Assembly: GCA_964496475.1 (NCBI GenBank)
Contig: CAZBZS010000002.1
Coordinates: forward strand, 56,967 to 120,966
Source of the DNA: an uncultured Chloroflexota bacterium
Lineage (GTDB): Bacteria > Chloroflexota > UBA11872 > VXNJ01
Length of the DNA stretch: 64,000 bases
Reading direction: 5' to 3'
Shown: one piece after another, positions 1 through 64,000 of the stretch
Numbering within the stretch: the stretch's first letter is position 1
Layout: each line of letters begins with the position of its first letter
The notes under the pieces: generated by a model
Told to the model about the DNA's origin: nothing
Databases searched by the model: none
Seen by the model: only the letters and a program-made list of their open reading frames with translations
Made by a program: the position numbers and the translations under genes

Positions 1-305
1 AGCAGGACCCTCTGCTCTGGGCTGAGCGCCCCGCATAATACCGGCGGCAGCGCTACCGCCAGGAAAATCCATCCTCCCAGCCAAAACGCCACGGCAAGTA
101 TGTGGATCACCCGCGACAAGGTCCAGATGAAGAGGTTTGGCGCCATCCCGGCAAGCTACAGGATGCCGGCCTCGGTCTTCAATCGACCTCTCGCATCCTA
201 GTGCGATATGCCGACGAGAAATTTACGATGGCTTACCCAGACCTCCGAGGTAGCGTCTTTGAGGAGTCTGCTGAGTCGAACCGTACCCCCAGCCAGCCTC
301 CGTCC

Positions 306-2231
306 TCAACCAGCATCGACTGACTCGCGCTGTTTCCTGATCCATAATGTCATTTCTGATTCGCCCCGGTTGCCCCAGGCAAAAAAAGGGATTGCCGTCA
401 GCGGTACCTGCTTTCGTCGCCGGCGTGGCGCGTCAATACTGCTGTACAAATCATTCCATGGATCTGTAGGAGCGCTTCCCTCACCCACCAGCGCCACTGC
501 GTCCTTCACAGGCCCTGTGAAGGAGACTTCACGCAGGAAAGCACCGCCCGCGCCGACCCGCAGACCCACGTCCCTGACCGCCACACCCGGGTTGTCCACA
601 CTTTCGAGGCAGTAGACAAGTGGACCTCTCTTCAACACCACCGACTCCCTCGCCTCAACAACCCGGGGATTAGCCACCAGCGCTTCCGGTGGCATACGTA
701 AACCGAGTTCTACCGAGTCGCTCGAAGACCAGCGCCGTCGCAGTTCCGCGTAACCTTTGCGTGGCGTGACAGTTATGTCTTGCCCATTAACCGACATTGT
801 CGGGTTCTGGCACCACCCGGGAATCCGGAAGAAAAGCGAGAATTCCCGGTGGTGCTCAGGCTCCACCTCGATTTTCACTTTCCCGTCCCACGGATACCGG
901 GTGGAGACCTTCAGCCGGACCGACATGCCGTCGTCTAAATACCAGTTAAGTTCATTTGCGGCATATTGATGAACCCATAGTCCCGCCTCACTCGATCCGT
1001 AGAAGTAGCCGGGTAATTGGGCCAGAGTTCGGGCCAGATTTGGCGGGCAGCAGGCCACCCGCTCGAAAAACCAAGGTTGTCGTACCCGGGATCCAAGAGT
1101 CGTGTGTCGGTCCTGTTCCGCCCAGGGGCCCGCTGTATTTCTGCCGTAACAAGCGTGTGGCACGTCATAAAAAAAGCTGTCACCGCTCAATCCGACGCCC
1201 GCGAGCACGCTGTTGTACATACACAATTCCATCAAATCAGCGAATCTGCCGTCGCCCTCGAATCCCAGCATCCTCCAATTCCACATCAACGAACCGATTG
1301 CAGCGCACGTCTCCGCGTAGGAGTTCTCGTGAGGCAGTTCGAACTTGCGCCCGAATGATTCCGTTCGCATGCGTCCGCCGACCGCCCCTGTGACGTACAT
1401 CTTGGATTCGACCATGCTGCGCCAGAGTCGTTCAAGCGCCTCCCGATAGGGATCCTCCCCGGTTTCCGCGTACAGGTCGGCCATCCCGGCGGCGAAGAAA
1501 GTCGCCTTGACAGCATGCCCGCTGATCGCGCTCATCTCGGCGCCGCCGGCTGCATCCACGAAGAACCGAGCGGTATCCAGGTAGAGTTGCTCGCCGGCTT
1601 CCCGATACATTTCCACGAGCGCCATTTCGATCTCCGGATGACCGGGACGGCCCTCGTTTCGGCCAGGGCCAAATTCGGTTGCCACCTGGTCGGCCAGACG
1701 TTGCGCCACCTCGAAAAGCCGCTTGCTGCCGGTCGCTCGGCGGTGCGCTATCGCTGCCTGGAACAGATGTCCGGCCGCAAACAACTCGTGCTTAATAACC
1801 GGGTCTTGCCATCGTTTTTCAGGACGATCGGGTCGTATCGTAAGGCCGATATATCCGTCGTCAAATTGCGCCTTTTCGATCAGGTCGATCGCGATCTCAA
1901 CCATCGTGGCGAGTTCGGGGGACTGCTTGCTCACCAGAGTTGTGACGGCAGCTTCGATCCACTTGTACAGTCGGGCTTCGCCCGCGAAGCGGACCTCGTT
2001 CGCGAACGCATCCGGGTCATGCGCTTTCTTGAAACGCTCGAACATACCCTCTCGTTCGAGCTGCGCGAACGTGTGCTCCAAGGTCACCTGCGCGTTTACG
2101 GATAACCGATCGTTCCAGAAGCCGGGCAGCAGGTTGACCGCACCCACCGCCACCGGTCGCAGCCGAACGTGCGGACTATTTCGTGTATCAACCACGATGC
2201 CGCGAGGGGTGGCATCTACCCCGGTCGGCAC
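306..2231 (-). CDS. Glycoside hydrolase family 127-like (DUF1680, beta-L-arabinofuranosidase-like) protein
   Basis: 641-aa ORF; GTG start preceded by aaggag; sequence character typical of DUF1680/GH127 (HypBA1-like) enzymes. Confidence 0.65.
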   Translation of the reverse strand: MPTGVDATPRGIVVDTRNSPHVRLRPVAVGAVNLLPGFWNDRLSVNAQVTLEHTFAQLEREGMFERFKKAHDPDAFANEVRFAGEARLYKWIEAAVTTLVSKQSPELATMVEIAIDLIEKAQFDDGYIGLTIRPDRPEKRWQDPVIKHELFAAGHLFQAAIAHRRATGSKRLFEVAQRLADQVATEFGPGRNEGRPGHPEIEMALVEMYREAGEQLYLDTARFFVDAAGGAEMSAISGHAVKATFFAAGMADLYAETGEDPYREALERLWRSMVESKMYVTGAVGGRMRTESFGRKFELPHENSYAETCAAIGSLMWNWRMLGFEGDGRFADLMELCMYNSVLAGVGLSGDSFFYDVPHACYGRNTAGPWAEQDRHTTLGSRVRQPWFFERVACCPPNLARTLAQLPGYFYGSSEAGLWVHQYAANELNWYLDDGMSVRLKVSTRYPWDGKVKIEVEPEHHREFSLFFRIPGWCQNPTMSVNGQDITVTPRKGYAELRRRWSSSDSVELGLRMPPEALVANPRVVEARESVVLKRGPLVYCLESVDNPGVAVRDVGLRVGAGGAFLREVSFTGPVKDAVALVGEGSAPTDPWNDLYSSIDAPRRRRKQVPLTAIPFFAWGNRGESEMTLWIRKQRESVDAG

Positions 2232-2393
2232 GGTTAATCTCCTTTCTCAGAGCTGCGTCGCCATCAAGCGTAGACGCCCGCCGCCACTAGTTCTAGCAAG
2301 CCTGTCCAACGCGAGCCCCCTTCAGGGCCCGATGCAGAACTCAACTGGATTTGTCACAATGGCTGTGATCTCCAGACTCCCGGAGCGCCTCGT

Positions 2394-3695
2394 ATGACGA
2401 ACGACTTCCCCAACATCGTCTTGATTCACTGCCACGACCTGGGTGATTTCTTCGGCTGCTACCCGGGAAACAGCGCCATCACGCCGGCGCTCGATACGCT
2501 CGCTTCGCAAGGTGCTGTACTCGACAATCATTTTGCCTCCGCGCCGCAGTGCAGTCCGTCGCGCGCCAGCATGATGACCGGCCTTGCACCGCATCGCCAC
2601 GGGCTGATGGGACTTCAAAATCGGGGCGTCTGGAATATGGATTCCAGCGTCCCAACCCTTGCCACCCTGTTGCGCGATCTCGGTTACCAAACGGCAAGTT
2701 TCGGCACCTGGCACATCAGCACCGATCTGAAGTCGCACGGCATCGATGAGTGGGATGAGACCGCAATTTGCGAAGAGGCTACCGCAACCACCCTTAATTT
2801 CTTACGTGACCGGGACTCCGCGTCGCCGTTGTTCCTCCTCGTCGGTTTCTTCGAACCACACAGGGAGTACACCGACCGCTGGGATGACCTACAAGACGCT
2901 TCAGGCCTCCGGATTCCGCCTTACCTGCCCGACATCCCCGAAACCCGTGAGGAGATGAGTCGCTTTTACGGAGATCTGAGCCGGTTAGATCGTTGCGTCG
3001 GCCAGATTCTCGCTTGCCTGGATGAGGACGGCATTCGGGATGACACAATCCTCATCTTCACCACGGACCACGGAATCGCGATGCCGCTGGCGAAGGGCAC
3101 ACTTTACGACCCCGGCATAAGGATCGGCGCCATCCTCCGCTGCCCTGGACGCATCGACGCTGGCTCGCACTTTTCACAGTTGACGAGCAACGTCGATATG
3201 CTCCCTACAATCATGGAGGCTGTCGGTGCCGGCACCCGGACCCCGGCCGATCTGGATGGAATCAGCTTCTGGGGCGCCCTGACCGGGGGCGACGGCCTCA
3301 AGCGCGACACCGTGCTCGCTGAGATGACCTGGCATGACTTTTACGAGCCCATGCGCGCTATTCGCACCGCTCGCCACAAGTTGATCCACAATTTCGAGGT
3401 TCGTGACGGCCTTCAGGTGGCCGCGGACATCCGGCGTTCACCGATTATCCCGCACATGCGCTGGCAGCTCCGCGACTGGAAGCGGCCGGAGTTGGAACTC
3501 TACGACCTCGAATCCGACCCGCAAGAGCGCCGCAACCTTGCCGGAGACCCGTCGGCCGCTGATATCGAAGCGGGGCTAAACGCGCGGCTGAACCAATATC
3601 TTCAGTCCACAGACGACCCTATCTTGGCAGGTCCCGTCGACATTTCCGACGCCTATCATGATTTCATCGTACGTGCGCCCGCCGGGCTACCGTAA
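2394..3695 (+). CDS. Formylglycine-dependent sulfatase (arylsulfatase family)
   Basis: 433 aa; N-terminal CSPSRASMMTG matches the sulfatase C-x-P-x-R signature; downstream metal-binding region (FTTDHG). Confidence 0.85.
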   Translation: MTNDFPNIVLIHCHDLGDFFGCYPGNSAITPALDTLASQGAVLDNHFASAPQCSPSRASMMTGLAPHRHGLMGLQNRGVWNMDSSVPTLATLLRDLGYQTASFGTWHISTDLKSHGIDEWDETAICEEATATTLNFLRDRDSASPLFLLVGFFEPHREYTDRWDDLQDASGLRIPPYLPDIPETREEMSRFYGDLSRLDRCVGQILACLDEDGIRDDTILIFTTDHGIAMPLAKGTLYDPGIRIGAILRCPGRIDAGSHFSQLTSNVDMLPTIMEAVGAGTRTPADLDGISFWGALTGGDGLKRDTVLAEMTWHDFYEPMRAIRTARHKLIHNFEVRDGLQVAADIRRSPIIPHMRWQLRDWKRPELELYDLESDPQERRNLAGDPSAADIEAGLNARLNQYLQSTDDPILAGPVDISDAYHDFIVRAPAGLP

Positions 3696-3735
3696 TCGCG
3701 GCTGTGTGTAAATCCGAGATGGAAAAGGTGACTCG

Positions 3736-3915
3736 ATGACAGCATTCAGATCCTGCACCGTTATCGGTGCGGGCTTCATGGGGCCACAGATCGCCGTCGC
3801 CCTGGCCGCCTGCGCCGAAAGGGTCCGGCTCTACGACACCGACTCCCCGCTTCTGGCGCTGATAAATCAGCCTACCGAATGCACACCTGTTCCACCCGCG
3901 GGCGTTTCCCCCTGA
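3736..3915 (+). pseudogene. Truncated 5' fragment of a 3-hydroxyacyl-CoA dehydrogenase paralog
   Basis: 59-codon ORF MTAFRSCTVIGAGFMGPQIAVALAACAERVRLYDTD... aligns with the N-terminus of the full-length gene at 6730 (MSVFRTSTVVGLGLVGPQIAVVLAQGSERLQVYDRD) and then stops; below the ORF-track length cutoff. Confidence 0.5.
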
Positions 3916-4111
3916 CCCGTTGCCTTCGACGTTCTGCCTCCACCGCTTGTCTCAATGCCGATCCGCCTTCTCCCCGCCCTGCCTTTCCAACCGTGCGTCG
4001 TTCCGCCGCCACCCTGAACTTGATGATCGCAAGCAGCAAGTCGGCCCGTTCACTAGTAGAACTCCGGGTTCAACAAGAAGGGGACATCGAAGGCGTGCGT
4101 TAGGCCATTCC

Positions 4112-4117
4112 TATAAT
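4112..4117 (+). promoter_or_regulatory. Candidate -10 element (TATAAT) upstream of the MDR dehydrogenase gene
   Basis: Perfect TATAAT about 48 nt upstream of the ATG at 4166; strong RBS GGGAGGG before the ATG; -35 not convincing. Confidence 0.2.
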
Positions 4118-4165
4118 CTCCACCAGTCACCGCGCTGCTGGCTTTGAGCCCATAGGGAGGGTGCC

Positions 4166-5236
4166 ATGGAGATCCGTCGGATACTCGTTCGTGCCAAGCG
4201 CGACGTTGTTTTGGAAACGGTCGAGATTCCAGAGCAGCCGCGACTAGGCGAGGTTCTCATCGAGACGGAAAAGACTTTCATCAGCGCTGGTACCGAGCTG
4301 GCGAATTACACAGCTCTCGACCCAACCGTCTCGACCCCTGGTTCCTGGAACTCATATCCTTGGCCTTCTGGGTACGCAAACGCGGGTCGGGTAGTGGCTA
4401 TTGGCGAGGAGATCGAGGGGTTGGAGGCGGGCGACCGCGTTTTCACCTTCGGCAAGCACGCGTCTCGCCATTACGCCAACCTGCTCGATCCCAGCGCCAT
4501 CGCGACGCAAGTTCAAGGAAATGAGCGCGGCGCGACCAGCGACATGGTCGTCAAGATCCCCGATGGCGTAAGCAGCGAGGATGCCGCCGCCGCGCGCATG
4601 GCAGGCGTCGCCATCACCGCCCTCCGCGTCAGCACCGCTCAGGCCGGGGATTGGGTCGTTGTATTCGGACTCGGGATGGTCGGCAATCTGGCGGCTCAGT
4701 ATTTCACGATCCAGGGCTGCAATGTGATCGGTGTCGATCCGATGCTGGCCAGGCGCTGTCTCGCCCAAGAAGTCGGTGTCGAGCACGTAGTCGGCGGCTC
4801 TCCCGAAGAAACACTGGCGGCGATCCTCGAACTGACCGCGGGCCGCGGAGCGGACACCGCCATCGACGCCGTCGGCGATTCCCTGGTGGTCAAGCAGGCC
4901 GGCCAGGTTGCGGCCCATGCAGGGGAGGTCATCATCCTGGGCTCGCCCAGGGAGCAGCATGACGGGAATCTAACCTCCCTGATCCGACCCGTACACTGGG
5001 ACTTCGTTCAATTCAAAGGCGCACTCGAGTGGCAGTTCCCCCGTTATCCGATTCGAGGACAGCGCCATTCAATCTACTCAAACATCCGCACTTATCTCGA
5101 GCTGATGGCGCGCGGAAAGTTGAACCTCGGCAAGCTGATCTCGCACAGGATGCGCCCCGATGAAATCGAATCCGCGTACGAAAATCTGCTTAACGACAAA
5201 GAGCATTACTGGGGCGTCATTCTCGATTGGACCTAG
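4166..5236 (+). CDS. Zinc-dependent medium-chain dehydrogenase/reductase (MDR) family oxidoreductase
   Basis: 356 aa; MDR-type catalytic and nucleotide-binding domains; GGGAGGG RBS. Confidence 0.75.
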   Translation: MEIRRILVRAKRDVVLETVEIPEQPRLGEVLIETEKTFISAGTELANYTALDPTVSTPGSWNSYPWPSGYANAGRVVAIGEEIEGLEAGDRVFTFGKHASRHYANLLDPSAIATQVQGNERGATSDMVVKIPDGVSSEDAAAARMAGVAITALRVSTAQAGDWVVVFGLGMVGNLAAQYFTIQGCNVIGVDPMLARRCLAQEVGVEHVVGGSPEETLAAILELTAGRGADTAIDAVGDSLVVKQAGQVAAHAGEVIILGSPREQHDGNLTSLIRPVHWDFVQFKGALEWQFPRYPIRGQRHSIYSNIRTYLELMARGKLNLGKLISHRMRPDEIESAYENLLNDKEHYWGVILDWT

Positions 5237-5298
5237 CCATCCACCGCCGTCGGGGTTGGCAGGGTATTTGGCAAGCGCATCGCCTGGAGGAAGGCAAT

Positions 5299-6408
5299 AT
5301 GGAAGTACAGCGGGTACTGGTACCGACAAAAAATGAAGTGTTCCTGGAAACCATCGAAGTCCCGGACGAGCCCGCGCCCGGCGCAGTGTTGATAAAAACC
5401 GCCGCGACCTTCATTAGTGCCGGCACCGAGCTGGCCAACTACACTGCGCTCAGCAGCACTGTCTGGGAGCCTGGGAACTGGAACTCGTATCCGTGGGACT
5501 CTGGCTACTCCAATGTCGGTCACATAATCGCCATAGGTGAGGGAGTCGAAGGCTTCGAAGTTGGCGATCACGTTTTTTGTTACGGCCGCCACGCTTCCCA
5601 CCTGCACGTACGTCCATTCGCACCCGGTGCCGGTGAGAACGATGTCGATCACCTCTTGGTAAAGGTTCCGGATGGCATCGACTCGGCTACCGCCGCTACA
5701 GCCCGGATGGCTGTTGTGGCCATGAATGGCTTGGTGCAAAGTTCCGTCCGACTCAACGACTGGGTAGCCGTCTTCGGACTTGGCTGCGTCGGCAATTTCT
5801 GCTCCCAGTTCTTCCAGTTGGCCGGCGCCCGGGTGATAGGCGTCGATCCGGTTGCCACCCGGCGCAATCTCGCGCGCAGGGTCGGAATCAAGACCGTACT
5901 TGGCGACGAACCAGATAGGGTTTCCGAGCAGATACTCGAGTTGACCGGCTCCGACCCGGTGATCGAAGTCGATTCGGTTGGGCTATCGAGTACAGTCCGC
6001 CGGATGATCCGCGGCCCCGGAGCGCGAATTACCGTGGACGCCGTCGGGCACTCGGGAGTCATCGACCAGGCCGCACAACTGACAGCGCCGTGGGGCCAGC
6101 TTGTCATCCTGGGCAGCCCGCGGGCCCCCTATGAAGGTAATTTCACGCCGTTAACCGAACGCATCCATTTCGCCCACATCGAAATTTGCGGCGCACTCGA
6201 GTGGTTAACTCCCACTCTCCCAGTACCCAGCGCAAGCTACTCAATCGTCGAAAACATCCACACAATCCATGACCTTATCAAGCGTGGCCTCCTCAACGTG
6301 GATGCACTTATCTCCCACCGAATAAACCCCGCCGATATCAAGCAGGCCTACGAAGGGCTGTTGAACGACAAGGAGACCTACCATGGCGTCATACTCGACT
6401 GGTCTTAG
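5299..6408 (+). CDS. MDR family zinc-dependent dehydrogenase, tandem paralog
   Basis: Start chosen at MEVQRVLVP (RBS GGAGGAAGG), parallel to MEIRRILVR of the upstream copy; the two are conserved along their length (FISAGTELANYTAL, SYPW, GVILDW). Confidence 0.75.
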   Translation: MEVQRVLVPTKNEVFLETIEVPDEPAPGAVLIKTAATFISAGTELANYTALSSTVWEPGNWNSYPWDSGYSNVGHIIAIGEGVEGFEVGDHVFCYGRHASHLHVRPFAPGAGENDVDHLLVKVPDGIDSATAATARMAVVAMNGLVQSSVRLNDWVAVFGLGCVGNFCSQFFQLAGARVIGVDPVATRRNLARRVGIKTVLGDEPDRVSEQILELTGSDPVIEVDSVGLSSTVRRMIRGPGARITVDAVGHSGVIDQAAQLTAPWGQLVILGSPRAPYEGNFTPLTERIHFAHIEICGALEWLTPTLPVPSASYSIVENIHTIHDLIKRGLLNVDALISHRINPADIKQAYEGLLNDKETYHGVILDWS

Positions 6409-6729
6409 GCAGGTCGCGATAGTGTATAAGGAGGGATCTCATTAAACGTGAGGCAGGCATTCATCCATGGGTTCGCCATTGCGGGACTTGGCGATGTTCA
6501 GGTTTTGGATCGTCCGGCTCGGAGCGAGCACTGGTGAAGATGGAATACCCCCTATTCGTCCACCGTCGGCCGCCTACGCGGGTCGGTTATGGGTACGAAG
6601 CGCTGGACCGTGACAAGAACCGCTATGTTGGTGCCGTCCTCGACAGGCACCACGAATCAGTTCTCCACCGGGGAGCTCAATTTCTGACCGCACAAGTTCA
6701 TCTGTCCAAGTGAATCTGAAGGACAGATA

Positions 6730-7719
6730 GTGAGCGTATTTAGGACATCTACGGTGGTGGGACTCGGACTGGTTGGTCCGCAGATCGCAGTGGTCTTGGC
6801 TCAGGGCAGCGAGCGCTTGCAAGTGTACGACCGGGATCCCGCAGTCGCGCAACGCGCCATCAACAACATGCGCGACTACGTGGCCGAAATCGCCCGACAC
6901 GATCTCCTGATCGGGAATCCAGATGATGTACTGGCACGGATCCAGGTAGCGTCCACGTTGGATGAAGCTGTCATCGGTACCGAGTTTGTGCTAGAGGCGA
7001 TCTCTGAGAATCTCGAAACCAAGCAGGAGCTTTATCGGGAACTCGATCGGATTAGTCCACCCGAGGTCACCATCGCCAGCAACACTTCCACCATTCCCAT
7101 CCGTCACATGGCGGAGGTCTGCGTTCATCCTGAGCGGGTCGTCGGTAGCCATTTCTATCTACCGGCGCATATTCTGCCCCTGGTGGAAGTCATCAAGCAT
7201 CCCCACGTCGACGAAGAGCATGTATCGCGTACATATGAAGCCTGGGTGGCGATGGGAAAAGTGCCCATTCTGGTCAACATCGATATCGTCGGATTTGTAG
7301 CCAATCGGCTGCAACATTCTCTCACCCGCCAGGCCATCGAATTGGCGGTCGATGGAGTGGCCAGCGTAGAGGATATCGACAATGCCGTGCGATTCAGTTT
7401 TGCCGCCCGGTTCCTTTCACTGGGCCCTCTCGCCAGTCGCGATCTGGGCGGTATCAAGAACCATGCCAAAGTGGCCAGTTACCTATACCACGAGCTCGAC
7501 TCAGACGGCGACACTGCCGTCCGTCGGCTGCAAGAAATGTCCGATCGGGGAGACGACGGCCTCCGCACGCTCAAAGGGTTTTACGATTGGGAGGGCGATC
7601 CCGAGGAGCTGCGCAGTTACCACTACGAGCGGATGATCGAGCAAACAAAACGTCTACGGGAAATTGGCGGTATCCGCACGAGTCTTGCGCCATCTAAGGA
7701 TGGCGCCGCAGATGATTAG
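6730..7719 (+). CDS. 3-hydroxyacyl-CoA dehydrogenase family protein (NAD-binding)
   Basis: 329 aa; N-terminal Rossmann GLGLVGPQIA; C-terminal 3HCDH domain character. Confidence 0.8.
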   Translation: MSVFRTSTVVGLGLVGPQIAVVLAQGSERLQVYDRDPAVAQRAINNMRDYVAEIARHDLLIGNPDDVLARIQVASTLDEAVIGTEFVLEAISENLETKQELYRELDRISPPEVTIASNTSTIPIRHMAEVCVHPERVVGSHFYLPAHILPLVEVIKHPHVDEEHVSRTYEAWVAMGKVPILVNIDIVGFVANRLQHSLTRQAIELAVDGVASVEDIDNAVRFSFAARFLSLGPLASRDLGGIKNHAKVASYLYHELDSDGDTAVRRLQEMSDRGDDGLRTLKGFYDWEGDPEELRSYHYERMIEQTKRLREIGGIRTSLAPSKDGAADD

Positions 7720-7767
7720 CGCTGGAGACCACCGCAATATGACAGGACTTACCAGGAACTGGCTTCC

Positions 7768-8712
7768 GTGAATCGACGCCAATTCGGAAATTCGGATCTA
7801 CAAATTTCGACGATCGGCCTCGGCTGTGTACCACTCGGAGACATCGAAAAGGTACCCACCGTTGATGATGCCGTCGCCATAATGCGAGCCGCCCTTGAAT
7901 CGGGCATCAACTTCTTTGATACCGCCCCGCTCTACGGCAACAGTGAGTCGGAGCGCCGGGTCGGGGCGGCGTTGCGCGAGTGCAAAGACGCGATCCCCAC
8001 GGATTTTGTATTGAATACCAAGGTCGGGTACCGGCCGGAACCGTTCGATTACGGGTCCGAGGAACAGACGCTAGCCTGCGTGGAGGAAAGCCTGCGTCTT
8101 CTCGGAGTAGATTATCTTCCCATGATTCACATCCATGACGTACAGCACTCGGATTTACCCACTGTCATGAAGGGGGCAAGAAAGGCGCTGCACCGGCTTC
8201 AAGCGGAAGGGGTGGTCGGAATGGTCGGTGTGGCGGCCGGACCGATTGCTATGATGATCGAGTACGTGGAAACCGGTGAGTTCGACTCCATCCTGACCCA
8301 CAACCGGTACACGTTGCTGGACCAGCCTGCTGATTCATTGATCGCCCGTGCTACCGAACTCGGACTCGGCGTAATCAACGGCGCGCCGTTCTCGTCAGGA
8401 CTCCTGGCTCGGCCTCTCGACCGGTCGGCAACCTACATCTACCGCGAGGCGGATCCCGGGGCGCTCGCCAGAGCTGCTCGAATTTATGAGATTTGCCAGC
8501 AGCATGGCGTTTCAACCGTCGCCGCGGCTATCCAGTTCTCTACCCGTGACGACCGTATTCACACAACGATCATGGGGGCGGCTTCCCCAGAACAGATTCG
8601 TCAGTCATCCACATCGCTCTCTGAGACTATGCCCGTCGAAATTTGGGCCGAGTTTCGACGGGATGCGCCGCCGAAGAAAACCGACGATATACGGGGGCTT
8701 CGCGATAAGTAG
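7768..8712 (+). CDS. Aldo/keto reductase
   Basis: 314 aa; FFDTAPLYGNSESE motif typical of the AKR family. Confidence 0.8.
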   Translation: MNRRQFGNSDLQISTIGLGCVPLGDIEKVPTVDDAVAIMRAALESGINFFDTAPLYGNSESERRVGAALRECKDAIPTDFVLNTKVGYRPEPFDYGSEEQTLACVEESLRLLGVDYLPMIHIHDVQHSDLPTVMKGARKALHRLQAEGVVGMVGVAAGPIAMMIEYVETGEFDSILTHNRYTLLDQPADSLIARATELGLGVINGAPFSSGLLARPLDRSATYIYREADPGALARAARIYEICQQHGVSTVAAAIQFSTRDDRIHTTIMGAASPEQIRQSSTSLSETMPVEIWAEFRRDAPPKKTDDIRGLRDK

Positions 8713-8764
8713 GCTCCCGGTCGGAGCGGAGGTCCCACTCGCGTGGGCGGTTCGCCCGGGACCC

Positions 8765-9496
8765 CTACGTGAGACTGAGCACAGCCACGCCGGCCACCGC
8801 CAAAAAGGTTCCGGACGCCGTCAGCCAACCCGGGCGTTGCTTAAGAAATGCGACTGCCAGCATCATCGCGAGTACTGGTGAACCCGCGCCGATCGCTCCG
8901 GCCCGTCCTGCGCCAAGCGTTTGGATCGCACTTAGAAAAAATATGCTTCCGGCACCCAGTCCGATCGCCCCAGAGAGCACTGCTATCGCGCGGTCGTGGT
9001 TTGTCATCGTCATGGGCACTAACCGGCCCGCCGACTTCCAGGCCAGTAGCCCGATTGCTATCGCCGCGGCTGGCATTCGAAAACTGTTGGCCACCACAGG
9101 CGGCAGGTCGCCAATCCCGGTCTTCAATAACGTGAAATCTAGCCCCCACATCATCGCTATTACGACCGCATAAACGAGACCGAACATCGGCGCGGTCGAT
9201 GCGATTGTGTACGACCGGGTCACCCCAATTAGACGCATGATCCCGAACAGCAGCGTCTCCCCCAGGCCAATACCAAGCACCACCGATCCCGCCATCGCTG
9301 CGAAGTTATGCCATCCGAGCTTCAGGAACTCGCCTTGCAAGCCGAACGCAAACATGCCTACGGGCATTATCACGGCGGGCGCCCAGAGGCGAATGGCATT
9401 CAATTGAAGCGAGGGAAACGATCCCGCGATTCCGCGGAGGGCGACAAATCCGGCGGCCCAGCACAGGGCTGCGGCAAGAGCGGCTAGCTCACCCAA
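8765..9496 (-). CDS. EamA/DMT-family transporter
   Basis: 243 aa, about 8 predicted TM helices, Gly/Ala-rich hydrophobic repeats. Confidence 0.6.
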   Translation of the reverse strand: MGELAALAAALCWAAGFVALRGIAGSFPSLQLNAIRLWAPAVIMPVGMFAFGLQGEFLKLGWHNFAAMAGSVVLGIGLGETLLFGIMRLIGVTRSYTIASTAPMFGLVYAVVIAMMWGLDFTLLKTGIGDLPPVVANSFRMPAAAIAIGLLAWKSAGRLVPMTMTNHDRAIAVLSGAIGLGAGSIFFLSAIQTLGAGRAGAIGAGSPVLAMMLAVAFLKQRPGWLTASGTFLAVAGVAVLSLT

Positions 9497-9529
9497 TGGC
9501 TGCCAGCCTTACGGCATGTCGGTGCGGCG

Positions 9530-10804
9530 TTAGCTGCGACTGATACCCGGCACCGAATACGACCGTGCCAGGTCCTCGACCTCCGACCTAACTCGGGAGA
9601 ACTCTTCTTCGTTGCCGCGGCCCGCATCATGCACCCGCTTTATCCACCCGGCTATCCGGCGCATCTCATCCGGCCCCATCCCACGAGTCGTCAAGGCCGG
9701 GGTCCCCAATCGGATTCCAGAAGTGACAGTCGCCTTGCGCGTCTCACGCGGAACCGTGTTCTTGTTGGCAGTTATCCCGGCCTTCTCCAGCCGGCTCTGC
9801 ATGGCCCGCCCGCTCGGGCCGTCAGACCCGAGATCCATCAACATCAGATGATTTTCAGTTCCACCGCTGACCAGGCGGAGACCTTCGCGGGTCAACGCCT
9901 CAGCCAGTGTTTTCGCATTTTCCACAACCCGAGCGGCGTAGTTGGCAAACTCGTCCGACAGAGCCTCCTTGAACGCCACGGCCTTGCCCGCGATAACGTG
10001 CATGAACGGCCCCCCCTGGGTCCCCGGAAACACAATGCTGTCGATAGCCTTAGCGTATTCTTCGCGGCAAATCGCGAATCCACCCCGGGGACCCCGCAGC
10101 GATTTATGCGTCGAGCTTGTCACAAAATCCGCGTAGGGCACTGGCGATGGGTGTGCTTTGCCCGCCACCAGTCCCGCGATATGAGCCATATCGCTCATAT
10201 GCATCGCCCCCACCTCGTCAGCGATCTCCGCGAACCGGGCGAAATCTATGATCCTCGGATACGCCGTCGAACCCGAAACGATCATTTTTGGCCGCGTGTC
10301 GCGCGCGATTCGCCGAATCTCGTCAAAGTCCATTAGTTCGGTATCGGGGTCAACCCCGTAAGAAACCACGTTGTAAAGCGACCCCGAAAAACTCCGAGGA
10401 TGCCCGTGGGTCAGATGACCGCCATGTTCCAGGCTCATCCCCATGATGGTATCGCCGGGCTCTAAGACCGCCATGTAGACGGCCATATTCGGGGCCGAGC
10501 CCGAATGAGGCTGAACGTTTACGTGGTCACCACCAAAAAGCTCTAGCGCCCGCGATTGGGCCAGCCGTTCCACCTCGTCCACGTTCACACATCCGCCGTA
10601 ATACCTTCTTCCCGGATACCCTTCGGCGTACTTATTGGTCAAGATCGAGCCCACCACCTCCAGGACGGCCTGGCTCGTGTAATTCTCAGATGCGATCATC
10701 TCCAACCCGTCGACCTGCCGGCCTTCCTCAGCCTGAAGAATCGCATAAATCTCGTAATCAGTATCGGCAAGTCTTACTGCGCTAGAGGGCTCGTGGATAG
10801 TCAT
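9530..10804 (-). CDS. glyA: Serine hydroxymethyltransferase
   Basis: 424 aa; the PLP-lysine motif [13 protein letters not shown] and GGHLTHGH are diagnostic for SHMT. Confidence 0.92.
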
Positions 10805-11063
10805 CTACTGGCTCTGGTGAGATCGGTTCCCATGGACATCATCGGGTCCAAGATTGGATGTTACCTGCTTTGCCGATTCGCCAACACTCAGTTGTTGAAA
10901 ATCCGCTCACGGGTGCTTGGCTGATCGTTGAGGCTAGGAGTCAGGATGTGCCTGTGCCGCCTTTTCAGAGTTGGCAAAAGACTTCCCGACAATGTTCCGA
11001 CGCTGCGTGGGCAGCCAGATTCTGTCCGCTACCAGATCGATCCGAGTCTCCTGAAGAAGGCGA

Positions 11064-11363
11064 TTAGCCGCCGGCGCGGTCGGTCAGTAGATCGTCTGCC
11101 GCCGCCAATCCCCGCAGCAGCTCCGGCAACAGTTCCTCGTGCACGTTGATGCCGTGGCGCGAGGGCTTCAGGTTATTTTCTTTGTCGCGGTAGTACACGC
11201 GCGCGGTGGCATAAGCCTGGCCTTTGAAATCCACGACCCCAATGAGCCATTCTTCTGTGTCGCTGCGCGGCAGCCGCCGAACTACGTCAATGTCTTCGGG
11301 TAAATCCTCGTCCGTGAGTGGCACTATTGTCGCCATTCGACCCCCATTTTCGTTCATTGCCAA
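11064..11363 (-). CDS. Hypothetical small protein
   Basis: 99-aa ORF with normal composition, flanked by AT-richer promoter-like DNA; no recognisable family. Confidence 0.4.
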   Translation of the reverse strand: MAMNENGGRMATIVPLTDEDLPEDIDVVRRLPRSDTEEWLIGVVDFKGQAYATARVYYRDKENNLKPSRHGINVHEELLPELLRGLAAADDLLTDRAGG

Positions 11364-11546
11364 TCGTTTGGAATCTTGAAAATAATAGCTCTAGTCAGCA
11401 TCCTGAGCTTGAGCAAGACGTAAATCTAGCGAATCTGTCAATACCCTCCGTACTGCGCGCTCTTCGGTTCTGGAACCCGGCTCAGCGCGTCCGCAGATGA
11501 AATTATCGATGTCTGACTCCACTATTACGACTCCCTACCTTCTCAG

Positions 11547-12881
11547 TTACTCCGGTCGGAGCTCCCAGACCTGAACCCGTCCGAACGGCGCCAACAGCGG
11601 TTCAATTGGGCGAACGGAGGCCGATGCCATTTTTGCTCCCCGCCCTAGTGCGGTGACAAATCGACCCTTCCGACCGGCCCGATAGATGATCTCGTCTTCC
11701 GGCGGGATGGCGAAAAGGTGGCTCTGCATCTCTGGCACCCATCCGCTTTCCCTGAAAAGGCGCAACGCCTGCCGCCTCGTGAGTGGGCCAAACGGGCCCA
11801 GATGAGGGTCAGGAGCCAGCGAATACTCAACCCCCTTGTGGCCGATCATGCCGCGCACTCGGTGCAGCGCCGAGTGGTAGGACCGGGCATTTACAAACGC
11901 GACTATGAGCCTTCCCCCCGGTGCCGTGAGTTCTCTCAACCTCACTAGCAGCCGGACCCGCTCCGGCGTGGGCAGGGACTCGAGCCGGAACATGCAAGTG
12001 ATCAGATCGTACGGCACGGGATCGTCTTCATACAGCGCCGGGTACTCCAGTTCGGTGATTTCCCGGGTTGTCCGCCCACGGACGAACTCCCTTACCTGTT
12101 CGGTCATCTCAACGATAGTCAGTTCGGCTTCCGGGTAATCCCGGGCAAAACTCTCTGTATACAGACCCGTGCAGGGAAGCACGTCAAGCCACCGCCTAAG
12201 ATCGGTTGGAACTGACTTGGCCACCGCCGCCTTCACCCGTTCGAATTCCGAAGGAATTGGTTTGTTGTAGTGGGCCCCGTTCCTGATCTTTGCCATCTGG
12301 AACGCAGCGATCTGCTCCATATTCCAATCATCGGGATCGTCGTTGAACGGCCATGCCGCTTCTCCCTCGTACCGATTCCAATGGAGGATCGAATCCACCC
12401 CGCGACGTCGCGGCGGCCTGAGATTTACGTCGTAGTAGCCGAATAGGGTGAGAGCCACGATTGTCTGCTCAGGGGGAAGACCCAGCAATCGCTTGAGATT
12501 GTTCACATTCCCCAGCGTGTCTACCCAACACCCTCCCAGGCCGAGACCGTGCGCCATCAGCATCATGTTCTGAATTGCCGCCGCTGCACTTTGGACCCAC
12601 GCGAAGTTCTCACGCGTGTATTCGTGCGAGTAGGTCGCGAATATCGCTACTGGTGCCAGATGAATATATCTCGTCTCTGCAGCGATGGCAGCCCGCAATT
12701 CGGGATCGTCGACCACCACAAATTCCCACAGCTGGAGGTTGCATGCACTTGGTGCCCAGCGGGCTGCGTCAACAAGATTCTCCACTATCTCTCTAGGAAC
12801 CGGCTTGTCCAGAAAACGGCGCACCGTCCTCCGGCCTGTCAGTGCTTCTTGAAGTTCCATCAGCCGATCAGATTCATCCAT
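11547..12881 (-). CDS. Fusion protein: N-terminal nitroreductase-like domain plus C-terminal class I SAM-dependent methyltransferase domain
   Basis: 444 aa; N-terminal LTGRRTVRRF...WAPSACNLQLWEFVVV (nitroreductase fold); C-terminal LTAPGGRLIVAF methyltransferase region. Confidence 0.65.
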   Translation of the reverse strand: MDESDRLMELQEALTGRRTVRRFLDKPVPREIVENLVDAARWAPSACNLQLWEFVVVDDPELRAAIAAETRYIHLAPVAIFATYSHEYTRENFAWVQSAAAAIQNMMLMAHGLGLGGCWVDTLGNVNNLKRLLGLPPEQTIVALTLFGYYDVNLRPPRRRGVDSILHWNRYEGEAAWPFNDDPDDWNMEQIAAFQMAKIRNGAHYNKPIPSEFERVKAAVAKSVPTDLRRWLDVLPCTGLYTESFARDYPEAELTIVEMTEQVREFVRGRTTREITELEYPALYEDDPVPYDLITCMFRLESLPTPERVRLLVRLRELTAPGGRLIVAFVNARSYHSALHRVRGMIGHKGVEYSLAPDPHLGPFGPLTRRQALRLFRESGWVPEMQSHLFAIPPEDEIIYRAGRKGRFVTALGRGAKMASASVRPIEPLLAPFGRVQVWELRPE

Positions 12882-12984
12882 GGCTCCTAATCAATCTCGA
12901 CTAATATAGTCCGGCCTTGGAGAAGAAGCGGCTAATACTTCCGGCTCGGGTCACCCGAGTCAACCAGTCGAACAGGGGTCTTTA

Positions 12985-13923
12985 TTGACCAGAGCGGTCG
13001 TGACCGGCGGAGCCGGGTTCATCGGATCGCACCTCGTCGACGCGCTGATAGACGGTGGTGTGGATGTACTTGTAGTCGACAATCTCTCCACCGGCAAGCG
13101 CGATAATCTGAACCGGGCGGCGGAATTTGTGGAAGGGGACGTCGCTGATCAATCGGAGGTCGAGGCCCCACTTCATGAGTTTATGCCAGACACCGTCTTC
13201 CACCTTGCCGCTCAGGCCGATCCCAAGCGTGCTTATCGCGAACCTGCCTTCGATGCCACCATCAACGTCCGCGGAACCATCAACGTGGCCCTGGCCGCGG
13301 CCCGCGCCGGTGCGATCAAAATCGTGTTCACTTCTACCGGCGGGGCGATGTACGGAAGCCCGGATGCTGGTGACCTGCCTGTCTCAGAGGATCGATTGCC
13401 CGCGCCGGCTTCTCCCTACGGACTTTCCAAATACTGTGCTGAGCTTTATCTGGATTTGATTCGCCGAGACCACGGATTGAACTTCACGATCCTGAGGCCG
13501 GCCAACGTCTACGGACCCCGTCAGGATCCCGCCTCCGAAGTAGGCGTCGTGCTCATATTCCTGGAGCAGATGCTTGCCGGAATAACCCCACAACTCCGTG
13601 GATTCGGCAAGGCCACTCGCGACTATGTCTACGTGAAGGATCTCGTCTCCGCAATTTTGGCTGCCGCCGAATTGGGCGGACCCCGCGCTTATCACGTCGG
13701 CACCGCCAAAGAGGTGGACGTGGAGACAATATTTCATTCTTTGCAACAACGCCTGGGATCGTCTTTTGATCCGGAGCGGGTGCCGCTAATACCAGGGGAA
13801 GTGCAGCGAATGGCGCTCGACCCAAACAGAGCCCGCCAAGATCTCGACTGGATGCCTCGCTACTCGATGGATCAAGGTCTGGACGAGACCGTCGCCTGGG
13901 CCCTCGCCAAGGTTTCCCGCTAA
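12985..13923 (+). CDS. NAD-dependent epimerase/dehydratase (GalE-like short-chain sugar epimerase)
   Basis: 312 aa; VVTGGAGFIGSHLVDAL Rossmann motif; extended-SDR catalytic region. Confidence 0.8.
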   Translation: MTRAVVTGGAGFIGSHLVDALIDGGVDVLVVDNLSTGKRDNLNRAAEFVEGDVADQSEVEAPLHEFMPDTVFHLAAQADPKRAYREPAFDATINVRGTINVALAAARAGAIKIVFTSTGGAMYGSPDAGDLPVSEDRLPAPASPYGLSKYCAELYLDLIRRDHGLNFTILRPANVYGPRQDPASEVGVVLIFLEQMLAGITPQLRGFGKATRDYVYVKDLVSAILAAAELGGPRAYHVGTAKEVDVETIFHSLQQRLGSSFDPERVPLIPGEVQRMALDPNRARQDLDWMPRYSMDQGLDETVAWALAKVSR

Positions 13924-14609
13924 CTCATCTCCACCCGGACTTCTGGCTCGGTGAGAAAATTCCGCACCTCAACTTCATCCTCCATGTGAACCAGGGCCAC
14001 AATCATGTCACCCGACTGCAGCTCGATGTCAGGCTCGGGAAATAACGTCTCTCGGCCTCGAATCAGCAGACAGACGTTGCATCCGCGCTTTGCCAGATCC
14101 AGCTCGCCCAGACGGCTCGACACGGCTGGTGATTCCTTGGCGAGCCTGAACTCCACCAGTTCAAGGTCACTTTCTTCCAGCCTCATTAGATGAATTACAG
14201 CGCCAGTCTCCTCAACGTCCTGCTCGATCATCGAGAGAATGAGGTCGGTTGCGCTGACCGTTTCGTCAACGCCAAGACGCCGGAATACGCTGGCGTTTTT
14301 CGGATTATTCACCCGAGCGATTGTGCGCGCTTTCCCCTTCGACAGGGCGCTCGCTAGCTGACAGATAATGAGGTTGTCCTCATCTTCGCCGGTCACCGCC
14401 AGGACCAGATCGGCCCGTTTTACTCCAGCTTCCAGTAACCATCGCCCTTCGCACCCATCATGGCCGATCACCAGGTTACCGAGTTCCGCTTTTAGCGATC
14501 GGGCGTGGACTGCGTCTTTCTCCATCAGCACCACTTCGTGGCCGATGTCGAGTAGCTCCGTAGTCATGTGGTAACCAACCTTGCCCCCACCAACCAGCAC
14601 GATGAACAT
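13920..14609 (-). CDS. TrkA-family K+ transport regulatory subunit (TrkA-N plus TrkA-C)
   Basis: 229 aa; IVLVGGGKVGYHMTTEL... NAD-binding TrkA-N followed by a TrkA-C domain. Confidence 0.8.
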   Translation of the reverse strand: MFIVLVGGGKVGYHMTTELLDIGHEVVLMEKDAVHARSLKAELGNLVIGHDGCEGRWLLEAGVKRADLVLAVTGEDEDNLIICQLASALSKGKARTIARVNNPKNASVFRRLGVDETVSATDLILSMIEQDVEETGAVIHLMRLEESDLELVEFRLAKESPAVSSRLGELDLAKRGCNVCLLIRGRETLFPEPDIELQSGDMIVALVHMEDEVEVRNFLTEPEVRVEMS

Positions 14610-15155
14610 CTACCCCCCACCCTTCAGAACAATGGCGTCATGGAGAAGCTCGGCGCCAACCGTAGTCGGGCAGATAGTATTGAGTCCCAACAGCTCGTAC
14701 GCGCTACTCCGTACCGGGTCGTTACATCTTGCAACTACCCGCTTCACTCCATACATTTCCTGGGCCATTTGAGCTGCCATGATGTTGGTATTGTCGCCGT
14801 TTGTCGCGGTCACCACCGCATCGGCGCGTTCGATCCCCGCGCCGCGCAGAACGTCCTCGTCAATCCCATTTCCGTGAATCGTTGATCCCGAAAATCCGGC
14901 CGCCAATCTATTGAAGGAATTGGCGTCACGATCGACTATCACGACCGCGTGTCCCTCTTCAGACAGCATGGTTGCGAGTTCCGCTCCAACCCGTCCGCAG
15001 CCGATCAGGATCACGTACAGACTTTCACCGTTTGTGTCGCTTTGTAAAGCTTCTCCGCCACCTGATGTTGTCGTCAAGATAACCCCATCTACTTCAACCG
15101 TATGTCCCTCGATTATTCGCGTGATTCCCGATAACGCGCATTCGCTTCTCGCCAC
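14610..15155 (-). CDS. TrkA-N domain protein (start possibly GTG at 15014)
   Basis: YVILIGCGRVGAELA TrkA-N motif; the first 47 codons overlap the upstream gene, so an internal GTG start at 15014 is plausible. Confidence 0.65.
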   Translation of the reverse strand: MARSECALSGITRIIEGHTVEVDGVILTTTSGGGEALQSDTNGESLYVILIGCGRVGAELATMLSEEGHAVVIVDRDANSFNRLAAGFSGSTIHGNGIDEDVLRGAGIERADAVVTATNGDNTNIMAAQMAQEMYGVKRVVARCNDPVRSSAYELLGLNTICPTTVGAELLHDAIVLKGGG

Positions 15156-16021
15156 TCCTTCATGCTATGCCGCATCCCGATTTGCGGCCACTCATACCCG
15201 AACGCAAAATCGAGCGGAGCCTTGCTGGGCAAGAGTCCATCCCGCTGCAGTACTTCGATCAATCGATCGAAATACCCACGCAATACCCGCACCCTGCGAA
15301 TGATATCCCCGACAGTATGTGACCGCACTGCCATTCCCTCCTCTAGCGTCGCCTCCAGGTTCCCTGCCGGATCCGGAAATCGAAGCAACAGCGGCACCCG
15401 CTTGTTGGGCCATGTAAGCCAGGTGCGGTGGTACGCGTATAGCAGCTCGACCAGGTAGTTGATTCCCGCGTTCACATGGGCGTGCGCGGCAATTGCTCCC
15501 GATCGTTCTAGCCAGCTCAACGCTTTGGTCTCATTCAGGTGATAGTCCACGTTGTAGACATTCCGTGCCACCAGATCCTGACGCCGGTCATCGGTGTATT
15601 TGGCCAGCCCGTCTAGCACGGGCTCAACGTCCCCATCGCGGTCGAAGACCAGCACGCCAATCGACAGTAGGTATCGCCAGAATTCTGGACAATGGCCCTT
15701 TCGGTACTCCGCTAGATTCACCCGATTTGTGTCGAAGTGGATCATGCCGCTCGTGTCCAGATTGTCCTTTTCGTGACGCGTCCGAAACCCGGAATCTCCT
15801 GGCGACCAGAGAAAATCCCCGGGAATGACATCGAGTCGAAGCGGCTCGAAAAGCACGATCATATCGATGTCCGAACTCGCTCGGGCATCACCCTGAGCTA
15901 CGCTTTCCGTGATCACCGCGCCTTTGAACGCCGGCTCTGGCTCAAGCTCCAGACCGATGAACCGCATCGCTTGCTCAACCTTTTGTCGGCTGTGCGGATT
16001 GTCCGGTACCGACTTATTCAC
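15113..16021 (-). CDS. Nucleotidyltransferase-fold domain protein
   Basis: 302 aa; GS...DIDMIVLF matches the Pol-beta-type nucleotidyltransferase motif. Confidence 0.5.
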   Translation of the reverse strand: MNKSVPDNPHSRQKVEQAMRFIGLELEPEPAFKGAVITESVAQGDARASSDIDMIVLFEPLRLDVIPGDFLWSPGDSGFRTRHEKDNLDTSGMIHFDTNRVNLAEYRKGHCPEFWRYLLSIGVLVFDRDGDVEPVLDGLAKYTDDRRQDLVARNVYNVDYHLNETKALSWLERSGAIAAHAHVNAGINYLVELLYAYHRTWLTWPNKRVPLLLRFPDPAGNLEATLEEGMAVRSHTVGDIIRRVRVLRGYFDRLIEVLQRDGLLPSKAPLDFAFGYEWPQIGMRHSMKEWREANARYRESRE

Positions 16022-16142
16022 CCTCTTCCTTCCGAACCTGGGGACAGGTTGACCTAGACCTCCGCAACTTGCACTTGGCTCCGACAGCCGCCATGGTTGC
16101 TTGAGCTATCCAGAATCCCTCCGCGAAGTGAGACATCTACAG

Positions 16143-16466
16143 ATGCTGTACGAACTGCGATCCTACTATGTCGTGCCCGGGCGTATGCCAGACATCCTCG
16201 CCCGCTTTCGGGACCACACTACGAAAATTTTCGACCGCCTCGGCATCGCAAACGTTGGCTACTGGATCGAAGCTGTCGGTCGCAACGACCGGCTTATTTA
16301 TTTGATTGCCTTCATTGACATGGCCGATCGCGAAGAGAAATGGGCAAAATTTATCAACGACCCCGAATGGTTGAGAATCAAGTCCGAAACTGAGGCCGAT
16401 GGGCAGATAGTCAGATTCGTGGAGAATCGGTTTCTCACGCCGACCGATTTTTCCGCGATTCAGTGA
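16143..16466 (+). CDS. NIPSNAP family protein
   Basis: MLYELRSYYVVPG...; length and motif pattern typical of NIPSNAP; start placed at the internal ATG. Confidence 0.65.
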   Translation: MLYELRSYYVVPGRMPDILARFRDHTTKIFDRLGIANVGYWIEAVGRNDRLIYLIAFIDMADREEKWAKFINDPEWLRIKSETEADGQIVRFVENRFLTPTDFSAIQ

Positions 16467-17251
16467 TGACGGACAGCAGGATGGTTTCCCACAGCGATCC
16501 ATTCGATCTCGGCGACAAGGTTGCTGTAGTGACTGGTGCCGGTCGCGGAATCGGCCGGGGCATCGCCCTCGGGCTTGCGAAGGCCGGGGCCAGCCTAGTG
16601 CTCGCTGCCCGATCCCAGGACGAGCTGGAAAAAGTAAAAAACGAGATCGTCGATCTCGGCACAGAAGCGCTGATCGTCCCGACGGACGTTAGCGACCTGA
16701 ACTCGCTGGCGAACCTTTTCACTGAAGCACACGGCAGGTTTGACGGCATCGACATTCTCGTTAACAACGCTGGTGTCGGACGTCGTAGCGACTTTCTGGA
16801 CATAACTCCAGAGATGTGGGACTTCGTTCAAGACATCAATCTGCGTTCCGTTTGTTTTGCTATGCAGCATGGTATTCGTAGCATGCTGGAGCGTGGCTAC
16901 GGCCGGGTCATCAACATTGCCTCGTTGACGAGTTACATCGGAATGGCTGGGAACGCTATCTACGGCGCCAGCAAAGGCGGCGTCGGGCAGCTGACGAAGG
17001 CCGTGGCGACAGAGTTTGCACCCACGGGTATTACCGTCAACGCCATCGCCCCCGGCTTTATTCACACCGACATCAACGACCGCATGTACCAAAAAGCTGA
17101 ATTCAACTCGTGGGTGCGAAGCCGAATCCCAATGGGCGATTGGGGCACTCCTCAGGATATCGCCGGGACTGCTGTGTTCCTGGCGTCACCCGCCTCCGCG
17201 TACGTGACCGGGCAAATCATCCCGGTTGACGGCGGCTGGCTCGGTGCCTGA
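16463..17251 (+). CDS. SDR family oxidoreductase
   Basis: 262 aa; VAVVTGAGRGIGRGIA glycine motif; YGASK catalytic tetrad region; ATGA overlap with the upstream gene. Confidence 0.85.
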   Translation: MMTDSRMVSHSDPFDLGDKVAVVTGAGRGIGRGIALGLAKAGASLVLAARSQDELEKVKNEIVDLGTEALIVPTDVSDLNSLANLFTEAHGRFDGIDILVNNAGVGRRSDFLDITPEMWDFVQDINLRSVCFAMQHGIRSMLERGYGRVINIASLTSYIGMAGNAIYGASKGGVGQLTKAVATEFAPTGITVNAIAPGFIHTDINDRMYQKAEFNSWVRSRIPMGDWGTPQDIAGTAVFLASPASAYVTGQIIPVDGGWLGA

Positions 17252-17277
17252 TCGCGATCACAGCCGGAGACGCCGAC

Positions 17278-18267
17278 ATGCAGAATCTTGAAGGGCGCAG
17301 GGACTCCAAGGGGCGCCCGCCCTGTCCCGTCTGTGAGGAGACCGCGACTGCTCCAACCGGCATCGTGCCCAGATCCCCTTACCTTCCCGACTTAGAGTTT
17401 CGGGTCGTCAGTTGCCGGAGATGCGGGCTGCTGCGAACCGATCCTTGGCCCACTCCGAACCAACTGCACGACGTGTACGAATCTGGTGACTACTACTCCA
17501 CAATTGAGGCTTCCGGGCCCGTAGCAGCCGATCTACCGCTCATCGAACGAGCGCGAAGGCATGTCCGCGCACTCGTTGTGCGCCACCATTACGCAGTCGG
17601 TGGGGCCGGGATTCTGGGCGCTGTCGCTTCAGCTATGTTTCGACGGCGGTTCGGCTGGGCGCCTAAAGGTATCCGTCCGGGCGACCTCCTTGACGTGGGC
17701 TGCGGAGACGGCACATTCTTGCTCGACGCCGAGAAGGCCGGCTGGAATGTGTACGGCCTTGAGACCTCCGAGACGGCCGTCAACAACGCCAGAGCGCTCG
17801 GGCTGACAGTCCTTCGTGGATCCTTACAGGATCGGCTCTTTGTCGATTTACATTTCGATATTGTGCGCATGTGGAGCGTGCTAGAACACGTGCAGGATGC
17901 CAACGCCGCCCTGCAGGAGGTAGCTCGGCTCCTGAAGCCGGGCGGGTGGGCGATACTGCAGGTACCCAACGCCGACTCCCTCGCCAGGCTCCTCACCCGC
18001 GCCCGCTGGGCTGGCTGGGATCTTCCCGCGCATTTGACCCACTTCACTCCCGAGACCCTGCGCTGGGCCGTCGCGAGGGTTGGTCTTGAGTCGGTTGAAC
18101 TAAGTCAGGCTTCAGTCGGCACCCTGGCGAACCGCCTTTCATGGACCTCCAGCCCCATAGGCCGCGCCGCCGTATTCGCTCTGGACCAGATTATGGACAT
18201 TCTCGGTCGAGGGGATTGTGTGGTCCTGTTCGCTCGCCGTCCCCACTCTGCTGTATCGGACAACTGA
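17278..18267 (+). CDS. Class I SAM-dependent methyltransferase with N-terminal CxxC...CxxC zinc ribbon
   Basis: 329 aa; CPVCEE...CRRCG ribbon; LDVGCGDGTFLL SAM-binding motif I. Confidence 0.7.
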   Translation: MQNLEGRRDSKGRPPCPVCEETATAPTGIVPRSPYLPDLEFRVVSCRRCGLLRTDPWPTPNQLHDVYESGDYYSTIEASGPVAADLPLIERARRHVRALVVRHHYAVGGAGILGAVASAMFRRRFGWAPKGIRPGDLLDVGCGDGTFLLDAEKAGWNVYGLETSETAVNNARALGLTVLRGSLQDRLFVDLHFDIVRMWSVLEHVQDANAALQEVARLLKPGGWAILQVPNADSLARLLTRARWAGWDLPAHLTHFTPETLRWAVARVGLESVELSQASVGTLANRLSWTSSPIGRAAVFALDQIMDILGRGDCVVLFARRPHSAVSDN

Positions 18268-18622
18268 TCTCAGCACCGCTCGTCCAGCTGGCTCGGCTCA
18301 TAGCGTAAAACGGGAATAACCTAGCGACTGAGCTGTTGGAGATCGAGCTGATCAGACTTGGACTCAGTTTCCCCTTCGCCCTGTGCATTCCGTCGACCCA
18401 CGGGGCAGTCAGCAGCGATAGAAAGCGCCCGTCGGAGAACCAGATATTCGCGTCGACCGAGCTCAGCCGAAGCTGGTTCCTTCCCGCCTGGCCGGGGAGC
18501 TCAGTAGCCCCGTCCCCGTAATGCACTCGGAGTTGGACACCCTCGGCTCCCGCATCGAAGTCGATGAGAAGCTCCGGCCCGATACGCGGAACCAGCGGTT
18601 TCACGTCGGTGAGCAGAAGCAT
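18191..18622 (-). CDS. Hypothetical protein (start uncertain)
   Basis: The ORF is open from 18823 but overlaps both neighbours; start placed at the internal Met; no family assignable. Confidence 0.25.
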   Translation of the reverse strand: MLLLTDVKPLVPRIGPELLIDFDAGAEGVQLRVHYGDGATELPGQAGRNQLRLSSVDANIWFSDGRFLSLLTAPWVDGMHRAKGKLSPSLISSISNSSVARLFPFYAMSRASWTSGAEISCPIQQSGDGERTGPHNPLDRECP

Positions 18623-18771
18623 GTGCTCGCCGCCGCGCTCATGCCAACGCAGGCCTGAGTGATCGGTAGTGGCTGAACTCGCGCCGAGCGGGTGGCGCAC
18701 AAATTTCAAAAACCGTGCGGCAGGTAAGTTCAATGTGGCCCAACAGTTCACCTCCTCAACCCGGCTTCCGC

Positions 18772-19962
18772 CTACCAAGCTGCCAACTGAGTAAAATCGC
18801 AATACTCGAACGGGGCCAGCCAAGCCAACGCTGTTTCAAGGTTGAGGTCCCCGGCTGCGAATTTGATCCGGCCTTCCGCAACCTCTTCCTGGAGATCGAG
18901 CGTGCCGAATAGGACCGGGATTATGCCGCCGTCATCGAAGGTCAACTTAGGGTCTTCGGGCAACGGATCCGCGATAGATACGTTGCCGGATGCGAACTCA
19001 ATCGTCGCCCTCTCACGTGGCGTGGCGATAGTTAGCCGGGCCATTTTGAGTCCCAGCGAGTGACCGCGAGTCCGGAGAAACGGCGCGAGCTGCCCAAGCA
19101 GCCGACGTAGGGATACGGTGTAAAACAAATTCTCTCCGCTGCGTTTCTCCCACCGAAAGTGGGGCGTCGCCCCGACCAGGTGTCCATGCGGGGAACCGTG
19201 CAGCTGGATAGACTTAACTTTCAGTTCCGTCGCGACGGCATCCGGGTAATACAGCGGATCGCTTTTCGTGTCGTACAGGAGAGACGCCAGGGTCCACCGG
19301 TCGTCTACCAACCGGACTGCGGCCGTGGCGACCGGCATCTCCTCATCGCGGACAACGTACCACTCGGTACCGTTCGACACGTCGGTGTTGCGATCCTCAA
19401 CGCCGGCGGTCGTGGTCGCAAATCTGCTTCGAAAATCGGATATGAGGCCTGTTTCATTTGCATTGGCCTTGCGAACGTTCAGACCTTTCCTGGAGCCTTG
19501 TATTTCCACGATCGCTGCCATTCGCCCCTGTACGATCTCGAAGCTACGGCGAAGATACATCTCGTATGCCGGGCCGCGGTCCGGATGTGCCACAAGCCAT
19601 ATTGCACAGATGTCGTTGCCGTCTGCGAATCTTAAGGTTCGCGCAAATAGTTCCGCCCCGATGCCCAGGCCACGGTATGTCTCTTCTACAAGGACCTGAC
19701 CAACATTTGCGATCTTGAGCCTCGCGTCGCCGTGGATCAATCTGCGAACGGCGGTCAGGCAATGGCCAACGATCTCGTCACCGATTTCCGCTACGACGAT
19801 GGAGTCTTCTAGGAGGCCGGCGTCATTAAATTTACCGGCGTAGCGGGACTCACTGAGCCAGCCGGCTGAATCGATCATTGGCCATAGCTGGTCGTCATCG
19901 CCGGGCCGCCAATAGCGGTACACAATATCGGGTCGGCGGGACTCCGCCCTGGTCGTGCTCAA
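18772..19962 (-). CDS. GNAT N-acetyltransferase with C-terminal SCP2-like region (Eis-like architecture)
   Basis: 396 aa; N-terminal GNAT motif (VGHCL...RGLGIG) and a C-terminal ~100-aa SCP2-like region. Confidence 0.55.
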   Translation of the reverse strand: MSTTRAESRRPDIVYRYWRPGDDDQLWPMIDSAGWLSESRYAGKFNDAGLLEDSIVVAEIGDEIVGHCLTAVRRLIHGDARLKIANVGQVLVEETYRGLGIGAELFARTLRFADGNDICAIWLVAHPDRGPAYEMYLRRSFEIVQGRMAAIVEIQGSRKGLNVRKANANETGLISDFRSRFATTTAGVEDRNTDVSNGTEWYVVRDEEMPVATAAVRLVDDRWTLASLLYDTKSDPLYYPDAVATELKVKSIQLHGSPHGHLVGATPHFRWEKRSGENLFYTVSLRRLLGQLAPFLRTRGHSLGLKMARLTIATPRERATIEFASGNVSIADPLPEDPKLTFDDGGIIPVLFGTLDLQEEVAEGRIKFAAGDLNLETALAWLAPFEYCDFTQLAAW

Positions 19963-20115
19963 TGGGACTTCCGCTTCGATCCAACTGCCGGACCGCTGCC
20001 TGGCTCGTGGAGGGAGGCACCGTTGACATATTCAGGAGTGGCGACATCAGTGTGTGGGCTCGCCGCCCAAAGCAAGTCGTCCATTGCCCTACAGGTTTCC
20101 GCGATACTCAGGGGC

Positions 20116-21093
20116 TCACCCGTACATACTTCGGCTGGCCTCCGCCCGATAGTAATTGATGGTCTTCGACAAGCCGTCATCCAGAGAGGTCGTCGCTGTC
20201 CAGCCAACGAGATCTCGAATGCGGCTGAGGTCCGGAACCCGGCGCGGAATATCTTCATAGCTGGTGCCGAATACCGATTCGTGGCTCACAAACTCGATTT
20301 CGGATTCAAATCCGCCAAGGCGTTTGAGCGCATGGGCAATTTCTAGAACCGTGATCTCCCGATCGGTGCCAATGTTCAAAATTGTGTTCGTTGCCGCCGG
20401 GGACATGGCGCTCCGCACCATCCCCTCCACCGCGTCTTCGACATAGCAGAACGTGCGTGTCTGCCTACCGTCGCCGTGGACCTGGACCGGCAACCCGTTC
20501 AAGAATCGGTGAAGGAAGATCGGGATCACTCGTCCTGCCCCGAGCGTGTCGAGCCTAGGCCCGTATATGTTAAACAGGCGGAAGATGACGAATTCAAGAG
20601 CATTTCGCTGTCGATGCGCAAGGATAAGATGCTCGATCGCAGCCTTGGACGTGGCGTAACACCAACGATTGACTGTTGTTGGGCCGAGAACCCGGTCGTC
20701 ATCCTCTCGCCACGGGACCTTTGGATTTTTGCCATAAACCTCTGATGTGGAGGTGAATACGATCTTCTTGCCGTAGCGAGATGCTGCTTCAACCACCTGC
20801 AAGCCAGCGACCAGATCCATTTCCATCGTCCTTAAAGGATCCTCCACGTACACTCGGGGATCTGCTATAGCCGCCAGATGGTAAATCACATCGCAAGCGC
20901 GGATTTCACGATCCATGAGCAATTCATCGGTGATCGATCCCTGGAGAAATCTGAATTCAGCGTTGTCCATGAGGTGGTCGATCTTGACGCCATCGGACAG
21001 ATCCAGGGCTATTACGGAATCGCCCCGCTCGAGGTGAGATTCGCAGATGAAGGAGCCGACGAAGCCGGCTCCGCCAGTCACCAGGATTTTCAA
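20116..21093 (-). CDS. NAD-dependent epimerase/dehydratase, ArnA-decarboxylase-like (UDP-glucuronate decarboxylase family)
   Basis: 325 aa; MKILVTGGAGFVGS; TSTSEVYG...YATSK...IFRLFNIYGPR collinear with the ArnA C-terminal/UXS family. Confidence 0.8.
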   Translation of the reverse strand: MKILVTGGAGFVGSFICESHLERGDSVIALDLSDGVKIDHLMDNAEFRFLQGSITDELLMDREIRACDVIYHLAAIADPRVYVEDPLRTMEMDLVAGLQVVEAASRYGKKIVFTSTSEVYGKNPKVPWREDDDRVLGPTTVNRWCYATSKAAIEHLILAHRQRNALEFVIFRLFNIYGPRLDTLGAGRVIPIFLHRFLNGLPVQVHGDGRQTRTFCYVEDAVEGMVRSAMSPAATNTILNIGTDREITVLEIAHALKRLGGFESEIEFVSHESVFGTSYEDIPRRVPDLSRIRDLVGWTATTSLDDGLSKTINYYRAEASRSMYG

Positions 21094-22622
21094 TTCTGTT
21101 TATCCTTGTCCGGAACGATTGTGAGAAGGCAGAAATTGCCTGATCGCAGCTTCACCTGAATCCTATCGAGACCGAGTTCTTCCGGTCGCACATAGTTTTC
21201 ATTTATCAGCAAGTGATCGATGTCCCATCTGCTGAATATGTCGGTTATCGGCACCTGCAATACCGGGAAGAAATCATCATAGTGATGAAGGTGTCCGAAC
21301 GAACTATCTGTACTAAGAACTTTAGCCGTGGAAAAATGCAACGCCGTATCCGCGAGCGAAAGTGGAATGGTCATGAGCTTTGCAGGATGTGCTTGCGAAT
21401 CGAGCTTCCGCATGATCCGCAAGAGATCCGGCGTCACCGAGCGGTCGACATCGTGGGCCACGACCCGGTACTGCAGGAACAACGCCGGGGCGAGCCCGCC
21501 GAATAGCGCCAGGGCAATGAAGGCGACCGCGAGTGCGGTTCCCCACGCTGAATCGGCCGTGGACACCAGACCGGCGATGATCAGAGCGGTCGGAAAGACA
21601 CCGTACTCGCCGTACCGCTCACCCTCGCCAATGAATTCCAACGACTTCACCTGCCGGATAAGGATCCCGGTGCCCAGAAGACTCAATGACAGCACGAGGA
21701 AGAAGTTGAATTCACGTTGCCAAGTGACCGCATCGGCGATCACGAAGTCGAAGAACTCATTGACTGCGGCCAGGATCGCAAGAACGACAAACACATTGGC
21801 GCTGAAGACCGCCAGAAACGGGGCCTTGCGGAGGTAACGATAGATCCTGAAAACGGGGTCGGCACTCTGCTCAGCCTCCCGGGTGAGGCCCCTCACCTGG
21901 TGGGCAAAGCGATTGTGAATGTTTCCTCGCCACCAATTGAGCATGGCGAGGTGCCCCTTGAACACCTGCCAGTAGAGCCCGCCGGAGACAACTATCGCAA
22001 GCATCCAACTGCCGAGGAAGACGAGGGGGTAATAAGGCGTCAGGAAGAAAATGCCGAGCACTATTGTTGCTGCGGCGAGAGCCTGCAGGGCCATCCGGTG
22101 GGTGAGGAACAATACCGTGCCCGCAACCAGCGATGCCGGAAACCAGACCCAATCGGCCGATGCGGTGAACGCGAGGTTCGTGAGCATCAGCGTGGTAAAC
22201 ATCAGGGACGCGAGTGGCCTTGTCGTCAGGCTTGAGTTTGCCATCACGACAATCGGCGCCAGGATATAGCCTGCCTGGGCCGCCGACGATGCCCAGACGT
22301 TGCCAGTAAACGAATAGGCCACGACAAATACGAGGAACGAATGCGCGAAATCGACAATCGGACTCACCAACCACTGTGATCTCTCTAGTAATCTCTTCGG
22401 AAAGAGCGACAGTAGCCAGCGCATCAACGGCGGGTAGTCGGATGGTTCGGGAATCAGGTAGCGATCGAAGCTCGCGGTGGAATCGTGGCGTTTCCGACGG
22501 TAGTAATCGGCCATCGCCAGATGCCGCCAGGTGTCAACACCGAAATAGCGATTGCCGATTCGGGGCCAAATTTGCAAAAGGAAAGAAGCGGCGGACAAGG
22601 TCAGGCCGACCAGGTAGATCAA
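21090..22622 (-). CDS. Polytopic integral membrane protein, putative GT-C-type glycosyltransferase
   Basis: 510 aa, about 12 TM helices; ATGA overlap with the upstream decarboxylase; divergent neighbour is a partner-family paralog. Confidence 0.55.
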   Translation of the reverse strand: MIYLVGLTLSAASFLLQIWPRIGNRYFGVDTWRHLAMADYYRRKRHDSTASFDRYLIPEPSDYPPLMRWLLSLFPKRLLERSQWLVSPIVDFAHSFLVFVVAYSFTGNVWASSAAQAGYILAPIVVMANSSLTTRPLASLMFTTLMLTNLAFTASADWVWFPASLVAGTVLFLTHRMALQALAAATIVLGIFFLTPYYPLVFLGSWMLAIVVSGGLYWQVFKGHLAMLNWWRGNIHNRFAHQVRGLTREAEQSADPVFRIYRYLRKAPFLAVFSANVFVVLAILAAVNEFFDFVIADAVTWQREFNFFLVLSLSLLGTGILIRQVKSLEFIGEGERYGEYGVFPTALIIAGLVSTADSAWGTALAVAFIALALFGGLAPALFLQYRVVAHDVDRSVTPDLLRIMRKLDSQAHPAKLMTIPLSLADTALHFSTAKVLSTDSSFGHLHHYDDFFPVLQVPITDIFSRWDIDHLLINENYVRPEELGLDRIQVKLRSGNFCLLTIVPDKDKQN

Positions 22623-22706
22623 GGCTTGCGTCTGCTGGCGTTCGAGACATTCTGAACCGGCATGGGTCCGCCATTCGGGCGAGCTTCTGTGTTCATCGGG
22701 CGGTAA

Positions 22707-23513
22707 ATGTTAGCCCAGCCTCAGTTCGAAACGCACCACCGTCATCGCCAGCGTAATCCGAAGGTGAGTGTAGTAGATCGAATCGTTGCTAGACTTCCGG
22801 TTATCGCCAGCCTAGCGGCGATGCTCATCGTGGGCTCGCTGTTTCTGAGGCAGGAACGGATGCTGCCGGTGACGTTCGCCGAGGAGGAATATGCGTTCCC
22901 CTACGGTCCGCTGGCTGGTGGAGTGGGGCAGACCTTCACTGCCCCGGCACCGTATCTAAGCCAGGTGGCGGTGACAATCGATGCGCGGGGGATTGCCACG
23001 GCCGGCTTCCCGCTGAACATGAGAATCCGCGACGGTCGGAGCGAACTGGTTGCAGAGGCCCGTCTGGTAGTGAACCATGGGGGCCTCTCTGACCAGGCGA
23101 TCTCGTTTGGTCCGATTGCTGATTCGGAAGGTCGGGCATTTGAAGTTGAGATCCAGCCGGCGGAGGGCGCCGAAGGCGACGTATACCTGCCAATGCGAAC
23201 TGGATCGGGGCTTTCAGGAGAGGCCTTCCGGGACCAGGAGGGTAAGCATAGTGTCGATTGGTCCAGCAATTACCGGCTTCATCAAACGGTTCGGCCGCTC
23301 ACTTTCATCCGGGGCATCTTTACTGCGGACTCACTTACCGTGCTGGGCATGTTAACCGCGATATCACTTCTGACCTTCGCGTTGGCAGCCGCGTCACGTG
23401 GCGTCGGTAGAGTCCTTGGCTTAAAGGTGAATCTGACTGCCGGTGCCTTTTTTAGTGGCGCTCTGACGCTGACCTTGGGTTGGGTGGCGTTCGCCACATA
23501 CCCTTTGGTGTGA
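22707..23513 (+). CDS. Bitopic membrane protein, paralog A of the recurring GT-C partner family
   Basis: N-terminal TM, extracytoplasmic domain (FPYGPLAGGVGQTF...FEVEIQP...), C-terminal TM segments; shares the motif set with the ORFs at 39719, 42517, 52094 and 60596. Confidence 0.55.
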   Translation: MLAQPQFETHHRHRQRNPKVSVVDRIVARLPVIASLAAMLIVGSLFLRQERMLPVTFAEEEYAFPYGPLAGGVGQTFTAPAPYLSQVAVTIDARGIATAGFPLNMRIRDGRSELVAEARLVVNHGGLSDQAISFGPIADSEGRAFEVEIQPAEGAEGDVYLPMRTGSGLSGEAFRDQEGKHSVDWSSNYRLHQTVRPLTFIRGIFTADSLTVLGMLTAISLLTFALAAASRGVGRVLGLKVNLTAGAFFSGALTLTLGWVAFATYPLV

Positions 23514-23638
23514 TCGGAGGTATCGACCGGCCCGGTGCGATTCGAAAACCGCACTCATGTCCAGATCAGACCGACCGCCGGCGACGAGATCTGCGACGAA
23601 TTCCCGTACCAATCCGCGCGGGAAACGTCCGCGGCGGG

Positions 23639-24958
23639 CTACTCGGAGGCAGTCCCTTCCATGCGGCCTGCGGCGGGCCGGAGGACCAGTAGGTACGTTT
23701 CGGCAGCGAGATAGCCGGCGGTGACGGCCAGCGTGATGGTGAGGATCGTGGCTAAGTCTTGTACGGTTTCGTGCCAATTGAACATCGCGGTCAGCATAGC
23801 TGCGACGGCGACCAACATGAAACTCCACGGGCGCAGATTGCCGGCGCCGATGTTCAGATGTGCCAGGGCATAGCTCAGCGAAAGCAGTGTTCCGGCCACT
23901 ATGTAGATCGACAGCAGGGTTGTATCGAGATAGTACTGGTCTGGGAAGGCGATCGCGAAGACGTAGGTCGGGAAGATGAGCACCGTCAGGCCGACAACGG
24001 TCACGATGGCTCCGATCAGGCCAACGCTTACGAGCAGGCTGGGTACGATCGACTTGCCGGACGAAAACCGCCGGATCACGTGTGGCATTAGAACGATGGA
24101 AACGGGTGACGTGGCGAAGAAGAGAGTTCTCCCGATGAGGGCGACAGCAGAATAGTTGGCTGCTTGGGTTTCAGTGAAGTACGCCTTCACAAACAAAATG
24201 TCCGCGTTCAACACAATGGCCAGGGCGAATGCAATTCCCACCACGCGCAGCTGGTCGCGACCACCCAATTCGGGTCGAGTTTCTACCTGTTCCGATCCGC
24301 GTACTCGACGCGTGACGCGAAAGAGAAAGACGGCTCCGCCCATCACGGCCACGGCGGCTCCGACCGAGGAACCGGCTACGGCGCCAGCAGCCGCCCAACC
24401 CAGCAACACCATTCCGGCGCCGGCGCCCAGGCGCGAAGCGCTTTCGGCCACACTGATGATGCCCAGAAAAAGGAATGAACTTGTGCCCGCCAGCGACGCC
24501 TTGACGACAATCGAGATCAGCGACAGAACGATTGCCGATCCGACAACCAGGATGCTGGCGACCCCCTCGAATTGCAGGAGGTCGCCGATCCAGCCGCTCA
24601 ATACGCCGAGTACGACAGCGATGACCAATCCAGCGGTGCCCACGCGGGCCGCGGTCTGCGCAAACCAGCGCCAAAGTTGGTGACCACGACCCTGCACGAA
24701 CAGATCTCCGGAGACTTTGATGACGAGCGAATTGAGCGCCGCGCCCGGGACGCTGAGCAGGGCTAGGAGCGAGATCGCGGCGATCATCTCTGCCCATGCC
24801 CCCGGCGTAAGGAGCCTTGCCATTACGAACTGGAAAGCGAATCCCAGGACGTTGACGACCATCGATAGGCCGAACAAGGTCAAGTTATCGCGGAAGATGC
24901 CTGGCCGAACGGCTGCCCGAACCACCGTCGAGAGGCGCCAGCTGGCCGCAATGTTCAC
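23639..24958 (-). CDS. Polysaccharide biosynthesis protein (Wzx-like MOP flippase)
   Basis: About 12-14 TM helices; start moved to the GTG just after the upstream stop to avoid a 128-bp overlap. Confidence 0.7.
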   Translation of the reverse strand: MNIAASWRLSTVVRAAVRPGIFRDNLTLFGLSMVVNVLGFAFQFVMARLLTPGAWAEMIAAISLLALLSVPGAALNSLVIKVSGDLFVQGRGHQLWRWFAQTAARVGTAGLVIAVVLGVLSGWIGDLLQFEGVASILVVGSAIVLSLISIVVKASLAGTSSFLFLGIISVAESASRLGAGAGMVLLGWAAAGAVAGSSVGAAVAVMGGAVFLFRVTRRVRGSEQVETRPELGGRDQLRVVGIAFALAIVLNADILFVKAYFTETQAANYSAVALIGRTLFFATSPVSIVLMPHVIRRFSSGKSIVPSLLVSVGLIGAIVTVVGLTVLIFPTYVFAIAFPDQYYLDTTLLSIYIVAGTLLSLSYALAHLNIGAGNLRPWSFMLVAVAAMLTAMFNWHETVQDLATILTITLAVTAGYLAAETYLLVLRPAAGRMEGTASE

Positions 24959-24965
24959 CTGATTG

Positions 24966-26036
24966 CTAGACGCCTTCGTACTCCCGATACAGATCCCAGA
25001 AATAGCGCAACGACACCGACACCTTCGCAATTTGCATGAGATCTCGATCGGATACCCGGCGAATATCCCTCTGCACACGCCGCCGGGCCGCAATAGTGTC
25101 TGGCAGAGTGCGGAAGTTCCAGAAGATCCCGCTCAGAATTGCTCGGGCCTTCGAAGGGTTGCCGCGCAGAGCGTACACGGTCGCAATCGCGAGACACAGT
25201 CCCACATGAACCGGCACGACCTTTAGAGCCTCCAGAAGGCCGAAATTCTTCAGCATCGAATGAATGCGGTTTTTGAACGAGTGGTAACTGATCAGGTAAG
25301 AGTCAGAGTTCCTTGAAGTCCCTGCCAGCAGATGATGTACAAGGGCGTCGGGCACGAAGTAGATCTTTCTTCCCGACAGCCAAACTCGCCAACACAAATC
25401 AGTCTCCTCAAAGTAGGCGAAGTATTTTTCGTCAAACACGCCGACTTCCCGCAAAACCGAAGCCCGGAACATCATGCACGCACCCTTCGCCGAGAATATT
25501 GGGAACGGCGAATCAAGATTCTCGTCGCGCGCCAGATAGCCATCGTGGTACAACATGCCCGTCCAGGTCAGATAATCTCCGATCGAATCCAACCGCGACG
25601 GGTCCTTCATCCAGAGGATTTTTGGCTCGCATCCGCCCGCGTTCGGGTGGGCCTCCATGAAATCGACTAGCTCTGACAGAAAATTGGGTTCAACCGTGGT
25701 GTCCGAATTCAGAAACAGAATGTATTCGCCGGTCGCCTCTCGATAGGCCAACAAGTTGGCTCCTACAAACCCCAGATTCTCCGACTGCTTGAATAGACGC
25801 ACCTCGGAAAACTCTTCGCCTATCATCGTCGCGGAACCATCGGTCGAACCGTTATCCACACAGAGCACTTCGAAGCTCGGGTAGGCGACCTCACGCAGGG
25901 ATTGCAGGCAATCCCGGATTAACGATCGGGTGTTGTAGTTGACGATCAGAATCGAGACAAGTGGGTGCCCGATGAAGAGCGGCTCCTGGCTGCCGATGGC
26001 CGTGGGTGAGATACCGGCAGATTCTATCCCCGCCAC
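24966..26036 (-). CDS. Glycosyltransferase family 2
   Basis: VSILIVNYNTRSL...LCVDNGSTDGS; the ORF opens at 26105, 2 bp from the divergent asnB start, so the internal GTG at 26036 is the more likely start. Confidence 0.8.
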   Translation of the reverse strand: MAGIESAGISPTAIGSQEPLFIGHPLVSILIVNYNTRSLIRDCLQSLREVAYPSFEVLCVDNGSTDGSATMIGEEFSEVRLFKQSENLGFVGANLLAYREATGEYILFLNSDTTVEPNFLSELVDFMEAHPNAGGCEPKILWMKDPSRLDSIGDYLTWTGMLYHDGYLARDENLDSPFPIFSAKGACMMFRASVLREVGVFDEKYFAYFEETDLCWRVWLSGRKIYFVPDALVHHLLAGTSRNSDSYLISYHSFKNRIHSMLKNFGLLEALKVVPVHVGLCLAIATVYALRGNPSKARAILSGIFWNFRTLPDTIAARRRVQRDIRRVSDRDLMQIAKVSVSLRYFWDLYREYEGV

Positions 26037-26107
26037 GAGCCTGAGTACGAACCGTCGGCAATTCCCGACAATCACACACCACGGATGAAAATGAGGCGGG
26101 TACACGT

Positions 26108-28009
26108 TTGTGTGGAATAGTGGGAGTCCTGTCCGGGTCCCGGGGCGAGCCTCCCGATCCCGTGATTCTCGAGGCCATGAAGGCGAGGCTCGTCCATCGG
26201 GGCCCAGACGACGACGGCGGCTATCTGGATGACCACGTAGCTCTTGGAATGCGCCGTCTCAGCATCATCGACCTTGAGGCCGGGCAACAACCGGTCGCCA
26301 ACGAGGACCGCTCAATTCAGGTAGTTCTCAACGGAGAAATTTACAACTACCGCGACTTGACAGACCGCCTCTTGGCGATGGGCCATGTATTTCGCTCCAG
26401 TTCGGACACAGAAGTGCTGGTGCACGCCTACGAGCAATGGGGCGACGCATTTCTCGATAAGCTCAACGGGATGTTCGCATTTGCGCTGTGGGACGTTCGA
26501 CGCCGCCGGTTGATGTTGGCTCGCGATCGCGCCGGCATCAAGCCCCTGTACTACTCCCGGATTGGAGCAACCCTTGTGTTCGGCTCCGAACTCAAGGCCC
26601 TCCTCGTGCACCCGCTGGTTGAACGCGATCTCGACGCCGAGTCTCTCGGTCACTACCTGTCATTCGAATACGTCCCCACCCCCCACGCCATCTTTCGCGG
26701 AGTTCGGAAGGTCAGGCCCGGCCACTACCTCATCGCCGAACGAGAGTCGATCAACGAGGTCCGCTACTGGGATTTTGAGATTCAACGCAGCGAGTCCATC
26801 CATGTTGACGAGCCGCACCTTCATGCGCAGAAATTCGCCCGGGTTCTTCAAGACTCGGTGGCTGCGGAAATGGTAAGCGATGTTCCGGTGGGCGTTCTGC
26901 TCAGCGGGGGCCTGGATTCCAGCGCCGTTGCCGCCATGATGGCGAAGGTGGCCGATAGTCCAATCAAGAGTTTCTCAGTGGGTTTCGCCGAAGGTTCGTT
27001 CGATGAGAGCTCCCATGCCCGGCGGGTCTCCCGCCACCTGCAAACCAAGCACCACGAGATGGTGCTAACCCCGAAAATGCTTCTGGATCTGTTGCCCCGT
27101 CTGGCCGCCCATATCGACGAGCCCTTCGCCGACCCCTCCGTGATGCCCACCTATCTCGTCTCGAAATTCGCCAGGGAACATGTAAAGGTCGCGCTTGGCG
27201 GCGATGGCGGCGACGAAATGCTCGCCGGCTATTCCACTTTGCAGGCCCACCGCGCCGCCACCTTCTACAACCGCCTTCCCGCCCCATTCCGACACCGCGT
27301 CGTCGAGCCGTTGGTCAGGTCGCTACCCGTCTCCCACGCCGACTTTTCTCTGGACTTCAAGGCGAATCGGTTCATCCGGGGTTCAGGCGAGCTTCCCGCC
27401 CTGCAACATCAGATGTGGTTGGGATCGTTCTTCGGAAGTCAAAAGTTGCAAATTCTGTCTCGCGATTTCGTCGAGCGAATCGCCGCCGCTCCGGGCGGCG
27501 AACTAGTCCGGCGCACCGTTCAACCCTGCCTGGCCGGCAAACAGCTCAACCGGATCCTGTACCAGGATATGAAGCTGTATCTCGAGGGGGGGGTCCTCCC
27601 CAAAGTCGATCGTGCCAGCATGGCCGTCTCGCTGGAAACGCGAGTTCCATTGCTCAACCGGGATGTCATGGAGTTCATGGCCGACACCCCGCTCTCATTG
27701 AAACTGCGTGGCTTCACACGAAAATGGCTTCTGCGGGAGGCTATGGCCGGTCAACTTCCAGACGAAATCATCAGGCGGCCAAAAAAGGGGTTCGGCATCC
27801 CTGTCGCCCGTTGGCTGTCCCGCGACCTCCGCCAGATGACACAGGATTACCTGAGCCCCGTTCGGCTCGATCGCCAGGGTATCTTCAACCCCGCGGCTGT
27901 CTCCAGAATCCTTTCCGAACATCTGGAACGACGTCGAAACAATCACAAGATGCTCTGGACGCTTCTAATGTTTCAGCTCTGGTGGGAAAACTGGATGGAG
28001 CCGGCCTAG
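26108..28009 (+). CDS. asnB: Asparagine synthase (glutamine-hydrolysing) family amidotransferase
   Basis: 633 aa; TTG start giving M-CGIVGVL (catalytic Cys2); SGGLDSS PP-loop. Confidence 0.9.
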   Translation: MCGIVGVLSGSRGEPPDPVILEAMKARLVHRGPDDDGGYLDDHVALGMRRLSIIDLEAGQQPVANEDRSIQVVLNGEIYNYRDLTDRLLAMGHVFRSSSDTEVLVHAYEQWGDAFLDKLNGMFAFALWDVRRRRLMLARDRAGIKPLYYSRIGATLVFGSELKALLVHPLVERDLDAESLGHYLSFEYVPTPHAIFRGVRKVRPGHYLIAERESINEVRYWDFEIQRSESIHVDEPHLHAQKFARVLQDSVAAEMVSDVPVGVLLSGGLDSSAVAAMMAKVADSPIKSFSVGFAEGSFDESSHARRVSRHLQTKHHEMVLTPKMLLDLLPRLAAHIDEPFADPSVMPTYLVSKFAREHVKVALGGDGGDEMLAGYSTLQAHRAATFYNRLPAPFRHRVVEPLVRSLPVSHADFSLDFKANRFIRGSGELPALQHQMWLGSFFGSQKLQILSRDFVERIAAAPGGELVRRTVQPCLAGKQLNRILYQDMKLYLEGGVLPKVDRASMAVSLETRVPLLNRDVMEFMADTPLSLKLRGFTRKWLLREAMAGQLPDEIIRRPKKGFGIPVARWLSRDLRQMTQDYLSPVRLDRQGIFNPAAVSRILSEHLERRRNNHKMLWTLLMFQLWWENWMEPA

Positions 28010-28866
28010 CTTCTTCGCCCCCGCGAAGCCTCGGCGATCAGCCCCTGACCGAAGATCAGCAGTCCGAAGAAGAGCCCCAGCAGGCCGACGATCAGGAGAC
28101 TGCCGCCGCCGGTAGCCGCCCATGTCACGATCAGCGCGAGTGCCAGCAGCCAGGCGAATGCCGCCAACAATGAAAAGATTTTGATGGGATTGTGGCGGAC
28201 TGCTGCCTGAACGATCACCTGCATCATTCTCAGCGCATCCCTCAACGGCCTGATCTTTGACTGGCCGGACCGAGATCGGTACTCACTTCGAACGAAGTGC
28301 ACACCCAACCCATCTCCCATCATCGCCAGCGTCAAGCCCGTGCTGAATGAAAAACCCGTGCTCAGGATGTCGAAGTACCGCAACACCAAATCCCGCCGGA
28401 AAACGCGCAATCCTGAATTCACATCCGGGATGTGGCGACCCGTCACAAACGAAGCCATCAGCACCAGAAGCCAGCGTGCCATCCGCCGCAACGGCCCTCC
28501 ATGGAAGTGTGGTCCGGTCCTGGCCGCCACCACCATGTCGTAGTGCTCGGCGATCTCTAAGAGCCGTGCCGCCGTGTCCGCCGGATACGTATTGTCAGCG
28601 TCAGTTATCAGTATCCATTTGTGACGCGCCGCCTGAATCCCGCGCCGTAGCGAGTGCCCATAACCCATGTTCGACGGCGGACCAATCACCTGTGCTCCGG
28701 CCTCCTCGGCTATCACCCGCGTGCCGTCCGTCGATCCATCGTCCACCACAATAATCTCGAAATCGCTCGGCAACGTCTGTAGCATCACCTCGTATTCTGT
28801 TACGACCGTGCCGACCGCCCCCGCCTCGTTATACGCGGGAATTACTACCGAGACTGACGGTGCCAT
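28006..28866 (-). CDS. GT2 polyprenyl-phosphate sugar synthase (DPM synthase/GtrB-like) with C-terminal TM helices
   Basis: SVVIPAYNEAGAV...IVVDDGSTDGT, plus two C-terminal TM helices; start placed at an internal ATG 5 nt after the upstream stop. Confidence 0.8.
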   Translation of the reverse strand: MAPSVSVVIPAYNEAGAVGTVVTEYEVMLQTLPSDFEIIVVDDGSTDGTRVIAEEAGAQVIGPPSNMGYGHSLRRGIQAARHKWILITDADNTYPADTAARLLEIAEHYDMVVAARTGPHFHGGPLRRMARWLLVLMASFVTGRHIPDVNSGLRVFRRDLVLRYFDILSTGFSFSTGLTLAMMGDGLGVHFVRSEYRSRSGQSKIRPLRDALRMMQVIVQAAVRHNPIKIFSLLAAFAWLLALALIVTWAATGGGSLLIVGLLGLFFGLLIFGQGLIAEASRGRRS

Positions 28867-28871
28867 CAAAC

Positions 28872-29858
28872 CTACCGCTCCAGAGATCGCGCCCAGAGGC
28901 CGCGCATGAAGCCCAAACCATAAACTGCGTGGGTCACCATTATGCCCGCCACCGAAACTGCCCCAAGAATCGGTTGCTTCGTGCGGCCGACGATACCAAG
29001 GAATGTTGCGAAAAGGGCGACGCCATAGACTGCGACTGCAACCCGGTACAACAACCACAATGGCGCAACACCGTGGAAAAGAAGCGGGCCGGCGACTACA
29101 CCGAGAACCCAGATCGCCGGTAGTAAATACGAAATGCGCAGCGACGTCCTTGGGTACTTCCTGGCGAAATGCCCCCTATGTACCCCGTACTGCACTATCT
29201 GGCGAAGGTGCGGTCCGAATAGCGGACGGCGATGGTGATAGACCAGCACGTTCGGGTCGTACCTGATCTTCCCTCCATTTTCCAGCAGATCGAGGCACAA
29301 TTTGGTGTCCTCACCCGGGTAGAAGTGAGTGTCAAACCCGCCCGCCTCGGCGAAAGCTTCACGCCGGACCAGGAAGTTCATAGATGGAAAGTCATCGACC
29401 CAGCGAGCCTCCTCGGGCTGAACTCGATAGCGATAATTCCCGCCACCAAGCCACGACCCGTACACCAATCCCGAGGCTTGCGCGAGAATCCCGTCTGCAG
29501 GCGGGGTGACGCCCGGCCCGCCCACCGCGACTACATCGGGATCTTCAAAAATCGCCACTGCCCGGTCCAGCCAGTCCGATCTCGGGTAGGCGTCGTCGTC
29601 AATAAACGCCAGGATTTCCCCGGCGGCGGCCCTGCTCCCCTGGTCACGCTTGAGAGCAGGGCCCACCGCTGCCGTAGGCAGGACGCTCACCCCGTCTAGC
29701 CCGTTCGGAATCGGCTCATCCGGGAGGACGATCGTTTCGATCCGGGGGTAGTCCAAATCCTCGATCGCGGCCAGGCATTCGTATAGAAGAGGACCCGGCC
29801 CCTTACAGGGCACGATGATGGTAACCAGTGGCGCGTCCCGCTGGTCACTCAACCCCAC
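28872..29858 (-). CDS. Glycosyltransferase family 2
   Basis: LVTIIVPCKGPG...; start placed at the GTG/TTG that overlaps the upstream stop (TTGA); C-terminal TM helices. Confidence 0.75.
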   Translation of the reverse strand: MGLSDQRDAPLVTIIVPCKGPGPLLYECLAAIEDLDYPRIETIVLPDEPIPNGLDGVSVLPTAAVGPALKRDQGSRAAAGEILAFIDDDAYPRSDWLDRAVAIFEDPDVVAVGGPGVTPPADGILAQASGLVYGSWLGGGNYRYRVQPEEARWVDDFPSMNFLVRREAFAEAGGFDTHFYPGEDTKLCLDLLENGGKIRYDPNVLVYHHRRPLFGPHLRQIVQYGVHRGHFARKYPRTSLRISYLLPAIWVLGVVAGPLLFHGVAPLWLLYRVAVAVYGVALFATFLGIVGRTKQPILGAVSVAGIMVTHAVYGLGFMRGLWARSLER

Positions 29859-30613
29859 AGGTCTCCTCTGGTCGGGTGCCCCGGATACAGGTCCAGCACC
29901 CTCATCTGCCAGAACACTCGCATCGTGTCTATGAGCATATGTCCGACGGTGCTCGCCCTCACCGAACTCTGGAAGTCCAAATTGATTCCTACTGGGCACT
30001 CAACAATTCGATCAAAGCCTCGCCGCACCGCCAGGGCGAGCAGCTCGATGTCAATGGAAAACCCATCCACCTTCAGATCGGTGAATAGACTCTGGGCGAG
30101 CTCACGGCGCATAAATTTCAAGCCAACTTGCGTGTCGTGAGCCTCCAGATCAAACATCATTTTGACGAGCGTCTGGTAACCAAAGCTATAAAGTCGCCGC
30201 CGAAGGGGATAGTTCACCTCAGAGTCAACATGACGCTTCGAACCGATCGCAATATCGGCCTCGCCATTTTCCACCAGATTGGATGCGACCGCGACCGCCG
30301 CCGGGTCGATGTCCATACCCGCGTCGAGGTATCCCACGATGTCGCCCGAAACCATTTGAAATCCCGCGCGCAGCGCATTGCCTTTCCCTCGATTATTCTC
30401 GATAAGGTGTACTGTCAATTCCTCAAAATTGAGTTCGGAAGCGACCGCCGCCGTCTCATCCATCTGGCCGTCCACTACCAGAACAATCTCGAAATCGTTG
30501 GCGAAACGTGACAGCGTCGATCGCATTCTCTTGAGATCGGCAGCGATGGTTTGCTCCTGCCCAAAGGCCGGTACAACAATCGAGAGGCTTGAATTTAATT
30601 TCTGTAGGACGAT
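29849..30613 (-). CDS. Glycosyltransferase family 2 with no canonical start codon (candidate ATC start at 30613; first ATG at 30526)
   Basis: The open frame extends 50 codons upstream of the first ATG and encodes the conserved GT2 N-terminus LSIVVPAFGQEQTI with no in-frame ATG, GTG or TTG; FEIVLVVDG downstream. Confidence 0.6.
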   Translation of the reverse strand: MVLQKLNSSLSIVVPAFGQEQTIAADLKRMRSTLSRFANDFEIVLVVDGQMDETAAVASELNFEELTVHLIENNRGKGNALRAGFQMVSGDIVGYLDAGMDIDPAAVAVASNLVENGEADIAIGSKRHVDSEVNYPLRRRLYSFGYQTLVKMMFDLEAHDTQVGLKFMRRELAQSLFTDLKVDGFSIDIELLALAVRRGFDRIVECPVGINLDFQSSVRASTVGHMLIDTMRVFWQMRVLDLYPGHPTRGDLWG

Positions 30614-30844
30614 TTCGCTCTCAGGAATTGGGGATTGAGATCTATCGATCGGGCGAGCACTCGGAAACTCTGCCAGTCTTCAAACCCTCGGCCTTGCCCT
30701 GCCAGCGGCCGAATGCCACCGCAATTTACACCACCCGATGAAGGCTGGCTCGGATCAAGTTAATCTTGTTCTAATCGGGTCGGTGCGACGCCCCCTTCCG
30801 ACAGTCTGATTCGAAGCCCGTCTTGGAGTAAACGAGAGAGTTTA

Positions 30845-31795
30845 TTGAAAAGAGCGCTGGTTGCCGGCGGTGCCGGTCTAATCGGTTCGCATCTTTGCGA
30901 GCGGCTTCTCGAACGGGGCTATGAGGTGGTCGGCTTGGACAATTTCCTCTCGTCTTCCCGCGACAATGTCGCCCCTCTGGTGAACCGGCCGGGGTTTACG
31001 TTTTTAGAGCACGATGTCCTTGCGCCACTTCCAGACACCGGCAAGCTCGATGAAATCTACCATCTGGCGAGTCCAGCCAGCCCGGTCTTCTTCGAATCTC
31101 TGGCCGAGGAGATTGCCATGGTCAACTCGGTCGGCACCTGGCAGCTGTTGCAGCATGCCCGGCAGCACAACGCTCGGTTCCTACTGGCGTCGACCTCCGA
31201 GGTTTACGGCAATCCTTTGGAGCATCCGCAGCGCGAGACCTACTTCGGCAATGTCAACACCATCGGGCCCCGCGCGCCTTATGACGAGAGCAAACGCTTC
31301 GCCGAGACACTGACCTATCTGGCCGCGACCCGGTATGGAGTCGACACCCGTATCGTGCGAATTTTCAATACTTACGGGCCGAGGATGAGGGTCGATGACG
31401 GACGTGCCGTTGTCGATTTCATAGGTCGGGCGCTACGAGGTGAGCCGCTAGTCATCTTCGGCGACGGTTCCCAAACCAGAAGCTGGTGTTACGTGACGGA
31501 TATGGCCCGGGGAATCCACCGGGCTATGACCTGCGATGTCGAACCGACGTTCCCGATCAATCTCGGTAACCCCGATGAAATGACGGTTCTTCAAATCGCC
31601 GAGATGGTGATCAAGATGGCCGGCGCTGGGTCCGCACTTGAGTTCGCTCCCCTACCGCCAGATGATCCTGTTCGCCGCCGTCCCGACATCGGCCGGGCTC
31701 GCGAATTGCTCGATTGGGAGCCGCGAGTCACGGTTGAAGATGGGCTCGGCGCTACCGTGGACTGGTATCGAATGCACGCTGGCACAAGCGCATGA
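30845..31795 (+). CDS. uxs: UDP-glucuronate decarboxylase (UDP-xylose synthase)
   Basis: 316 aa; LASTSEVYGNPLEHPQRETYFGNVNTIGPRAPYDESKR...IFNTYGPRM collinear with UXS. Confidence 0.88.
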   Translation: MKRALVAGGAGLIGSHLCERLLERGYEVVGLDNFLSSSRDNVAPLVNRPGFTFLEHDVLAPLPDTGKLDEIYHLASPASPVFFESLAEEIAMVNSVGTWQLLQHARQHNARFLLASTSEVYGNPLEHPQRETYFGNVNTIGPRAPYDESKRFAETLTYLAATRYGVDTRIVRIFNTYGPRMRVDDGRAVVDFIGRALRGEPLVIFGDGSQTRSWCYVTDMARGIHRAMTCDVEPTFPINLGNPDEMTVLQIAEMVIKMAGAGSALEFAPLPPDDPVRRRPDIGRARELLDWEPRVTVEDGLGATVDWYRMHAGTSA

Positions 31796-32033
31796 CCAGC
31801 CTTGGATTGGGAATTTTCGACCGGGACTCGGCGGGTTGGTCGAGGCATTTATTATTTCGTAGATTTGAGTTGTCCTCGTACTGTTGTCGAGGCGACTCTC
31901 TCACCCGGGGCGGATGTCGGAACCGATTCAGTCCGAAGATCCACCTCCTCCGAAATCCGCTGGTCGCGAAATCGGCGGAGACGTTACCGCCAGCCACATT
32001 CCATCTCGAGTCCAATACCCAGGAGCAGCCAGC

Positions 32034-33743
32034 TTGAAAGTCGCGATAAGTTTCCCCCCTTTTAAGAGCGACAAAGGGATTCCACTTCTGTCCCAAAACC
32101 GGCAGTACCAGGTGTTCTCGACCCGCGATAGCGGTGGGTCGGGTGTGGTGCGGCTCATGAACAAATTCGTAGGCGACAACGCGACTATTATTTTCCCGGT
32201 TTTACCGGCCCTGGCGGCGACATTGCTAAAGCAGAATGGCCACGAAGCCATTTGGATGGACGGGATAGCTGAAGGCTGGACTTGGGAAGAATATTGCCGG
32301 CAAATAGAGCTTGCCCGTCCTGAATTGATCGTGATCGAGACGAAGACCCCCAGCGCTCCTGAGATTTACGACTCAATCAGCGAACTAAAGCTGCGCTTCC
32401 CGGAGACGAAAATCGCGCTGCTCGGCGATCACGTCACCGCACTGCCGGAAGAGGCATTTCTCTTCTGCGATGTGGATTTCACCATTCGGGGCGGGCAATT
32501 TGATTTTGCCACCCTCAATCTCGCCAACCACCTGGATCGGGGGGAGGAGCTGGGCGGAGGTGTTTTCTGGCAAGACGGCGATCAGATCTTGAACTCCGGC
32601 CCGGAGCCGGCTCCGCCCGTGCCGGTTGCGTTGCGGCCCCACATCGACCGCGAACTCGTCAAGTGGGAGCTCTACGCGTTCCGAAACGGCAACTTCCTCA
32701 AGAAGGGCACATATGGTTGGGCTACAGGCACAACTGCCGCTGACTGCTGGTGGCGTCGCCGTGTGCCAGGCGGGCCGAAGCGTGGTGGAGGTGGCTGCAC
32801 ATTTTGCTCCTGGACCAGCATGCTTCCGGAATTTTCCGTCCGACCCGTAGACGATTATCTGGACGAACTCGAAAAAATGGCCGAACTAGGCGTCCAGGAA
32901 GTGTTCGACGATACCGGTACCTTCCCAACCGGATCCTGGTTGCGACGGTTCTGCCAGGGAGTCAAAGAGCGCCGTCTCGACAAGGTCCTGATGTTCGGCT
33001 GCAACATGCGGGCCGACGCTCTCACCCGCCAAGAGTACGAGATGCTCGCCGACTCCAATTTCCGGTTCATCCTTTACGGCATCGAGTCCGCAAATCAGCG
33101 GACGCTCGACATTTTGAACAAGGGAACCCTGGTTCAACAGCAGTGGGACTCTGTCCGCTGGGCTAGCGAGGCCGGTCTAGAACCGCACGCCACCTGCATG
33201 GTCGGATACCCCTGGGAGAGCCTTGAAGAAGCCCGTCGTACCGTGGATTACACACGGGAAACTTTTGAGCGGGGCTGGATAAATACCTTGCAGGGCACGA
33301 TCGTGATCCCCTATCCCGGAACCCAGCTTTACGCCCAGGCGCGAGAACGCGACTGGCTGCGGTTCGACGGCCCGGAGAACTGGGCCCGCTATGACATGCG
33401 AGAACCGGTGCTGAAATCCCCAATATCTAGAGGCGAAATTATGGGTCTAGTTCAGAGCCTGTACACGAGCTTTCTGAGTCCGCGATACATGGCTAGAACG
33501 GTCCGCCGGGCCACCCGTAGCAGAGACCATTTTCGTTACTATGTGGTGCGTGGCTCCAAATATCTCGTGGGCCATCTGCTCGATTTCCGGAAAAGCCAGG
33601 TAGAGACGGAATCTGCCAACGGGTCACTGCAAGAGGCTGACACGGGTGTGGCTGATTTGCCGGTCGAGCTATATACAGCAGGTGGGTCCACAGCCCCACT
33701 TCCAGAGGGCGTGAGGAGTTTGGTCAAGGTGGAGTCCAAATAG
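32034..33743 (+). CDS. B12-binding domain radical SAM protein (class B), with a non-canonical Cys spacing
   Basis: N-terminal cobalamin-binding Rossmann domain; core ...TTAADCWWRRRVPGGPKRGGGGCTFCSW (C-x16-C-x2-C); TTG start with AGGAG RBS; the ORF is open from 31884. Confidence 0.7.
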   Translation: MKVAISFPPFKSDKGIPLLSQNRQYQVFSTRDSGGSGVVRLMNKFVGDNATIIFPVLPALAATLLKQNGHEAIWMDGIAEGWTWEEYCRQIELARPELIVIETKTPSAPEIYDSISELKLRFPETKIALLGDHVTALPEEAFLFCDVDFTIRGGQFDFATLNLANHLDRGEELGGGVFWQDGDQILNSGPEPAPPVPVALRPHIDRELVKWELYAFRNGNFLKKGTYGWATGTTAADCWWRRRVPGGPKRGGGGCTFCSWTSMLPEFSVRPVDDYLDELEKMAELGVQEVFDDTGTFPTGSWLRRFCQGVKERRLDKVLMFGCNMRADALTRQEYEMLADSNFRFILYGIESANQRTLDILNKGTLVQQQWDSVRWASEAGLEPHATCMVGYPWESLEEARRTVDYTRETFERGWINTLQGTIVIPYPGTQLYAQARERDWLRFDGPENWARYDMREPVLKSPISRGEIMGLVQSLYTSFLSPRYMARTVRRATRSRDHFRYYVVRGSKYLVGHLLDFRKSQVETESANGSLQEADTGVADLPVELYTAGGSTAPLPEGVRSLVKVESK

Positions 33744-33882
33744 AGGTCGATAGCGCGAACTATTTCCCACCGGTCCGGAACGCCTGGCAGGCGGGGCGAG
33801 GTGACAGTGGCTCCCGAACATACCCGGTGACGCCACGAACAATGCGGCTCCCTGAGTCAGCGCACCCGATTGCGGATGTGGG

Positions 33883-35241
33883 CTACTGCAGACCGCCTAA
33901 CGGCGGACTATCCAATTCTCCGGCCTCAATGTCTTCTTTGCTGACCTGTAAATGGTGAAGGTAGATCTGTCGAAACAGCACCGCCGTCGCGACCGCTAGA
34001 AACGCCGCCATCACCGCTCCACTCGCCAGAAGCACCTGCGCGAATTCGATTGTCGACTCAGCCCAGTACAGATATGCTCCGGCCTGGGCTGCTGCGATCG
34101 GAACCAGTCCGACCCATATCCAATTCCAACCGGCGGCAATAAGAATGTACGTGAGGAACAACGATGTCGTCAGTAACGCAGTCCCCAGCAGATATACCTG
34201 CATGAGCCCCGCGTCGGCGGCGTAGCGATCTCCCACCAGTACGTTGTGCAGGAAGCCCGGAACGGCGAACCCCGCGATTATTGTCGGGATAGCGATCGCC
34301 GCCATCACACTTACGCTGTTGCGGATCAAGGGCCAGCGAAGGCGACGTGACGTGAACATATCGCGAAATCGCGGCAGGATTAGCAACCCCAGCACGAAGC
34401 CTGCATAAAAGATCACTCGCCCCGCCAGAGCCGCCGCCGAAAACGACTCCATGGCTTCCCCGGAAATCCGGTAGTTGGCGATCACGACATCTATCGCCTG
34501 CACGCCGAATATGGCGAACGTTGCCGGCACCGACCTAAGCTGAATGCGCAGCGTGTGCCAGAGGCTCTCCGAAACCGTGCTACGCCGGTCTCCGAATTTC
34601 CCTCCCTTTGGGAACAGGAGCCAGATTGCTAGCAGTGTCGAAACCAGATAACCAAATGCGAACCCAGACGTCGCACCCGACACACCAAATCCGATCGCCA
34701 CAAACACAATCGCCAACACAACCCGTGAGGCCGCCTCGATAAGCATCACCAGGCCAAGCGAACCGAATCGGTGGGCCCCCTGGAACGCGCCCCGGAACGC
34801 CGACAGTACGAGCGATAGGAGGAATGTGATAGCCAGCCAAACAAGGACACTGTTCTGGCTGAAATGAAACACGTTCTTCAGCGGACCTGCGAAGATCCCA
34901 AAGGCCGCGACCAGGACCAGTCCAACCAGCCCGGCCGTTAGCGCTGCTCGGAGCGCGAACGGCCATGTTTGTTGTGAACCGCCACGTCCAACCACGTGGC
35001 CGGTTCCCACAGCGACCGCCGCCTGAAATGAGTTGGCCGGGAACAGGATGATCGCTATGAACGACACAATCGCCAGCACGACTGGATACTCACTTGGTTC
35101 CATCAATCTGGCCATCGCCAACTGGTACACATACGACAGCGCGTTAGCCGTCATCGCCAGAGCCAGGAACACGATCGATTGCCGCGCCGCCCCGCGCAGC
35201 CGCGCACTCCCGGGGGAAGGCGGCACTGCTCGGGGGCTCAA
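33883..35241 (-). CDS. Polysaccharide biosynthesis protein (Wzx-like MOP flippase)
   Basis: 452 aa, about 12-14 TM helices. Confidence 0.7.
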   Translation of the reverse strand: MSPRAVPPSPGSARLRGAARQSIVFLALAMTANALSYVYQLAMARLMEPSEYPVVLAIVSFIAIILFPANSFQAAVAVGTGHVVGRGGSQQTWPFALRAALTAGLVGLVLVAAFGIFAGPLKNVFHFSQNSVLVWLAITFLLSLVLSAFRGAFQGAHRFGSLGLVMLIEAASRVVLAIVFVAIGFGVSGATSGFAFGYLVSTLLAIWLLFPKGGKFGDRRSTVSESLWHTLRIQLRSVPATFAIFGVQAIDVVIANYRISGEAMESFSAAALAGRVIFYAGFVLGLLILPRFRDMFTSRRLRWPLIRNSVSVMAAIAIPTIIAGFAVPGFLHNVLVGDRYAADAGLMQVYLLGTALLTTSLFLTYILIAAGWNWIWVGLVPIAAAQAGAYLYWAESTIEFAQVLLASGAVMAAFLAVATAVLFRQIYLHHLQVSKEDIEAGELDSPPLGGLQ

Positions 35242-35275
35242 AGTTTCAAGGCCGATCTAATCCGGCTGCCCCGAT

Positions 35276-35947
35276 CTAAAAAAATAAATCTCGAAGCCAG
35301 CAGTACACGTAACGTATCCATGTGCGCCGCAGTGATATCTTCGAGTGGCCGGCGCCGCGCTCGAATTCGTGGCTTGGCACCTCCCCTGCTCGATAGCCCA
35401 TCTTCAACACCTTCATCACCATTTCCTGCTCGATGGTGGGAAGGTTCTCCCTCAGGCCCAAATCGATCGCGACGTCCCGGCGTATCGCCCGAAATCCGTT
35501 CTGGGAATCGGTCAGACGAACATTGAACCGGTAGTTTATGCCCAGCATGATGATCTGCTGGCCAAGCCACCGCACGAAGCGGTCCATGTCGCCCGTCATC
35601 TCGTCGCTGCCACCCCGAGGACGGGATCCCACCACAAGATCGGCTTCATCGCTCAGTAATGGCGCAAGCAGCTTCGGTATGTCCTTTGGTACATGCGAAC
35701 CGTCGGCATCGACAAAAACCAAAACGTCCCCGGTGGCCTCTCTGATCGCCGTCCTCACCGCATCGCCCTTACCCATACCGCCGTCGTAGACGACCCGCGC
35801 TCCAAACTCCTTCGCGATCTCCGTCGTACCATCTTCCGAGTGACCGTCCACCACGATCAATTCATCAGCGTACTGTTTGACGGCGCCCAGAACCGAGCCG
35901 ATGGTTTCGGCTTCATTCTTGGCAGGGACCACCACGGTAATCTTCAT
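35276..35947 (-). CDS. GT2 glycosyltransferase (dolichyl/polyprenyl-phosphate glycosyltransferase-like)
   Basis: MKITVVVPAKNEAETI...LIVVDGHSEDGT; start placed at the internal ATG. Confidence 0.8.
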   Translation of the reverse strand: MKITVVVPAKNEAETIGSVLGAVKQYADELIVVDGHSEDGTTEIAKEFGARVVYDGGMGKGDAVRTAIREATGDVLVFVDADGSHVPKDIPKLLAPLLSDEADLVVGSRPRGGSDEMTGDMDRFVRWLGQQIIMLGINYRFNVRLTDSQNGFRAIRRDVAIDLGLRENLPTIEQEMVMKVLKMGYRAGEVPSHEFERGAGHSKISLRRTWIRYVYCWLRDLFF

Positions 35948-36105
35948 CGCCAAACCTGATCGTGGGCGCCGGATGCGGCATGCCGCCGAACTGCGGACAA
36001 ACACCGAGAGTTTATAGGCTGTACCAAATGCCACCAATTCTCGTCGCCCGCCAACCCCTTCCCCTCCGGCTTGATCGCACCGGGTAACGGCGCCGACATT
36101 GTTGA

Positions 36106-37164
<1,059 letters not shown>

Positions 37165-37204
37165 CCATCTGCCACGCTCTGCTTACGGTCGGAGGGCTGG
37201 CCCG

Positions 37205-37666
37205 GTGCTGATAGAGAAAAAGATTGAAGAAATGGGAGTTCAGCTCCCCGAAATCACCGCGAACACGCGGCTGGCTCTGATCCCCGGAGTCAAAGTCGAT
37301 AACCTTCTCGATTGTTCTGGGCGCGGGGCTGACGGCGATCCGGAGAAAATCTGGAAAGGCAAGGTTTGCCGGGAGTATTCGACCGAAGAGGGCTACGCGG
37401 CGGCCCGTTGGTGCGCTCTCGGTTTGCTTGCGCAGGCTAGGGCCGTACTTGGTGACCTGGATCGAATCACGCGGGTCGAAAAGGTCCTGGGAATGGTCCA
37501 CTGCACTCCAGATTTTGAGAGTCAGCCGCAGGTAATAAATGGCGCTTCCGACTTGTTTGTGGAGATTTTCGGAGAGAGCGGCCGGCATGCCCGATCCGCC
37601 GTCGGAATGTCGAGCCTGCCATCCGGAATACCGGTCGAAGGCGAGGTAATCTTCGAAGTAGACTAG
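37205..37666 (+). CDS. RidA/YjgF-family protein
   Basis: About 150 aa; the ORF overlaps the gmd 3' end; start placed at GTG 37205 (or ATG 37232); C-terminal VEVEVIFEV-type motif. Confidence 0.6.
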   Translation: MLIEKKIEEMGVQLPEITANTRLALIPGVKVDNLLDCSGRGADGDPEKIWKGKVCREYSTEEGYAAARWCALGLLAQARAVLGDLDRITRVEKVLGMVHCTPDFESQPQVINGASDLFVEIFGESGRHARSAVGMSSLPSGIPVEGEVIFEVD

Positions 37667-37728
37667 CTGGCCGCTTCCGAGGGATTCGAATGGGCCACCC
37701 GATCAAATACTCGTGATGGTGAGGTCCG

Positions 37729-39738
37729 TTGTTAGAATTCGCTGAGATCCTCCGCCTCTCGCTGGTCGAACTCCTTGCTTTGCTCGCGGGTGTCGGCATC
37801 GTCGCTTGGCTGCTGCGGCAAGAACGCCGGCTGCCCATTCTCCTGGGCGGCGGGTTGGCCGTAGGACACGCCCTCTCGATTTTCATCCTCATGGCTCTCC
37901 TGCGTTTGGCGCCAATTGGACTCGCTGTCCCCCTCGTATTCCTGATTGCTTTACCACCCGCCACGTTCGCGATCCTGAACCTGCGCAGGCGGCCTTACGT
38001 CTGGGGTATCTCCCTCGGATGGACCGTGCTCGCCCTCTCGATCCTCGCGCTGATTTCATTTGGGGCAGCGGTGGACCTGGCCGCCAGCGTTTGGAATGGC
38101 TCCACTCACGAGAATTTGGTTGTCCGGATGGCCATGGCCGCCCACGCCGCCGAGAGCCCGTGGCCGGTCATGGACCCATATTCGCCCGATCATCAGCGGC
38201 TCTATCGCCACGCCGCCCAGGTCTGGACGGCTGCCCTCATGCGCGTCTCCGGAGCCGGCCTCTATCCCGCGACCGTCGTTACAGTAGTGGCGTCCGTCTT
38301 AGCGATCGCTGGCGGACTGTTCGCCGCAGTCGCCCGGCTACGCTCACACCTGGCCGGCTTTCTCGGCGCTGCCCTTTTCCTCACCGCCACCCCCGCGAAT
38401 TTCCTTGGTGTTTGGAAAACCCCGTTTGGCTCCCTGAGCACCTCCAAAGCCTACGGCCTTGCCACCGTCAAAAGGGAACTCGCCCAGGGGTACGTGCTGG
38501 GCCACGGCCTAGCGCTCGCGCCGGGCAACGACTTCACGCTGATGGTTGGCCTGGGTGCCGGGTCCGGCGCGGTATTTCTGGCCTCAACGCTGGTTGACCC
38601 GACCACGCGACGCCGTACCGGCATCCTGGTCGCGGCAATGGCCCTTGCGGTCGCCGGCGCCGCCACGGAACAGATACTGCCGGTCGCCGTCGCCACGTTG
38701 CTTGCCGTGGCTGCCGTTCTCGCCGTTCGCCGCCGCCTGGCAGAGGCCTTGTCGTTCGCTGTTCTGGGTCTTCTTGCCTCCGTCCTCGTAGTTGTCCCCG
38801 AGGGAACTTACGCAGCCCTCGCGTTCGGGAGTGAGATCGGCCAGCGCGCGGGGTTCGCGTTTACGCCCGAGTACTTTCTCCGCCTGCCTACCGAATATCT
38901 CTTCTTCGCCGGCTCCGAGTCGAATTTCTTCGCCGTCCCTCCCGAAACCTTTCGGATCTGGCTATTCGAACCCATCGCGATCAAAGAAATTGGTTGGATT
39001 TACGTGGCCCTAGCGTCCTTGGTCCTCCTCTCCCGGAGACGATATTCTGCCTCGATATTGGCGTTCGCCGTAGCGCCGGCGATAGCTTTGCTAATTCCCG
39101 GTCTTGTGTCGGACCGGCTCTATGAAATCAATATCGCCAGATTTACGGTGCTTGGAATTTCGTTGGGTGGGCTGGCCGCCGGCGTCGCCGCGGCCGAACT
39201 GCTGGCAAAGCGTAAGGCCGGACTTGCCCGTGTGGGCGCAAGCGTCCTGGCCGGTGGGCTCATTGTCTTCGCCAGCGCCACCTGGATGCTTGCCGTGCCT
39301 TTCTGGCCGGCCAAGCTTTTCGAGCAGCCCTATCCCCATCTCGGGGAAGATCTTGAGTCCACTGACTACCTGCGCTCCCTCGATTACGGACGTCGAGCCC
39401 TGATCCTCCCCGGTCCCACCAACAAGGAGGAGGTGAACTCGGACGGCTGGGAAGGGATGCACCGGTTTGTCGTCTCCTTTGGCGCGACTGCCATACCGAT
39501 GGGTCTGGATCGCTGGGGAGCAGCCCACCTGTATCAGCCCTACTACCTGCCGGCCTACAACTCGCTAGATGAGGCCGCCATGGCGCAATTACGGATCGAC
39601 ACCATCTATGTCGTGCCCCATCTTCTCACCGACGACCAGGAACGAATGCTGGAGAACGCCGTCGCCGAAGGGCGGGCGAAGTTGTTGTTCGAATCCTCCG
39701 CCGGCAATCGACGGATTTATGAATACCAGTTCCGCTAA
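37729..39738 (+). CDS. Large polytopic membrane protein, GT-C-like, paralog 1 of 3
   Basis: 669 aa; about 12 TM helices plus a C-terminal soluble domain; loop motif ASVWNGSTHENLVVRMAMAAH...WPVMDPYSP shared with the genes at 40515 and 52818(-). Confidence 0.7.
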   Translation: MLEFAEILRLSLVELLALLAGVGIVAWLLRQERRLPILLGGGLAVGHALSIFILMALLRLAPIGLAVPLVFLIALPPATFAILNLRRRPYVWGISLGWTVLALSILALISFGAAVDLAASVWNGSTHENLVVRMAMAAHAAESPWPVMDPYSPDHQRLYRHAAQVWTAALMRVSGAGLYPATVVTVVASVLAIAGGLFAAVARLRSHLAGFLGAALFLTATPANFLGVWKTPFGSLSTSKAYGLATVKRELAQGYVLGHGLALAPGNDFTLMVGLGAGSGAVFLASTLVDPTTRRRTGILVAAMALAVAGAATEQILPVAVATLLAVAAVLAVRRRLAEALSFAVLGLLASVLVVVPEGTYAALAFGSEIGQRAGFAFTPEYFLRLPTEYLFFAGSESNFFAVPPETFRIWLFEPIAIKEIGWIYVALASLVLLSRRRYSASILAFAVAPAIALLIPGLVSDRLYEINIARFTVLGISLGGLAAGVAAAELLAKRKAGLARVGASVLAGGLIVFASATWMLAVPFWPAKLFEQPYPHLGEDLESTDYLRSLDYGRRALILPGPTNKEEVNSDGWEGMHRFVVSFGATAIPMGLDRWGAAHLYQPYYLPAYNSLDEAAMAQLRIDTIYVVPHLLTDDQERMLENAVAEGRAKLLFESSAGNRRIYEYQFR

Positions 39739-40471
39739 GTTCCACGCGCTTGCCCTAGCCGGGGTCTGGTTTCTCGGTGTCCTGAGCTGGGCCACAGCCC
39801 TTTTGCTACCTTTGGCCTGGCCGGTGTCCAGCATGCCCGCCCGGTCCGCCCTGTTCCCCATTGGTCCCGTCTCGGACTTCGTCGTGCCCGGGCAGTCGTT
39901 TGGCACCCCGGAAGAAATCTCCGCTATCGACATTTTGATTCGCGTCGGCGGACCGTTCGGCGCTTCCACCCCGGTGGGTATGGCCGTTTACGAGGATGTC
40001 GACCGCACGTCGCTCGTCGCGCGATCCGCGGCCGAGCCGGTCTCGGTCCCGGCAGGGCTGGCGGTTGTCCGCTTTGACCTGGACGTTCCAATCGACGGCA
40101 ACCAGCGTTTTTATCTGGAACTCGAAATCCCGCCCGACAATCCGTGGCCAATATTCGTGGGCGGTACCCGCAACGATCCCCAGCGCGCCGGCGATCGTCT
40201 ATATCTCGAACGCAAACCCGGCTGGTCGGATCAGGACATCGCCTACCAGTTTTTCCGGCGTCAGACCGGAGTCCAACGTTTCATATATACAGCTTCTGTG
40301 CGCCCGGAGATGGCCTGGGCCATCATCCCTCCCCTCGTGGCCGTGCTCGGAATGTCAGCCGGCCTATCGCTGCTTGTCCTGCGAAACTACGGCTGGATCA
40401 CAATCACTGGGTCGGCTGTGGCTCTCCCCGGCCTCGCCTTGCTCGCGCTCCTGGTATGGCTATTTCTTTGA
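39719..40471 (+). CDS. Bitopic membrane protein, partner-family paralog B
   Basis: ATG at 39719 overlaps the upstream stop by 20 bp; FPIGPVSDFVVPGQSF...IRVGGPFG...FYLELEIPPDNPWPIF...GWSDQDIAYQFFRRQ; N- and C-terminal TM helices. Confidence 0.6.
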   Translation: MNTSSAKFHALALAGVWFLGVLSWATALLLPLAWPVSSMPARSALFPIGPVSDFVVPGQSFGTPEEISAIDILIRVGGPFGASTPVGMAVYEDVDRTSLVARSAAEPVSVPAGLAVVRFDLDVPIDGNQRFYLELEIPPDNPWPIFVGGTRNDPQRAGDRLYLERKPGWSDQDIAYQFFRRQTGVQRFIYTASVRPEMAWAIIPPLVAVLGMSAGLSLLVLRNYGWITITGSAVALPGLALLALLVWLFL

Positions 40472-40514
40472 ATCATTTGTCTCCAACGCAAGGTCGGCCA
40501 ACAGGATCTAAATC

Positions 40515-42524
40515 GTGAGTCTCTTTGAACTGATCCTCGCCTTCGTCCTCGCGGGACTCCCTTGGCTCGCTGGTCTTCGACTTGTCGTGTGGCTGGTGCC
40601 CGGTGAGTCACGCCTGCCCATCCTGCTCGGGGCGGGGGGTGGCGTCGGTATAGGCGCCTTCCTCCTGGCCCTGATGACGTCGCTGCGTCTTTTGCCGGTG
40701 GAGGTTGTGGTCCGAGGAGTCTTCATACTTTCCGTTGCGCTGGCCATTTGGGCCACCACCGAGTTACGCCGCCGCCGCCTGCGCTGGGACATCTCAAGCG
40801 GCTGGAGCGTCCTCGTGTTTGGCTTCCTGGGAGTGGTGGTAGTTGGCGCCACCATGAATTTCGCTTCCGGGGTCTGGAATGGCGCGACCCACGAGAATCT
40901 CGCCGTGCGCATGGCGATGACCGCGCACATGGCCTCCGGTGATTGGCCCCCGGCCGACCCCTACGCGCCGGGAGTCGAGCGCCTTTATCGTTACACCGCG
41001 CAGGCCTGGGGCGCGTCCGTCATGCGCATCGGTGGGGTGGGCTTATTCGAGGCTGTTTTGGCCATTACCATCACTTCAGTTGTGGCGATCTTCGGCGCGA
41101 TATTCGCGACCGTGGCATCGCTCCGCAATTACTTGTTCGGCCTGTTCGCCGCCGCAGGATTTGTTACCGCCGCCCATGCCAGTTTTCTCGGTCTCTGGAA
41201 GGCCCCGTTTGGCGAATACAGCGTATCTCGCGGCGAGATTCTGGCCGGGCTCGATCGTGAATTAGTCCAGGGCTTTACCGGAAGCCACGGTTTCGCCCTA
41301 CTGCCGGGTAATGACTTCACCAACGTCGTCGCTATCGCCGCCGGGTTCGGCGGCGCTTTCCTGACCGTTCAATTACTCCGCGGTGCCTCGACCCGTATCC
41401 TGCTCGCGGCTCTGGCTGCCGTGTGTTTTGGGGCGATGGCCGCCGCCGCCGAGCAGACCCTCCCCATCGCGCTGGCGATCCTGATGATGCTCGCCCCCGG
41501 TTACGCGGTCAGGGGCGACTGGCGAGCCGCTCTTACCGTGGCGCTAATCGCAGTGACCGGTGTGGTCCTCGCTCTGGTTCCCCAGGGTTCGCTCTCGGCG
41601 ATCGCCTTCGGTTCGGAGGTCGGATCACGGGCAAGCTTTGGCTTTACACCGGAAAATTTCTTTACACTGCCGACCGACGCCATGCTGTATTCCGCCCGGA
41701 CATCCCCGTTCTTCTCCGTCCCCGCCGGGCAAGTGCGCGTTGGGTTCTTCAATCCGATCGTGCTTAAGGAACTACCCTGGGTCTTTCTGGCGTTCGGGTT
41801 GGGCGCATATTTCGTCTTTCGCGCACGACGGCTCTATCTCGTGCCATTCCTCGGCATGGCGCTGACCGCCTTCCTCATCCCGGGGCTGTTTACCGATCGC
41901 GTTTACCCGATTAACATCGCCCGCTTCACCTCCGTCGGCGTCTATCTGGCGGGTCTGTTCGCCGGGCTCGTCGCCGCCGAACTCTGGACCCGATCAGGGC
42001 GATATCGGGCCGCCTACCGTGCCGTTGGCGTGACTCTGATGATCCTCGTAATGGGGTCGTGGGTCGCCAGCGTCCCTCTCTGGCCAGCCCGTCTTTACGA
42101 CACCGCCAACGCCTCGTTAACCGAAGATCTCGAAGTCGCTGCCTTTTTGAGGGAGGGCCCCTACGGTCGCCGGGCGCTGGTTCTGCCAGGTCCAACCACC
42201 CTCGCTGACGTCATTACCGACGACTGGGAAGGTCAACATAAATTCGTCGTCGCTTTCGGCGCCACCTCGATACCGCTCGGACTCGACGCTTACAGCGAAG
42301 GCGGGTGGTACGGCGCCCACTACCTTCACGCCTACGAAACTCTCGATTCCGACGCCATGCAGGCGCTGGGCATAGACACCGTAGTTGTCGCCCCTCAGCT
42401 AATCAGCGCCCCTCAGGTCGAAATGCTGACCCGGGCCAGGGAAGAAGATCGTTTGGTGCTGGAATTCATGAGCTCTGGCGGCGTCCGGGCCGTCTACTCA
42501 TATTCTGGAGGCGACCGTGACTGA
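40515..42524 (+). CDS. Large polytopic membrane protein, GT-C-like, paralog 2 of 3
   Basis: 669 aa; ASGVWNGATHENLAVRMAMTAH...WPPADPYAP; collinear with paralog 1. Confidence 0.7.
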   Translation: MSLFELILAFVLAGLPWLAGLRLVVWLVPGESRLPILLGAGGGVGIGAFLLALMTSLRLLPVEVVVRGVFILSVALAIWATTELRRRRLRWDISSGWSVLVFGFLGVVVVGATMNFASGVWNGATHENLAVRMAMTAHMASGDWPPADPYAPGVERLYRYTAQAWGASVMRIGGVGLFEAVLAITITSVVAIFGAIFATVASLRNYLFGLFAAAGFVTAAHASFLGLWKAPFGEYSVSRGEILAGLDRELVQGFTGSHGFALLPGNDFTNVVAIAAGFGGAFLTVQLLRGASTRILLAALAAVCFGAMAAAAEQTLPIALAILMMLAPGYAVRGDWRAALTVALIAVTGVVLALVPQGSLSAIAFGSEVGSRASFGFTPENFFTLPTDAMLYSARTSPFFSVPAGQVRVGFFNPIVLKELPWVFLAFGLGAYFVFRARRLYLVPFLGMALTAFLIPGLFTDRVYPINIARFTSVGVYLAGLFAGLVAAELWTRSGRYRAAYRAVGVTLMILVMGSWVASVPLWPARLYDTANASLTEDLEVAAFLREGPYGRRALVLPGPTTLADVITDDWEGQHKFVVAFGATSIPLGLDAYSEGGWYGAHYLHAYETLDSDAMQALGIDTVVVAPQLISAPQVEMLTRAREEDRLVLEFMSSGGVRAVYSYSGGDRD

Positions 42525-43245
42525 TCGCCTTTCTATTGCCGGTTCCGCGATCGCCGCCGCCGTTCTCTGGATCGCGTTCCTACTAGTGCCCGTGGATTGG
42601 TCGGTGTCGTCCGTACCCGCCGCCGGCAGCCTCATCAACATCGGGCCTGTTTCGTCCTACGTGATCCCTAGCCAGACCATCTTGCCTACCGAGCCGGTCG
42701 ACAAAGTCGCAGTACCTATCCGCGTGGGCGGGCCATTTGGTTCCAGCGTGCCGGTCCGTCTGCTCGTCCTCACAGAGCCTGGGGGCGATGAACTCGCCGC
42801 CACCGCCGCGGCCGCCGTCTCCATTCCCGCCGGATTCGACCTTGTCGTATTCGAGCTCGACAACCCCTTGCCGACCTCTCGCTGGGCCTACCTGGAATTC
42901 GAAATTCCGTTCGAAACACAGTGGCCGATATTAATCGGCGGCAGCAAGTCGGACTTGGTTGAGTTCCCGGGACAGCTATTCCTTCGAGGGCAGGCCGGCT
43001 GGCCGGACCAGGACATATTCCACCAGCTACTCCGCCGTCAGAATCTTGCTTCGCGAATTCCGGTGATCTGGTCGCAGCATCGTGCGACTCTCCTAGGATA
43101 CTTGGCTCTCCTCCTTCTCATCGCGGCGATTTCGGCAGGTCTGGGACTCGTTGTCGGGCGCCGGCGCCGCGTTCTGCAGTGGCCGCTGGCCCTTCTTCCG
43201 CTCCCAGTCACGGTTGTAACCTATTACTTCTACGCCCTGCTCTAG
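42517..43245 (+). CDS. Bitopic membrane protein, partner-family paralog C
   Basis: GTG start overlaps the upstream stop by 8 bp; INIGPVSSYVIPSQTI...PIRVGGPFG...AYLEFEIPFETQWPIL...GWPDQDIFHQLLRRQ. Confidence 0.6.
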   Translation: MTDRLSIAGSAIAAAVLWIAFLLVPVDWSVSSVPAAGSLINIGPVSSYVIPSQTILPTEPVDKVAVPIRVGGPFGSSVPVRLLVLTEPGGDELAATAAAAVSIPAGFDLVVFELDNPLPTSRWAYLEFEIPFETQWPILIGGSKSDLVEFPGQLFLRGQAGWPDQDIFHQLLRRQNLASRIPVIWSQHRATLLGYLALLLLIAAISAGLGLVVGRRRRVLQWPLALLPLPVTVVTYYFYALL

Positions 43246-43254
43246 TCGCCGGTC

Positions 43255-44295
43255 TCAGCCAGGTAGGAAGTCTGCAACCTCTACCGTCTGGCCCTTCTTC
43301 CCGGCCTCCGCCGCAGCAAACACCATCGCCATACTTTTCACATTGTCGTCCAGCACCGTCTCCGGAGGATCGCCCCCTTCCAGCCAGTCCAGGAAGTCGC
43401 CGATGATCTGCTGGTGACCGTACAGGCGGGTTTCGGGAATGGGCACGATCTCGTCAGGCTCGCCTACCCGGTGCAGCCGCATGACGTCATCGTTGTCAAT
43501 ACTCAAGGCTCCCGACTCACACTCGGCCCGATAGTGCTCCTGGTGCCAGGTATTCTGGTGTCCCGCGCCGGACAGATTGCCTTCGTACAGCGCCCGCGTA
43601 TCGTTGTCCATGGAACACAGATAGAGCCCGCCGGATAAGCCCGCAAAGCTGCCCCACGACGGATTCCAGCCAAGACCACCGATCGTCCGACAGTCTCCCC
43701 CGGCAAGGTTCCTGATCATGTCGAAGTGGTGAATCGAGGCGTCGATCACGAGCGGATCGTCCATCTCATGACGGAAGTCACTCAGACCTAACTTCGATCC
43801 CCACGATCCGAACACCCGATAGTCGGCCTGAAACCGCGCTATGAGGTACTGCAATCGTCCCAACCGTTCCGATCTCAGCACGTCACGAAATCCCAGCATG
43901 CGCGGTGTAAACCTGTAATTCTGTATGATCGCCATTTTTACGCTGGCCTTTTTAACCGCCTGCACGATCTCCGTCACCTCCGATAGCTTGTCGGAAATCG
44001 GTTTTTCCGAAAGGACCGGCAACCCTCGCTCCACCGCCTTCAGGATGGCTTCTCGGTGATGCCATGGAGGAACTGCGACCACGCAGAAATCAACGGCCGC
44101 GTCAGCGAACGCATCGTCCATGGTGCTGTAGCGCTCGCTTTCTGGCAGATTGAGAAAATCACCGGCCTCCCGCAGCACCTCCGGCACGATGTCGACGATC
44201 GCCGAGATTTGGAGACGATCTCGATGCACCGCCACGAACCGGCGAATCCACGCCCCACCTATGCCTCCGGCTCCAATCAGAAGGCACCGCATCAT
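43255..44295 (-). CDS. Gfo/Idh/MocA-family NAD(P)-dependent oxidoreductase
   Basis: 346 aa; N-terminal LLIGAGGIGGAW Rossmann; EKP motif (VLSEKPIS). Confidence 0.8.
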   Translation of the reverse strand: MMRCLLIGAGGIGGAWIRRFVAVHRDRLQISAIVDIVPEVLREAGDFLNLPESERYSTMDDAFADAAVDFCVVAVPPWHHREAILKAVERGLPVLSEKPISDKLSEVTEIVQAVKKASVKMAIIQNYRFTPRMLGFRDVLRSERLGRLQYLIARFQADYRVFGSWGSKLGLSDFRHEMDDPLVIDASIHHFDMIRNLAGGDCRTIGGLGWNPSWGSFAGLSGGLYLCSMDNDTRALYEGNLSGAGHQNTWHQEHYRAECESGALSIDNDDVMRLHRVGEPDEIVPIPETRLYGHQQIIGDFLDWLEGGDPPETVLDDNVKSMAMVFAAAEAGKKGQTVEVADFLPG

Positions 44296-44399
44296 TGCTC
44301 TGACCTCCAGGAGATTGCCGGCGGCGAGCTGATCTTTAACCGACGCTGCAAGAACATGATTGTCAACAGACTCTCCCTCGATGATCCTTTTGCCAAATT

Positions 44400-44744
44400 T
44401 TGGACCGTAGAAGAAATTCTGACGAGTCAGAGTGCGCGGTGACGTGTAGGGACAGGCTCTGGCTCAACGGTTTGGCAAGGATGCTGACCGGCTCAGATTT
44501 CTCGACCAAACAGAGGCATCCAGTGGCACCAAGGGCCGTTGCGAAGGAAAGCAAAGCCCCGTTGATCAAGCGTCTCCGGCAAGCGATCCGGGACGATAGC
44601 TACGTGATTCCGTCTCGCGAAATAACTGCTGAATTTGCACGGTCCTACTATGCTCGGAATCGGCATCTCTCCATAGTGCGACGGCCATTGCCGGTCAACC
44701 TGGAGAACCGCTTTCCGCTCGACCAGGCCGAGGCCGACGTCTAA
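44400..44744 (+). CDS. Possible FlgM-like anti-sigma-28 factor (start uncertain; alternative ATG at 44481)
   Basis: The C-terminal region LIKRLRQAIRDDSYVIPSREITAEFA matches the FlgM signature (B. subtilis [26 protein letters not shown]); it lies in a 690-bp otherwise non-coding gap. Confidence 0.35.
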   Translation: MDRRRNSDESECAVTCRDRLWLNGLARMLTGSDFSTKQRHPVAPRAVAKESKAPLIKRLRQAIRDDSYVIPSREITAEFARSYYARNRHLSIVRRPLPVNLENRFPLDQAEADV

Positions 44745-44984
44745 CCTTCTGGCGACCTGACAATTGTCGGGCTCGCTCCCGGGCAATCCCAGCTTAAGCT
44801 GCACACTCGGCGCTTTCGCTAATATGTGCATTGTTCGGTACGGCTCAAACAACGCCGAAGGCCAAAAGGCCGTTCCAGTTTCTAACGAGCGGTCCGAATG
44901 TCGGCGGTCTCTGGTCTCCACTCGGCCGATTAGACTGTACGGTCTTCTTTGTGACCCCTCGCGTTCCACCTCTGACTGGACCGT

Positions 44985-47762
44985 ATGTACCCGGAAATCA
45001 TTGCCGGCGCAATCAAGGTGGCCGTTGCCCTACTCGCGTTCCTGAGCTTCGTCGGCTACGGTCCGGCCCGCCTCATGCTGAACGGCCCCTGGGCCCCTTA
45101 TCGGCTGGTGAGCGCACCCGTTGTCGGCTGGATCATCGTGGTGCCGATTTCGTACCTGCTCAACGCGAATCTACTGGGTATGAACCCTATCTTTTGGATT
45201 CTCGTAGGAGTGGGCGTCATCGGCAATGTAGTCGCGTTCCGGTGGCGCGAGCGAATCGCGGCCGTCCCTCAGGATCGCCGTGTACTGCTGGCCGCCGGAT
45301 TAGGTCTCGGCCTTTTCCTAGTGGCCCTGATCCCCCACGCCAACGACTCCAGCCTAGGCCTTCTCGCGCTCAATGTGGACGAGGAACTGTACTGGCCATA
45401 TGCCGAGCACGTGAAATATTTCCCTTCCACCATGGAAGGCGCCGCGCACTCCCCCTTCGGTGATCTCTTTGTCGCGGCCGACTTCCGCTCCCGGGGGCAG
45501 GGCTTCCCTTACCTCCTCTCCCTCGCAAGCATCGTTTCCGGTACAACCACGTTCCTCGCCTACATGCCTCTCGTATACACGCTGCTCGCCCTCAGTGTCA
45601 TCTCCACATTCCTCTTCGCCCGCGTGGGCCTGAACCTCGGCGGACGTACTTCACTCTTGGCAACCGCGTTATATACCACCAATGGATTGCCGCTGTGGTT
45701 CAGCGGTATGGGCTTCGGTCCTCACATGGTCGCCTTCGCTCTATTGCCGCTAGCCCTGGCCGCGTTGACTGTCGCCCTGAATCACGGCCGGACCGGTCCA
45801 ATCCTCTTCGCCGGGCTTGTCGGCGCCGTCCTTCTCGTTTCGTATTTCTGGGCGATTAGCGCCGTATTCCTCGTGTCCGCAACGTTCCTGACGTTCGGTC
45901 TCATCGTTTTCCAACCCCACCGCATCTTGAGAGTCCGCAGGCTTTTCGCTTTCAGCATCGTCGCGCTCGCCGCCGGATCGGTCGGCTTCTTCTGGTTGCT
46001 TCGCTGGGTAATACCCAGACTACATACCGTCGCATCCGATCTGGATGCATCCTTTGGCAACGCCTGGGGTGATCTGTCATTTCCCCCCTTCCAACTTGCG
46101 CCGGGGCTACAGACTTACCACATGGTCTTCGACAGATCGGGGATCATGGCCGCGATACCGAGCTCCCTGTGGGGATTCCTGATTGCCCTTGAGCAACCCG
46201 TGTGGATCGCCCTCTTGCTCTTGGCCGGGTTCGCACTCCTGAGAATGTCCGGTAATCGACTCGCAGCCACCCTGTTGGCCGTCGGTTTTGCCCTCTTCAT
46301 GTTCTGGGTGCTGCGTATAGCTGCCTATCAATATGGTCACTTCAAGAACTTGTCCTACGTATCCTTTTTCGTTGACACGCTCATCGCCGCCGGTCTCGCG
46401 ACTCTCTGGGTTACCGCACGCCAGCGCTTCGCCGACCTCGTCCCGACCGCCACCTGGCGTCGATGGTCAAATGTGCTCTTGCGGACGGCCGTAGCTCTCA
46501 CTCTGGCGGCCCTGTTGACGCTTACGCTGCGCAATAGTCTGCACACCTTCCGCTGGTACTGGCTCGGATTTTCATGGAACATGCCGCACAGCGTTGTCGC
46601 TGACGTGCAGAGAGTGGCCGATCTCATTCCCGCGGGCGCCAACGTCGCCGTTTCCCCCGACGCGGAATACCCGCTAGCTCGCGAGTCCATCAAGTTCCGG
46701 CCGATCACGCTCGCTTTCCATTACGAAAATAACGCCGTCGAACGCTGGTCCCGCCGGCTCTGGGCCTTACTTGCCACAGAACTCCCCGGCCGCGATGTCT
46801 TTCTGCCCGCCGGAACCACCGCCTTCGCCACCAATCCGGAACTCATCCCTGAAAACCCCGATTTTCTCGTGCTGGGCCAGGACGAAGATCCGCGTCTGCA
46901 CGGACTTGTTCAGGCGGAGAACCTGACTCCCGGCGCTGTCGTCGGCCTCTATCGCGTCCCCGGTCCGAATATTCTTTCCGGTGAAGAATTGATCGCGGCG
47001 GCCGGCGGTCGAGGGCCTCTCATTTCCGGCCGTCCACTGACCATCAGAATCGCATCCGACGGCCTCTTCCCGGGTTCCCCCGAAACCGGCTCCGCCGACC
47101 CGTCCGTCCTCCGCCAGGTCCAGTTAGGAATCGCAAATGTATCCACCGTTCCGGTCACCGTTCAGATCGCCTCCGGCGGCCCCCGCACCTCACTTCGCCT
47201 CGAACCCGGCCTTAACTGGATCATCACCGACCCGATTACGACCGGTTCGACGTTCACCCTTGACCCGGCCGAATCTAACTCAGTAATTCCGATCGTCGCT
47301 CGGTCCCTGGAGCCCGCCCTGGGCGTTCCCGCTAGCGTCACCACCGATTCCCGCGCGATCGTTTGGGTTCAAGCGTTCTCACTCGGGGGCACTATAGAAG
47401 CCCGGCTAACGTTCATCCAGCCCGACGACAAAGGACGCAACGTAGGTGTCAGTTACCGTGAAGATATTTCTCGCGGATTCTGGGTAAGCGCCGTGACCCT
47501 GCCGGCGTCGAGCCATCAAATCGAGCTTCTATATTCTGTTCCCGAGCGTCGCCTGAACGAAACCGTGGACGGCGCGTATGAGAAAATCGGAGTCGCCCGG
47601 GAGGCTCCGGCGGACGGCCGCCGTAAATTCGACCTTGTCTTCGCCCACGGTCAGGAAACCGACCGTCGCCTGTCGCTTTTCGAATACCAGTTCTCGGATC
47701 AGATCGTCCGCCTCATCTGGACCCCCTCGATCCCATACGTTTTCACACTCCGGGATCGCTAG
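44985..47762 (+). CDS. Large polytopic membrane protein, GT-C-like (YfhO/PMT-like architecture) with a ~370-aa C-terminal extracytoplasmic domain
   Basis: 925 aa; about 14 TM helices in the first 550 aa; acidic loop motif NVDEELYWPYAEH similar to the DE motif of PMT/ArnT-type GT-C enzymes. Confidence 0.65.
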   Translation: MYPEIIAGAIKVAVALLAFLSFVGYGPARLMLNGPWAPYRLVSAPVVGWIIVVPISYLLNANLLGMNPIFWILVGVGVIGNVVAFRWRERIAAVPQDRRVLLAAGLGLGLFLVALIPHANDSSLGLLALNVDEELYWPYAEHVKYFPSTMEGAAHSPFGDLFVAADFRSRGQGFPYLLSLASIVSGTTTFLAYMPLVYTLLALSVISTFLFARVGLNLGGRTSLLATALYTTNGLPLWFSGMGFGPHMVAFALLPLALAALTVALNHGRTGPILFAGLVGAVLLVSYFWAISAVFLVSATFLTFGLIVFQPHRILRVRRLFAFSIVALAAGSVGFFWLLRWVIPRLHTVASDLDASFGNAWGDLSFPPFQLAPGLQTYHMVFDRSGIMAAIPSSLWGFLIALEQPVWIALLLLAGFALLRMSGNRLAATLLAVGFALFMFWVLRIAAYQYGHFKNLSYVSFFVDTLIAAGLATLWVTARQRFADLVPTATWRRWSNVLLRTAVALTLAALLTLTLRNSLHTFRWYWLGFSWNMPHSVVADVQRVADLIPAGANVAVSPDAEYPLARESIKFRPITLAFHYENNAVERWSRRLWALLATELPGRDVFLPAGTTAFATNPELIPENPDFLVLGQDEDPRLHGLVQAENLTPGAVVGLYRVPGPNILSGEELIAAAGGRGPLISGRPLTIRIASDGLFPGSPETGSADPSVLRQVQLGIANVSTVPVTVQIASGGPRTSLRLEPGLNWIITDPITTGSTFTLDPAESNSVIPIVARSLEPALGVPASVTTDSRAIVWVQAFSLGGTIEARLTFIQPDDKGRNVGVSYREDISRGFWVSAVTLPASSHQIELLYSVPERRLNETVDGAYEKIGVAREAPADGRRKFDLVFAHGQETDRRLSLFEYQFSDQIVRLIWTPSIPYVFTLRDR

Positions 47763-47773
47763 TTAGTCGGAGG

Positions 47774-48634
47774 CTACCGAAGGCCTATTTCAAGGCTTGC
47801 CATCGGCAATTCGCCCGGCAACAACACCACCAGACTCACCGCAACGAGCGCCAGAGTGATCGCCACCACATCAGTGGCCCTGACCGGCAATCTCAGCTTC
47901 CGGGCTGCTAGGAACGCGCCGCCGGCCAGCACCGCCATCCCGGATACCATCAGAATGGCCAGAGCGATGGCCAGCACCGCCCTTGCCTCGGATTGTGCCG
48001 CCTGGGCTGCGGTTGCCAGCCGATCCCAGATCGCCTCCACCCAGGCAAAGGGTCGGGGCGCGCTGGTCACTCGGAACTGCTTGAAATAAAGATCTTGGCC
48101 GTGAATCTCTTCGTCCAGATCGTAGTGGTTACCGAACGGGTACTCATCGGTCCGTACATACCGGAAAAACAGCCTATCGCTAGATGAGCTCAAGATCGCC
48201 TCGGTCCGTAAATAAAACGGCTTGCCGGCGGGGACCACATCCGGCTGAAACCTCAGACTGGCCTGCCAATCGTCCCGACTATCTCGAAACACGACGATTC
48301 CCGATGCGTAGGTATCGGAGGCGTCTGGGTCCGGTTTCAACTCGAATTTCACCCGGATCCAGCCCTGCGGAGCAACATCCGTAGTCAGTCTCAGATCGAT
48401 CCGGGCCAGCCCATCGCCGGGATTGAGCATGGTTTGGCCCTTTACCCCGGTCAACGTCTGCGTCTGGAGGAGGAGTATTTCGCGAGAGAACTCCGCCACC
48501 GGGATAAAGACCGGCCGCAACGCGAAATATGCGATCACCACCATGCTCGTCACCACCATCATCAGGCTAACGCTCACTCGAAGCACGTCGCCTCCGAATA
48601 CGCGACCGGCCCCTCTAGCCAAAAGCAACGACAT
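47774..48634 (-). CDS. Bitopic membrane protein, divergent partner-family paralog D
   Basis: N-terminal TM, ~170-aa domain (TGVKGQTMLNPGDGLARIDLRL...WIRVKFELKPDP...LFFRY) with the same motif order as the other partners, C-terminal TM; 20-bp overlap with the upstream gene. Confidence 0.5.
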   Translation of the reverse strand: MSLLLARGAGRVFGGDVLRVSVSLMMVVTSMVVIAYFALRPVFIPVAEFSREILLLQTQTLTGVKGQTMLNPGDGLARIDLRLTTDVAPQGWIRVKFELKPDPDASDTYASGIVVFRDSRDDWQASLRFQPDVVPAGKPFYLRTEAILSSSSDRLFFRYVRTDEYPFGNHYDLDEEIHGQDLYFKQFRVTSAPRPFAWVEAIWDRLATAAQAAQSEARAVLAIALAILMVSGMAVLAGGAFLAARKLRLPVRATDVVAITLALVAVSLVVLLPGELPMASLEIGLR

Positions 48635-49889
48635 CCGGAATTAAGACAAGGAGAAGGTAGACCAGGTTGCCCGCAACCATCAGCGGAATCGTCGCTGCCA
48701 CTACCGGGCCGGCTCGCGGGGTCAACGGCGCGAACGCCGACAGTCCTATAGCCAGCAGCGCCACGAAGGGCAGGAATTCTGGAAAGAGGTACCGACCGTG
48801 CAGCGCCATGTCCACCGAATGGCTGCTCCATAGGCTCAGCGCCAGTAGTCCGAAGAACAGCATCGCCATCGCGGCAGGCAACCAGTCGGAGTCGGCTCTT
48901 GATCGGCGATCGCGAACCCACCCGACCAACCTCGCCAGCAACCCTGCCAAACCCAGTGCCGCGAGCCCCGCGAGCAGGACATACGCCGCCGCCGGAAGCT
49001 TAAGCTTTACCATCCCGTATCCACCCCAGAACGTTGCAAAGTTCTCGCTCACCCAATCGGTTTCCGTCAGGAAGCTCCAGAGGCTATATCCGCGCTCTCG
49101 GTGCGAAATCGGAGCCCCGCCCGACGCGTCCACCGCCGCCTGCGTCGTCGCCACTCCGAGCGGGTCACCGTAAACGATGATCATCCTCACGTACCACCAC
49201 AGCGAAATCGCCAGGCCAATAACGGCCACGATCCCGACCACTCTCAGAATCCGACGCGGATATCGGCGCAACGCCCAAACGACCGTCAGGCCCGCCACTG
49301 GGAAGATCATGAATCCGGTGAATTTGTGAAGCGCCACCAGTCCCAGCGCCACACCCAGGAGCACCGATTCTCGAGTTCCGAAATCCGCCTGATACGCCCG
49401 TACCAGCGCATAGACGCCAAAGGTCGATGCCGCGATCGCCGGCGAATCATTGGTCACGTAGCTGAAGACAAGAGTGAACTGCGGGGTAGTCGCCATCACC
49501 GCCAGCGGCCACACCCGCATCAAGGCGCTAGCAGGAAACAGGCAGCGCAGTGTCAGGTAGGCCAATGTCAGCGTGATTGGAAATAAAGCCACATTCACCA
49601 GTCGGGCCAGGTGGTTGTCAAAAGCCACCTCACCCGATCCGAGCGCACCGAGCAAGAGCGCCGCCGGGACCGCCGACAGGTTGGGCGTAAGTTCATACGC
49701 AACCTGAGCCCTGATCGGCAGTCCGGCGAACGCACCCTCCGCATAGCCCGTAAAGAGCGGCCAGCCTCCCGTGTTCACCATTTCCTGGATCAGGCGAAAG
49801 TGATTTTCTTCGTCTGGTCCCCCGAAGATCGGGGGCCGAACAACCGACCAGATGAATGCGTTCGCCGTTGCGTACACAATCAGCGCCAC
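48615..49889 (-). CDS. PMT_2/ArnT-like GT-C glycosyltransferase (GT39/GT83-like)
   Basis: FGGPDEENHFRLIQEM DE motif in the first loop, about 11 TM helices; the ORF is open to 50168, but that leaves only 2 bp before the divergent selB, so the GTG at 49889 (RBS GAGGGT) is preferred. Confidence 0.6.
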   Translation of the reverse strand: MALIVYATANAFIWSVVRPPIFGGPDEENHFRLIQEMVNTGGWPLFTGYAEGAFAGLPIRAQVAYELTPNLSAVPAALLLGALGSGEVAFDNHLARLVNVALFPITLTLAYLTLRCLFPASALMRVWPLAVMATTPQFTLVFSYVTNDSPAIAASTFGVYALVRAYQADFGTRESVLLGVALGLVALHKFTGFMIFPVAGLTVVWALRRYPRRILRVVGIVAVIGLAISLWWYVRMIIVYGDPLGVATTQAAVDASGGAPISHRERGYSLWSFLTETDWVSENFATFWGGYGMVKLKLPAAAYVLLAGLAALGLAGLLARLVGWVRDRRSRADSDWLPAAMAMLFFGLLALSLWSSHSVDMALHGRYLFPEFLPFVALLAIGLSAFAPLTPRAGPVVAATIPLMVAGNLVYLLLVLIPDVVAFG

Positions 49890-50170
49890 GACTAGTAGAC
49901 CCTCGCCATGACGCTCGAGAAAATGCTGGCCCGATTCCCGTTTCAAACCCAATCCGCGTACTCCTTGGAGACGGTATACGGGGGAACCGCTTCTCGCCCG
50001 ATCGGTAAGACGCGCCGAGCCTACTACAAGCCGATCACCCCTCCGATCTTCCTGTCCACCATCCCTGCCACCATCTTTACCGGCCGTCAGCGACGCTTCA
50101 ATCCGTTGGCGCCATCCCCGGGGCACTAATATCTTCATTTCAGTTTCCAGCTTCGACGGGACACCCACCC

Positions 50171-52054
50171 TTGTTCACGATAGGTACCGCTGGGCACATC
50201 GACCACGGCAAATCCTCGCTCGTAGAGGCCCTCACCGGCGTCCATCCGGATCGCCTGCCTGAGGAAAAGCAGCGCGGCATGACCATCGACCTCGGCTTCG
50301 CCTCATTGACCTTGCCTCGGGGCGATTTGATCGGGATTGTGGACGTACCCGGGCACGAGCGCTTCGTCCGCAACATGGTCGCCGGCGTTGGCGGCATCGA
50401 CGCCGCCCTTCTGGTTGTGGCGGCAGACGAAGGCGTAATGCCCCAAACCCGCGAACATCTGGACATCATCGATTTGATGGGTATTGATCGCGGGGTGGTC
50501 GCACTTACAAAAGCCGATCTCATCGACGACGAAGACTGGATCGAGCTGGTAACCGCCGACATCCTTGAGCTGCTGGACCACACGTCGCTTCGAAACTCCA
50601 CCGTAGTCCCGGTCTCCGCCGTCCGCCGCCGGGGTCTGGACAAGCTACTTACCGAACTGGATTCCGCCTTGGCCGGGATCGACCGCCCCAATCTCTCAGG
50701 GGTCCCTCGACTACCGGTGGATCGCTCCTTCTCCATCCCTGGTTTTGGCACCGTAGTCACCGGCACTCTGCAGGATGGGTTCCTTGAAGTCGGAGCCGAA
50801 CTAGAAATTCTGCCCGCCGGTGGCCGAACTAGAGTGAGAGGTATCCAAATGCACGGTCAAAGTGTGGAGCGCGCCGAACCTGGCGCCCGCACCGCCGTTA
50901 ATCTTGCCGGTGTATCCGCACTCGATCTTCCTCGGGGAACGGTTCTCGCCCTTCCCGGAACTATGACCCCCACCCGTCTCATGGATGTCCAATTCCAAAT
51001 GTCGCCTCACGCACCGTTCTCCTTGCACAGCGGCAGGGACATAGCTTTCCACACGGGAACGTCTGAAGTACTAGCGGCCGTTCGCCTCCTGGAGAGCGAT
51101 GTCCTTTACGCGGGCCAGACCGGCTGGGCGCAAATGCGCGCTAGGGCTCCGCTGGTTGTGTGCCCCGGCGATCACTTCATCGTCCGGCAGTTATCTCCGG
51201 CCATCACTCTGGGCGGAGGAGTCGTGGTGGCGCCCCGCGCCGCCCGGATTCGCCGCCATGATCAACGAGCCATCCAACTGCTTGAGCGGCTCACCGGGGG
51301 CAGCACCGTTGATTTGTTGCTGGCCACGCTCGATCCCCACGGCAAACTCGACCGCGACGATCTCGCCCGGCGAGCGGATCTATCGGAGTCGGAGTTCTCC
51401 GACGCACTGGATTCGGCGCTCGCCGAGAAGCGGATCGTCGAAGTCGACTCAACACTTTTTGCTGTCGAGGAAGTGCATCGCCTTAGCGAGAAACTGCTCT
51501 CAACCCTTAAACAATTTCACGCCGCCAACCCGTTACGCCCAGGCATACCGCGGGAAGAGCTGAGAAACCAGCTTGGGCTTTCCACCGACAATTTCGTCGG
51601 CGTTATGCAACGATTTATCGATGAAGGTATCGCCAGCGGAGGAGACACCTTCATCGCCCTCCCAGAACACACACCTGCGCTCACTCCCGAAATAGAGGCC
51701 AACGTCCGATATTTACTCGGCCAACTCTCCGGTTCCGGCCTGGAGGTGCCCCCACTGCGAGACATTGCGGCCAGTCTAGGAATCGGGGACGAAGTGCTGC
51801 AGGCCCTGGAGGATGACGGGCGGCTGATTCGGGTGACCCCCAACATCGGTTATGAACGCGCCGCCTTCAACAGCCTTGTGGAGCAGGTCAAGACTCTTAT
51901 CGACGAACGCGGCCGGATCGATGTTGCCGGACTACGTGATCAGTTCGGCAGCAGTAGGAAATACTGCCTCGCGCTGCTCGAGCACCTGGACTCGACCGGC
52001 GTGACAAGACGGGTCGGCGACGACCGAGTGCTGCGAGCCCGCCGAAACGCCTAG
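50171..52054 (+). CDS. selB: Selenocysteine-specific translation elongation factor
   Basis: 627 aa; TAGHIDHGKSSLVEALTGVHPDRLPEEKQRGMTIDLGFA is near-identical in pattern to E. coli SelB; C-terminal winged-helix region ...SRKYCLALLEHLDSTGVTRRVGDDRVLR. Confidence 0.9.
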   Translation: MFTIGTAGHIDHGKSSLVEALTGVHPDRLPEEKQRGMTIDLGFASLTLPRGDLIGIVDVPGHERFVRNMVAGVGGIDAALLVVAADEGVMPQTREHLDIIDLMGIDRGVVALTKADLIDDEDWIELVTADILELLDHTSLRNSTVVPVSAVRRRGLDKLLTELDSALAGIDRPNLSGVPRLPVDRSFSIPGFGTVVTGTLQDGFLEVGAELEILPAGGRTRVRGIQMHGQSVERAEPGARTAVNLAGVSALDLPRGTVLALPGTMTPTRLMDVQFQMSPHAPFSLHSGRDIAFHTGTSEVLAAVRLLESDVLYAGQTGWAQMRARAPLVVCPGDHFIVRQLSPAITLGGGVVVAPRAARIRRHDQRAIQLLERLTGGSTVDLLLATLDPHGKLDRDDLARRADLSESEFSDALDSALAEKRIVEVDSTLFAVEEVHRLSEKLLSTLKQFHAANPLRPGIPREELRNQLGLSTDNFVGVMQRFIDEGIASGGDTFIALPEHTPALTPEIEANVRYLLGQLSGSGLEVPPLRDIAASLGIGDEVLQALEDDGRLIRVTPNIGYERAAFNSLVEQVKTLIDERGRIDVAGLRDQFGSSRKYCLALLEHLDSTGVTRRVGDDRVLRARRNA

Positions 52055-52093
52055 CCAAACCAGTGACCGGGATCCCATCTGAACGGCTTTCGA

Positions 52094-52831
52094 CTACCTG
52101 AAAAACGCGATTACAAATATCGTCCCCAGCGATACGGCCACCGTTAATAGCGTCGCGACCGAGGGCCGGACGCTCCGCAGCCTGCGGCTCCCAGCCTCCG
52201 CCATCGCCATGAATATCGTGAAGACTGTCATATGGAGCAAGACCAGTAGAAAAGCTCCGCTCACGAGCATTGCTGGATACAGGGACCACCATGTGATCAG
52301 CCTCTCCACCAACGACTGTCGGCGCAGGAGCTGAAACACTAGATCTTGGTCGGTGAATCCGGGCGCTCTTTCCATGTACAGCCGCCCCTCGGGGATTTGA
52401 TCCGCATGCGTCGCGAGCGTATAGGTCGGCCACTCCGCTGTAGGCGAAACTTCAATTTCGAAGTACAACGGCCCCGCAACAGCTATCGGCTTCTCAAAAT
52501 CGAAAGTGACCTGCTCCGTCTCCTTCGCGGTCGACTTAATGTTTACGGTCCCCGAGCGAATCCTTTGCAAGCCATTCTGTCCTTCGTATTCGATCCGGAT
52601 ACTTAGCAGATTTGTTTTCCCGAACGGCCCTCCGACCCGCACCGGTACGCTGATCTCGTCAAATGGCTCCGCCGACCGAAAAGTCTGCCCGGCGGGGACA
52701 TCCGCCGAAATTGGACCCATCCGAAAAGGCGAGCGGCCTGGGTCCGATAGGGGCCACGACACCGGTACCAGCGCGATTGCGAGCCAGACCGCCAATCCCA
52801 ACATAACCAACCCCACCTCACGATGGAGCAT
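52094..52831 (-). CDS. Bitopic membrane protein, partner-family paralog E
   Basis: 14-bp overlap with the upstream 693-aa gene; FRMGPISADVPAGQTF...VPVRVGGPFG...LYFEIEVSPTAEWPTY...GFTDQDLVFQLLRRQ. Confidence 0.6.
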   Translation of the reverse strand: MLHREVGLVMLGLAVWLAIALVPVSWPLSDPGRSPFRMGPISADVPAGQTFRSAEPFDEISVPVRVGGPFGKTNLLSIRIEYEGQNGLQRIRSGTVNIKSTAKETEQVTFDFEKPIAVAGPLYFEIEVSPTAEWPTYTLATHADQIPEGRLYMERAPGFTDQDLVFQLLRRQSLVERLITWWSLYPAMLVSGAFLLVLLHMTVFTIFMAMAEAGSRRLRSVRPSVATLLTVAVSLGTIFVIAFFR

Positions 52832-54899
52832 TGGGGCCCCCAGTCACTACCTCTAAAATTCGCCTCACGTTGCCAGAGCTCGTGAACGCCTCCCGCAGGT
52901 AGCCGCCCTGGACGGCAGCCTCAAGAAGTCGACCCTGATCGGCGGAGATCTGATCCACCGCGACGTAAATCAAATCAATCCCCAGCTCCTGTAACCGCTC
53001 CGGAGCGAGAGTCTCCTGGGCTTCGGCATACGTCTCCTCGTAATCGGCCCGGTGTCCGAGATTGTCGAAGCCCATCGGCACCCGTAGCCGGCCAAACGTC
53101 ACCGCGTACTTGTGCATCCCGTCGCCAAAGTCACTATTCAACTCGGCGAACGTGCGCGGCCCTGGAAGAAGCAGCGCCCGTTGCGGATATGGCAGTGCGG
53201 CAGCGAACCGCGCCGCTTCCAGTTCGTCCGCAAGTACCGGGCTCTCATATTCCTGAAATTCCATGGGCAGCAGCGGCAGCGTCAGCAACCAGGTCCCACC
53301 CACCAACACCGCCAGACCCGAAGCAATAACTCTTCCGACCAATTTGCGCCGGCCCGACTGGCGCCAGAGAGCGACCACCACTATTCCCATGGACATGGCC
53401 GCCAGCACCATCGCCGTGACCAAGAAGCGTCCCGTGTTATGAGGATTCAACGAGTCGCGCAGAATTCCCGGGATCATCAGCGTGATAACTGCCGCCAGCG
53501 CCGGGACCGCGAACTCAGGTCGTCGCTTCCAGACCGCAATGACGAAGGCTCCCCCGATGCCCACCAGCAGCCAGCCGAACTGGTACCACATCAGCGGCCC
53601 AAGCAATTGGGCTCGCTCCACCGGCTCGGTCGGAAAGAATATTGAGGTGCTTCCCGGAGAGAGGATTTCCCTCGTCGGGAGCGTAAAAATATCAGCCGCG
53701 GTCAGCTGTAGGTAACTTGAAGACACTTCCGCCACACCGATAGTCGCCGCGTTTATTGGACCCGTCGGAACTACGCTTGCCAATGCGCCCAGGACCACGA
53801 TCGCGGTGAGGCTGGCAGCCGCAGCCAGCCTCTTCCGCACAAGTAGCGCCATCGTCACGATTCCGATCGTCCCCGCAAGCACCGGAAACAGATGTTCCGT
53901 GGTCAGGCTCGCCCCTCCGAACGCAGCGGCGGCCGCCAGTACCGCAACCGGCCGGATAGTTCGTTCCCGGGCTGTTACCACGCTTAACCCACCCAGTCCC
54001 AACGCCCCTGCGACTCCCACCAGCACCGTGAAATTAAACGACGCCAGCTGTTCAAACGCAGTCCCGAGAACGTAGCCTTGCTTAAATCGATTCAGATGTT
54101 CCGCCAGGGTGTATGCGACCGACGGCGAGTAGTCGGGGTAGCTGGCTACCAGCAGTGAGAGGAAATTCTGCGGGGCGCCCACCGTCACAAACACAGCCCC
54201 CACAATTGCAGCAGCCCGACCTGCGAGCAGGCTGATCACGGCGTACACGCCCAGCAACAGGAAGGCCGTGGCCACGAGCGTGGCAGACAGACCGGCTGCA
54301 AAGATGTTCGCCCGCGCAGTCACGGCGATCGCCGCCGTCCAGAGCTGCCCTCCAAACCTGTAAGCCTGCACATAATCCGGTTCCCATGGATTCACCGGCG
54401 GCCAGTTTCCGGCCGCCAGGTGGGAAGACAAGGCCAGTTGAATCAGCAGATTCTCATGGCTGTTTCCGTACCAGACACTCGATACGTACCCGACCGCTGT
54501 CACGAACAGTGCCAGAAGAAGAAAAGCCGCCAACGCCCGCAGTGCCCAGCTGTCGAATTCAATCTGCAAATCGCCTTTGCGAATCTTGTCTGCCGCCAGG
54601 ATCGCCAGGGCGATCGTCGTGATTTGTACGACTCTGACGACTATGTACAGAGGCAGAAACGCCACCAGTGCAGTCAGCGCAAACGTAACCAGGCCGATTC
54701 CCAGCGACCCACCAATGCCTAGGACTACCAACAGCCGCCGCTCTCTCGGAAGAATCCAACGCACGATCTGAACGCCGGCCATCGGCGCGGCCAGCCCGGC
54801 TAAGAACGTGGTGAAATATTCGTAACTAGGTACACCGATGTCCATCGTCACTATCAGATCCTGAATCTGCTCTGTCCAGGCCGCGCAGATATCCCGCAA
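52818..54899 (-). CDS. Large polytopic membrane protein, GT-C-like, paralog 3 of 3
   Basis: 693 aa; SSVWYGNSHENLLIQLALSSH...WPPVNPWEP; collinear with the genes at 37729 and 40515. Confidence 0.7.
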   Translation of the reverse strand: MRDICAAWTEQIQDLIVTMDIGVPSYEYFTTFLAGLAAPMAGVQIVRWILPRERRLLVVLGIGGSLGIGLVTFALTALVAFLPLYIVVRVVQITTIALAILAADKIRKGDLQIEFDSWALRALAAFLLLALFVTAVGYVSSVWYGNSHENLLIQLALSSHLAAGNWPPVNPWEPDYVQAYRFGGQLWTAAIAVTARANIFAAGLSATLVATAFLLLGVYAVISLLAGRAAAIVGAVFVTVGAPQNFLSLLVASYPDYSPSVAYTLAEHLNRFKQGYVLGTAFEQLASFNFTVLVGVAGALGLGGLSVVTARERTIRPVAVLAAAAAFGGASLTTEHLFPVLAGTIGIVTMALLVRKRLAAAASLTAIVVLGALASVVPTGPINAATIGVAEVSSSYLQLTAADIFTLPTREILSPGSTSIFFPTEPVERAQLLGPLMWYQFGWLLVGIGGAFVIAVWKRRPEFAVPALAAVITLMIPGILRDSLNPHNTGRFLVTAMVLAAMSMGIVVVALWRQSGRRKLVGRVIASGLAVLVGGTWLLTLPLLPMEFQEYESPVLADELEAARFAAALPYPQRALLLPGPRTFAELNSDFGDGMHKYAVTFGRLRVPMGFDNLGHRADYEETYAEAQETLAPERLQELGIDLIYVAVDQISADQGRLLEAAVQGGYLREAFTSSGNVRRILEVVTGGPNAPS

Positions 54900-55177
54900 T
54901 TACGCGAGGCCCTCGACTTTCCATTCCGACGGACCACAACATCGCGCGTCCATCCGAAGTCTAGGCCGATCTTGTTGGTGGCGAACGATCCCCGAGCAGA
55001 CACCCGACCAGATAGGCTCATCGCACCGTCGCCAATACCGGGCCCCATCCGTTTGCGATGTCTTGCACAGTCCTCCGCGCGACCAGGCCGCCGTTAAACT
55101 GTCACCAGCAACAGAGTTCACCCGGCGGCGCGCCCAGGGTTCGGAGCTCAGCCTTTCCAGTTCGACAAGGGGAAAAA

Positions 55178-57016
55178 TTGGCTCAAATCGGAAAATCGGT
55201 TGAAAACGGTAAAGACCCGACCTATGTTCTGGGCATCAGCGAGGCCCACAACTGCACGGCTGCCCTGCTCCGCGACGGTGAGATTATCGCGGTCGCGAGC
55301 GAGGAACGGTTCACTCGTTTCAAGAACGATACCGGTTACCCGAGACAGGCAGTTGAATACGTGCTTTCGCACGCGGGCATCCGATCCGATCAGGTCGATC
55401 TGGTCGTGCTGACCTATAACAATCCCTACCCTCATTTCGGTGTTGCCATCGACCACGTCGATCCCCGCGAGCAGGCCATGGAGACGGGTGCGCGCCGGGT
55501 CACTTCGCTGCGAAAGGTGGTCCATCGCAGCGCCCAATTCGTGTACGGGATGGGATCGTCCAATCGCGTCGCCTCGGGACTCCTCGATTTCCTCGAAAAA
55601 AATATCTACGATCGCGTATACACTCCCGCTGTGTGGCCGCGATTGCGACGAATTCAGTATCGGGACCTGGCCACGGAACTCGGGATTCCTGAATCGAAGA
55701 TTCACTCGGCGGACCATCACCTCTGCCACGCCGTGTCTGCCCATTACTTCGGCCCGGTGCCCGAGGGCCGGACGGTAGTTCTTACGCTGGACGGTGCTGG
55801 GGACGAAGGCTGCGCCACGGTGTCCGTGGCGGAAGACGGCGCCCTTAGACGACTAGTTCAGACACCAAATCTTTACTCCCTGGGAATTCTCTACACTCTG
55901 GTCACCCGTGCTCTGGGAATGAAGGCCGGCGAACACGAGTACAAGGTGATGGGCCTTGCTCCCTACGCCGATCGGGATGGGGTAGCGCGCGTTCTCCCGA
56001 TCCTCCAGGATCTCCTCCACGTCGATGGGCTCAGATTTCACGGACCGACCTCCACTCGCGCTGCCGGGCACCGTTTGGAGAAGGCCTTCCACCGACAGCG
56101 GTTCGACTGGATCGCCGGCGCCGCCCAGGAGCACTGCGAAAACCTGATGCGAGAATTTGCGCAGAACGCTCTGCAGGCCACCGACGCTGTGAACCTACTC
56201 GCTGCCGGAGGCGTCTTCATGAACGTGAAAGCGAACATGATTCTTAAAGACTTGCCCGGATTGCAATATTTCGGCGTCTGTCCCAGCGCCGGTGATGAGT
56301 CCACCCCCATCGGTGCCGCTTACCACGGTTACCAATTACTCACCGGAAAAAAACCCCTCCCCCTCTCCGATCTGTATCTCGGCCCCGACCTCGTCCCCGA
56401 CGAAATCGATGACGCCATCCGCGAATTCGGCCTCGCCAACTCCTGCGAAGTGCGCCGACCGGATGATGTCGATCTGGAAACCGCCAGAATGTTGTCCGAT
56501 GATCAGATCGTTGCCCGCTGCCAGGGTCGCATGGAATTCGGCGCCCGTGCGCTGGGCAATCGCTCCATCCTCGCCAATCCCTCCAACCCCGATGTCGTCC
56601 CGATCATCAACCATCAGATAAAGCAACGCGATTTCTGGATGCCCTTCGCCGGAACGCTGCTTGACGAGAGTCAACACCGATATATCAAAAATCTGACCAA
56701 CTTGCCGTCCCCTCACATGATGACGGCCTTCGATACCCTTCCCGACGCTCAGGCGGATTTAGCCGCGGCGATCCATCCGTTTGATAAAACTATGCGACCT
56801 CAGATTCTGCGGCAGACCGACAACCCCGCATACCACGCGCTGATTCGTTCCTTTGAAGACATTACCGGCATCGGTGCAGTTCTGAACACATCATTCAATC
56901 TGCACGGAGAGCCGGTCGTCTGCAACGCCAAGGACGCCGTGAAAACGTTCGTAGAGTCAGGGCTGCGGAATCTGTCCCTGGGCCCGTACATGATCTCGAA
57001 GAATCGAGAGGGCTAG
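55178..57016 (+). CDS. Carbamoyltransferase (NodU/CmcH family)
   Basis: YVLGISEAHNCTAALLRDGEIIAVASEERFTRFKNDTGYP N-terminal pattern; TTG start at 55178 with RBS AAGGGG (the ORF is open from 55058). Confidence 0.85.
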   Translation: MAQIGKSVENGKDPTYVLGISEAHNCTAALLRDGEIIAVASEERFTRFKNDTGYPRQAVEYVLSHAGIRSDQVDLVVLTYNNPYPHFGVAIDHVDPREQAMETGARRVTSLRKVVHRSAQFVYGMGSSNRVASGLLDFLEKNIYDRVYTPAVWPRLRRIQYRDLATELGIPESKIHSADHHLCHAVSAHYFGPVPEGRTVVLTLDGAGDEGCATVSVAEDGALRRLVQTPNLYSLGILYTLVTRALGMKAGEHEYKVMGLAPYADRDGVARVLPILQDLLHVDGLRFHGPTSTRAAGHRLEKAFHRQRFDWIAGAAQEHCENLMREFAQNALQATDAVNLLAAGGVFMNVKANMILKDLPGLQYFGVCPSAGDESTPIGAAYHGYQLLTGKKPLPLSDLYLGPDLVPDEIDDAIREFGLANSCEVRRPDDVDLETARMLSDDQIVARCQGRMEFGARALGNRSILANPSNPDVVPIINHQIKQRDFWMPFAGTLLDESQHRYIKNLTNLPSPHMMTAFDTLPDAQADLAAAIHPFDKTMRPQILRQTDNPAYHALIRSFEDITGIGAVLNTSFNLHGEPVVCNAKDAVKTFVESGLRNLSLGPYMISKNREG

Positions 57017-57023
57017 GCCAGCG

Positions 57024-60000
57024 GTGGTACCCCAACGCCGCTGGATCGCATTCGGCAGGCGATTCGTGCCGTGCCCGGCCCTGGCGGTCGTTCTGCTCGC
57101 TGGGTTCGCCCCGTTCTTCTGGGTGAAATTCGGCTATGTCGCAAAAGCCGAAGATTTCATCCTTCCCATGACCCTGGAGCAATGGTACGAGTTCTTCAGC
57201 ACCTGGCAAACCCGCGTCGGTTTCGGTTCGAGCCCCGATGATCGTCTGCCTGCGGTGTTCTTTCTCTTCTGGCCCGCCCTGTTCCGTGCCGTCGGTGCAT
57301 CCATCGAGCTTGCCCAGCGGCTCCAGTTCGTACTTTGGTTCTCGGCTATGGGGCTCTCCATGTACGTGCTCATGCGATACCTCACCAGTTCCCGAATAGC
57401 GTGGGCTGCCGCCAGCCTCGTTTACATGTTCAATTTCTATCAGGAACCAGTCTGGCAGGGCGTCAACATTGCCAACCTCAGCGCATTAATCGCGCTACCA
57501 CTTGCTCTGGCAGTGACCATTTCATTCACCCGGAATGATCGATTGCTGACCAGTGCGGCCCTTATAGCTTTGATTACCGTGGTCGGATCTGGTGTCGGAG
57601 CCAACCCGCCCATGGCACTGATTGCGATGATCCCCGTCCCGCTTTACATGATCATGTACATGATCCACCGATTCGCGACCGGCCGGGCCCTGCAAGCACG
57701 CCGAATGCTCATGATGGCGTCAATCGCCCTGGTTCTTATCGTGGCAGTCAACGCCTACTGGCTCGTACCGCAGTCCGTCGGACTCATTACCGGCGGACCG
57801 GGACAAAATTTTATCGGCCGCACGAAGGACGTTGGACTTTCCCAACTCACTCACCTCTCCAGCTTCACCACTCCGCTCAATGTCTGGCGGCTGCAGGGCG
57901 CCTGGGTCTGGTACGGCGGCTTCGAAGGCATCCCGTATGTTCCCTACGCGGAGGGGTACTTCAAGAATCCGCTACTTATCATCGGGAGTTTTCTGCTTCC
58001 AGTGGCTGCCCTTGGCGGTTTCGCCCTCCGGAGAGATCGCAAATTTCTGTATTTTGGCTTCGTGGCATTCCTCGGGCTAGTCCTGGGCAGTGGCACCAAC
58101 GGTCCGTTCGGTCCGATCTTCGCTTTGCTGTGGAAAAATGTGCCTCTTTTCTGGGTCCTGCGGAGCCCCTGGTACAAGGCCACCTCACTGACAATCCTTG
58201 GCTTTGCGCCATTGGCCGGCCTCTTCGTCGCCGCGACCACGGCATCCATAGGCCAATTCCTGGCCAGCTCGCGTTTCGGTCTCCGCTACGGGCGGACCGC
58301 CCGGACCCTGTCAGCGAGCTTCCCTTGTCTCTTGGCGGTGATCTATCTCCTGTACGCAATGCCCATCGTCCGGGGGCACTTCATGATCCAGCGCCCGCTG
58401 GACTCACCGCTGGGCACCCTTCAAGTCGCTATTCCGGACTACCTCGTCGAGGCAGCGAACTGGATGAATGAGCATCCGGGCGATTACCGCGTGCTCTCGT
58501 TCCCCCCTGCGCTGCGGCTTACGACCGATTGGGGCTATACCGGCTACATCCCACCGATCGGCGAGCTAACTACCGAGCCCTTCATCAATCTGGTCGAACC
58601 GTCTGAGATGCAAGCCTACCTGTATGCCCAGACGCTGGGCTCCCGGAATGGTCCCGTTGCCCGGGTCGCCGGGAGATCTGGCATCGGTTATTTCCTTCAC
58701 CAGCGCGATGTCGTCCGACCCGAGTTCCCGGACTATTTCGACGATTACATTGATACGGTCCTGGAATGGCAAGGGATCGATGAGGTGGCCCGTTTTGGTT
58801 CGCTGGTTTTTTACGCTGTCCCCGATGTTCGAGACCTCGTCTGGGGTTCGCCGCTTACAGTCCTCACGCTGACCGGGCTCGCGTCTCTCAGTCCGCTCAC
58901 GAACAGCCTGACTGACCCTGACCCTGCCATCGTCATGATCGACCCTTCCGGGGCAGATTCCGTTACCGCACAGTTTGCCAAAGATATACCTCATACGAGC
59001 ATCCTGCGCCTTGGGAATGGTTTCAACGAGTTTCTTGCGTTCAAGACCCATGAGAGCAGCCTGACTATTTCGCCGGGGTCCAAGTCCGTGGACATGGAGA
59101 TACCGGTTGACGGAACGTACGAGATTTGGGAGCTAGTCGGGAGGACGACCTCCTCCGCGCTTCCCGGGTTCGACTTTGTCAACCGTGAACTCCTGCGGCA
59201 TGATGTGTTTCCCACCCCCAAAGGCCCCAGGGCTCCGTCCATCGACGGCAAACCGCTAACCCTCTACCCGTTCGCCGACGTATTCGAGCTTCCCGATTCT
59301 TGGGTCTACTGGGGTAGTTTTGAAGGGGTTCGGGGTAGCAGCACACTCAAATTAGGATTCCCATCGCCGGCTCCTGACGGGCTTCGGCTCGTCCTTGTGC
59401 GCTCAGCCGACCGGATCGGCCTGGACAATAAGATGCTATTGGACAACGAATCTTCTTTTCAGTTTCCTGACGGCGCTGAGCTCGGTCTCCTCCCTGGACG
59501 ACGATTCCCAGGTCACATGTACCTTTTCGGCCGTGTCACTCCCAAAGATATTGTCGATCTCCCGGTCGAGATGCAGGTAAAGATCGCGATCAAAGATAAC
59601 TGGGACGAGCCCGAGATCGGAGTAGAGGGACTAAGCACGCGGCGCCTTCGAGCAGTTCAGAAATCCGCACCCCACCTGGAGATTTCCAACCTATCAGGGT
59701 CTGTACAAACAATCGCCATGGTTCTTCGGCCGACCCCGATTGGGACCATTCCTAGGTCTCTTTGGATTAACGTGGGAGGTTCCTTTCATTCGATCTTCCT
59801 CCTTCAGCCGTCGGTACCTCGGGAAGTATTGGTCCTCTCAATCGACGTTGAACCTGGGACAACCTATGTGAATCTCTACTCCCCTGAGGGAGACTCGCTT
59901 CTGCCGGACGGGAGCTTTGCCAGTTTCGAATACGAAATGCCGATCGTGATCGGGACGATCAAACGTGAGCGATCCTTCAACGTTGTACAGGGCGGCAACT

Positions 60001-60599
60001 ATCGTCTTGGGGTCCATCTGACGTACCAGACGTCTACCGGCCAGGGCCCTAACGCTCTGCTGAACGGTCTGACTATCGACGGACACGACTTGCTCCCCGT
60101 CCTCGCCAGTGACGATCAGTATCGGATCGCCACGACCACCATAAATCTCTCGGCCGGGATGCACACGATAATCATCGACCAGAAAATGGGTGCATCCATT
60201 CCCGTGACACTGGTTCCCGTCCGGCCGGAAGTCAACGACGATCAGGGCCTGGTCATCCGGCATGAATCCATTTCCCCCAGCCATGTCCGCGCGTCCGTGC
60301 GAACCGAGGATCCGATCATGCTCGTGCTCAACGAACTGTTCGACAGCCGTTGGGAAGCCACTGTCAATGGGGTCCCAGTTGGCCCCCATTTGCGAGTGAA
60401 TGGGTTTGCCAACGGCTTCTTTGTCAACCAAGTTGGAGAGTACGAAATCGAGTTCAAATTCCGCCTACAGCCTCTCGCTGACGCCACCAGAAATCTCTCC
60501 GCCGCTTGCATCGCCGCCCTCGCATCGCTATTACTAATGAGTCTTGCACGCGACCGGATGGCCCGTAAGACCCGTCCCCCAGAAGACACCGCGTCTTGA
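57024..60599 (+). CDS. Very large membrane protein: N-terminal polytopic GT-C-like domain plus ~700-aa extracytoplasmic region and C-terminal TM anchor (AftD/DUF3367-like architecture)
   Basis: 1191 aa; about 14 TM helices in the first 430 aa; a final TM helix near the C-terminus; paralogous to the partial gene at 61701. Confidence 0.65.
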   Translation: MVPQRRWIAFGRRFVPCPALAVVLLAGFAPFFWVKFGYVAKAEDFILPMTLEQWYEFFSTWQTRVGFGSSPDDRLPAVFFLFWPALFRAVGASIELAQRLQFVLWFSAMGLSMYVLMRYLTSSRIAWAAASLVYMFNFYQEPVWQGVNIANLSALIALPLALAVTISFTRNDRLLTSAALIALITVVGSGVGANPPMALIAMIPVPLYMIMYMIHRFATGRALQARRMLMMASIALVLIVAVNAYWLVPQSVGLITGGPGQNFIGRTKDVGLSQLTHLSSFTTPLNVWRLQGAWVWYGGFEGIPYVPYAEGYFKNPLLIIGSFLLPVAALGGFALRRDRKFLYFGFVAFLGLVLGSGTNGPFGPIFALLWKNVPLFWVLRSPWYKATSLTILGFAPLAGLFVAATTASIGQFLASSRFGLRYGRTARTLSASFPCLLAVIYLLYAMPIVRGHFMIQRPLDSPLGTLQVAIPDYLVEAANWMNEHPGDYRVLSFPPALRLTTDWGYTGYIPPIGELTTEPFINLVEPSEMQAYLYAQTLGSRNGPVARVAGRSGIGYFLHQRDVVRPEFPDYFDDYIDTVLEWQGIDEVARFGSLVFYAVPDVRDLVWGSPLTVLTLTGLASLSPLTNSLTDPDPAIVMIDPSGADSVTAQFAKDIPHTSILRLGNGFNEFLAFKTHESSLTISPGSKSVDMEIPVDGTYEIWELVGRTTSSALPGFDFVNRELLRHDVFPTPKGPRAPSIDGKPLTLYPFADVFELPDSWVYWGSFEGVRGSSTLKLGFPSPAPDGLRLVLVRSADRIGLDNKMLLDNESSFQFPDGAELGLLPGRRFPGHMYLFGRVTPKDIVDLPVEMQVKIAIKDNWDEPEIGVEGLSTRRLRAVQKSAPHLEISNLSGSVQTIAMVLRPTPIGTIPRSLWINVGGSFHSIFLLQPSVPREVLVLSIDVEPGTTYVNLYSPEGDSLLPDGSFASFEYEMPIVIGTIKRERSFNVVQGGNYRLGVHLTYQTSTGQGPNALLNGLTIDGHDLLPVLASDDQYRIATTTINLSAGMHTIIIDQKMGASIPVTLVPVRPEVNDDQGLVIRHESISPSHVRASVRTEDPIMLVLNELFDSRWEATVNGVPVGPHLRVNGFANGFFVNQVGEYEIEFKFRLQPLADATRNLSAACIAALASLLLMSLARDRMARKTRPPEDTAS

Positions 60600-61693
60600 C
60601 CGGGCGCCGTTGGGTATTCACCCTGGCAGCTTGGGCCGGTGTAGCTCTTCTCGCCGCAATCGCAGTTGCGAGTCAACTCACCATTCGTCGCAACGTACAA
60701 CTTTGGGAGATCGATCAGCCCTATCAAGAAGTGGTGTACCTGGAGCCCAGCGGCAGCGTGAGCCAGCGTATCGACACGCAAATTGGGGATGTAGCCGGTT
60801 TTGTAGCCCTCGTGCGACCTTCTGATTCTCGGCGGCCAGCGTCAGTAAACATGCGAATTCGGCGGCCGGGGGCCGACCGCCCAATCGTTCGACAGTCAAA
60901 TCAGCTCACCAACAGCCCTAACCATCAGAGACTGGCCGCGATTCCTCTGCCGCCGATCCCTTCCAGCGACGGAAGGTCCTTTGAATTCGAGATAGAGGTT
61001 GCCGCCGATTCTCCTGGAGGCCTCGTCATCCTTGGCAGCATCGATCTCGATGAGATCCCACCGCGCCAGCTAACCATCAACGGTGCCCAAACGTTACCCA
61101 ACCTAAGAGCGCTCGTTTCACCGATAATATCCGTGAGCACCTGGTCGCTGGTCAAGGGGACGTTCGGTTTCAACGCCACGCGCTCGGCACTGTACTTGCT
61201 GGCGATCGCCGTCTTGAGCGCTACCGGGATCGCATTCGGCCGACTCGCCCTCCGGTGCGTGAGCGGAGCCTCCACCCGCGCCCTCCCGTTTATCGTTCTC
61301 CTCCCTATCGCGGTGGCCCTGATCCTGGCCGCAGCAACTGCCAACTTCACCGAGGAATTCGGGAGGGACTATCGTTTGGCCCTGACAGAAGCCTACTGGA
61401 ACACCGGCCTTGCCTATTCTTGGCTTCTCAGCGTTTCAATCGTCGCCGCCTGGCTGCTCGTCATGTGGGCGCAGCGGCGCCCTTCCCCCGACCCCACATG
61501 GCGAGCGCGGCTGCGCCCTGCGAATCTGTGGCAGCCGCTGGTTGCTGTCACCATGGCCGCCCTGGCGTTCTCAGTCGGATTTGCCCTGCTCGGATTGGAC
61601 GGTGTAGGAAACGCGACGGGCGCTCTAGCCGAGATCCTGTTTGGCCTAGCTCTGATCCTCGGCATAGGCGGCTCGGTTCGGTCTTCGGAATAG
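60596..61693 (+). CDS. Bitopic/polytopic membrane protein, partner-family paralog F
   Basis: TTG start overlaps the upstream stop (TTGA); N-terminal TM, domain with SFEFEIEVAADSPGGLVILGS, then about 5 C-terminal TM helices. Confidence 0.55.
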   Translation: MTGRRWVFTLAAWAGVALLAAIAVASQLTIRRNVQLWEIDQPYQEVVYLEPSGSVSQRIDTQIGDVAGFVALVRPSDSRRPASVNMRIRRPGADRPIVRQSNQLTNSPNHQRLAAIPLPPIPSSDGRSFEFEIEVAADSPGGLVILGSIDLDEIPPRQLTINGAQTLPNLRALVSPIISVSTWSLVKGTFGFNATRSALYLLAIAVLSATGIAFGRLALRCVSGASTRALPFIVLLPIAVALILAAATANFTEEFGRDYRLALTEAYWNTGLAYSWLLSVSIVAAWLLVMWAQRRPSPDPTWRARLRPANLWQPLVAVTMAALAFSVGFALLGLDGVGNATGALAEILFGLALILGIGGSVRSSE

Positions 61694-61700
61694 CTCCGCC

Positions 61701-64000
61701 GTGATTCTTCTTTCTCGACTCCAGAAACTCCTGAATTCACCAGGGCGCTCCGGTCTCGCGGTCCCGATCCTGATCATCGCGCTCGGATTCATGCCTGCCA
61801 TCTGGGCCCCTTGGGACGTCGTTCTCATATCCGAGGACCTCGCCCTTCCTCGCACACCCCAGCAGTTCTTCCTCACTCTCCATTCCTGGAACCCGATCCT
61901 CAACACCGGCACCCCTTACAACGTCGCCCATACCGCCATCCTCACCTTTGCCCAGCAAGCCGGGTTACAGGAGGTCGGGCTCAGCCCGGCCGTCACCCAA
62001 CGCCTGATCATGATCGTGTGGATGACGTTGTCCGGCCTGGGCATGTACGTACTGGTCCGAGCACTGTTCGCGTCCCGACTGTCCCGCAGTCAATGGCAGA
62101 CCGCCGCCGCCGTCGCGGCAAGCTTCTACATGTTCAATCTCTACATCGAGCACGCCTGGCGCGGGTTCAACATCGGCGTCCTCACGGCCCAGACCACCCT
62201 GCCGCTGCTGCTGACCCTGCTCTACCTTGGGTTCAAGGGCCGTATATCCGCTACCCGCCTGGCCCTCTACACCGTTCCCGTCGCGCTGTGGTCCTCGGGC
62301 GTTGGCGTAAACCCGCCGCTGATGCTGATCTTTGTCGCCACGATAGTCGCCTTCCCTCTGGCCTACCTGATGTTTTCCCACAGCGGCCGTTTGTCCGCCC
62401 GCCTGTTCCCGGTGCTGCGCACGGTGGGAATTCTGAGCGCCGTGTCGATCCTGACCAACGCGTTCTGGATTATCCCTTTCGTCGGCCAGATCCAGGCGAC
62501 CACGACCGGCGAACTGACCACCTCAAGCGAGTTGGCGTCCAACTGGCTCGGCGGCATCTCCGCCAATGCGTCCTTCACCAAGGTGCTGCGATTTCAGGGC
62601 GACTGGACCTGGTACCAGGGTTGGAACGAGCCCTACCGTCCCTATGCCAGCTCCTATGAGGACTCCACCGGCCTGGCGATGCTCTCCTGGGTGGCCCCGG
62701 CCCTGGTCATAATCGGCTTGGCGGGACCGAAGCGACGGCTCCGCCTCTTCTTCGGCGTCATCACCGCCCTCGCCCTGCTCCTCAGCATGGGCACCCACCC
62801 GCCGATGGACCGAATCTATCTGTGGCTGGTTGGGAACGCACCCCTCTTCTGGATCATCCGCAGCCCCTGGTTCAAATTCGCCCTGGTCACCAGCCTCGGA
62901 TTCGCCGTTCTCGGCGGACTTGGCGCGGCGAACCTTGCCGGCTGGCTGCGCCAGGTCTCCCGCGGATCCCGAGTCGGCCGGCAAGTTGGCAGTAGAACCA
63001 CCGCCATTGTTGTGATCGGTGCCGTCGCCATCAACCTCATCTATGCCTACCCGGTGACCACCGGCCAGATGTTCCCGGCGGCAGAGACCCTTCCTCCCAA
63101 CCAGATGCGGATCCCCGACTACATCGCCGACGCCTCCTCGTGGTTTGACGAGAACGTGGGCGACGGGCGGGTCGCGGCCCTGCCCGAGACCACCGTCTGG
63201 GCCGACCAGAGCGGCTTCGTCAGCTTTTCTCCGGTACTGACCCAGATTGGCACAGCAGCAATCGTCTACCCTTTCCAGACCGTCCACGGCTCCCTGGTGT
63301 CGGCCACGAACGGGATGCTGAACGACATCGCCTACGAGGCCCTCTACCGGGCATCCACACGACGCGCCGACGAAATCCTCCGGTTGATGAGCGTCCGCTA
63401 CTTGAACCACGAGACCGGCATCAAATACTGGCTGTACGCTGGCGATGTCGACTCCGCCGACTGGGTTCGGCTCCGGCTGGAGAAGCAGCTCGGCATCGAG
63501 CCGGTCGCGACATTCGGCGCCTGGGAGGTCTACGCCGTTGATGACCCTTTGCCCGAGTTCTATCTGGCCCCGGGGCTGTCCATTGTCGCCGGTGGCGTAG
63601 AGGCCCTGCCGACGATGGTCGGGATGGACCTGCTCTCCACCCCGGCGATTCTGTTCTCGGATCAGCAAACTCCCGAGGGCCTGTCCCGGGCTTTGGACTC
63701 GCCCCTGCTCAGGGATATTCTGTTCTTCGCCAGCGGGCCCGAAGAATTGGCGCTCGACCTCATACCGGCCCGCCATCGCCACCCAGTACCGCGGAGCGGC
63801 CTCCCGGTAGAGTTCACCGTCGACGAAACCGCCGAGTACCGAATCTGGCTGCGATCCCCCGATAGGACCCGCTTTCCCTCGGGTGACCTCGCCGTAGACG
63901 GACAGCCGCTCGATCTCAGTTCCAGCCCGGCCCCATCGACGCCATTCTGGATACCGCTCGGCGTCCATCGGCTCGCCACCGGACCTCACCTCCTCACCGG
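61701..64000 (+). CDS. Partial (3'-truncated by the window end) paralog of the 1191-aa GT-C-like membrane protein
   Basis: Frame open from GTG 61701 to the window end (>766 codons, checked codon by codon); EDLALPRTPQQFF...LSGLGMYVLVRAL and APLFWIIRSPWFKFALVTSLGFA align with EDFILPMTLEQWY...SAMGLSMYVLMRYL and VPLFWVLRSPWYKATSLTILGFA of the gene at 57024; absent from the ORF track because it has no stop in the window. Confidence 0.65.
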   Translation, partial: MILLSRLQKLLNSPGRSGLAVPILIIALGFMPAIWAPWDVVLISEDLALPRTPQQFFLTLHSWNPILNTGTPYNVAHTAILTFAQQAGLQEVGLSPAVTQRLIMIVWMTLSGLGMYVLVRALFASRLSRSQWQTAAAVAASFYMFNLYIEHAWRGFNIGVLTAQTTLPLLLTLLYLGFKGRISATRLALYTVPVALWSSGVGVNPPLMLIFVATIVAFPLAYLMFSHSGRLSARLFPVLRTVGILSAVSILTNAFWIIPFVGQIQATTTGELTTSSELASNWLGGISANASFTKVLRFQGDWTWYQGWNEPYRPYASSYEDSTGLAMLSWVAPALVIIGLAGPKRRLRLFFGVITALALLLSMGTHPPMDRIYLWLVGNAPLFWIIRSPWFKFALVTSLGFAVLGGLGAANLAGWLRQVSRGSRVGRQVGSRTTAIVVIGAVAINLIYAYPVTTGQMFPAAETLPPNQMRIPDYIADASSWFDENVGDGRVAALPETTVWADQSGFVSFSPVLTQIGTAAIVYPFQTVHGSLVSATNGMLNDIAYEALYRASTRRADEILRLMSVRYLNHETGIKYWLYAGDVDSADWVRLRLEKQLGIEPVATFGAWEVYAVDDPLPEFYLAPGLSIVAGGVEALPTMVGMDLLSTPAILFSDQQTPEGLSRALDSPLLRDILFFASGPEELALDLIPARHRHPVPRSGLPVEFTVDETAEYRIWLRSPDRTRFPSGDLAVDGQPLDLSSSPAPSTPFWIPLGVHRLATGPHLLT

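Follow-up and report, generated by a model that had tools for sequence, protein, structure and literature searches.

We analysed a 64,000-nucleotide stretch of DNA from an uncultured Chloroflexota bacterium (the window) and name its genes by their first coordinate. Of the 29 genes between 20.1 kb and the end of the window, 28 are consistent with envelope-glycan assembly, as an earlier note on this DNA had proposed, and all coordinates in that note correspond to real open reading frames. The sole non-glycan gene encodes SelB (50171–52054), which lies inside the cluster, has no relation to glycan assembly and keeps its mid-cluster position in relatives. Genes are found on both strands and form ten or more transcription units. 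The cluster exceeds 44 kb, and its predicted continuation past the 3' edge is borne out by a second assembly, whose scaffold HARO18-2_1106 (L002) carries at least 10 kb more of the cluster: the 61701 ortholog (1161 aa), a 1025-aa paralog, a GT2 with two C-terminal TM helices, a methyltransferase and another large protein with the same C-terminal end as the 61701-type proteins. Comparison with related genomes revealed that the whole cluster is kept at 64–90% identity, and the order and content of the 20–64 kb region persist down to ∼64% protein identity (L005, L007, L008, L012 and L013). Our search of the region returned no tRNA, Rfam match or compositional break, and the "island" of the earlier note is thus a conserved gene cluster but not a mobile element. 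The choice of 20116 as its start is somewhat arbitrary: a methyltransferase gene (17278) and a GNAT gene (18772) lie just upstream, and a sugar epimerase gene (12985) is located farther upstream.

Three genes encode nucleotide-sugar enzymes, in line with the initial annotation. The SDR encoded by 20116–21093 (minus strand; Pfam Epimerase/GDP_Man_Dehyd), which overlaps 21090 by 4 nt, is a probable UDP-GlcA decarboxylase. It is nearest to UDP-4-keto-pentose/UDP-xylose synthase and to the ArnA C-terminal domain, and its best NCBIfam matches, PRK11908 (210 bits) and ArnA (187 bits), are both under the equivalog cut-offs. UXS (UDP-glucuronate decarboxylase; 30845–31795, plus strand) matches human UXS1 with an E-value of 2e-91, ∼170 bits ahead of the next family, and GMD (GDP-mannose 4,6-dehydratase; 36163–37164, plus strand) passes TIGR01472 (424.6 bits, cut-off 415). 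Probable modifying enzymes comprise an AsnB-type glutamine amidotransferase, probably amidating sugar carboxylates (26108–28009, plus strand; Pfam Asn_synthase E 1e-102; TIGR01536 passed, best match an XrtA/PEP-CTERM amidotransferase model below cut-off), a B12-binding radical SAM enzyme (31884–33743, plus strand; HpnJ-like at low score), a GFO/IDH/MocA sugar oxidoreductase (43255–44295, minus strand; Pfam and NCBIfam) and a NodU/CmcH-type carbamoyltransferase (55058–57016, plus strand; Pfam Carbam_trans_N/C, NodU-like). A 153-aa RidA/YjgF-like protein (37205–37666, plus strand, coordinates transferred from L001; PF14588/PF01042 matched in L001 and L005) lies between GMD and the first GT-C gene, a placement that is conserved.

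Pfam identifies five GT2 genes in the window and not six as counted before; the sixth lies beyond the window. The protein encoded by 28006–29058 (minus strand, true start probably near 28860) combines a Pfam GT2 domain with two C-terminal TM helices (residues 290–345) and relatives in the ArnC/GtrB/DPMS subgroup of polyprenyl-phosphate sugar synthases; in the PDB it matches ArnC best, along its entire length (residues 2–277, E 5.6e-14), and then DPMS and GtrB. The small GT2 35276–36037 (minus strand, Pfam GT2), whose ortholog is called as 223 aa in relatives, has an archaeal dolichol-phosphate mannose synthase as its nearest solved relative (PDB ID 5mlz, E 1.1e-14). Both had been described as synthases with C-terminal TM helices. 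The nearest-neighbour matches to ArnC and DPMS agree with the assignment, but the helices are predicted for 28006 and not for 35276; the second GT2 in the window carrying them is 28872–29999 (minus strand, Pfam Glyco_tranf_2_3 type). The remaining two are 24966–26105 (minus strand, Pfam Glycos_transf_2 E 1.8e-27) and the soluble 29849–30526 (minus strand, Pfam). Two polytopic proteins are probable MOP/Wzx-like flippases, 23639–25093 (minus strand, true start probably near 24889, ∼13 TM helices) and 33883–35241 (minus strand, ∼11 TM helices), which are 26% identical to each other. Their 11–13 predicted TM helices compare with 12–14 in MOP/Wzx flippases, the reading of the earlier note, and all Polysacc_synt matches are sub-threshold: 33883 scores 18.5 bits (E 0.0015) against a gathering score of 28.2, and four of six family members match with a best E-value of 3.7e-6, again under the gathering score. 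Searches of the PDB and NCBIfam returned no match for either protein, and their sequences only weakly suggest MOP/Wzx identity. A GtrA-type small flippase was not found in the cluster.

Eight large membrane proteins, each with 7–13 predicted TM helices as expected from the initial annotation, are candidate GT-C glycosyltransferases. Three of them form family A, which has no established name: 37729–39738 (plus strand, 669 aa, 46% identical to 40515), 40515–42524 (plus strand, 669 aa, the paralog that was modelled) and 52818–54899 (minus strand, 677–693 aa, with 32% full-length identity to 40515). According to the model, family A has a GT-C fold, in which a polytopic TM core is combined with a conserved N-terminal module and with long loops outside the membrane. 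The top ten Foldseek matches are all GT-C enzymes (probability 0.97–1.00), with ArnT as the top structural match. If the side of each loop is deduced from its K/R content by the positive-inside rule, the conserved residues (H126-E127-N128, W144-P-P-x-D148, E313, D461 and R470) and the C-terminal domain all face away from the cytoplasm. Glu-127, a candidate catalytic acidic residue, comes after helix 95–122 on the K/R-poor side; it is invariant in 10 close family members and the majority, not invariant, residue in a 50-member alignment.

The reading that would overturn this assignment, named as such in the earlier note, is that the large proteins are transporters or permeases, and six of the eight indeed show no Pfam, NCBIfam or PDB sequence match; the three family A paralogs match no NCBIfam model. 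We consider it very improbable: the fold search places family A squarely among GT-C enzymes, with MFS, TRAP, APC and ClC transporters at probability ≤0.2 and TM-score ≤0.15, profile comparison ties 44985, 57024 and 61701 to family A, and Pfam places 48615 in PMT. Seven of the eight proteins thus have support for GT-C identity, be it from the fold, from Pfam PMT or from profile-profile links to family A, whose fold was verified.

The PMT/ArnT-type protein (48615–50168, minus strand, probably 445 aa with a start near 49952) matches Pfam PMT (PF02366) with 32 bits (gathering score 22.7) and has a PDEENHF motif behind the first TM helix, that is, a D-E motif in loop 1. Pfam detects no MIR domain, so it is of the short bacterial PMT type. 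For 44985, 57024 and 61701 profile comparison argues for homology to family A. The protein encoded by 44985–47762 (plus strand, 925 aa, ∼13 TM helices) has a family-A-type N-terminal module and a soluble C-terminal region of ∼400 aa; its alignment (A7) matches that of family A (A2) in hhalign at 92% (E 7e-7, 209 columns, including the D132-E-E / E127 loop). The AftD-like 57024–60599 (plus strand, 1191 aa) consists of an N-terminal TM domain with E43-D44 behind TM1, a large soluble region and a C-terminal TM anchor. It matches Pfam GT-C_AftD (PF11847) with 22.9 bits, under the gathering score of 26. Its paralog, 61701–64000 (plus strand, truncated where the window ends but complete at 1161 aa in L002), is 30% identical to 57024; no GT-C_AftD match was found in 61701, its 1161-aa full-length form or the 1025-aa paralog. 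The AftD-like alignment (A6) matches family A at 97% (E 7e-11) over the C-terminal TM helices and soluble domain, with Lys-385 aligned to Arg-470 of family A. These proteins resemble AftD in overall architecture, and a search against the AftD structure (PDB ID 6wbx) gave no sequence match.

The eighth protein, a 510-aa polytopic membrane protein (21090–22622, minus strand), belongs to an unnamed cross-phylum family of 68 homologs, Omnitrophota and Nitrospinaceae among them, which always occurs in a glycan-cluster context and has an invariant G28-x-D30-x-W32 motif directly behind TM1. It matches no Pfam, NCBIfam or PDB entry, and 27 family members match nothing in Pfam or the PDB; in hhalign it reaches 20% against family A and just 2% against the AftD-like alignment. 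It is an unproven GT-C candidate, and the only one of the eight that may still be a transporter.

The large proteins, family A and the PMT-like protein above all, might alternatively glycosylate an S-layer or other surface protein as oligosaccharyl- or O-mannosyltransferases, with the small partner protein described below presenting the protein acceptor. The WWD[YWN]G motif of STT3/AglB/PglB is absent from all eight proteins, which contain no WWD at all (a W-E-G tripeptide occurs only in two family A paralogs and is not conserved family-wide). Together with the lack of a detectable MIR domain in 48615, the resemblance of the partner to carbohydrate-binding modules and not to peptide binders, and the many AftD-like paralogs, which suggest polysaccharide elongation, this makes protein glycosylation unlikely.

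Six small genes form one superfamily, whose products share a TM helix, an extracytoplasmic CBM35/6-like jelly roll and at least two further TM helices. Three follow family A genes, overlapping the GT-C stop by 20 nt (P1, 39719–40471, plus strand, 250 aa), 8 nt (P2, 42517–43245, plus strand, 242 aa, the one modelled) and 14 nt (P3, 52094–52831, minus strand, 245 aa). The fourth, 60596–61693 (plus strand, 365 aa), has additional TM helices at its C terminus and overlaps the stop of AftD-like 57024 by 4 nt, and the fifth, 47774–48634 (minus strand), is directly 3' of the PMT-like gene, an adjacency kept in L005, L007 and L008. Five of the six overlap a GT-C stop codon by 4–20 nt, and the GT-Cs come from three families (family A, PMT-like and AftD-like). 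The sixth, 22707–23513 (plus strand, TM helices 22–49 and 204–230 around a β domain), is divergent from 21090; taken singly, it reaches 56% against the P family in hhalign, and 94.5% within alignment A8, which also ties 47774 to the P family. Pfam and NCBIfam contain no match for any partner, and no CBM family is matched by sequence. The AF2 model of P2 (pTM 0.72) shows a TM helix, a jelly roll and two TM helices, and low-rmsd structural matches of the β domain are CBM35, CBM36, CBM6 and BT0996-C, which supports a jelly-roll fold at the level of the model.

The pairing of family A with its partner is conserved in ∼20 Chloroflexota loci. In related Chloroflexota loci, 24 A genes have a P gene directly 3' of them; of the others, two run into a contig end, and for one (L009) no P was detected. 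Next to a 23%-identical A member we find a gene with the same TM-β-TM architecture, which was missed by the P-family HMM. Sequence identities of A and P co-vary, paralogs of one genome included (r = 0.94, Mantel 0/5000). No partner gene accompanies 44985, 61701 or the downstream 1025-aa paralog, and some distant family A members are adjoined by a GT2 instead. Each of the five GT-C genes is translationally coupled to one partner gene, and we propose that the partner and its GT-C would form a 1:1 complex in which the partner binds or positions the acceptor glycan, by analogy with the fused CBMs of EmbC, AftD and the GT136 enzyme.

The partner may instead be a structural or regulatory accessory, either a PCP/Wzz-like chain-length ruler or scaffold or a chaperone that stabilizes the GT-C. 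TM helices at both ends of an extracytoplasmic domain mimic PCP topology, and the most strongly conserved partner motifs (GPVS..V..GQ and QDL.YQLLRRQ) are membrane-adjacent, as expected of a protein-protein interface. The periplasmic domains of PCP/Wzz proteins are helical. The partner domain, a jelly-roll sandwich by its CBM and BT0996-C matches, argues against such a role, as do the acceptor-binding fused CBMs documented in GT-C enzymes (PMC11127046), and we judge an accessory function to be doubtful.

Acceptor binding by a partner would have a precedent in fused CBMs, for which it has been shown experimentally in EmbC (whose C-terminal domain is a lectin-like CBM; PMC3044687), AftD and the GT136 enzyme ORF12 of Citrobacter, in which the CBM helps acceptor binding (PMC11127046). 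In these enzymes, as in our cluster, an extracytoplasmic β-sandwich or jelly-roll module is tied to a GT-C, but the partner is encoded by its own gene, has TM helices at both ends and lacks a CBM-family sequence match. Three-component systems, such as GtrA/GtrB/GtrC of Shigella and Salmonella phages and the GT136 pentofuranose system of Citrobacter (Kelly et al. 2024, PMC11127046), also combine a polyprenyl-phosphate sugar synthase, a flippase and a GT-C acting outside the membrane. They contain one GT-C, whereas the GT-C genes of the cluster number eight to eleven and belong to four or more families; its flippase candidates are MOP-like and not of GtrA or MATE type, and its CBM-like domain is not fused to the C terminus of the enzyme but forms a polypeptide of its own, anchored in the membrane.

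The mycobacterial arabinogalactan/LAM pathway (EmbA/B/C and AftA-D, with decaprenyl-phosphate arabinose (DPA) as donor) differs in that 57024 stays below the Pfam AftD threshold and the host is a Chloroflexota bacterium, not an actinobacterium; the window contains no UbiA/DprE-type genes of the DPA pathway. The ArnA/ArnC/ArnT pathway for Ara4N is matched by the ArnA-C-terminal-like 20116, the ArnC-like 28006 and the fold of family A, but the window is devoid of ArnB aminotransferase, formyltransferase and deformylase, and family A differs from ArnT by additional helices at the N terminus and a putative AglB-like domain at the C terminus. Lipid A synthesis is not known from Chloroflexota. Family A also recalls DUF2298 (PF10060), uncharacterised proteins of ∼650–800 aa from Chloroflexota and Archaea, which have no assigned function and receive passing mention in the two papers found; DUF2298 matches seven of 50 distant family A relatives (best E 1.5e-10), whereas the three window paralogs give no match at E 0.1.

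Taken together, we consider it likely that this conserved cluster, located on the chromosome of a free-living marine Chloroflexota bacterium, builds and decorates at least one cell-envelope glycan at the external face of the cytoplasmic membrane. It would comprise several modules that depend on polyprenyl-phosphate sugars and whose GT-Cs use a detached, membrane-tethered acceptor-binding subunit. In the cytoplasm, 30845 and 20116 would provide UDP-xylose or UDP-4-keto-pentose and 36163 GDP-4-keto-6-deoxymannose. ArnC/GtrB/DPMS-type GT2s (28006, 35276 and a third just beyond the window) would then load single sugars on polyprenyl phosphate, and the other GT2s (24966, 28872 and 29849) may build a lipid-linked core. 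The MOP-like 23639 and 33883 would flip the lipid-linked species, and at least seven, probably eight, GT-Cs in the window, with two or three more downstream, would add the sugars to the glycan as it grows outside the cell. From the context of the ArnC- and DPMS-like GT2s, we infer that family A uses a polyprenyl-phosphate-linked donor. The product would be modified by the amidotransferase, the B12-radical-SAM enzyme, the carbamoyltransferase and the oxidoreductase. This sequence of nucleotide sugar, polyprenyl-phosphate sugar, flipping and external GT-C transfer, as first suggested in the earlier note, gains support from the seven GT-C assignments, the two ArnC/DPMS-like GT2s and the downstream continuation.

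A single island with a single pathway is probably too simple. In other genomes, GT-C and partner form a two-gene unit that is autonomous: ten distant Chloroflexota MAGs carry an A3-type pair (the ortholog group of 52818) by itself, amid amino-acid transport genes and metabolic genes. This autonomy and the SelB gene inside the cluster argue against one integrated pathway. The locus could comprise several independent glycosylation modules with different acceptors: GT-C/partner operons that are autonomous, a side-chain module of Gtr-like type and, separately, a module for a polysaccharide core. Nothing but the donors they share would keep these modules together. The conserved position of SelB, the use of both strands and the division into ten or more transcription units fit such an arrangement. 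The conservation of the entire 20–64 kb order and content to ∼64% protein identity speaks against it, as does the count of just two or three polyprenyl-phosphate synthases for at least eight GT-Cs, which implies shared donors. We regard independent modules as a real possibility, somewhat short of even, and one that is compatible with the mechanism proposed above, in which both accounts agree. The logic of the polyprenyl-phosphate-sugar pathway in our proposed mechanism is known, whereas the split design, a GT-C with a detached partner that may bind its acceptor, is new.

The envelope-glycan cluster extends from position 20116 to the window end and contains 29 genes, named here by their start positions. 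An earlier note had described eight large membrane proteins in this cluster as GT-C-like. All eight are polytopic by transmembrane prediction, and BLAST sorts them into family A (37729, 40515, and 52818; 32–46% identity), an AftD-like pair (57024 and 61701), and three singletons (21090, 44985, and 48615). Pfam matches only two of them: 48615 scores 32 bits against PMT, over the gathering score, and passes PMT membership, and 57024 scores 22.9 bits against GT-C_AftD, under the gathering score of 26, and fails AftD membership at the curated threshold. NCBIfam returned no match to any large membrane protein or to the small TM-jelly-roll-TM proteins encoded beside several of them (partners). PDB sequence searches with single proteins or profiles returned nothing meaningful for family A, 44985, 21090, 57024, or the AftD-like alignment (the Ika8 match of 57024 spans 60 residues of its soluble region).

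Family A is a rare, unannotated family of ∼669-residue proteins. Among 5.8 billion proteins, a word-indexed search located nine relatives, and an exhaustive profile search retrieved 94 cluster representatives of 1.84 billion at E ≤ 1e-3, most of them 640–690 amino acids long. Pfam DUF2298 is touched by 7 of 50 distant members; the window proteins do not match it and fail membership. The “YYY” motif, which we take to mark a TIGRFAM related to DUF2298, does not occur in any of the 50 family A members. An AlphaFold2 model of 40515 (10-sequence alignment; pLDDT 77, pTM 0.84) was compared with known structures using Foldseek. The best ten hits are all GT-C enzymes (probability 0.97–1.00), and the first transporter appears at a probability of 0.16 with a TM-score of 0.11. 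By this model family A passes as a GT-C fold. The earlier note had itself set transporter homology as its refuting test; the fold search favors glycosyltransferases, and we reject the transporter reading for seven of the eight proteins. When loops were assigned from their K/R content on the helices of the 40515 model, long loops were found to alternate with short arginine-rich ones. The K/R-poor side holds all conserved family A motifs (H126-E127-N128, W144-P-P-x-D148-P-Y, E313, D461, and R470) as well as the C-terminal domain, and is presumed to be extracytoplasmic, in keeping with a GT-C active site.

Profile-profile alignments connect further proteins to family A. The 925-residue protein 44985 aligns over the N-terminal four helices and acidic loop (92%, E = 7e-7), with its D132-E-E placed near family A E127. 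The AftD-like alignment matches the last TM helices and the next soluble domain (97%, E = 7e-11), and its invariant K385 pairs with family A R470. For 21090, hhalign gives a weak alignment over the family A C-terminal region (20%), and no alignment with the AftD-like group was obtained. The GT-C-like assignment is thus backed by evidence for seven of the eight proteins and unproven for 21090, which is a reasonable candidate. The 21090 family comprises 68 homologs in Chloroflexota, Omnitrophota, and Nitrospinaceae; a Pfam scan of 27 members gave no match, and NCBIfam likewise none. A G-x-D-x-W motif just after TM1 is invariant, and the genomic context is always a sugar cluster in the neighborhoods examined. 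Directly after 21090 (510 residues, 21090–22622, minus strand) lies an SDR gene, an arrangement shared with locus L030 (7001–8545), where genes for an AftD-like GT-C and a B12-radical-SAM enzyme adjoin the family member. In L031 the member (7001–8503) is found among ArnA/ArnB-like amino-sugar genes, with SDR genes close by in the cluster.

A resemblance to STT3/AglB and the PMT match of 48615 suggest that the cluster GT-Cs could serve protein glycosylation; the lack of a MIR domain and of a WWDxG motif speaks against it. For want of the WWDxG motif, oligosaccharyltransferase (OST) membership also fails for the large membrane proteins. A metagenome scan with the PMT-like alignment recovered five close relatives only.

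The partner proteins 39719, 42517, and 52094 share 30–43% identity, and each of their genes overlaps the stop codon of a family A gene. In related Chloroflexota loci, the partner gene directly follows the family A gene in 24 cases; the exceptions are two loci in which a contig end truncates the family A gene, and L009, where a partner was not detected. Even a family A relative of 23% identity is followed, with a 4-nucleotide overlap, by a gene for a 243-residue protein of TM-β-TM layout, which the partner-family HMM misses. In distant MAGs the pair occurs by itself, surrounded by metabolic genes and genes for amino-acid transport, and is thus a two-gene unit that is autonomous. Pairwise identities of family A proteins and partners are strongly correlated (r = 0.94, Mantel 0/5000). 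The correlation extends to the three paralogous pairs of the window genome, indicating that duplication and divergence affected both genes of a pair together. No partner gene was identified adjoining the distant family A relatives in L027 (1251–5853, a tandem duplicate followed by a GT2 gene) or in L029 (331–4382, with GT2 genes and methyltransferases on both flanks), and the partner is thus not universal across the wider family. In one complete Chloroflexota chromosome (OZ253587.1, L021 9932–11986) three successive ORFs take the place of the family A gene next to an intact partner, which reflects either pseudogenization or a faulty assembly.

An AlphaFold2 model of 42517 (pLDDT 78, pTM 0.72) contains an N-terminal TM helix, a β-sandwich (residues 26–175), an amphipathic helix, and two C-terminal TM helices. 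TM prediction gives the same layout for 22707, 47774, and 60596. An alignment of these three with the distant 243-residue example matches the partner family over the whole β domain (94.5%, E = 8e-8), a score that supports homology of the group and less so that of each member, as members were hand-picked on shared architecture. Alone, 47774 is negative against the partner profile (2%, hhalign) and becomes positive only within this alignment, together with orthologs and other divergent partners. Gene 47774 directly follows the PMT-like gene 48615, 60596 overlaps the AftD-like gene 57024 by 4 nucleotides, and 22707 is divergent from 21090. The association of 47774 with a PMT-like protein, of 60596 with an AftD-like protein, and of the first three partners with family A indicates that one partner superfamily serves three GT-C families. 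The GT-Cs with no partner gene (44985, 61701, and a 1025-residue AftD-like paralog downstream of the window) each carry a long soluble region at the C-terminus. The regions of 44985 and the AftD-like proteins were ruled out as fused partners (hhalign <1%).

Fused acceptor-binding CBMs are documented for EmbC, AftD, and a GT136 enzyme in the passages cited (PMC11127046, section 10; PMC3044687), which makes acceptor binding a natural role to infer for the partner, probably in complex with its GT-C. As an alternative to a lectin role, the partner could act as a scaffold or in setting chain length. Our wider proposal is tentative: membrane-tethered CBM-like proteins may be obligate, co-evolving subunits of at least three unrelated GT-C families, giving enzymes with a detachable module for acceptor binding, and marine Chloroflexota may use the ∼11 GT-C genes to build a complex, mycobacterial-style heteropolysaccharide envelope.

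Soluble enzymes of the cluster were checked by Pfam, NCBIfam, and PDB sequence searches. UXS (30845; human UXS1 match, E = 2e-91) and GMD (36163; over the TIGR01472 cut-off) were identified as the earlier note had proposed. Its ArnA-like decarboxylase (20116) is an SDR whose best matches, UDP-4-keto-pentose/UDP-xylose synthase and the ArnA C-terminal domain, stay below equivalog cut-offs. Decoration enzymes include an AsnB-type amidotransferase (26108), a B12-radical-SAM enzyme (31884), a GFO/IDH/MocA oxidoreductase (43255), and a NodU/CmcH carbamoyltransferase (55058). A RidA/YjgF-like gene (37205–37666, plus strand, 153 residues) lies between GMD and the first family A gene, a position conserved in L001 and L005. 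It is an unusual companion of a GDP-mannose dehydratase and may act on a reactive sugar intermediate of the keto or enamine type.

Five GT2 genes were found (24966, 28006, 28872, 29849, and 35276) rather than the six counted before, and of the two said to carry C-terminal TM helices, 28006 has two such helices but 35276 has none. The best solved relative of 28006 is ArnC, matched over its full length, and 28006 passes membership in the ArnC-type GT2s; that of 35276 is, despite the lack of a TM helix, an archaeal dolichol-phosphate mannose synthase. The Wzx-like flippase candidates 23639 and 33883 are paralogs with 11–13 predicted TM helices, but the Polysacc_synt matches, seen in four of six family members, are all sub-threshold (best E = 3.7e-6), and their alignment found nothing meaningful among PDB sequences.

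Exact protein matches to the window occur in Mediterranean water-column metagenome assemblies (SRR5007147, PRJNA352798; scaffold HARO18-2_1106), and all 20 genome loci encoding relatives of the window's most distinctive protein are Chloroflexota MAGs. As predicted, the cluster runs past the 3′ window edge. In scaffold HARO18-2_1106 (L002), 61701 is a 1161-residue protein, and further genes follow (L002 14706–21098): those for the 1025-residue third AftD-like paralog, a GtrB-like GT2 that ends in two TM helices, a methyltransferase, and, on the minus strand, an 842-residue protein with the C-terminal “...Y..(D/V)W.A...” pattern and TM anchor of the AftD-like proteins. The cluster thus measures at least 54 kb. 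Upstream of 20 kb are metabolic genes (GH127, sulfatase, alcohol dehydrogenases, SHMT, and TrkA) and possible decoration genes for an epimerase (12985), a methyltransferase (17278), and a GNAT protein (18772). At the left window edge (306–3695) the GH127 β-L-arabinofuranosidase gene adjoins the sulfatase gene; these are polysaccharide-degrading functions in an organism that also has UXS- and ArnA-like pentose enzymes. A 444-residue protein (11547–12881, minus strand) fuses a nitroreductase to a SAM-methyltransferase domain. The ∼690-bp gap upstream of 44985 (44296–44984) has no Rfam match and in relatives holds only a 73–102-residue ORF of no family (L001 9953–10174, L005 13928–14236).

Composition is uniform across the window (GC 0.56–0.64) and does not shift at 20 kb. 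The window holds neither a tRNA nor an Rfam match, and synteny is conserved in relatives down to ∼64% identity; on these grounds a mobile genomic island was ruled out. The claim that nearly every gene from 20.1 kb onward concerns glycan assembly holds for the cluster but not for SelB (50171–52054, plus strand), which is plainly foreign to it. SelB lies between the PMT-like gene and a family A-partner pair, a position kept in L005, L007, and L015; no SelA, SelD, or tRNA-Sec gene was found within the window. The embedded SelB and the autonomous family A-partner pair favor a reading in which the region would be a neighborhood of independent modules and not one pathway; the conserved synteny and the small number of donor synthases speak for integration.

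The best-supported reading of the cluster is the known polyprenyl-phosphate-sugar route. Nucleotide sugars would be produced in the cytoplasm, put on a lipid carrier by ArnC/GtrB/DPMS-type GT2s, flipped across the membrane, and transferred outside by GT-C enzymes; acceptor recognition may fall to a CBM-like subunit that is tethered to the membrane as a protein of its own and produced in step with its GT-C. This logic resembles Gtr-type three-component systems, the Arn pathway, and mycobacterial arabinan assembly, and yet, as the earlier note held, the gene set fits none of these three. DUF2298, AftD (curated threshold), and OST membership tests all fail. In the literature examined we found no description of a stand-alone GT-C partner, and only passing mentions of DUF2298. 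A design in which GT-C and CBM are split between two proteins appears not to have been described before; the families are unannotated, yet the underlying chemistry is expected.

For enzymology, our analysis provides a model-based fold assignment for a rare, unannotated 669-residue family, a profile link joining family A, the AftD-like group, and 44985, and the testable idea that acceptor-binding CBMs of GT-Cs can be separate membrane-anchored subunits, which could shed light on how other “orphan” GT-Cs locate an acceptor. A GT-C gene with an overlapping TM-jelly-roll-TM gene offers a search handle for similar systems. These results overturn nothing established and represent a solid lead for glycobiologists and for research on the Chloroflexota envelope. 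To our knowledge, the envelopes of uncultured marine Chloroflexota are essentially uncharacterized. The number of GT-C enzymes in this conserved cluster implies a major surface polymer with elaborate decorations, which would shape interactions with phages and grazers and the carbon exported by these cells.

Follow-up and report, generated by a model that had tools for sequence, protein, structure and literature searches.

Membrane-anchored partner proteins encoded beside GT-C glycosyltransferases in a marine Chloroflexota genome suggest two-subunit enzymes

GT-C enzymes make cell-envelope glycans, and some of them, EmbB and AftD for example, are drug targets. Bacterial GT-Cs are generally regarded as single-polypeptide enzymes, with trans-acting helpers now emerging in mycobacteria, and multi-subunit GT-C enzymes have so far been best documented in eukaryotes (OST, GPI-MT-I). 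Two described arrangements are particularly relevant. Gpi14 and Pbn1 form a 1:1 heterodimer in which an auxiliary transmembrane (TM) helix and a beta-sheet lobe pack on the GT-C (PMC12653191), and in the mycobacterial LpqZ-AftA and FecB-AftB pairs a GT-C is accompanied by a trans-acting CBM-like partner (PMC12802301). Three-component glycosylation systems combine a GT2 polyprenyl-phosphate-sugar synthase, a flippase and a GT-C; the portions of their descriptions drawn on here include no beta-sandwich membrane partner of the GT-C (PMC11127046, PMC8035078). A locus in the genome of an uncultured marine Chloroflexota bacterium can be compared with these systems. Its gene order and sequence relationships suggest that GT-C enzymes of these bacteria may work as two-subunit complexes. 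All coordinates below are positions in the window, the 64,000-nt stretch of DNA that was analysed.

Three genes form the core of the partner family. Partner A (39719-40471, plus strand, 250 aa) has an N-terminal TM, a predicted beta-sandwich, a helix carrying the residues DQD and two C-terminal TMs; its start overlaps the end of GT-C A by 20 nt, and the identical 250-aa protein is present in NCBI, ENA and Logan. A longer ORF at 39569-40471 was rejected as the true gene; orthologs and public gene calls begin at 39719. Partner B (42517-43245, plus strand, 242 aa; E 1e-39 to 1e-44 against partner A) has a GTG start with GGAGG 7 nt upstream and overlaps GT-C B by 8 nt, and partner C (52094-52831, minus strand, 245 aa), which matches A and B with E 1e-26 to 1e-32, shares 14 nt with the end of GT-C C. 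BLASTP leaves no doubt that the three are paralogs (E 1e-26 to 1e-44, 30-43% identity). A sequence-only reading of this DNA had proposed six paralogs sharing an ordered motif series. It had located all six ORFs correctly, together with the 4-20 nt overlaps with the upstream large gene, and its motif claim stands for A, B and C, in which alone the complete series occurs (IGPVS, GQ[ST]F, RVGGPFG, YLELEI, WP, GWxDQDLxxQLxRRQ), but not for 22707, 47774 and 60596, which retain only fragments of it: GQT[FM], [FY].[FLV]E.E, and GQDL or DQE.

These three divergent genes differ in their surroundings. The first (22707-23513, plus strand, 268 aa), identified by hhalign to the core domain, stands alone, in no operon with a GT-C; the gene of a 510-aa membrane protein lies 84 nt away and is transcribed divergently. 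The second (47774-48634, minus strand, 286 aa) is paired with a PMT/PMT_2-like GT-C at 48615-50168, which it overlaps by 20 nt, and the third (60596-61693, plus strand, 365 aa) lies between two AftD-like GT-C genes and overlaps the first of them, 57024-60599, by 4 nt. Could they share no more than a membrane-protein architecture, reached by convergence? Their pairwise BLAST and phmmer similarity to the core is non-significant, and the hhalign probabilities of the divergent partners against the core are merely 36-88%. However, when profile comparison by hhalign was limited to the extracytoplasmic domain, using a core-family profile of 21 sequences and shuffles as the null, scores stood 8-15 SD above the shuffles: 41.2 for 22707 (null 12.0 +/- 2.5, z = 12), 29.5 for 60596 (null 12.1 +/- 2.1, z = 8) and 40.1 for the 47774 family profile (null 12.7 +/- 1.8, z = 15, probability 85%), the last with 124 collinear columns. 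This family profile was enlarged with distant metagenome relatives; the single-sequence and five-ortholog profiles of 47774 gave weak or out-of-register alignments to the core, and the match became clear once those relatives were added. 60596 and 22707 also match each other by BLAST (E 1e-4). A blind scan of the 82 window ORFs of at least 150 aa with the core-domain profile placed the six candidates at ranks 1-6, with 22707 fourth and 60596 fifth (scores 372, 305, 296, 41.3, 29.7 and 23.9; next-best ORF 20.8), and the window's large membrane proteins, serving as negative controls, scored 14-18 against the partner domain (hhalign). Convergence is thus highly improbable; the profile comparisons support placing 22707, 47774 and 60596 as remote homologs of the core partners, and the partner family is real.

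The family is also new to the databases. That its motif set belonged to no described family was already suspected, and this holds for Pfam, NCBIfam and PDB sequences: the six partners have no Pfam match at E <= 1, no NCBIfam match and no match in a PDB profile search, and public sources list them unnamed or as 'hypothetical protein'. With the partner profile, HMMER was run exhaustively against 1.84 billion proteins and returned only 14 clusters. All of these are 251 aa or shorter, so none represents a fused (Rosetta-stone) form, and hhalign of the partner domain found no fused copy in the window's large proteins or in the GT-C family. Word-indexed homolog searches gave only 10 matches to the partner; the GT-C family of 37729 had 12, and no further members came in when its search was repeated with the alignment. 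The lineage range of the partner family is narrow.

The enzymes beside the core partners form a family of their own. GT-C A (37729-39738, plus strand, 669 aa) shows the GT-C fold in its predicted structure, GT-C B (40515-42524, plus strand, 669 aa) is its paralog (46% identity, E 5e-174), and GT-C C (52818-54899, minus strand, 693 aa) is a paralog of both (32% identity, E about 1e-80). On predicted structure and this clear paralogy, all three have the polytopic TM core and conserved GT-C module that define the fold. None of 11 family members matches any GT-C Pfam model (0/11), NCBIfam and PDB sequence and profile searches are likewise blank, and hhalign finds no relation to the window's PMT-like, AftD-like, 510-aa or 925-aa proteins. 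As modelled, this is a GT-C family detectable by fold only and missed by sequence methods. GT-C enzymes carry a conserved acidic residue in the first extracytoplasmic loop (EL1) that follows TM1. In the 11 sequences E32 and R34 are invariant right after TM1, and hydropathy and DSSP place them tentatively in EL1. An OST-like reading of the family was dropped: the conserved D-x-W-E-G after the last TM does not match the WWDxG motif.

The large neighbours of all six partners had been taken as GT-C-like, a description upheld by structure or paralogy for 37729, 40515 and 52818 and by Pfam for 48615, borderline for 57024, and still putative for 21090 and 44985. The gene at 48615-50168 (minus strand, a 517-aa ORF whose orthologs are called at 445 aa) matches PF02366 PMT with 32 bits against a cut-off of 22.7, and PF13231 PMT_2 is precomputed on its ortholog in locus L008, which makes it GT39/GT83-like. 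The AftD-like large GT-C candidate at 57024-60599 (plus strand, 1191 aa) matches GT-C_AftD PF11847 below the cut-off (E 2.4e-5, 22.9 bits against 26, model positions 36-542 of 661); its soluble part has a weak CBM_35 match, and a PDB sequence search gave nothing relevant. A second AftD-like paralog (61701-64000, plus strand), absent from the sequence-only reading, begins 8 nt after the 60596 stop, is cut by the window end and shares 29% identity with 57024-60599 across 664 aa (E 2e-61); a Pfam search with it found no match. The 925-aa polytopic protein at 44985-47762 (plus strand, 12 hydrophobic segments) is convergent with partner 47774 and has no match in Pfam or in a PDB sequence search. 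A 927-aa protein in locus L014, related to it and in the same gene context, is its presumed counterpart; PF26371 (AftB_C) is precomputed on that protein, but a rerun with Pfam did not reproduce the match, and no weight is placed on it. The 510-aa polytopic protein divergent from partner 22707 (21090-22622, minus strand, about 8 hydrophobic segments) has no match in Pfam, NCBIfam or PDB. At 28006-29999 (minus strand) lie two GT2 genes (Pfam Glycos_transf_2) whose products have C-terminal TM helices; these are candidate polyprenyl-phosphate sugar synthases and could supply donors to the GT-Cs. GT-Cs are numerous in the locus, which also encodes two Wzx-like flippases.

The pairing itself was followed through 14 related loci, drawn from metagenome contigs and from MAGs of marine Chloroflexota. 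In the window and these loci, every partner gene with upstream DNA (21/21) comes immediately after a GT-C homolog and on its strand, and every GT-C gene has a partner (21/21). Spacing runs from -4 to -23 nt by gene calls, with +17 nt in L011. Among them is P0022 (E 4.7e-4), the most divergent member examined, whose GT-C is only about 30% identical; as a counter-example, P0023, a weak member (E 8e-4), has no GT-C within 6 kb. The 47774-type pair is conserved in L005, L008, L010, L018, L020, L022 and L023, and its overlapping adjacency persists at 33-43% identity. Across 16 GT-C/partner pairs, the two matrices of pairwise identity are tightly correlated (r = 0.947, Mantel p <= 2e-4) and three subfamilies are congruent: GT-C and partner duplicated and diverged together. 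The overlapping arrangement recurs between remote partner homologs and the PMT/PMT_2-like and AftD-like GT-Cs. Related partners are paired with at least two unrelated GT-C families, and probably with a third. With 21/21 adjacency and co-divergence, the association proves far stronger than could be told from the window alone, and it is from the gene arrangement that a stoichiometric physical complex may be inferred.

Operon adjacency alone is compatible with any same-pathway function, and operon membership shows no more than a shared pathway. The partner might then be an acceptor protein or anchor glycosylated by the GT-C, or a lipid-linked donor handler or flippase working through its TM helices, forming no stable complex. 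In favour of this, the window has no GtrA-like small flippase (no ORF of 80-200 aa with at least two TMs), yet GtrB-like GT2s with C-terminal TMs are present. The partners do not resemble GtrA-like proteins, which have about 120-140 aa, four TMs and no large loop (PF04138); they have 3 TMs and an outside domain that takes up about 150 aa, and they match no Pfam family. The domain is not Ser/Thr-rich, and strict one-to-one co-divergence is more typical of direct contact. An independent function is accordingly a clearly improbable reading.

By Kyte-Doolittle scan, all six partners have a single hydrophobic helix at the N-terminus, then about 150-170 aa of extracytoplasmic sequence and finally C-terminal TM helices, numbering about 2 in 39719, 42517, 52094 and 47774, 1-2 in 22707 and about 5-6 in 60596. 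The partner model comprises nine beta-strands together with an N-terminal helix, two short helices and a pair of TM helices; its outside domain (about residues 35-190 of partner A) has no long helix and is modelled, with low confidence, as a beta-sandwich that weakly resembles CBMs. Foldseek found no informative match to the model in the PDB, and in a comparison with CBM6/35/36-like beta-jelly rolls the domain fell into no CBM sequence family in Pfam or NCBIfam, nor did the family profile match PDB sequences. TM2-TM3 loops are Arg-rich, which fits an N-in, domain-out topology. Among the 21 core-family sequences, D171 is found in 21/21, D173 in 20/21 and Q172 in 19/21; in the model, this DQD sits in a juxtamembrane helix, and GP.S, GQ and RVGGPFG are invariant surface motifs of the core family.

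These features inform the favoured reading, judged slightly better than an even chance, that each partner is a dedicated, co-translated accessory subunit of the GT-C encoded directly upstream. Two observations weigh against it, the lack of a GT-C near P0023 and the position of 22707 outside any operon with a GT-C. The two genes would be co-transcribed and translationally coupled, the overlapping start and stop codons causing both proteins to be made together. The partner would insert in an N-in orientation. Its beta-sandwich of about 140 aa would be tethered at one end by TM1 and at the other by the C-terminal TM hairpin and, being so held, would lie flat on the outer membrane face, where GT-C active sites open. 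Contacts with the cognate GT-C would be made by the TM helices and by the juxtamembrane helix with its near-invariant D-Q-D, and the partner would help to bind or position the acceptor glycan, stabilise the enzyme, or both. In the first role it would act in trans as the fused carbohydrate-binding modules of EmbC and AftD act in cis. The physical complex, the topology, glycan binding and the role of the DQD are the conjectural parts of the scheme. A bolder version, possible though doubtful, holds that at least three unrelated GT-C families (the new ArnT/AglB-like family, PMT_2-like and AftD-like) all require a second subunit from one old partner superfamily, with the DQD taking a direct part in the binding of donor, metal or acceptor at the active site.

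Alternatively, the partner may be required only for folding, stability or membrane insertion of the GT-C, the role that PIG-X/Pbn1 has for PIG-M/Gpi14, and make no contact with substrate. Coupling, co-evolution and cognate pairing fit such a stabilising or assembly subunit equally well, the evidence for a CBM fold is weak, and the auxiliary subunit of Gpi14-Pbn1 packed on its GT-C provides a precedent (PMC12653191). However, a near-invariant acidic DQD and invariant surface motifs suggest more than a passive scaffold, and homology to PIG-X/Pbn1 was not detected, which leaves this possibility on the unlikely side.

If the bolder version, with one partner superfamily for several GT-C families, is true, the multi-subunit GT-C would be a modular bacterial invention in marine Chloroflexota. 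The locus is a genetically clean case, with one-to-one, co-duplicated and coupled partners for three GT-C types, and the two-subunit hypothesis is therefore directly testable. It also brings two sequence families absent from databases, the partner and a GT-C family visible by fold alone, and points to a surface-glycan pathway unusually rich in GT-Cs in these abundant, uncultured marine Chloroflexota.

How do the partners compare with known systems? The likeness to Wzz and other polysaccharide co-polymerases (PCPs) lies in the order of N-terminal TM, periplasmic domain and C-terminal TM and in the setting, surface-polysaccharide loci beside polytopic membrane enzymes. A partner of unrelated origin could have a Wzz-like function, tuning the number of sugars added by a polymerising GT-C, and the many GT-Cs and two Wzx-like flippases would fit a long surface polymer. 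Wzz, however, usually serves one polymerase per pathway, unlike one co-duplicated partner per GT-C. No Wzz domain was detected in the partners, which match no Pfam family, and their domain is small (about 140 aa) and all-beta, in contrast to the long alpha-helical coiled coil of Wzz; the sequence-only reading had likewise judged it not Wzz-like. A chain-length or processivity regulator is for these reasons improbable. With the three-component systems (PMC11127046, PMC8035078) the locus shares a GT-C and a GT2 with C-terminal TMs, and it differs in that the window contains no GtrA-like flippase. In EmbC, EmbA/B and AftD the CBM is fused, whereas the partner domain, of tentative fold, belongs to a polypeptide of its own that carries TM anchors. 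Gpi14(PIG-M)-Pbn1(PIG-X), GPI mannosyltransferase I, is eukaryotic and located in the ER and the pairs described here are bacterial; Pbn1 is a type I protein with one C-terminal TM, whereas the partner has TM anchors at either end (1 + 2 or more TMs) and no detectable sequence or fold relation to it. LpqZ and FecB (with Rv3035) are lipoproteins of the substrate-binding-protein fold, not homologous to the TM-anchored beta-sandwiches of the partners, and for their pairing with AftA and AftB neither overlapping operon partners nor co-duplication is mentioned in PMC12802301. The closest analogues are nonetheless Gpi14-Pbn1 and these mycobacterial LpqZ/FecB-AftA/AftB pairs.

All six partner ORFs proposed in the sequence-only reading are present: 22707-23513 (+), 39719-40471 (+), 42517-43245 (+), 47774-48634 (-), 52094-52831 (-) and 60596-61693 (+). 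In a hydropathy scan, each shows a single hydrophobic helix at the N-terminus, followed by ~150-170 aa of polar sequence and then by C-terminal TM helices. Five of them overlap a same-strand upstream gene for a large membrane protein at its stop codon, by 20, 8, 14, 20 and 4 nt. The remaining ORF, 22707, is solitary, and the 510-aa membrane protein beside it is divergent. Gene calls at 22707-23513 (+) differ, with a 268-aa protein in ENA and a 230-aa cluster representative in NCBI, Logan and ENA; the 230-aa form, if an N-terminal truncation, would lose most of the N-terminal TM helix.

Do these ORFs belong to one family, as had been claimed? The core partners 39719 (A), 42517 (B) and 52094 (C) are mutually similar by BLASTP (E 1e-26 to 1e-44, 30-43% identity), carry in full the motif string attributed to all six, and are the only members for which pairwise methods suffice. 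The remote partners 22707, 47774 and 60596 do not carry the string in full, reach a best E of ~1e-4 among themselves (BLASTP, six-sequence database) and lack significant pairwise BLASTP similarity to the core. A profile of 21 core-family sequences was therefore built and, so that TM composition would not bias the scores, cut to the extracytoplasmic domain; each divergent ORF was then compared with it against shuffled controls. Scores were 41.2 for 22707 (shuffle null 12.0 +/- 2.5) and 29.5 for 60596 (12.1 +/- 2.1), and only 18.2 for 47774 as a single sequence. A 47774 family profile enlarged by more distant relatives from a metagenome scan (33-39% identity) aligned with the core domain over 124 collinear columns (probability 85%, score 40.1, null 12.7 +/- 1.8), pairing GQT, the [FY]YL.xE strand, tR.D and GQDL/DQDL. 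Among all 82 window ORFs of at least 150 aa, the core-domain profile placed exactly the six candidates at ranks 1-6; the next ORF scored 20.8, and the negative controls, which were the large membrane proteins, scored 14-18. A rival explanation is that the shared architecture is convergent; the scores above the null and the ranking argue that the six form one superfamily of three close and three remote members, the latter detectable as homologs by profile and not by pairwise search.

Searching 1.84 billion representative proteins exhaustively with HMMER returned 14 partner clusters at E <= 1e-3, and as none is longer than 251 aa, there are no fused forms among them. When one genome per species was scanned, the family turned up only in uncultured Chloroflexota MAGs; several metagenome sample names are marine, such as that of a Bermuda Atlantic Time-series scaffold. 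In the window and 14 further loci together, every partner gene with sequence available upstream (21/21) lies directly 3' of a same-strand gene of the GT-C family described below, at a spacing by gene calls of -4 to -23 nt (+17 nt in locus L011), and every GT-C gene of the 37729/40515/52818 family has a partner. Even P0022, a distant partner at the detection limit, is paired, its GT-C being ~30% identical and frameshift-split. The sole exception is P0023 (E 8e-4), with no GT-C within 6 kb. This weakest family member (L013 6001-6657 (+), 218 aa, one C-terminal TM) is flanked by an FAD-linked oxidase (FAD_binding_4 + FAD-oxidase_C) and an NTP_transf_3/IspD-like nucleotidyltransferase, and a FAD_binding_4/BBE oxidase is likewise close to P0022 in L011. 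In two metagenome assemblies, at L010 8009-10020 and L011 3975-5983, frameshifts divide the GT-C gene into two overlapping ORFs, while the partner gene 3' of it is intact; they may be either sequencing errors or pseudogenes.

The pairwise identity matrices of GT-C and partner are closely correlated over 16 complete pairs (r = 0.947, Mantel p <= 2e-4) and contain the same three subfamilies. The two-gene module therefore duplicated as a unit, with each partner diverging alongside its cognate GT-C. The 47774-type partner and its PMT_2-like GT-C keep the same arrangement down to 33-43% identity, with a 4-nt overlap. A rival reading gives the partner an independent function within the pathway. The genomic evidence for one-to-one coupling of the superfamily to GT-Cs is unusually clean.

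The genes 5' of core partners A, B and C, 37729, 40515 and 52818 (GT-C A, B and C), are mutual paralogs of 32-46% identity. Pfam GT-C models match none of the 11 aligned family members (0/11), NCBIfam has nothing for the three, PDB sequences give no match by single sequence or family profile, and hhalign detects no relation to the other large window proteins. The catalytic acid of GT-C enzymes sits after TM1, and an invariant E32/R34 pair in this family, placed after TM1 by hydropathy and DSSP, may match that site. Structure prediction shows a GT-C fold for 37729 and, through paralogy, for 40515 and 52818; this GT-C family is previously undescribed. The earlier description of the neighbours as GT-C-like is borne out by Pfam for 48615-50168, which is PMT/PMT_2-like and exceeds the cut-off, while AftD-like 57024-60599 scores slightly under it. 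Pfam and PDB searches gave no assignment for the 510-aa (21090) and 925-aa (44985) proteins. A second AftD-like gene had been missed: the large polytopic ORF 61701-64000 (+), which starts 8 nt past partner 60596 and extends past the window end, is paralogous to 57024-60599 at 29% identity (E 2e-61), so partner 60596 is flanked by two AftD-like genes. With this ORF real, ORFs 61811-62659 (+) and 62523-63989 (-) look spurious.

A single large surface-glycan locus spans ~20 kb to the end of the window (G+C ~59%). It encodes NAD-dependent epimerases/dehydratases, a GDP-mannose 4,6-dehydratase, an AsnB-type amidotransferase, a B12-binding radical-SAM enzyme (31884-33743, +), two Wzx-like flippases and a NodU/CmcH-type carbamoyltransferase (55058-57016, +). 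Also present are five GT2 genes, of which two have C-terminal TM helices, and a succession of genes for very large polytopic membrane proteins. The carbamoyltransferase and radical-SAM genes hint at sugars that are carbamoylated and methylated or otherwise modified. An apparent operon at 36163-43245 (+) consists of the GDP-mannose 4,6-dehydratase, a RidA/YjgF-like gene, GT-C A, partner A, GT-C B and partner B; conservation of this order in related loci L008 and L010 suggests that a 6-deoxyhexose-derived sugar feeds GT-C A/B. A gene for the selenocysteine-specific elongation factor SelB (50171-52054, +) lies mid-locus between two GT-C/partner modules, and has the same position in L008 and L010. 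The GT2 genes 28006-29058 (-) and 28872-29999 (-) have 2-4 C-terminal TM helices each, a feature of GtrB/ArnC-type polyprenyl-phosphate sugar synthases. No window ORF of 80-200 aa has two or more TMs, so the window holds no GtrA-like flippase; the partner as a GtrA-like protein was also rejected. The window starts with genes for a GH127 beta-L-arabinofuranosidase (306-2231, -) and a sulfatase (2394-3695, +), which share the window with the AftD-like GT-C candidates; any link to arabinofuranose-containing glycans is speculative.

The AF2 model of the partner is of low confidence (pLDDT 58.9, pTM 0.43), with clear secondary structure: a helix at 5-29, nine beta-strands within 59-163, two short helices at 173-194 and TM helices at 196-223 and 231-249. 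In each of the three core paralogs, Arg residues are abundant in the loop that joins the two C-terminal TM helices, which fits an N-in, domain-out, loop-in topology, and thus a domain membrane-tethered at each end. Positions conserved in the 21 core-family sequences include G49-P50, Q59, E65, P79, P144 and D153; the most striking conservation is in the juxtamembrane helix, at D171-Q172-D173, with D171 in 21/21.

The family, with its remote members, strict overlapping adjacency, co-duplication and co-divergence, pairs with several GT-C types, and the best-supported reading is that the partner is a dedicated accessory subunit of its GT-C. It would be made along with its own GT-C via translational coupling and would contact it physically, packing on it by the TM helices and the juxtamembrane helix, where the DQD motif may play some role. 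The beta-sandwich would then lie on the outer face of the membrane, next to the opening of the GT-C active site, and might bind the acceptor glycan or hold it in place, stabilise the GT-C, or both. Further rivals to this reading are a pure stabiliser of the GT-C and a processivity regulator.

The motif set had not been recognised as any described family, and indeed no Pfam family matches the partner. It therefore has no Wzz domain, and with its all-beta modelled domain this rules out a Wzz/PCP protein, in line with the earlier remark that the domain is unlike Wzz. Pfam gave no match to a curated CBM family, no relation to Pbn1/PIG-X was detected, and searches of the open-access literature turned up no TM-anchored beta-sandwich protein described as partnering bacterial GT-Cs. 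The partner superfamily is real and previously undescribed; its relevance for glycobiology is bounded by a narrow lineage range and an uncertain fold. As a principle, a GT-C with an accessory subunit already has precedents. The closest functional cases are the eukaryotic Gpi14-Pbn1, in which a GT-C and a beta-rich auxiliary subunit with a single TM pass form a 1:1 complex (PMC12653191); LpqZ and FecB, mycobacterial lipoproteins recently reported to co-purify with the GT-Cs AftA and AftB, with a proposed CBM-like role in trans (PMC12802301); and EmbC and AftD, in which CBMs are fused to the enzyme (PMC3044687; 10.1101/2019.12.22.885152).

Follow-up and report, generated by a model that had tools for sequence, protein, structure and literature searches.

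The near-cognate start codon of infC underlies the autoregulation of IF3, and the pcnB gene of E. coli starts at AUU. In both infC (AUU or AUA) and pcnB, a near-cognate AUN codon has been selected in the place of AUG and limits translation. Natural non-AUG starts with experimental support include ATC for Deinococcus dnaA and ATT or ATA for infC (PMC2830850), and non-canonical codons were measured to initiate in E. coli at 0.01-2% of the AUG level (bioRxiv 10.1101/063800). In Deinococcus dnaA, no canonical start precedes the conserved N-terminus, the ATC is conserved among the orthologs of the genus, and earlier annotations were heterogeneous and had wrong N-termini (Baudet et al. 2010, PMC2830850). 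No relevant paper emerged when the literature was searched for non-canonical starts in Chloroflexi or SAR202. The same combination of a conserved N-terminus without a canonical start and a conserved ATC is described here for a GT2 gene of an uncultured marine Chloroflexota bacterium, located on the minus strand of a 64,000-nt stretch of DNA (the window). It belongs to another gene family and another phylum than Deinococcus dnaA, the start of which was determined from TMPP-labelled N-terminal peptides, whereas that of the GT2 gene is proposed from the comparison of orthologs. The infC codon is part of a demonstrated IF3 autoregulatory loop; for the present gene, such a loop would be hypothetical.

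The reading frame is delimited by the following elements.

30680..30682, minus strand: in-frame TGA, the upstream bound of the open frame
30611..30613, minus strand: ATC (AUC), the initiation codon proposed from the ortholog alignment and predicted to be read as fMet
30566..30586, minus strand: codons of strand beta1 (LSIVVPA, residues 10-16; DSSP E10-16), after which comes the F-G-Q-E loop
30524..30526, minus strand: ATG, the first canonical in-frame start, used by gene callers; internal Met30 of the ATC-started product
29849..30613, minus strand: full GT2 CDS of 254 codons plus the TGA stop (29851-29849), based on PF00535 and PF13641, the structural model and dN/dS

Read on the minus strand, the TGA at 30682-30680 is followed by 51 sense codons without ATG, GTG or TTG up to the ATG at 30526-30524, and this start-less stretch is translated as RLAEFPSARPIDRSQSPIPESEIVLQKLNSSLSIVVPAFGQEQTIAADLKR. 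The lack of canonical starts and the translation agree with the original prediction, which had counted 50 codons instead of 51. The probability of such a run arising by chance was about 0.03 when calculated from the in-frame frequency of canonical start codons in 13 genes of the window and about 0.12 from the raw trinucleotide frequency, and the run by itself is only mildly unusual. Since its length alone is not very improbable, the weight of the case rests on what the stretch encodes. What goes beyond chance is the conserved, selected domain N-terminus inside it.

The ATC-extended protein matched PF00535 with 74.2 bits (cut-off 23.3) over profile positions 1-168, starting from the S of LSIVVP, versus 64.5 bits for the ATG-started protein, the alignment of which begins only at profile position 19. 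The segment LSIVVPAFGQE at residues 10-20 comprises beta1 and the P-x-[FY]-[NG]-[EQ] loop characteristic of GT2 proteins. Both PF00535 and beta1 begin approximately 20 codons upstream of ATG 30526, in agreement with the earlier claim that the first ATG leaves out the beta1 motif. The AlphaFold model of the 254-residue ATC-started product, computed with an input alignment of 40 sequences, showed a GT-A fold (pLDDT 90.3, pTM 0.88) with beta1 at residues 10-16 and alpha1 at residues 23-37; ATG 30526 corresponds to residue 30. According to this model, a start at the ATG would leave the protein without beta1, the PAFGQE loop and the initial third of alpha1.

The best structural matches were the catalytic domains of ArnC, DPMS, GpgS (glucosyl-3-phosphoglycerate synthase) and GtrB. 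Foldseek gave a probability of 1.00 against ArnC and DPMS, and the shared GT-A catalytic domain aligned to DPMS (5mlz), ArnC (9bhc) and GtrB (9nyc) with query-normalised TM-scores of 0.70-0.78, at an identity of merely about 20-24%. The N-terminal beta1-P-x-[FY]-x-[EQ] segment of these enzymes is included in the aligned part: the alignment to 5mlz begins at query residue 9 (SLSIVVPAFGQEQ vs KVSVIIPTYNEREN) and places the beta1-loop segment on KVSVIIPTYNE of DPMS. In the region of the metal-binding DxD motif, YLDAGMDID aligned to VMDADLQHP of 5mlz, so that D-A-G in the present protein faces D-A-D of DPMS. Here D97 is invariant, G99 stands in place of the second Asp, and D101 varies little. Unlike DPMS, ArnC and GtrB, which carry C-terminal transmembrane helices, the 254-residue protein has none. 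The product is most likely a complete 254-residue soluble GT-A/GT2 glycosyltransferase, predicted to be of the DPMS/ArnC/GtrB-like catalytic type. The codons upstream of ATG 30526 also encode a predicted tryptic peptide, LNSSLSIVVPAFGQEQTIAADLK.

Orthologs were collected by protein search, and their DNA was taken from ENA, Logan, NCBI and JGI contigs. The search retrieved close relatives with 70-89% identity, Chloroflexota proteins with about 50% identity and more distant Patescibacteria proteins. Codon numbers count back from [VI][VI]P in beta1, position -12 being 30613-30611 of the window. The loci (L) were distributed at this position as follows.

Codon -12, ATC: the window (= L169-171), L001, L090, L089/L009, L173, L003, L002 and L172 (8 distinct sequences, counting the window as one)
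Codon -12, ATT: L004/5, L010/91, L006-8/11 and L174 (4 distinct, more distant sequences)
Codon -12, ATG: L012 (outgroup Chloroflexota)
Codon -12, GTG: L013, L014 and L017 (outgroup Chloroflexota)

Three further outgroup loci had an ATG at -13, -15 or -9, and in the protein alignment Met1 of P0010, P0011, P0016 and P0019 fell on the Ile encoded by the ATC of the window. The family signature was present in 147 of the homologous loci fetched. In 129 of these, a canonical start precedes beta1 by 3-25 codons; the 18 loci without one all belong to a single clade, that of the window. No alternative start at a conserved position, either canonical or near-cognate, was common to the 12 distinct sequences of this clade. 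In the ATT subgroup, no in-frame canonical start was detected from the upstream stop to beta1, and the sole nearby canonical codon is a GTG within beta1, which would give MPAYAQ. The conservation of one codon among related sequences is statistically weak taken alone.

The comparison makes it probable that translation starts at ATC 30613-30611. The original prediction of a rare non-AUG start at this codon is borne out by the presence of ATC or ATT in 12/12 distinct clade sequences at a position homologous to the ATG or GTG of the outgroup, the latter having been found when orthologs were inspected, as had been proposed, for an ATG at the position of the ATC. The opposite situation considered at that time, orthologs starting downstream and lacking the upstream motif, was not encountered: every ortholog contains the motif, and the downstream ATG is variable.

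The gene was found to be under strong purifying selection. The dN/dS values were 0.09-0.12 for the window versus its ATC-group relatives L001, L090, L089 and L003, and 0.08 for L004 versus L006 of the ATT subgroup; dS was 0.45-0.76 for pairs inside a subgroup and saturated for pairs across the two subgroups. Among the clade sequences, only L003, which ends early, does not have an intact reading frame. From ATY (ATC or ATT) to beta1, codons vary largely synonymously (CCG/CCA/CCC; TTA/CTA/TTG/CTG for Leu; TCT/TCA/TCC; CGG/AGG). Synonymous variation among orthologs also occurs in the codons of beta1 (CTC/CTA, TCG/TCT/TCA/TCC, GTA/GTG and CCG/CCC), from which it follows that the beta1 segment is translated.

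The region ahead of the ATC and the divergent intergenic DNA contain four elements.

30618..30622, minus strand: GAGAG, a partial, purine-rich element resembling a Shine-Dalgarno sequence, 4 nt ahead of the ATC
30626..30628, minus strand: ATT, a secondary near-cognate candidate 5 codons upstream of the ATC (-17)
30628..30633, minus strand: CCCCAA run, the length of which differs by 1 nt among close relatives
30709..30767, no strand assigned: conserved block of the divergent intergenic region, present in all clade loci

Upstream of ATY, the residues are not conserved as protein, and the in-frame translations of the ATC and ATT subgroups are unrelated. The C/A run is C4A2 in the window, C2A3 in L089 and L173, and C2A4 in L001 and L090. 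In the four codons before ATY (-16 to -13), substitutions are mostly at the first position and the purine-rich composition is kept, with CCTGAGAGCGAA ahead of ATY in the close ATC group and GAAAAGGGCAAA in L002 and L172; this pattern fits a ribosome-binding region better than coding sequence. The 1-nt length polymorphism together with these first-position, purine-rich changes led us to read the 5' leader as putatively non-coding.

The position of GAGAG (30622-30618), 4 nt before ATC 30613-30611, was confirmed as originally described. The sequence CCTGAGAGCGAA is nearly invariant in six close ATC-group sequences, and L002 and L172 carry AAGGGCAAA at a spacing equivalent to that of GAGAG (AAGGG 4 nt upstream of the ATC). 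In the ATT subgroup, a weak GGCGAC alone was found at the Shine-Dalgarno-like position. Other genes of the window have GGAG, GGAGG or GAGAGAG 5-11 nt ahead of their starts. The core of the intergenic block, AAGATTAnCnTG ... CAnCnGnTGG..GT...TTGC, is invariant in all clade loci, and the block is probably promoter or operator DNA, judging from this conservation. A scan of the intergenic region for sigma-70 promoters and terminators found none. Use of AAGATTAnCnTG as a regulon marker was considered and dropped, because its second exact match within the window, at 35933-35944, falls on the codons for the N-terminus (MKITVVVP) of a different GT2. Rfam searches gave no match at gathering thresholds in the whole window and only two chance-level matches at permissive E-values in 30400-31000. 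The consensus fold of nine leaders calculated with RNAalifold was weak (-9.3 kcal/mol, little covariation), and the single-sequence leader fold was unremarkable (z = -0.76).

Several other explanations were weighed against initiation at the ATC. A true start at ATG 30526, giving the 225-residue protein P0132 and leaving the upstream similarity as a relic, would use the sole canonical in-frame start, the one picked by automatic callers for the window sequence and for P0129, and the resulting product still matches PF00535, as noted above. We consider it very unlikely, as this ATG is replaced by ATA in L001 and L002, by CTG in L004 and by ATC in L006, and the 29 codons upstream of it, to which the confident model assigns beta1, the PAFGQE loop and the beginning of alpha1, vary in a synonymous fashion across sequences with saturated synonymous sites. 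A GT-A protein lacking its first core strand is, moreover, not expected to fold or to bind a sugar nucleotide, in line with both general knowledge of GT-A enzymes and the 5mlz alignment. The loss of a start codon by sequencing or assembly error or by recent mutation, with the gene being a pseudogene or silent, could be suspected from the origin of the window in metagenome-type data and the single base that separates ATC from ATG. It is extremely improbable: L169-L171, from three assemblies, at least two of which derive from one sequencing run, agree with the window at every base of an 1100-nt stretch that contains the ATC, and ATY occurs in the 12 distinct sequences, obtained from different samples and projects, none of which has the canonical codon at this position. 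The sequencing error suggested in the original prediction is thereby refuted. The mutated start codon also suggested there is retained in so far as an ancestral ATG or GTG appears to have changed to ATY, but without loss of function; apart from the early-ending L003 the frame is intact, and the purifying-selection data (dN/dS of 0.08-0.12 overall, about 0.1 in the ATC subgroup) exclude a pseudogene.

Another non-canonical or lineage-specific start might be used instead, such as ATT 30628 or CTG 30676 in the window, and an upstream GTG or TTG, or a TTG or GTG near beta1, in the relatives. Most ATC-group sequences indeed have ATT at -17, where L172 has ATG, L003 has GTG in place of CTG 30676 of the window, L001 has an in-frame GTG at -28, and both L002 and L172 have an in-frame TTG at -7, 5 codons downstream of the ATC. 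From these codons, the start in the L002/L172 sublineage may have shifted. For the clade, such starts are unlikely, because none of the alternative positions is common to all of it: at -17, L003 has TGT and the ATT subgroup GGA or CAA; at -33, L001 has GGC; at -7, most sequences have TTA or CTA; and the GTG of L001 is in frame solely through the 1-nt length change in the C/A run and is missing at this position in L090. Inside the ATC subgroup, the ATT at -17 is kept as a less likely candidate. Protein conservation, as described above, is absent upstream of ATY. The window and L003 also share a 21-codon ORF in the +1 frame, from GTG 30660 to TAA 30599-30597, which overlaps the ATC and might feed ribosomes to the GT2 gene by programmed frameshifting or termination-reinitiation. 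This ORF was rejected because it is not conserved in relatives (in L001 its GTG falls into the GT2 frame, L090 lacks the GTG, and the ATT subgroup has no such ORF). Searches for a slippery site, for a frameshift element in Rfam and for a conserved structure of the leader found none, and a role for the ORF is scarcely credible.

Initiation at the ATY codon also bears on the existing gene models. The gene of the window is stored as the 225-residue product P0132, identical to the ATG-started ORF of the window, and the clusters of orthologs contain proteins of ten lengths (225, 229, 241, 242, 243, 249, 255, 259, 270 and 291 residues). For genes of the ATT subgroup, callers used the GTG inside beta1, giving products that begin with MPAYAQ. 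One NCBI record is HJN39230.1 (255 residues, GCA_036012385.1), an ortholog with about 72% identity from a Chloroflexota MAG, which reads MAPSRLDAKLSVVVP... and whose CDS starts at the homologous ATT (L174, positions 911-913). NCBI has thus already called the homologous non-canonical start once, by automatic annotation with no comment attached, whereas other copies of the ortholog group have nine other lengths. Standard gene finders would shorten the gene because its start is a conserved ATC or ATT: with callers limited to ATG, GTG and TTG, most models of the ortholog group lose the first core strand or gain spurious extensions. Analyses of domains and structures are misled by models truncated in this way, and part of the value of the case is that it corrects a gene family with systematically wrong gene calls.

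The gene order is uniform across the orthologous loci. A divergent gene for an NAD-dependent sugar epimerase/dehydratase lies upstream of the GT2 gene, which is followed by two more GT2 genes with starts overlapping the preceding stops and by a convergent gene for an AsnB-like amidotransferase. In the window, the first of these junctions is located as follows.

29850..29858, minus strand: start of the next GT2 gene (GTG 29858 or TTG 29852), overlapping the stop of the upstream GT2 gene

Gene calls at the orthologous loci show overlaps of 4-10 nt. A Pfam scan covered seven other ORFs of the window that have a long 5' stretch without a start, including those for a sulfatase, a GT2, a GFO/IDH oxidoreductase, SelB and an epimerase. 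In five of the seven, in which the first canonical start lies 25-56 codons past the upstream stop, the Pfam domain begins after the canonical start; the remaining two gave no Pfam match. Since the Pfam domains of the other ORFs begin after canonical starts, the non-canonical start would be specific to the present GT2 gene within the window.

The data suggest the following course of events. An ancestral AUG or GUG at -12 would have changed to AUY in the common ancestor of a marine Chloroflexota clade and been retained since, one subgroup having AUC and the other AUU, with the protein under purifying selection throughout. The initiator tRNA would read AUC 30613-30611 as fMet to give MVLQKLNSSLSIVVPAFGQE..., probably aided by the partial GAGAG element. 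No tRNA genes, and hence no initiator tRNA, were found in the window, from which infC is also absent. By analogy with the E. coli measurements and with infC, pcnB and Deinococcus dnaA, initiation at AUY is expected to be inefficient and sensitive to IF3, and the codon itself would restrain expression of the first of three GT2 genes in an operon with overlapping downstream genes. By the same analogy, AUY probably gives a low translation of the first GT2 of the operon, the output of which may depend on IF3, and this effect may be passed to the overlapping downstream GT2 genes. That AUY is in addition a selected regulatory device is possible, although rather doubtful. It would tie the first GT2 of an envelope-glycan operon to start-codon stringency (IF3, temperature and growth state), with the stop/start overlaps relaying the control to the two downstream GT2 genes and the intergenic block forming a transcriptional layer.

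The case is a new example of a known, rare type of bacterial start, with no new mechanism. It adds to the few documented cases (infC, pcnB, and Deinococcus dnaA and rpsL) a clean comparative example from an uncultured phylum, in which a near-cognate AUC or AUU is kept across a divergence with saturated synonymous sites. It also offers a specific gene as a test case for start-codon stringency in Chloroflexota. If the regulatory reading is true, surface-glycan synthesis in these bacteria would be coupled to the state of the translation machinery.

Apart from the GT2 gene with the proposed ATC start, the following features of the window were noted.

26108, plus strand: gene of an AsnB-like glutamine-dependent amidotransferase, start codon TTG
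29849-29858, minus strand: overlap of the first GT2 gene's TGA stop with the start of the second GT2 gene (GTG 29858 or TTG 29852)
30709-30767: conserved intergenic block that has an invariant core and lies between the GT2 gene and the divergently oriented gene of the epimerase
31884-35241: B12-binding radical SAM gene and multi-pass membrane ORF, the latter on the minus strand
35276-35946, minus strand: further GT2 gene with an ordinary ATG start, MKITVVVPAKNEAETI
50171-52054, plus strand: full gene of the selenocysteine-specific elongation factor SelB, with GTP_EFTU and SelB winged-helix domains

The invariant core of the intergenic block was present in all loci of the ATY clade (marine Chloroflexota orthologs with ATC or ATT at the proposed start), whereas the outgroup loci were without the block. 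On the minus strand, the core reads AAGATTAnCnTG ... CAnCnGnTGG..GT...TTGC. On the plus strand, the core reads TAATCT, and a conserved TG precedes it by 17 nt, a pattern by which the block may represent the promoter of the epimerase gene or else an operator. Neither an Rfam match nor a convincing RNA structure was found for the block.

Two orthologs of the ATC group, L002 and L172 (ERZ23498628 scaffold_481162), form a sublineage with about 80% identity. Both contain an in-frame TTG five codons downstream of the ATC, and the fifth codon upstream is ATG in L172 vs. ATT in L002; judging from these codons, initiation in this sublineage may be moving (back) to a canonical codon. In another ATC-group ortholog, L003 (ERZ23495128 scaffold_187285), the frame stops after 230 codons vs. 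254, with a diverged C-terminus and the site near the contig end; this early end is likely due to misassembly or frameshifting of that short scaffold.

The sequence at the overlap of the first two GT2 genes is …GTGGGGTTGA…, and overlaps of 4-10 nt likewise occur between these genes at the orthologous loci, suggesting that translation is coupled along the operon of three GT2 genes. The radical SAM gene, which adjoins the epimerase gene and is only distantly HpnJ-like (score far under the cut-off), and the membrane ORF that follows it (452 residues, no NCBIfam match) are neighbours kept in the orthologous loci and are members of an uncharacterised glycan cluster. For the GT2 gene at 35276-35946, the longest-ORF listing places the start at TTG 36037, which overextends the gene by about 30 codons at its 5' end.

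The amidotransferase best resembles the XrtA/PEP-CTERM-system amidotransferase model, yet scores under its cut-off; its catalytic Cys2 immediately follows the TTG start. TTG also initiates several other well-pinned genes of the window, including the epimerases at 30845 and 12985 and SelB. No tRNA-Sec or any other tRNA gene was detected within the 64,000-nt window; the full SelB indicates that the organism probably uses selenocysteine.

Follow-up and report, generated by a model that had tools for sequence, protein, structure and literature searches.

Three gene pairs in the window, that is, the whole 64,000-nucleotide stretch of DNA from an uncultured Chloroflexota bacterium analysed here, each encode a large polytopic membrane protein with a GT-C fold and a small membrane protein with a CBM-like beta-sandwich, and these pairs probably constitute glycosyltransferase modules that add sugars to an extracytoplasmic cell-surface glycan. 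GT-C enzymes build and decorate cell envelopes.

Organization of the three gene pairs

The large membrane proteins are encoded at 37729..39738 (plus strand, 669 aa), 40515..42524 (plus strand, 669 aa, starting 43 nt past the first partner gene) and 52818..54899 (minus strand, 693 aa as counted from TTG at 54899, a start that is uncertain given an in-frame ATG at 54845). Over ~650 aa, copies 1 and 2 share 45% identity, and copy 3 is 32-33% identical to either of them; the pairwise BLASTP E-values are 4.6e-175, 1.3e-80 and 3.2e-81. Each copy is followed by a partner gene that overlaps its end by 20, 8 and 14 nt, respectively: partner 1 at 39719..40471 (plus strand, 250 aa from ATG at 39719), partner 2 at 42517..43245 (plus strand, 242 aa) and partner 3 at 52094..52831 (minus strand, 245 aa), and these partners are mutually related (pairwise E 6e-40 to 1e-29). 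A sequence-only reading of this DNA had proposed three collinear paralogs, each with a partner-family gene behind it on the same strand, and both proposals are borne out by the ORFs present and by the BLASTP E-values (4.6e-175 to ~1e-80 among the large proteins); the minus strand that it had named holds only for the third pair, pairs 1 and 2 being on the plus strand. The three modules are best explained as old duplicates, and the divergence of the partners tracks that of their cognate GT-C. Different specificities of the three copies are plausible from sequence comparison, because each of the three orthogroups has been retained in related genomes, together with partners that diverge in parallel.

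Topology, the conserved loop and candidate catalytic residues

Copy 1 contains 14 predicted TM helices and a C-terminal extracytoplasmic alpha/beta domain. This number, given by the model and by hydropathy alike, replaces the ~12 helices counted earlier, and the C-terminal soluble domain described at that time was indeed found, at ~aa 524-669. Orientation was assigned from the K+R density in 65 family members, which lies at 0.20-0.38 for the short loops placed in the cytoplasm, seven in all, and at 0.00-0.07 for those placed outside, a positive-inside pattern that is family-wide and that, given 14 TM helices, also assigns the C-terminal domain to the extracytoplasmic side. The loop at aa 121-177, with a K+R density of 0.05, is placed outside and not in the cytoplasm. 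It carries the motif that had been written as a regular expression and that matches all three copies, at aa 122-153 in copy 1 (38092..38187, plus strand; WNGSTHENL...WPVMDPYSP, including the candidate catalytic E128), aa 121-152 in copy 2 (40875..40970, plus strand) and aa 143-174 in copy 3 (54378..54473, minus strand), and it represents the best-conserved segment among the three paralogs (61/40/37% identity). Its expected position in the first extracytoplasmic loop stands insofar as this is the first large one, but it comes after TM4 and not after TM1. Canonical GT-Cs have their catalytic loop after TM1, whereas the motif loop of the window proteins follows TM4, and the topology suggests that TM4 corresponds to TM1 of GT-C enzymes.

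Conservation across the 65 family members points to a limited set of residues in and beyond this loop. Position 128 is E or D in 50 members, often with D or H before it, while P146 and P153 are kept in 64 and 62, respectively. Just downstream of the motif, where copy 1 has Y159/R160, Y159 is present in 64/65 and [HR]160 in all 65 members. Further along the protein, E314 is found in 64 members (D in the remaining one) and R471 in 58 (K in 4). From these data we infer [D/E]128 as a candidate acid/base, acting with Y159, [H/R]160, E314 and R471. The HEN triplet had been put forward as the catalytic site, of which the acidic position is kept family-wide, but H127 and N129 are specific to the subfamily. 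E32/R34 in the TM1-TM2 loop, considered as the 'first loop' catalytic site of GT-Cs, were rejected because the positive-inside pattern puts this loop in the cytoplasm. A non-enzymatic role, with catalytically dead GT-C-like scaffolds or transporters and the partner as a structural envelope protein, has an analogy in PIG-U/GAB1, the non-catalytic GT-C-like subunits of GPI transamidase, and is regarded here as very improbable.

GT-C fold and remote homology to DUF2298

Using the predicted model as query, the best 22 Foldseek matches are all GT-C, which supports the earlier GT-C-like reading at the fold level. The predicted fold of the polytopic membrane domain superposes on solved GT-C enzymes, and the entry TM helix leads into a long loop that is placed outside and carries a conserved acidic residue, though after TM4. 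The likeness to characterised GT-Cs is at the level of the fold only. Pfam and NCBIfam scans yielded no meaningful match for the three proteins or the three partners, and hence PMT_2, DUF2142, PTPS-related and YfhO, which had been named as families to search and gave 0 matches for the three proteins in the Pfam scan, were rejected as sequence relatives. A PDB sequence search with 3- and 65-sequence profiles returned no match; in hhalign, the family profile obtained a probability of 0.3% against the window's own PMT-like protein and nothing against its 925-aa protein. Membership in STT3/AglB/PglB (GT66) was rejected, with no W.D[YFW]G and no Pfam STT3 match, as was membership in ArnT/PMT (GT83/GT39), with PF02366 and PF13231 unmatched; among the three copies, DxD occurs nowhere but in the extreme C-terminal domain of copy 2. 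In comparison with ArnT (GT83), STT3/AglB/PglB (GT66) and PMT (GT39), the window proteins thus differ by the lack of detectable sequence similarity, by three extra TM helices before the helix entering the catalytic-type loop and by a partner that is a separate polypeptide.

A remote sequence relative was identified in DUF2298 (Pfam PF10060), of which we take TIGR03662 'Chlor_Arch_YYY' to be the NCBIfam model. The family profile aligns with it end to end in hhalign (99.4%, E 4.1e-21, 642 aligned columns), a profile search started from the family retrieves PF10060 proteins (E 1.4e-9 to 3.8e-4), and PF10060 is matched directly by 12 of the 65 distant family members (best E 1.5e-10). The three window proteins themselves match neither PF10060 nor NCBIfam models even at E<=10. 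The homology spans the N-terminal three TM helices, TM4, the outside loop, later helices and the C-terminal domain. Since this alignment runs end to end, the window loop represents a divergent version of the loop that reads GEK...PPED...YYYG in DUF2298, with [H/D]E..[H/R]...G.[FW]PP.[DN]P..P.....Y[HR].. in the window proteins aligned with GEK..D...R...PPED.W.AG...NYYYGG, and R471-F472 aligned with the R.NTVFK segment. The YYY.G that is invariant in DUF2298 proteins reads YRHA, YRYT and YRFG in the window copies, YYY being reduced to Y-R-[HYF] with its first Y kept in 64/65 family members. The window proteins have also lost the DUF2298 insert with INEFP...GDLHAH, they are shorter (669-693 aa versus ~700-800 aa) and a dedicated CBM-like partner is seen only in their subfamily. 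Matches with organism names are Chloroflexota on the window-family side and one archaeon, Halolamina, on the DUF2298 side. Taken together, the window enzymes are best explained as a previously unrecognised, very divergent and Chloroflexota-restricted branch of the DUF2298 superfamily. A literature search retrieved no functional study of DUF2298, and the 'YYY domain' that appears in papers is an unrelated regulator domain.

Partner proteins

The model of partner 2 consists of a TM helix (aa 2-22), a 7-strand beta-sandwich (48-140) and C-terminal helices (177-241), and partner 1 likewise has an N-terminal TM helix, a beta-sandwich and two C-terminal TM helices. The confidence of the partner model is moderate (pLDDT 61.6), and the resemblance of the sandwich to CBMs is of a generic kind for such beta-sandwich matches. 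A partner gene is located after every GT-C copy with downstream sequence (loci L001-L007 and L011). It is absent beside the distant family members examined, and hence the fold itself does not depend on it. In two distant members, P0047 and P0070, a full-length GT-C body of the family is preceded in the same polypeptide by an N-terminal TM and beta-rich module, which in one of the two is a weak CBM60 match. Comparison by hhalign or BLAST revealed no significant similarity of the partner family to the 286-aa and 365-aa look-alike proteins or to the N-terminal modules of P0138 and P0047, and any link between all of these and the partners is architectural only.

Structurally, the translationally coupled partner would present its CBM-like beta-sandwich on the outside of the membrane, where it would most likely bind the acceptor glycan and offer it to the cognate GT-C, the two proteins presumably forming a physical complex. 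Alternatively, OST-like or PMT-like enzymes could glycosylate proteins, such as an S-layer or another surface protein, in place of a polysaccharide, with the partner binding either the protein substrate or the transferred glycan; this is considered unlikely, and a glycan acceptor is preferred.

Gene neighbourhood and proposed pathway

The three pairs reside in a glycan-biosynthesis island that extends from ~13 kb to 64 kb of the window and also holds PMT-like and AftD-like pairs. The first two pairs belong to an apparent operon in the order GMD - RidA-like - copy 1 - partner 1 - copy 2 - partner 2, in which GMD, a GDP-mannose 4,6-dehydratase (36163..37164, plus strand; TIGR01472, 424.6 bits, above the 415 cut-off), comes first and a YjgF/RidA-like protein (37109..37666, plus strand; PF14588, E 3.2e-17) lies between it and copy 1, both being conserved in loci L003 and L004, where GMD is again upstream. 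On the minus strand, a GT2 with a GT-A fold resembling polyprenyl/dolichyl-phosphate sugar synthases is encoded at 35276..36037 (Pfam Glycos_transf_2, E 2.4e-28; best NCBIfam matches AglJ 1.3e-37, PpgS 2.9e-25 and Dol-P-hexose transferase 5.5e-23, all below curated cut-offs), and is kept upstream of the module in L003 (90%) and L004 (78%). Directly downstream of it, also on the minus strand, is the gene for a polytopic 452-aa protein (33883..35241), a candidate MOP/Wzx-type flippase with a weak Pfam Polysacc_synt match (E 0.0015, 18.5 bits versus a cut-off of 28.2), which is kept in L003 (88%), L004 (79%) and L001/L005 (54%); in L001/L005 it adjoins a 229-aa GT2 and a GT-C/partner pair. No GtrA-type flippase was recognised. 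Conservation of the AglJ/PpgS-like GT2 and of the MOP-like protein beside the pair extends to a 48%-identical orthologous locus, and the distant member P0067 adjoins a divergently transcribed 248-aa GT2.

The GT2 at 35276-36037 is a candidate maker of the lipid-linked donor. In the proposed pathway, this cytoplasmic enzyme would load a sugar onto polyprenyl phosphate, the sugar possibly being GDP-derived because GDP-mannose 4,6-dehydratase is co-transcribed, and a flippase, for which the adjacent MOP-like protein is the candidate, would carry the lipid-linked sugar to the outer leaflet. There the GT-C would pass it to the extracytoplasmic acceptor, using an active site to which the loop after TM4 would contribute [D/E]128, Y159 and [H/R]160, and later helices, from their outer ends, E314 and R471. 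The three modules would in this way make three different additions to the cell-surface glycan, differing in sugar, linkage or acceptor position. The putative activity, donor and acceptor could also be those of glycan polymerases or ligases (Wzy, WaaL, processive Emb-like) that act on polyprenyl-diphosphate-linked oligosaccharides and build an envelope backbone in place of decorating it. GT-C enzymes such as OSTs use PP-linked donors, and the locus encodes numerous sugar-modifying enzymes, several cytoplasmic GT2s and a MOP/Wzx-like protein, while no Wzy was recognised in it; even so, we consider such a role improbable and favour the decoration of a surface glycan.

Relation to known systems and significance

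Multi-component transmembrane glycosylation systems have been defined in a review, which describes several GT-Cs on one donor pathway in L. lactis Csd and in mycobacteria (PMC8035078). As in GtrA/GtrB/Gtr*, CsbB/GtcA/YfhO, GacI/J/K/L and C. youngae ORF15/14/12 (GT136), the window clusters and co-conserves a GT-A synthase-like gene, a flippase candidate and GT-C-fold genes, and its system logic matches the published descriptions (PMC8035078, PMC11127046). It differs from such three- and multi-component systems in that the GT-C is from a different sequence family, the flippase candidate is MOP-like (with a weak score) and not of the GtrA type, and the putative acceptor-binding module, neither absent nor fused, is encoded on its own as a membrane protein with translational coupling to the GT-C. 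In EmbA/B/C, AftD and GT136 ORF12, a fused CBM is thought to hold the acceptor polymer (PMC8035078, PMC11127046), that of ORF12 binding the unmodified backbone (PMC11127046). The window likewise pairs a CBM-like beta-sandwich with a GT-C membrane domain on the outer face, but encodes it in a gene of its own, with its own N- and C-terminal TM anchors; fused versions occur among the distant family members P0047 and P0070.

The enzyme class and the pathway logic are already known, and mechanistically the system is unsurprising. What is gained is that an unannotated Chloroflexota family is now tied to DUF2298 and to the GT-C fold, with mutable candidate catalytic residues proposed. To our knowledge, every new GT-C sequence family so far has become a new CAZy family after its activity was shown (e.g. 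GT136). The separately encoded CBM-like membrane subunit suggests, in a form open to experiment, how acceptor polymers could be recognised by small GT-Cs, and it has been speculated that these may need a second, acceptor-binding protein (PMC8035078). A more far-reaching version, held only tentatively and with somewhat less than even expectation, is that the GT-C works only as a heterodimer with its neighbour, which would supply the acceptor-recognition CBM as a membrane-anchored subunit of its own, that this gives DUF2298 a function and that polysaccharide is assembled stepwise on the outer face. If so, this would be the first 'split' GT-C and acceptor-binding protein of the kind speculated upon (PMC8035078), and extracytoplasmic glycan glycosylation would be the first function given to the DUF2298 / YYY-domain superfamily as a whole. 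The three modules, together with the PMT-like and AftD-like pairs, would then build the envelope polysaccharide of this uncultured Chloroflexota lineage step by step, and the island of ~45 kb as a whole probably specifies a little-known surface glycan.

Three paralogous membrane proteins and their partner genes

The ORF listing and its translation give three long genes for GT-C-type membrane proteins, designated copy 1 (669 aa, 37729-39738, plus strand), copy 2 (669 aa, 40515-42524, plus strand) and copy 3 (693 aa, 52818-54899, minus strand, starting at TTG 54899 or ATG 54845). Alignment and BLASTP bore out the sequence-only reading that these are collinear paralogs, copies 1 and 2 sharing 45% identity over their full length and each sharing 32-33% with copy 3 (E values of 4.6e-175, 1.3e-80 and 3.2e-81 among the three). 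As had also been noticed, each copy is followed 3' on the same strand by its own partner-family gene, which encodes about 245 aa, with partner 1 (39719-40471, plus) overlapping copy 1 by 20 nt, partner 2 (42517-43245, plus) overlapping copy 2 by 8 nt and partner 3 (52094-52831, minus) overlapping copy 3 by 14 nt; only module 3 is on the minus strand, modules 1 and 2 both being on the plus strand. The partners are paralogs of one another (pairwise E 6e-40 to 1e-29), and since copy 2 starts 43 nt past the end of partner 1, modules 1 and 2 are tandemly duplicated within what appears to be a single operon.

The family is rare, with 12 relatives retrieved by a word-indexed search of 5.8e9 proteins and 101 at E<1e-3, of which 17 at E<1e-30, when 1.84e9 cluster representatives were searched exhaustively with an HMM; all relatives with an organism name come from Chloroflexota MAGs. 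Orthologs of copy 1 (P0001, 92% identity; P0002, 68%), copy 2 (P0012, 80%; P0013, 67%; P0010 and P0011, 64-65%) and copy 3 (P0014, 64%; P0015, 45%) form three orthogroups, each retained in related genomes, and hence the triplication is old and has been maintained.

Fold, topology and conserved residues

Copy 1 was modelled with AlphaFold2 from an alignment of 15 sequences. The model (mean pLDDT 81.6, pTM 0.87) contains 14 long helices, in place of the about 12 TM helices counted from sequence, and after them an alpha/beta domain, and its top 22 Foldseek matches are all GT-C, in agreement with the fold that had been suggested. When the model helices were mapped on the alignment of 65 family members, the density of K+R was 0.20-0.38 in the seven short loops assigned as cytoplasmic and 0.00-0.07 in those assigned outside, and this pattern together with the model helices defines an N-out/C-out protein with 14 TM helices. 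The HEN-containing motif loop (aa 121-177 of copy 1, to which residue numbers refer), situated after TM4, is consequently outside rather than in the cytoplasm, as are E314, loop 356-414 and the C-terminal domain. TM4-TM14 probably correspond to an 11-TM GT-C core, with three extra helices in front.

In the usual GT-C active site, as in ArnT, PglB and PMT, an acidic residue opens the first long outside loop and basic residues are positioned at the outer boundary. The motif expression matches once in each copy, at aa 122, 121 and 143, and no segment is better conserved between the paralogs than this loop (61/40/37% identity). Conservation scored over the 65 members, down to 15-25% identity, retained the acidic position of HEN, with E or D at position 128 in 50 of 65 and often D or H just before it, while H127 and N129 are limited to this subfamily. 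Other conserved positions are 133 (H or R), G143, P146 (64/65), P153 (62/65), Y159 (64/65), 160 (H or R in all 65), E314 (64/65, with D in the remaining one), R471 (58/65, with K in four more) and P590 (64/65). E128, Y159, R160, E314 and R471 are kept in copies 1, 2 and 3.

Relationship to DUF2298 proteins

Searches of Pfam, including the families named in the sequence-only reading, NCBIfam and PDB sequences with the three paralogs yielded no match. A 65-sequence profile reached DUF2298 or 'YYY domain-containing' proteins (PF10060) at E 1.4e-9 to 3.8e-4, which themselves match PF10060 strongly, and profile-profile comparison with seven DUF2298 proteins established homology over 642 columns (99.4% probability, E 4.1e-21), running from the N-terminal helices through the loop and the later helices into the C-terminal domain. 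The motif aligns with the DUF2298 motif GEK..D...R...PPED.W.AG...NYYYGG, and 12 of the 65 distant members match PF10060 directly. Given this profile homology and these matches, the family is, as judged from sequence comparison, a reduced and far-diverged branch of the DUF2298 superfamily, for which the literature searched contained no functional study. One bona fide DUF2298 protein, P0138 (1085 aa), is extended at its N terminus by about 200 aa (residues ~1-200), which by eye resemble a beta-rich domain and then extra TM helices and exhibit no similarity to the partner family.

The partner protein

Only 10 partner relatives were found in 5.8e9 proteins. The model of partner 2 (pLDDT 61.6 overall, 65-89 within strands) begins with a TM helix, continues with a beta-sandwich of seven strands (aa 48-140) and ends in C-terminal helices, and the charge distribution, with MTDR at the N terminus and GRRRR between the last two helices, suggests that the sandwich faces outside. 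Wherever a related locus includes sequence downstream of the GT-C gene (L001-L007, L011), a partner gene lies directly 3' of it, and each partner is closest to that of the orthologous GT-C; the more distant members P0067, P0042 and P0033 are without one. P0047 and P0070 each have a GT-C body that matches the family over its full length (hhalign 100%, E 5e-54), and ahead of it one or two beta-rich modules with TM anchors; one of these modules has a sub-threshold CBM60 match. Since these fused modules share no sequence similarity with the partner, their support for a separate carbohydrate-binding (CBM) subunit is by architecture only.

Genomic context

The modules are located in a glycan-biosynthesis island extending from ~13 kb to the window end, with epimerases/dehydratases, a methyltransferase, a GNAT, an AsnB-like amidotransferase, GT2s, a radical-SAM/B12 enzyme, a carbamoyltransferase, and PMT-like and AftD-like GT-Cs. 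Immediately upstream of copy 1, on the same strand, a RidA-like gene is accompanied by one for a GDP-mannose 4,6-dehydratase, which scores above the equivalog cut-off; divergent from these is a 253-aa GT2, which adjoins a 452-aa polytopic protein with a weak MOP-type flippase match, and L003 and L004 retain all four genes together with the modules. In L001/L005, a 48%-identical locus, the flippase-like gene and a 229-aa GT2 accompany a single GT-C/partner pair, and the distant member P0067 adjoins a divergently transcribed 248-aa GT2. The 253-aa GT2 matches polyprenyl/dolichyl-phosphate sugar synthases best, namely AglJ, PpgS and Dol-P-hexose transferase, in each case below cut-offs.

Two further small proteins have a partner-like architecture, in which a beta-rich soluble stretch is flanked by one TM helix on the N-terminal side and by TM helices on the C-terminal side: a 286-aa protein (47774-48634, minus; syntenic in L004 and L007) directly downstream of the PMT-like gene (48615-50168, minus) and a 365-aa protein (60596-61693, plus) directly downstream of the AftD-like gene (57024-60599, plus). 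Neither resembles the partner family significantly in sequence; by architecture and position behind GT-C-type genes, the island may hold five GT-C/partner pairs. The AftD-like protein, itself large and polytopic, has a sub-threshold AftD GT-C domain match (PF11847, 22.9 bits, the cut-off being 26) and a likewise large polytopic paralog at 61701-63998 (plus, running off the window; 30% identity, E 8e-62). A 925-aa protein (44985-47762, plus), polytopic in its N-terminal half and soluble over its long C-terminal half, lacks Pfam or NCBIfam matches and, by hhalign, any relation to the GT-C paralogs, is syntenic in L004, L006 and L007 at 65-87% identity, and may be another unannotated membrane glycosyltransferase. 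A NodU/CmcH-type carbamoyltransferase (55058-57016, plus), divergent from copy 3, suggests that the product glycan carries O-carbamoylated sugars. Also inside the island, a SelB (selenocysteine-specific elongation factor) gene (50171-52054, plus) separates the PMT-like gene from partner 3, and in the sugar-modification part proteins of 510 aa (21090-22622, minus) and 484 aa (23639-25093, minus), with no Pfam match, lie between an epimerase and an AsnB-like amidotransferase. At the left window end, outside the island, are a GH127 beta-L-arabinofuranosidase and a sulfatase (306-3695).

Proposed mechanism and significance

The neighbourhood follows the gene logic of three- and multi-component transmembrane glycosylation systems (PMC8035078, PMC11127046). 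The GT2 would make a polyprenyl-P-sugar, which would be flipped to the outer leaflet, and each GT-C would move the sugar to an extracytoplasmic glycan, with E128 as the putative acid/base, R160/R471 contacting phosphate and E314 participating, while its cognate CBM-like partner would hold the acceptor. The three modules would carry out three distinct additions. Among the alternatives, protein glycosylation and PP-linked polymerase or ligase activity of the GT-C proteins are each unlikely, and a non-catalytic scaffold role is very improbable.

Both the class of enzyme and the logic of the pathway are already known; the sequence family is unannotated, beyond present Pfam and NCBIfam models, and the literature searched seems to contain no report of its relation to DUF2298 and GT-C. 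A review (PMC8035078) only speculated on a separate acceptor-binding protein, and the CBM-like membrane subunit, which has a gene of its own that is translationally coupled to the GT-C gene, would represent this so far only speculated variant.
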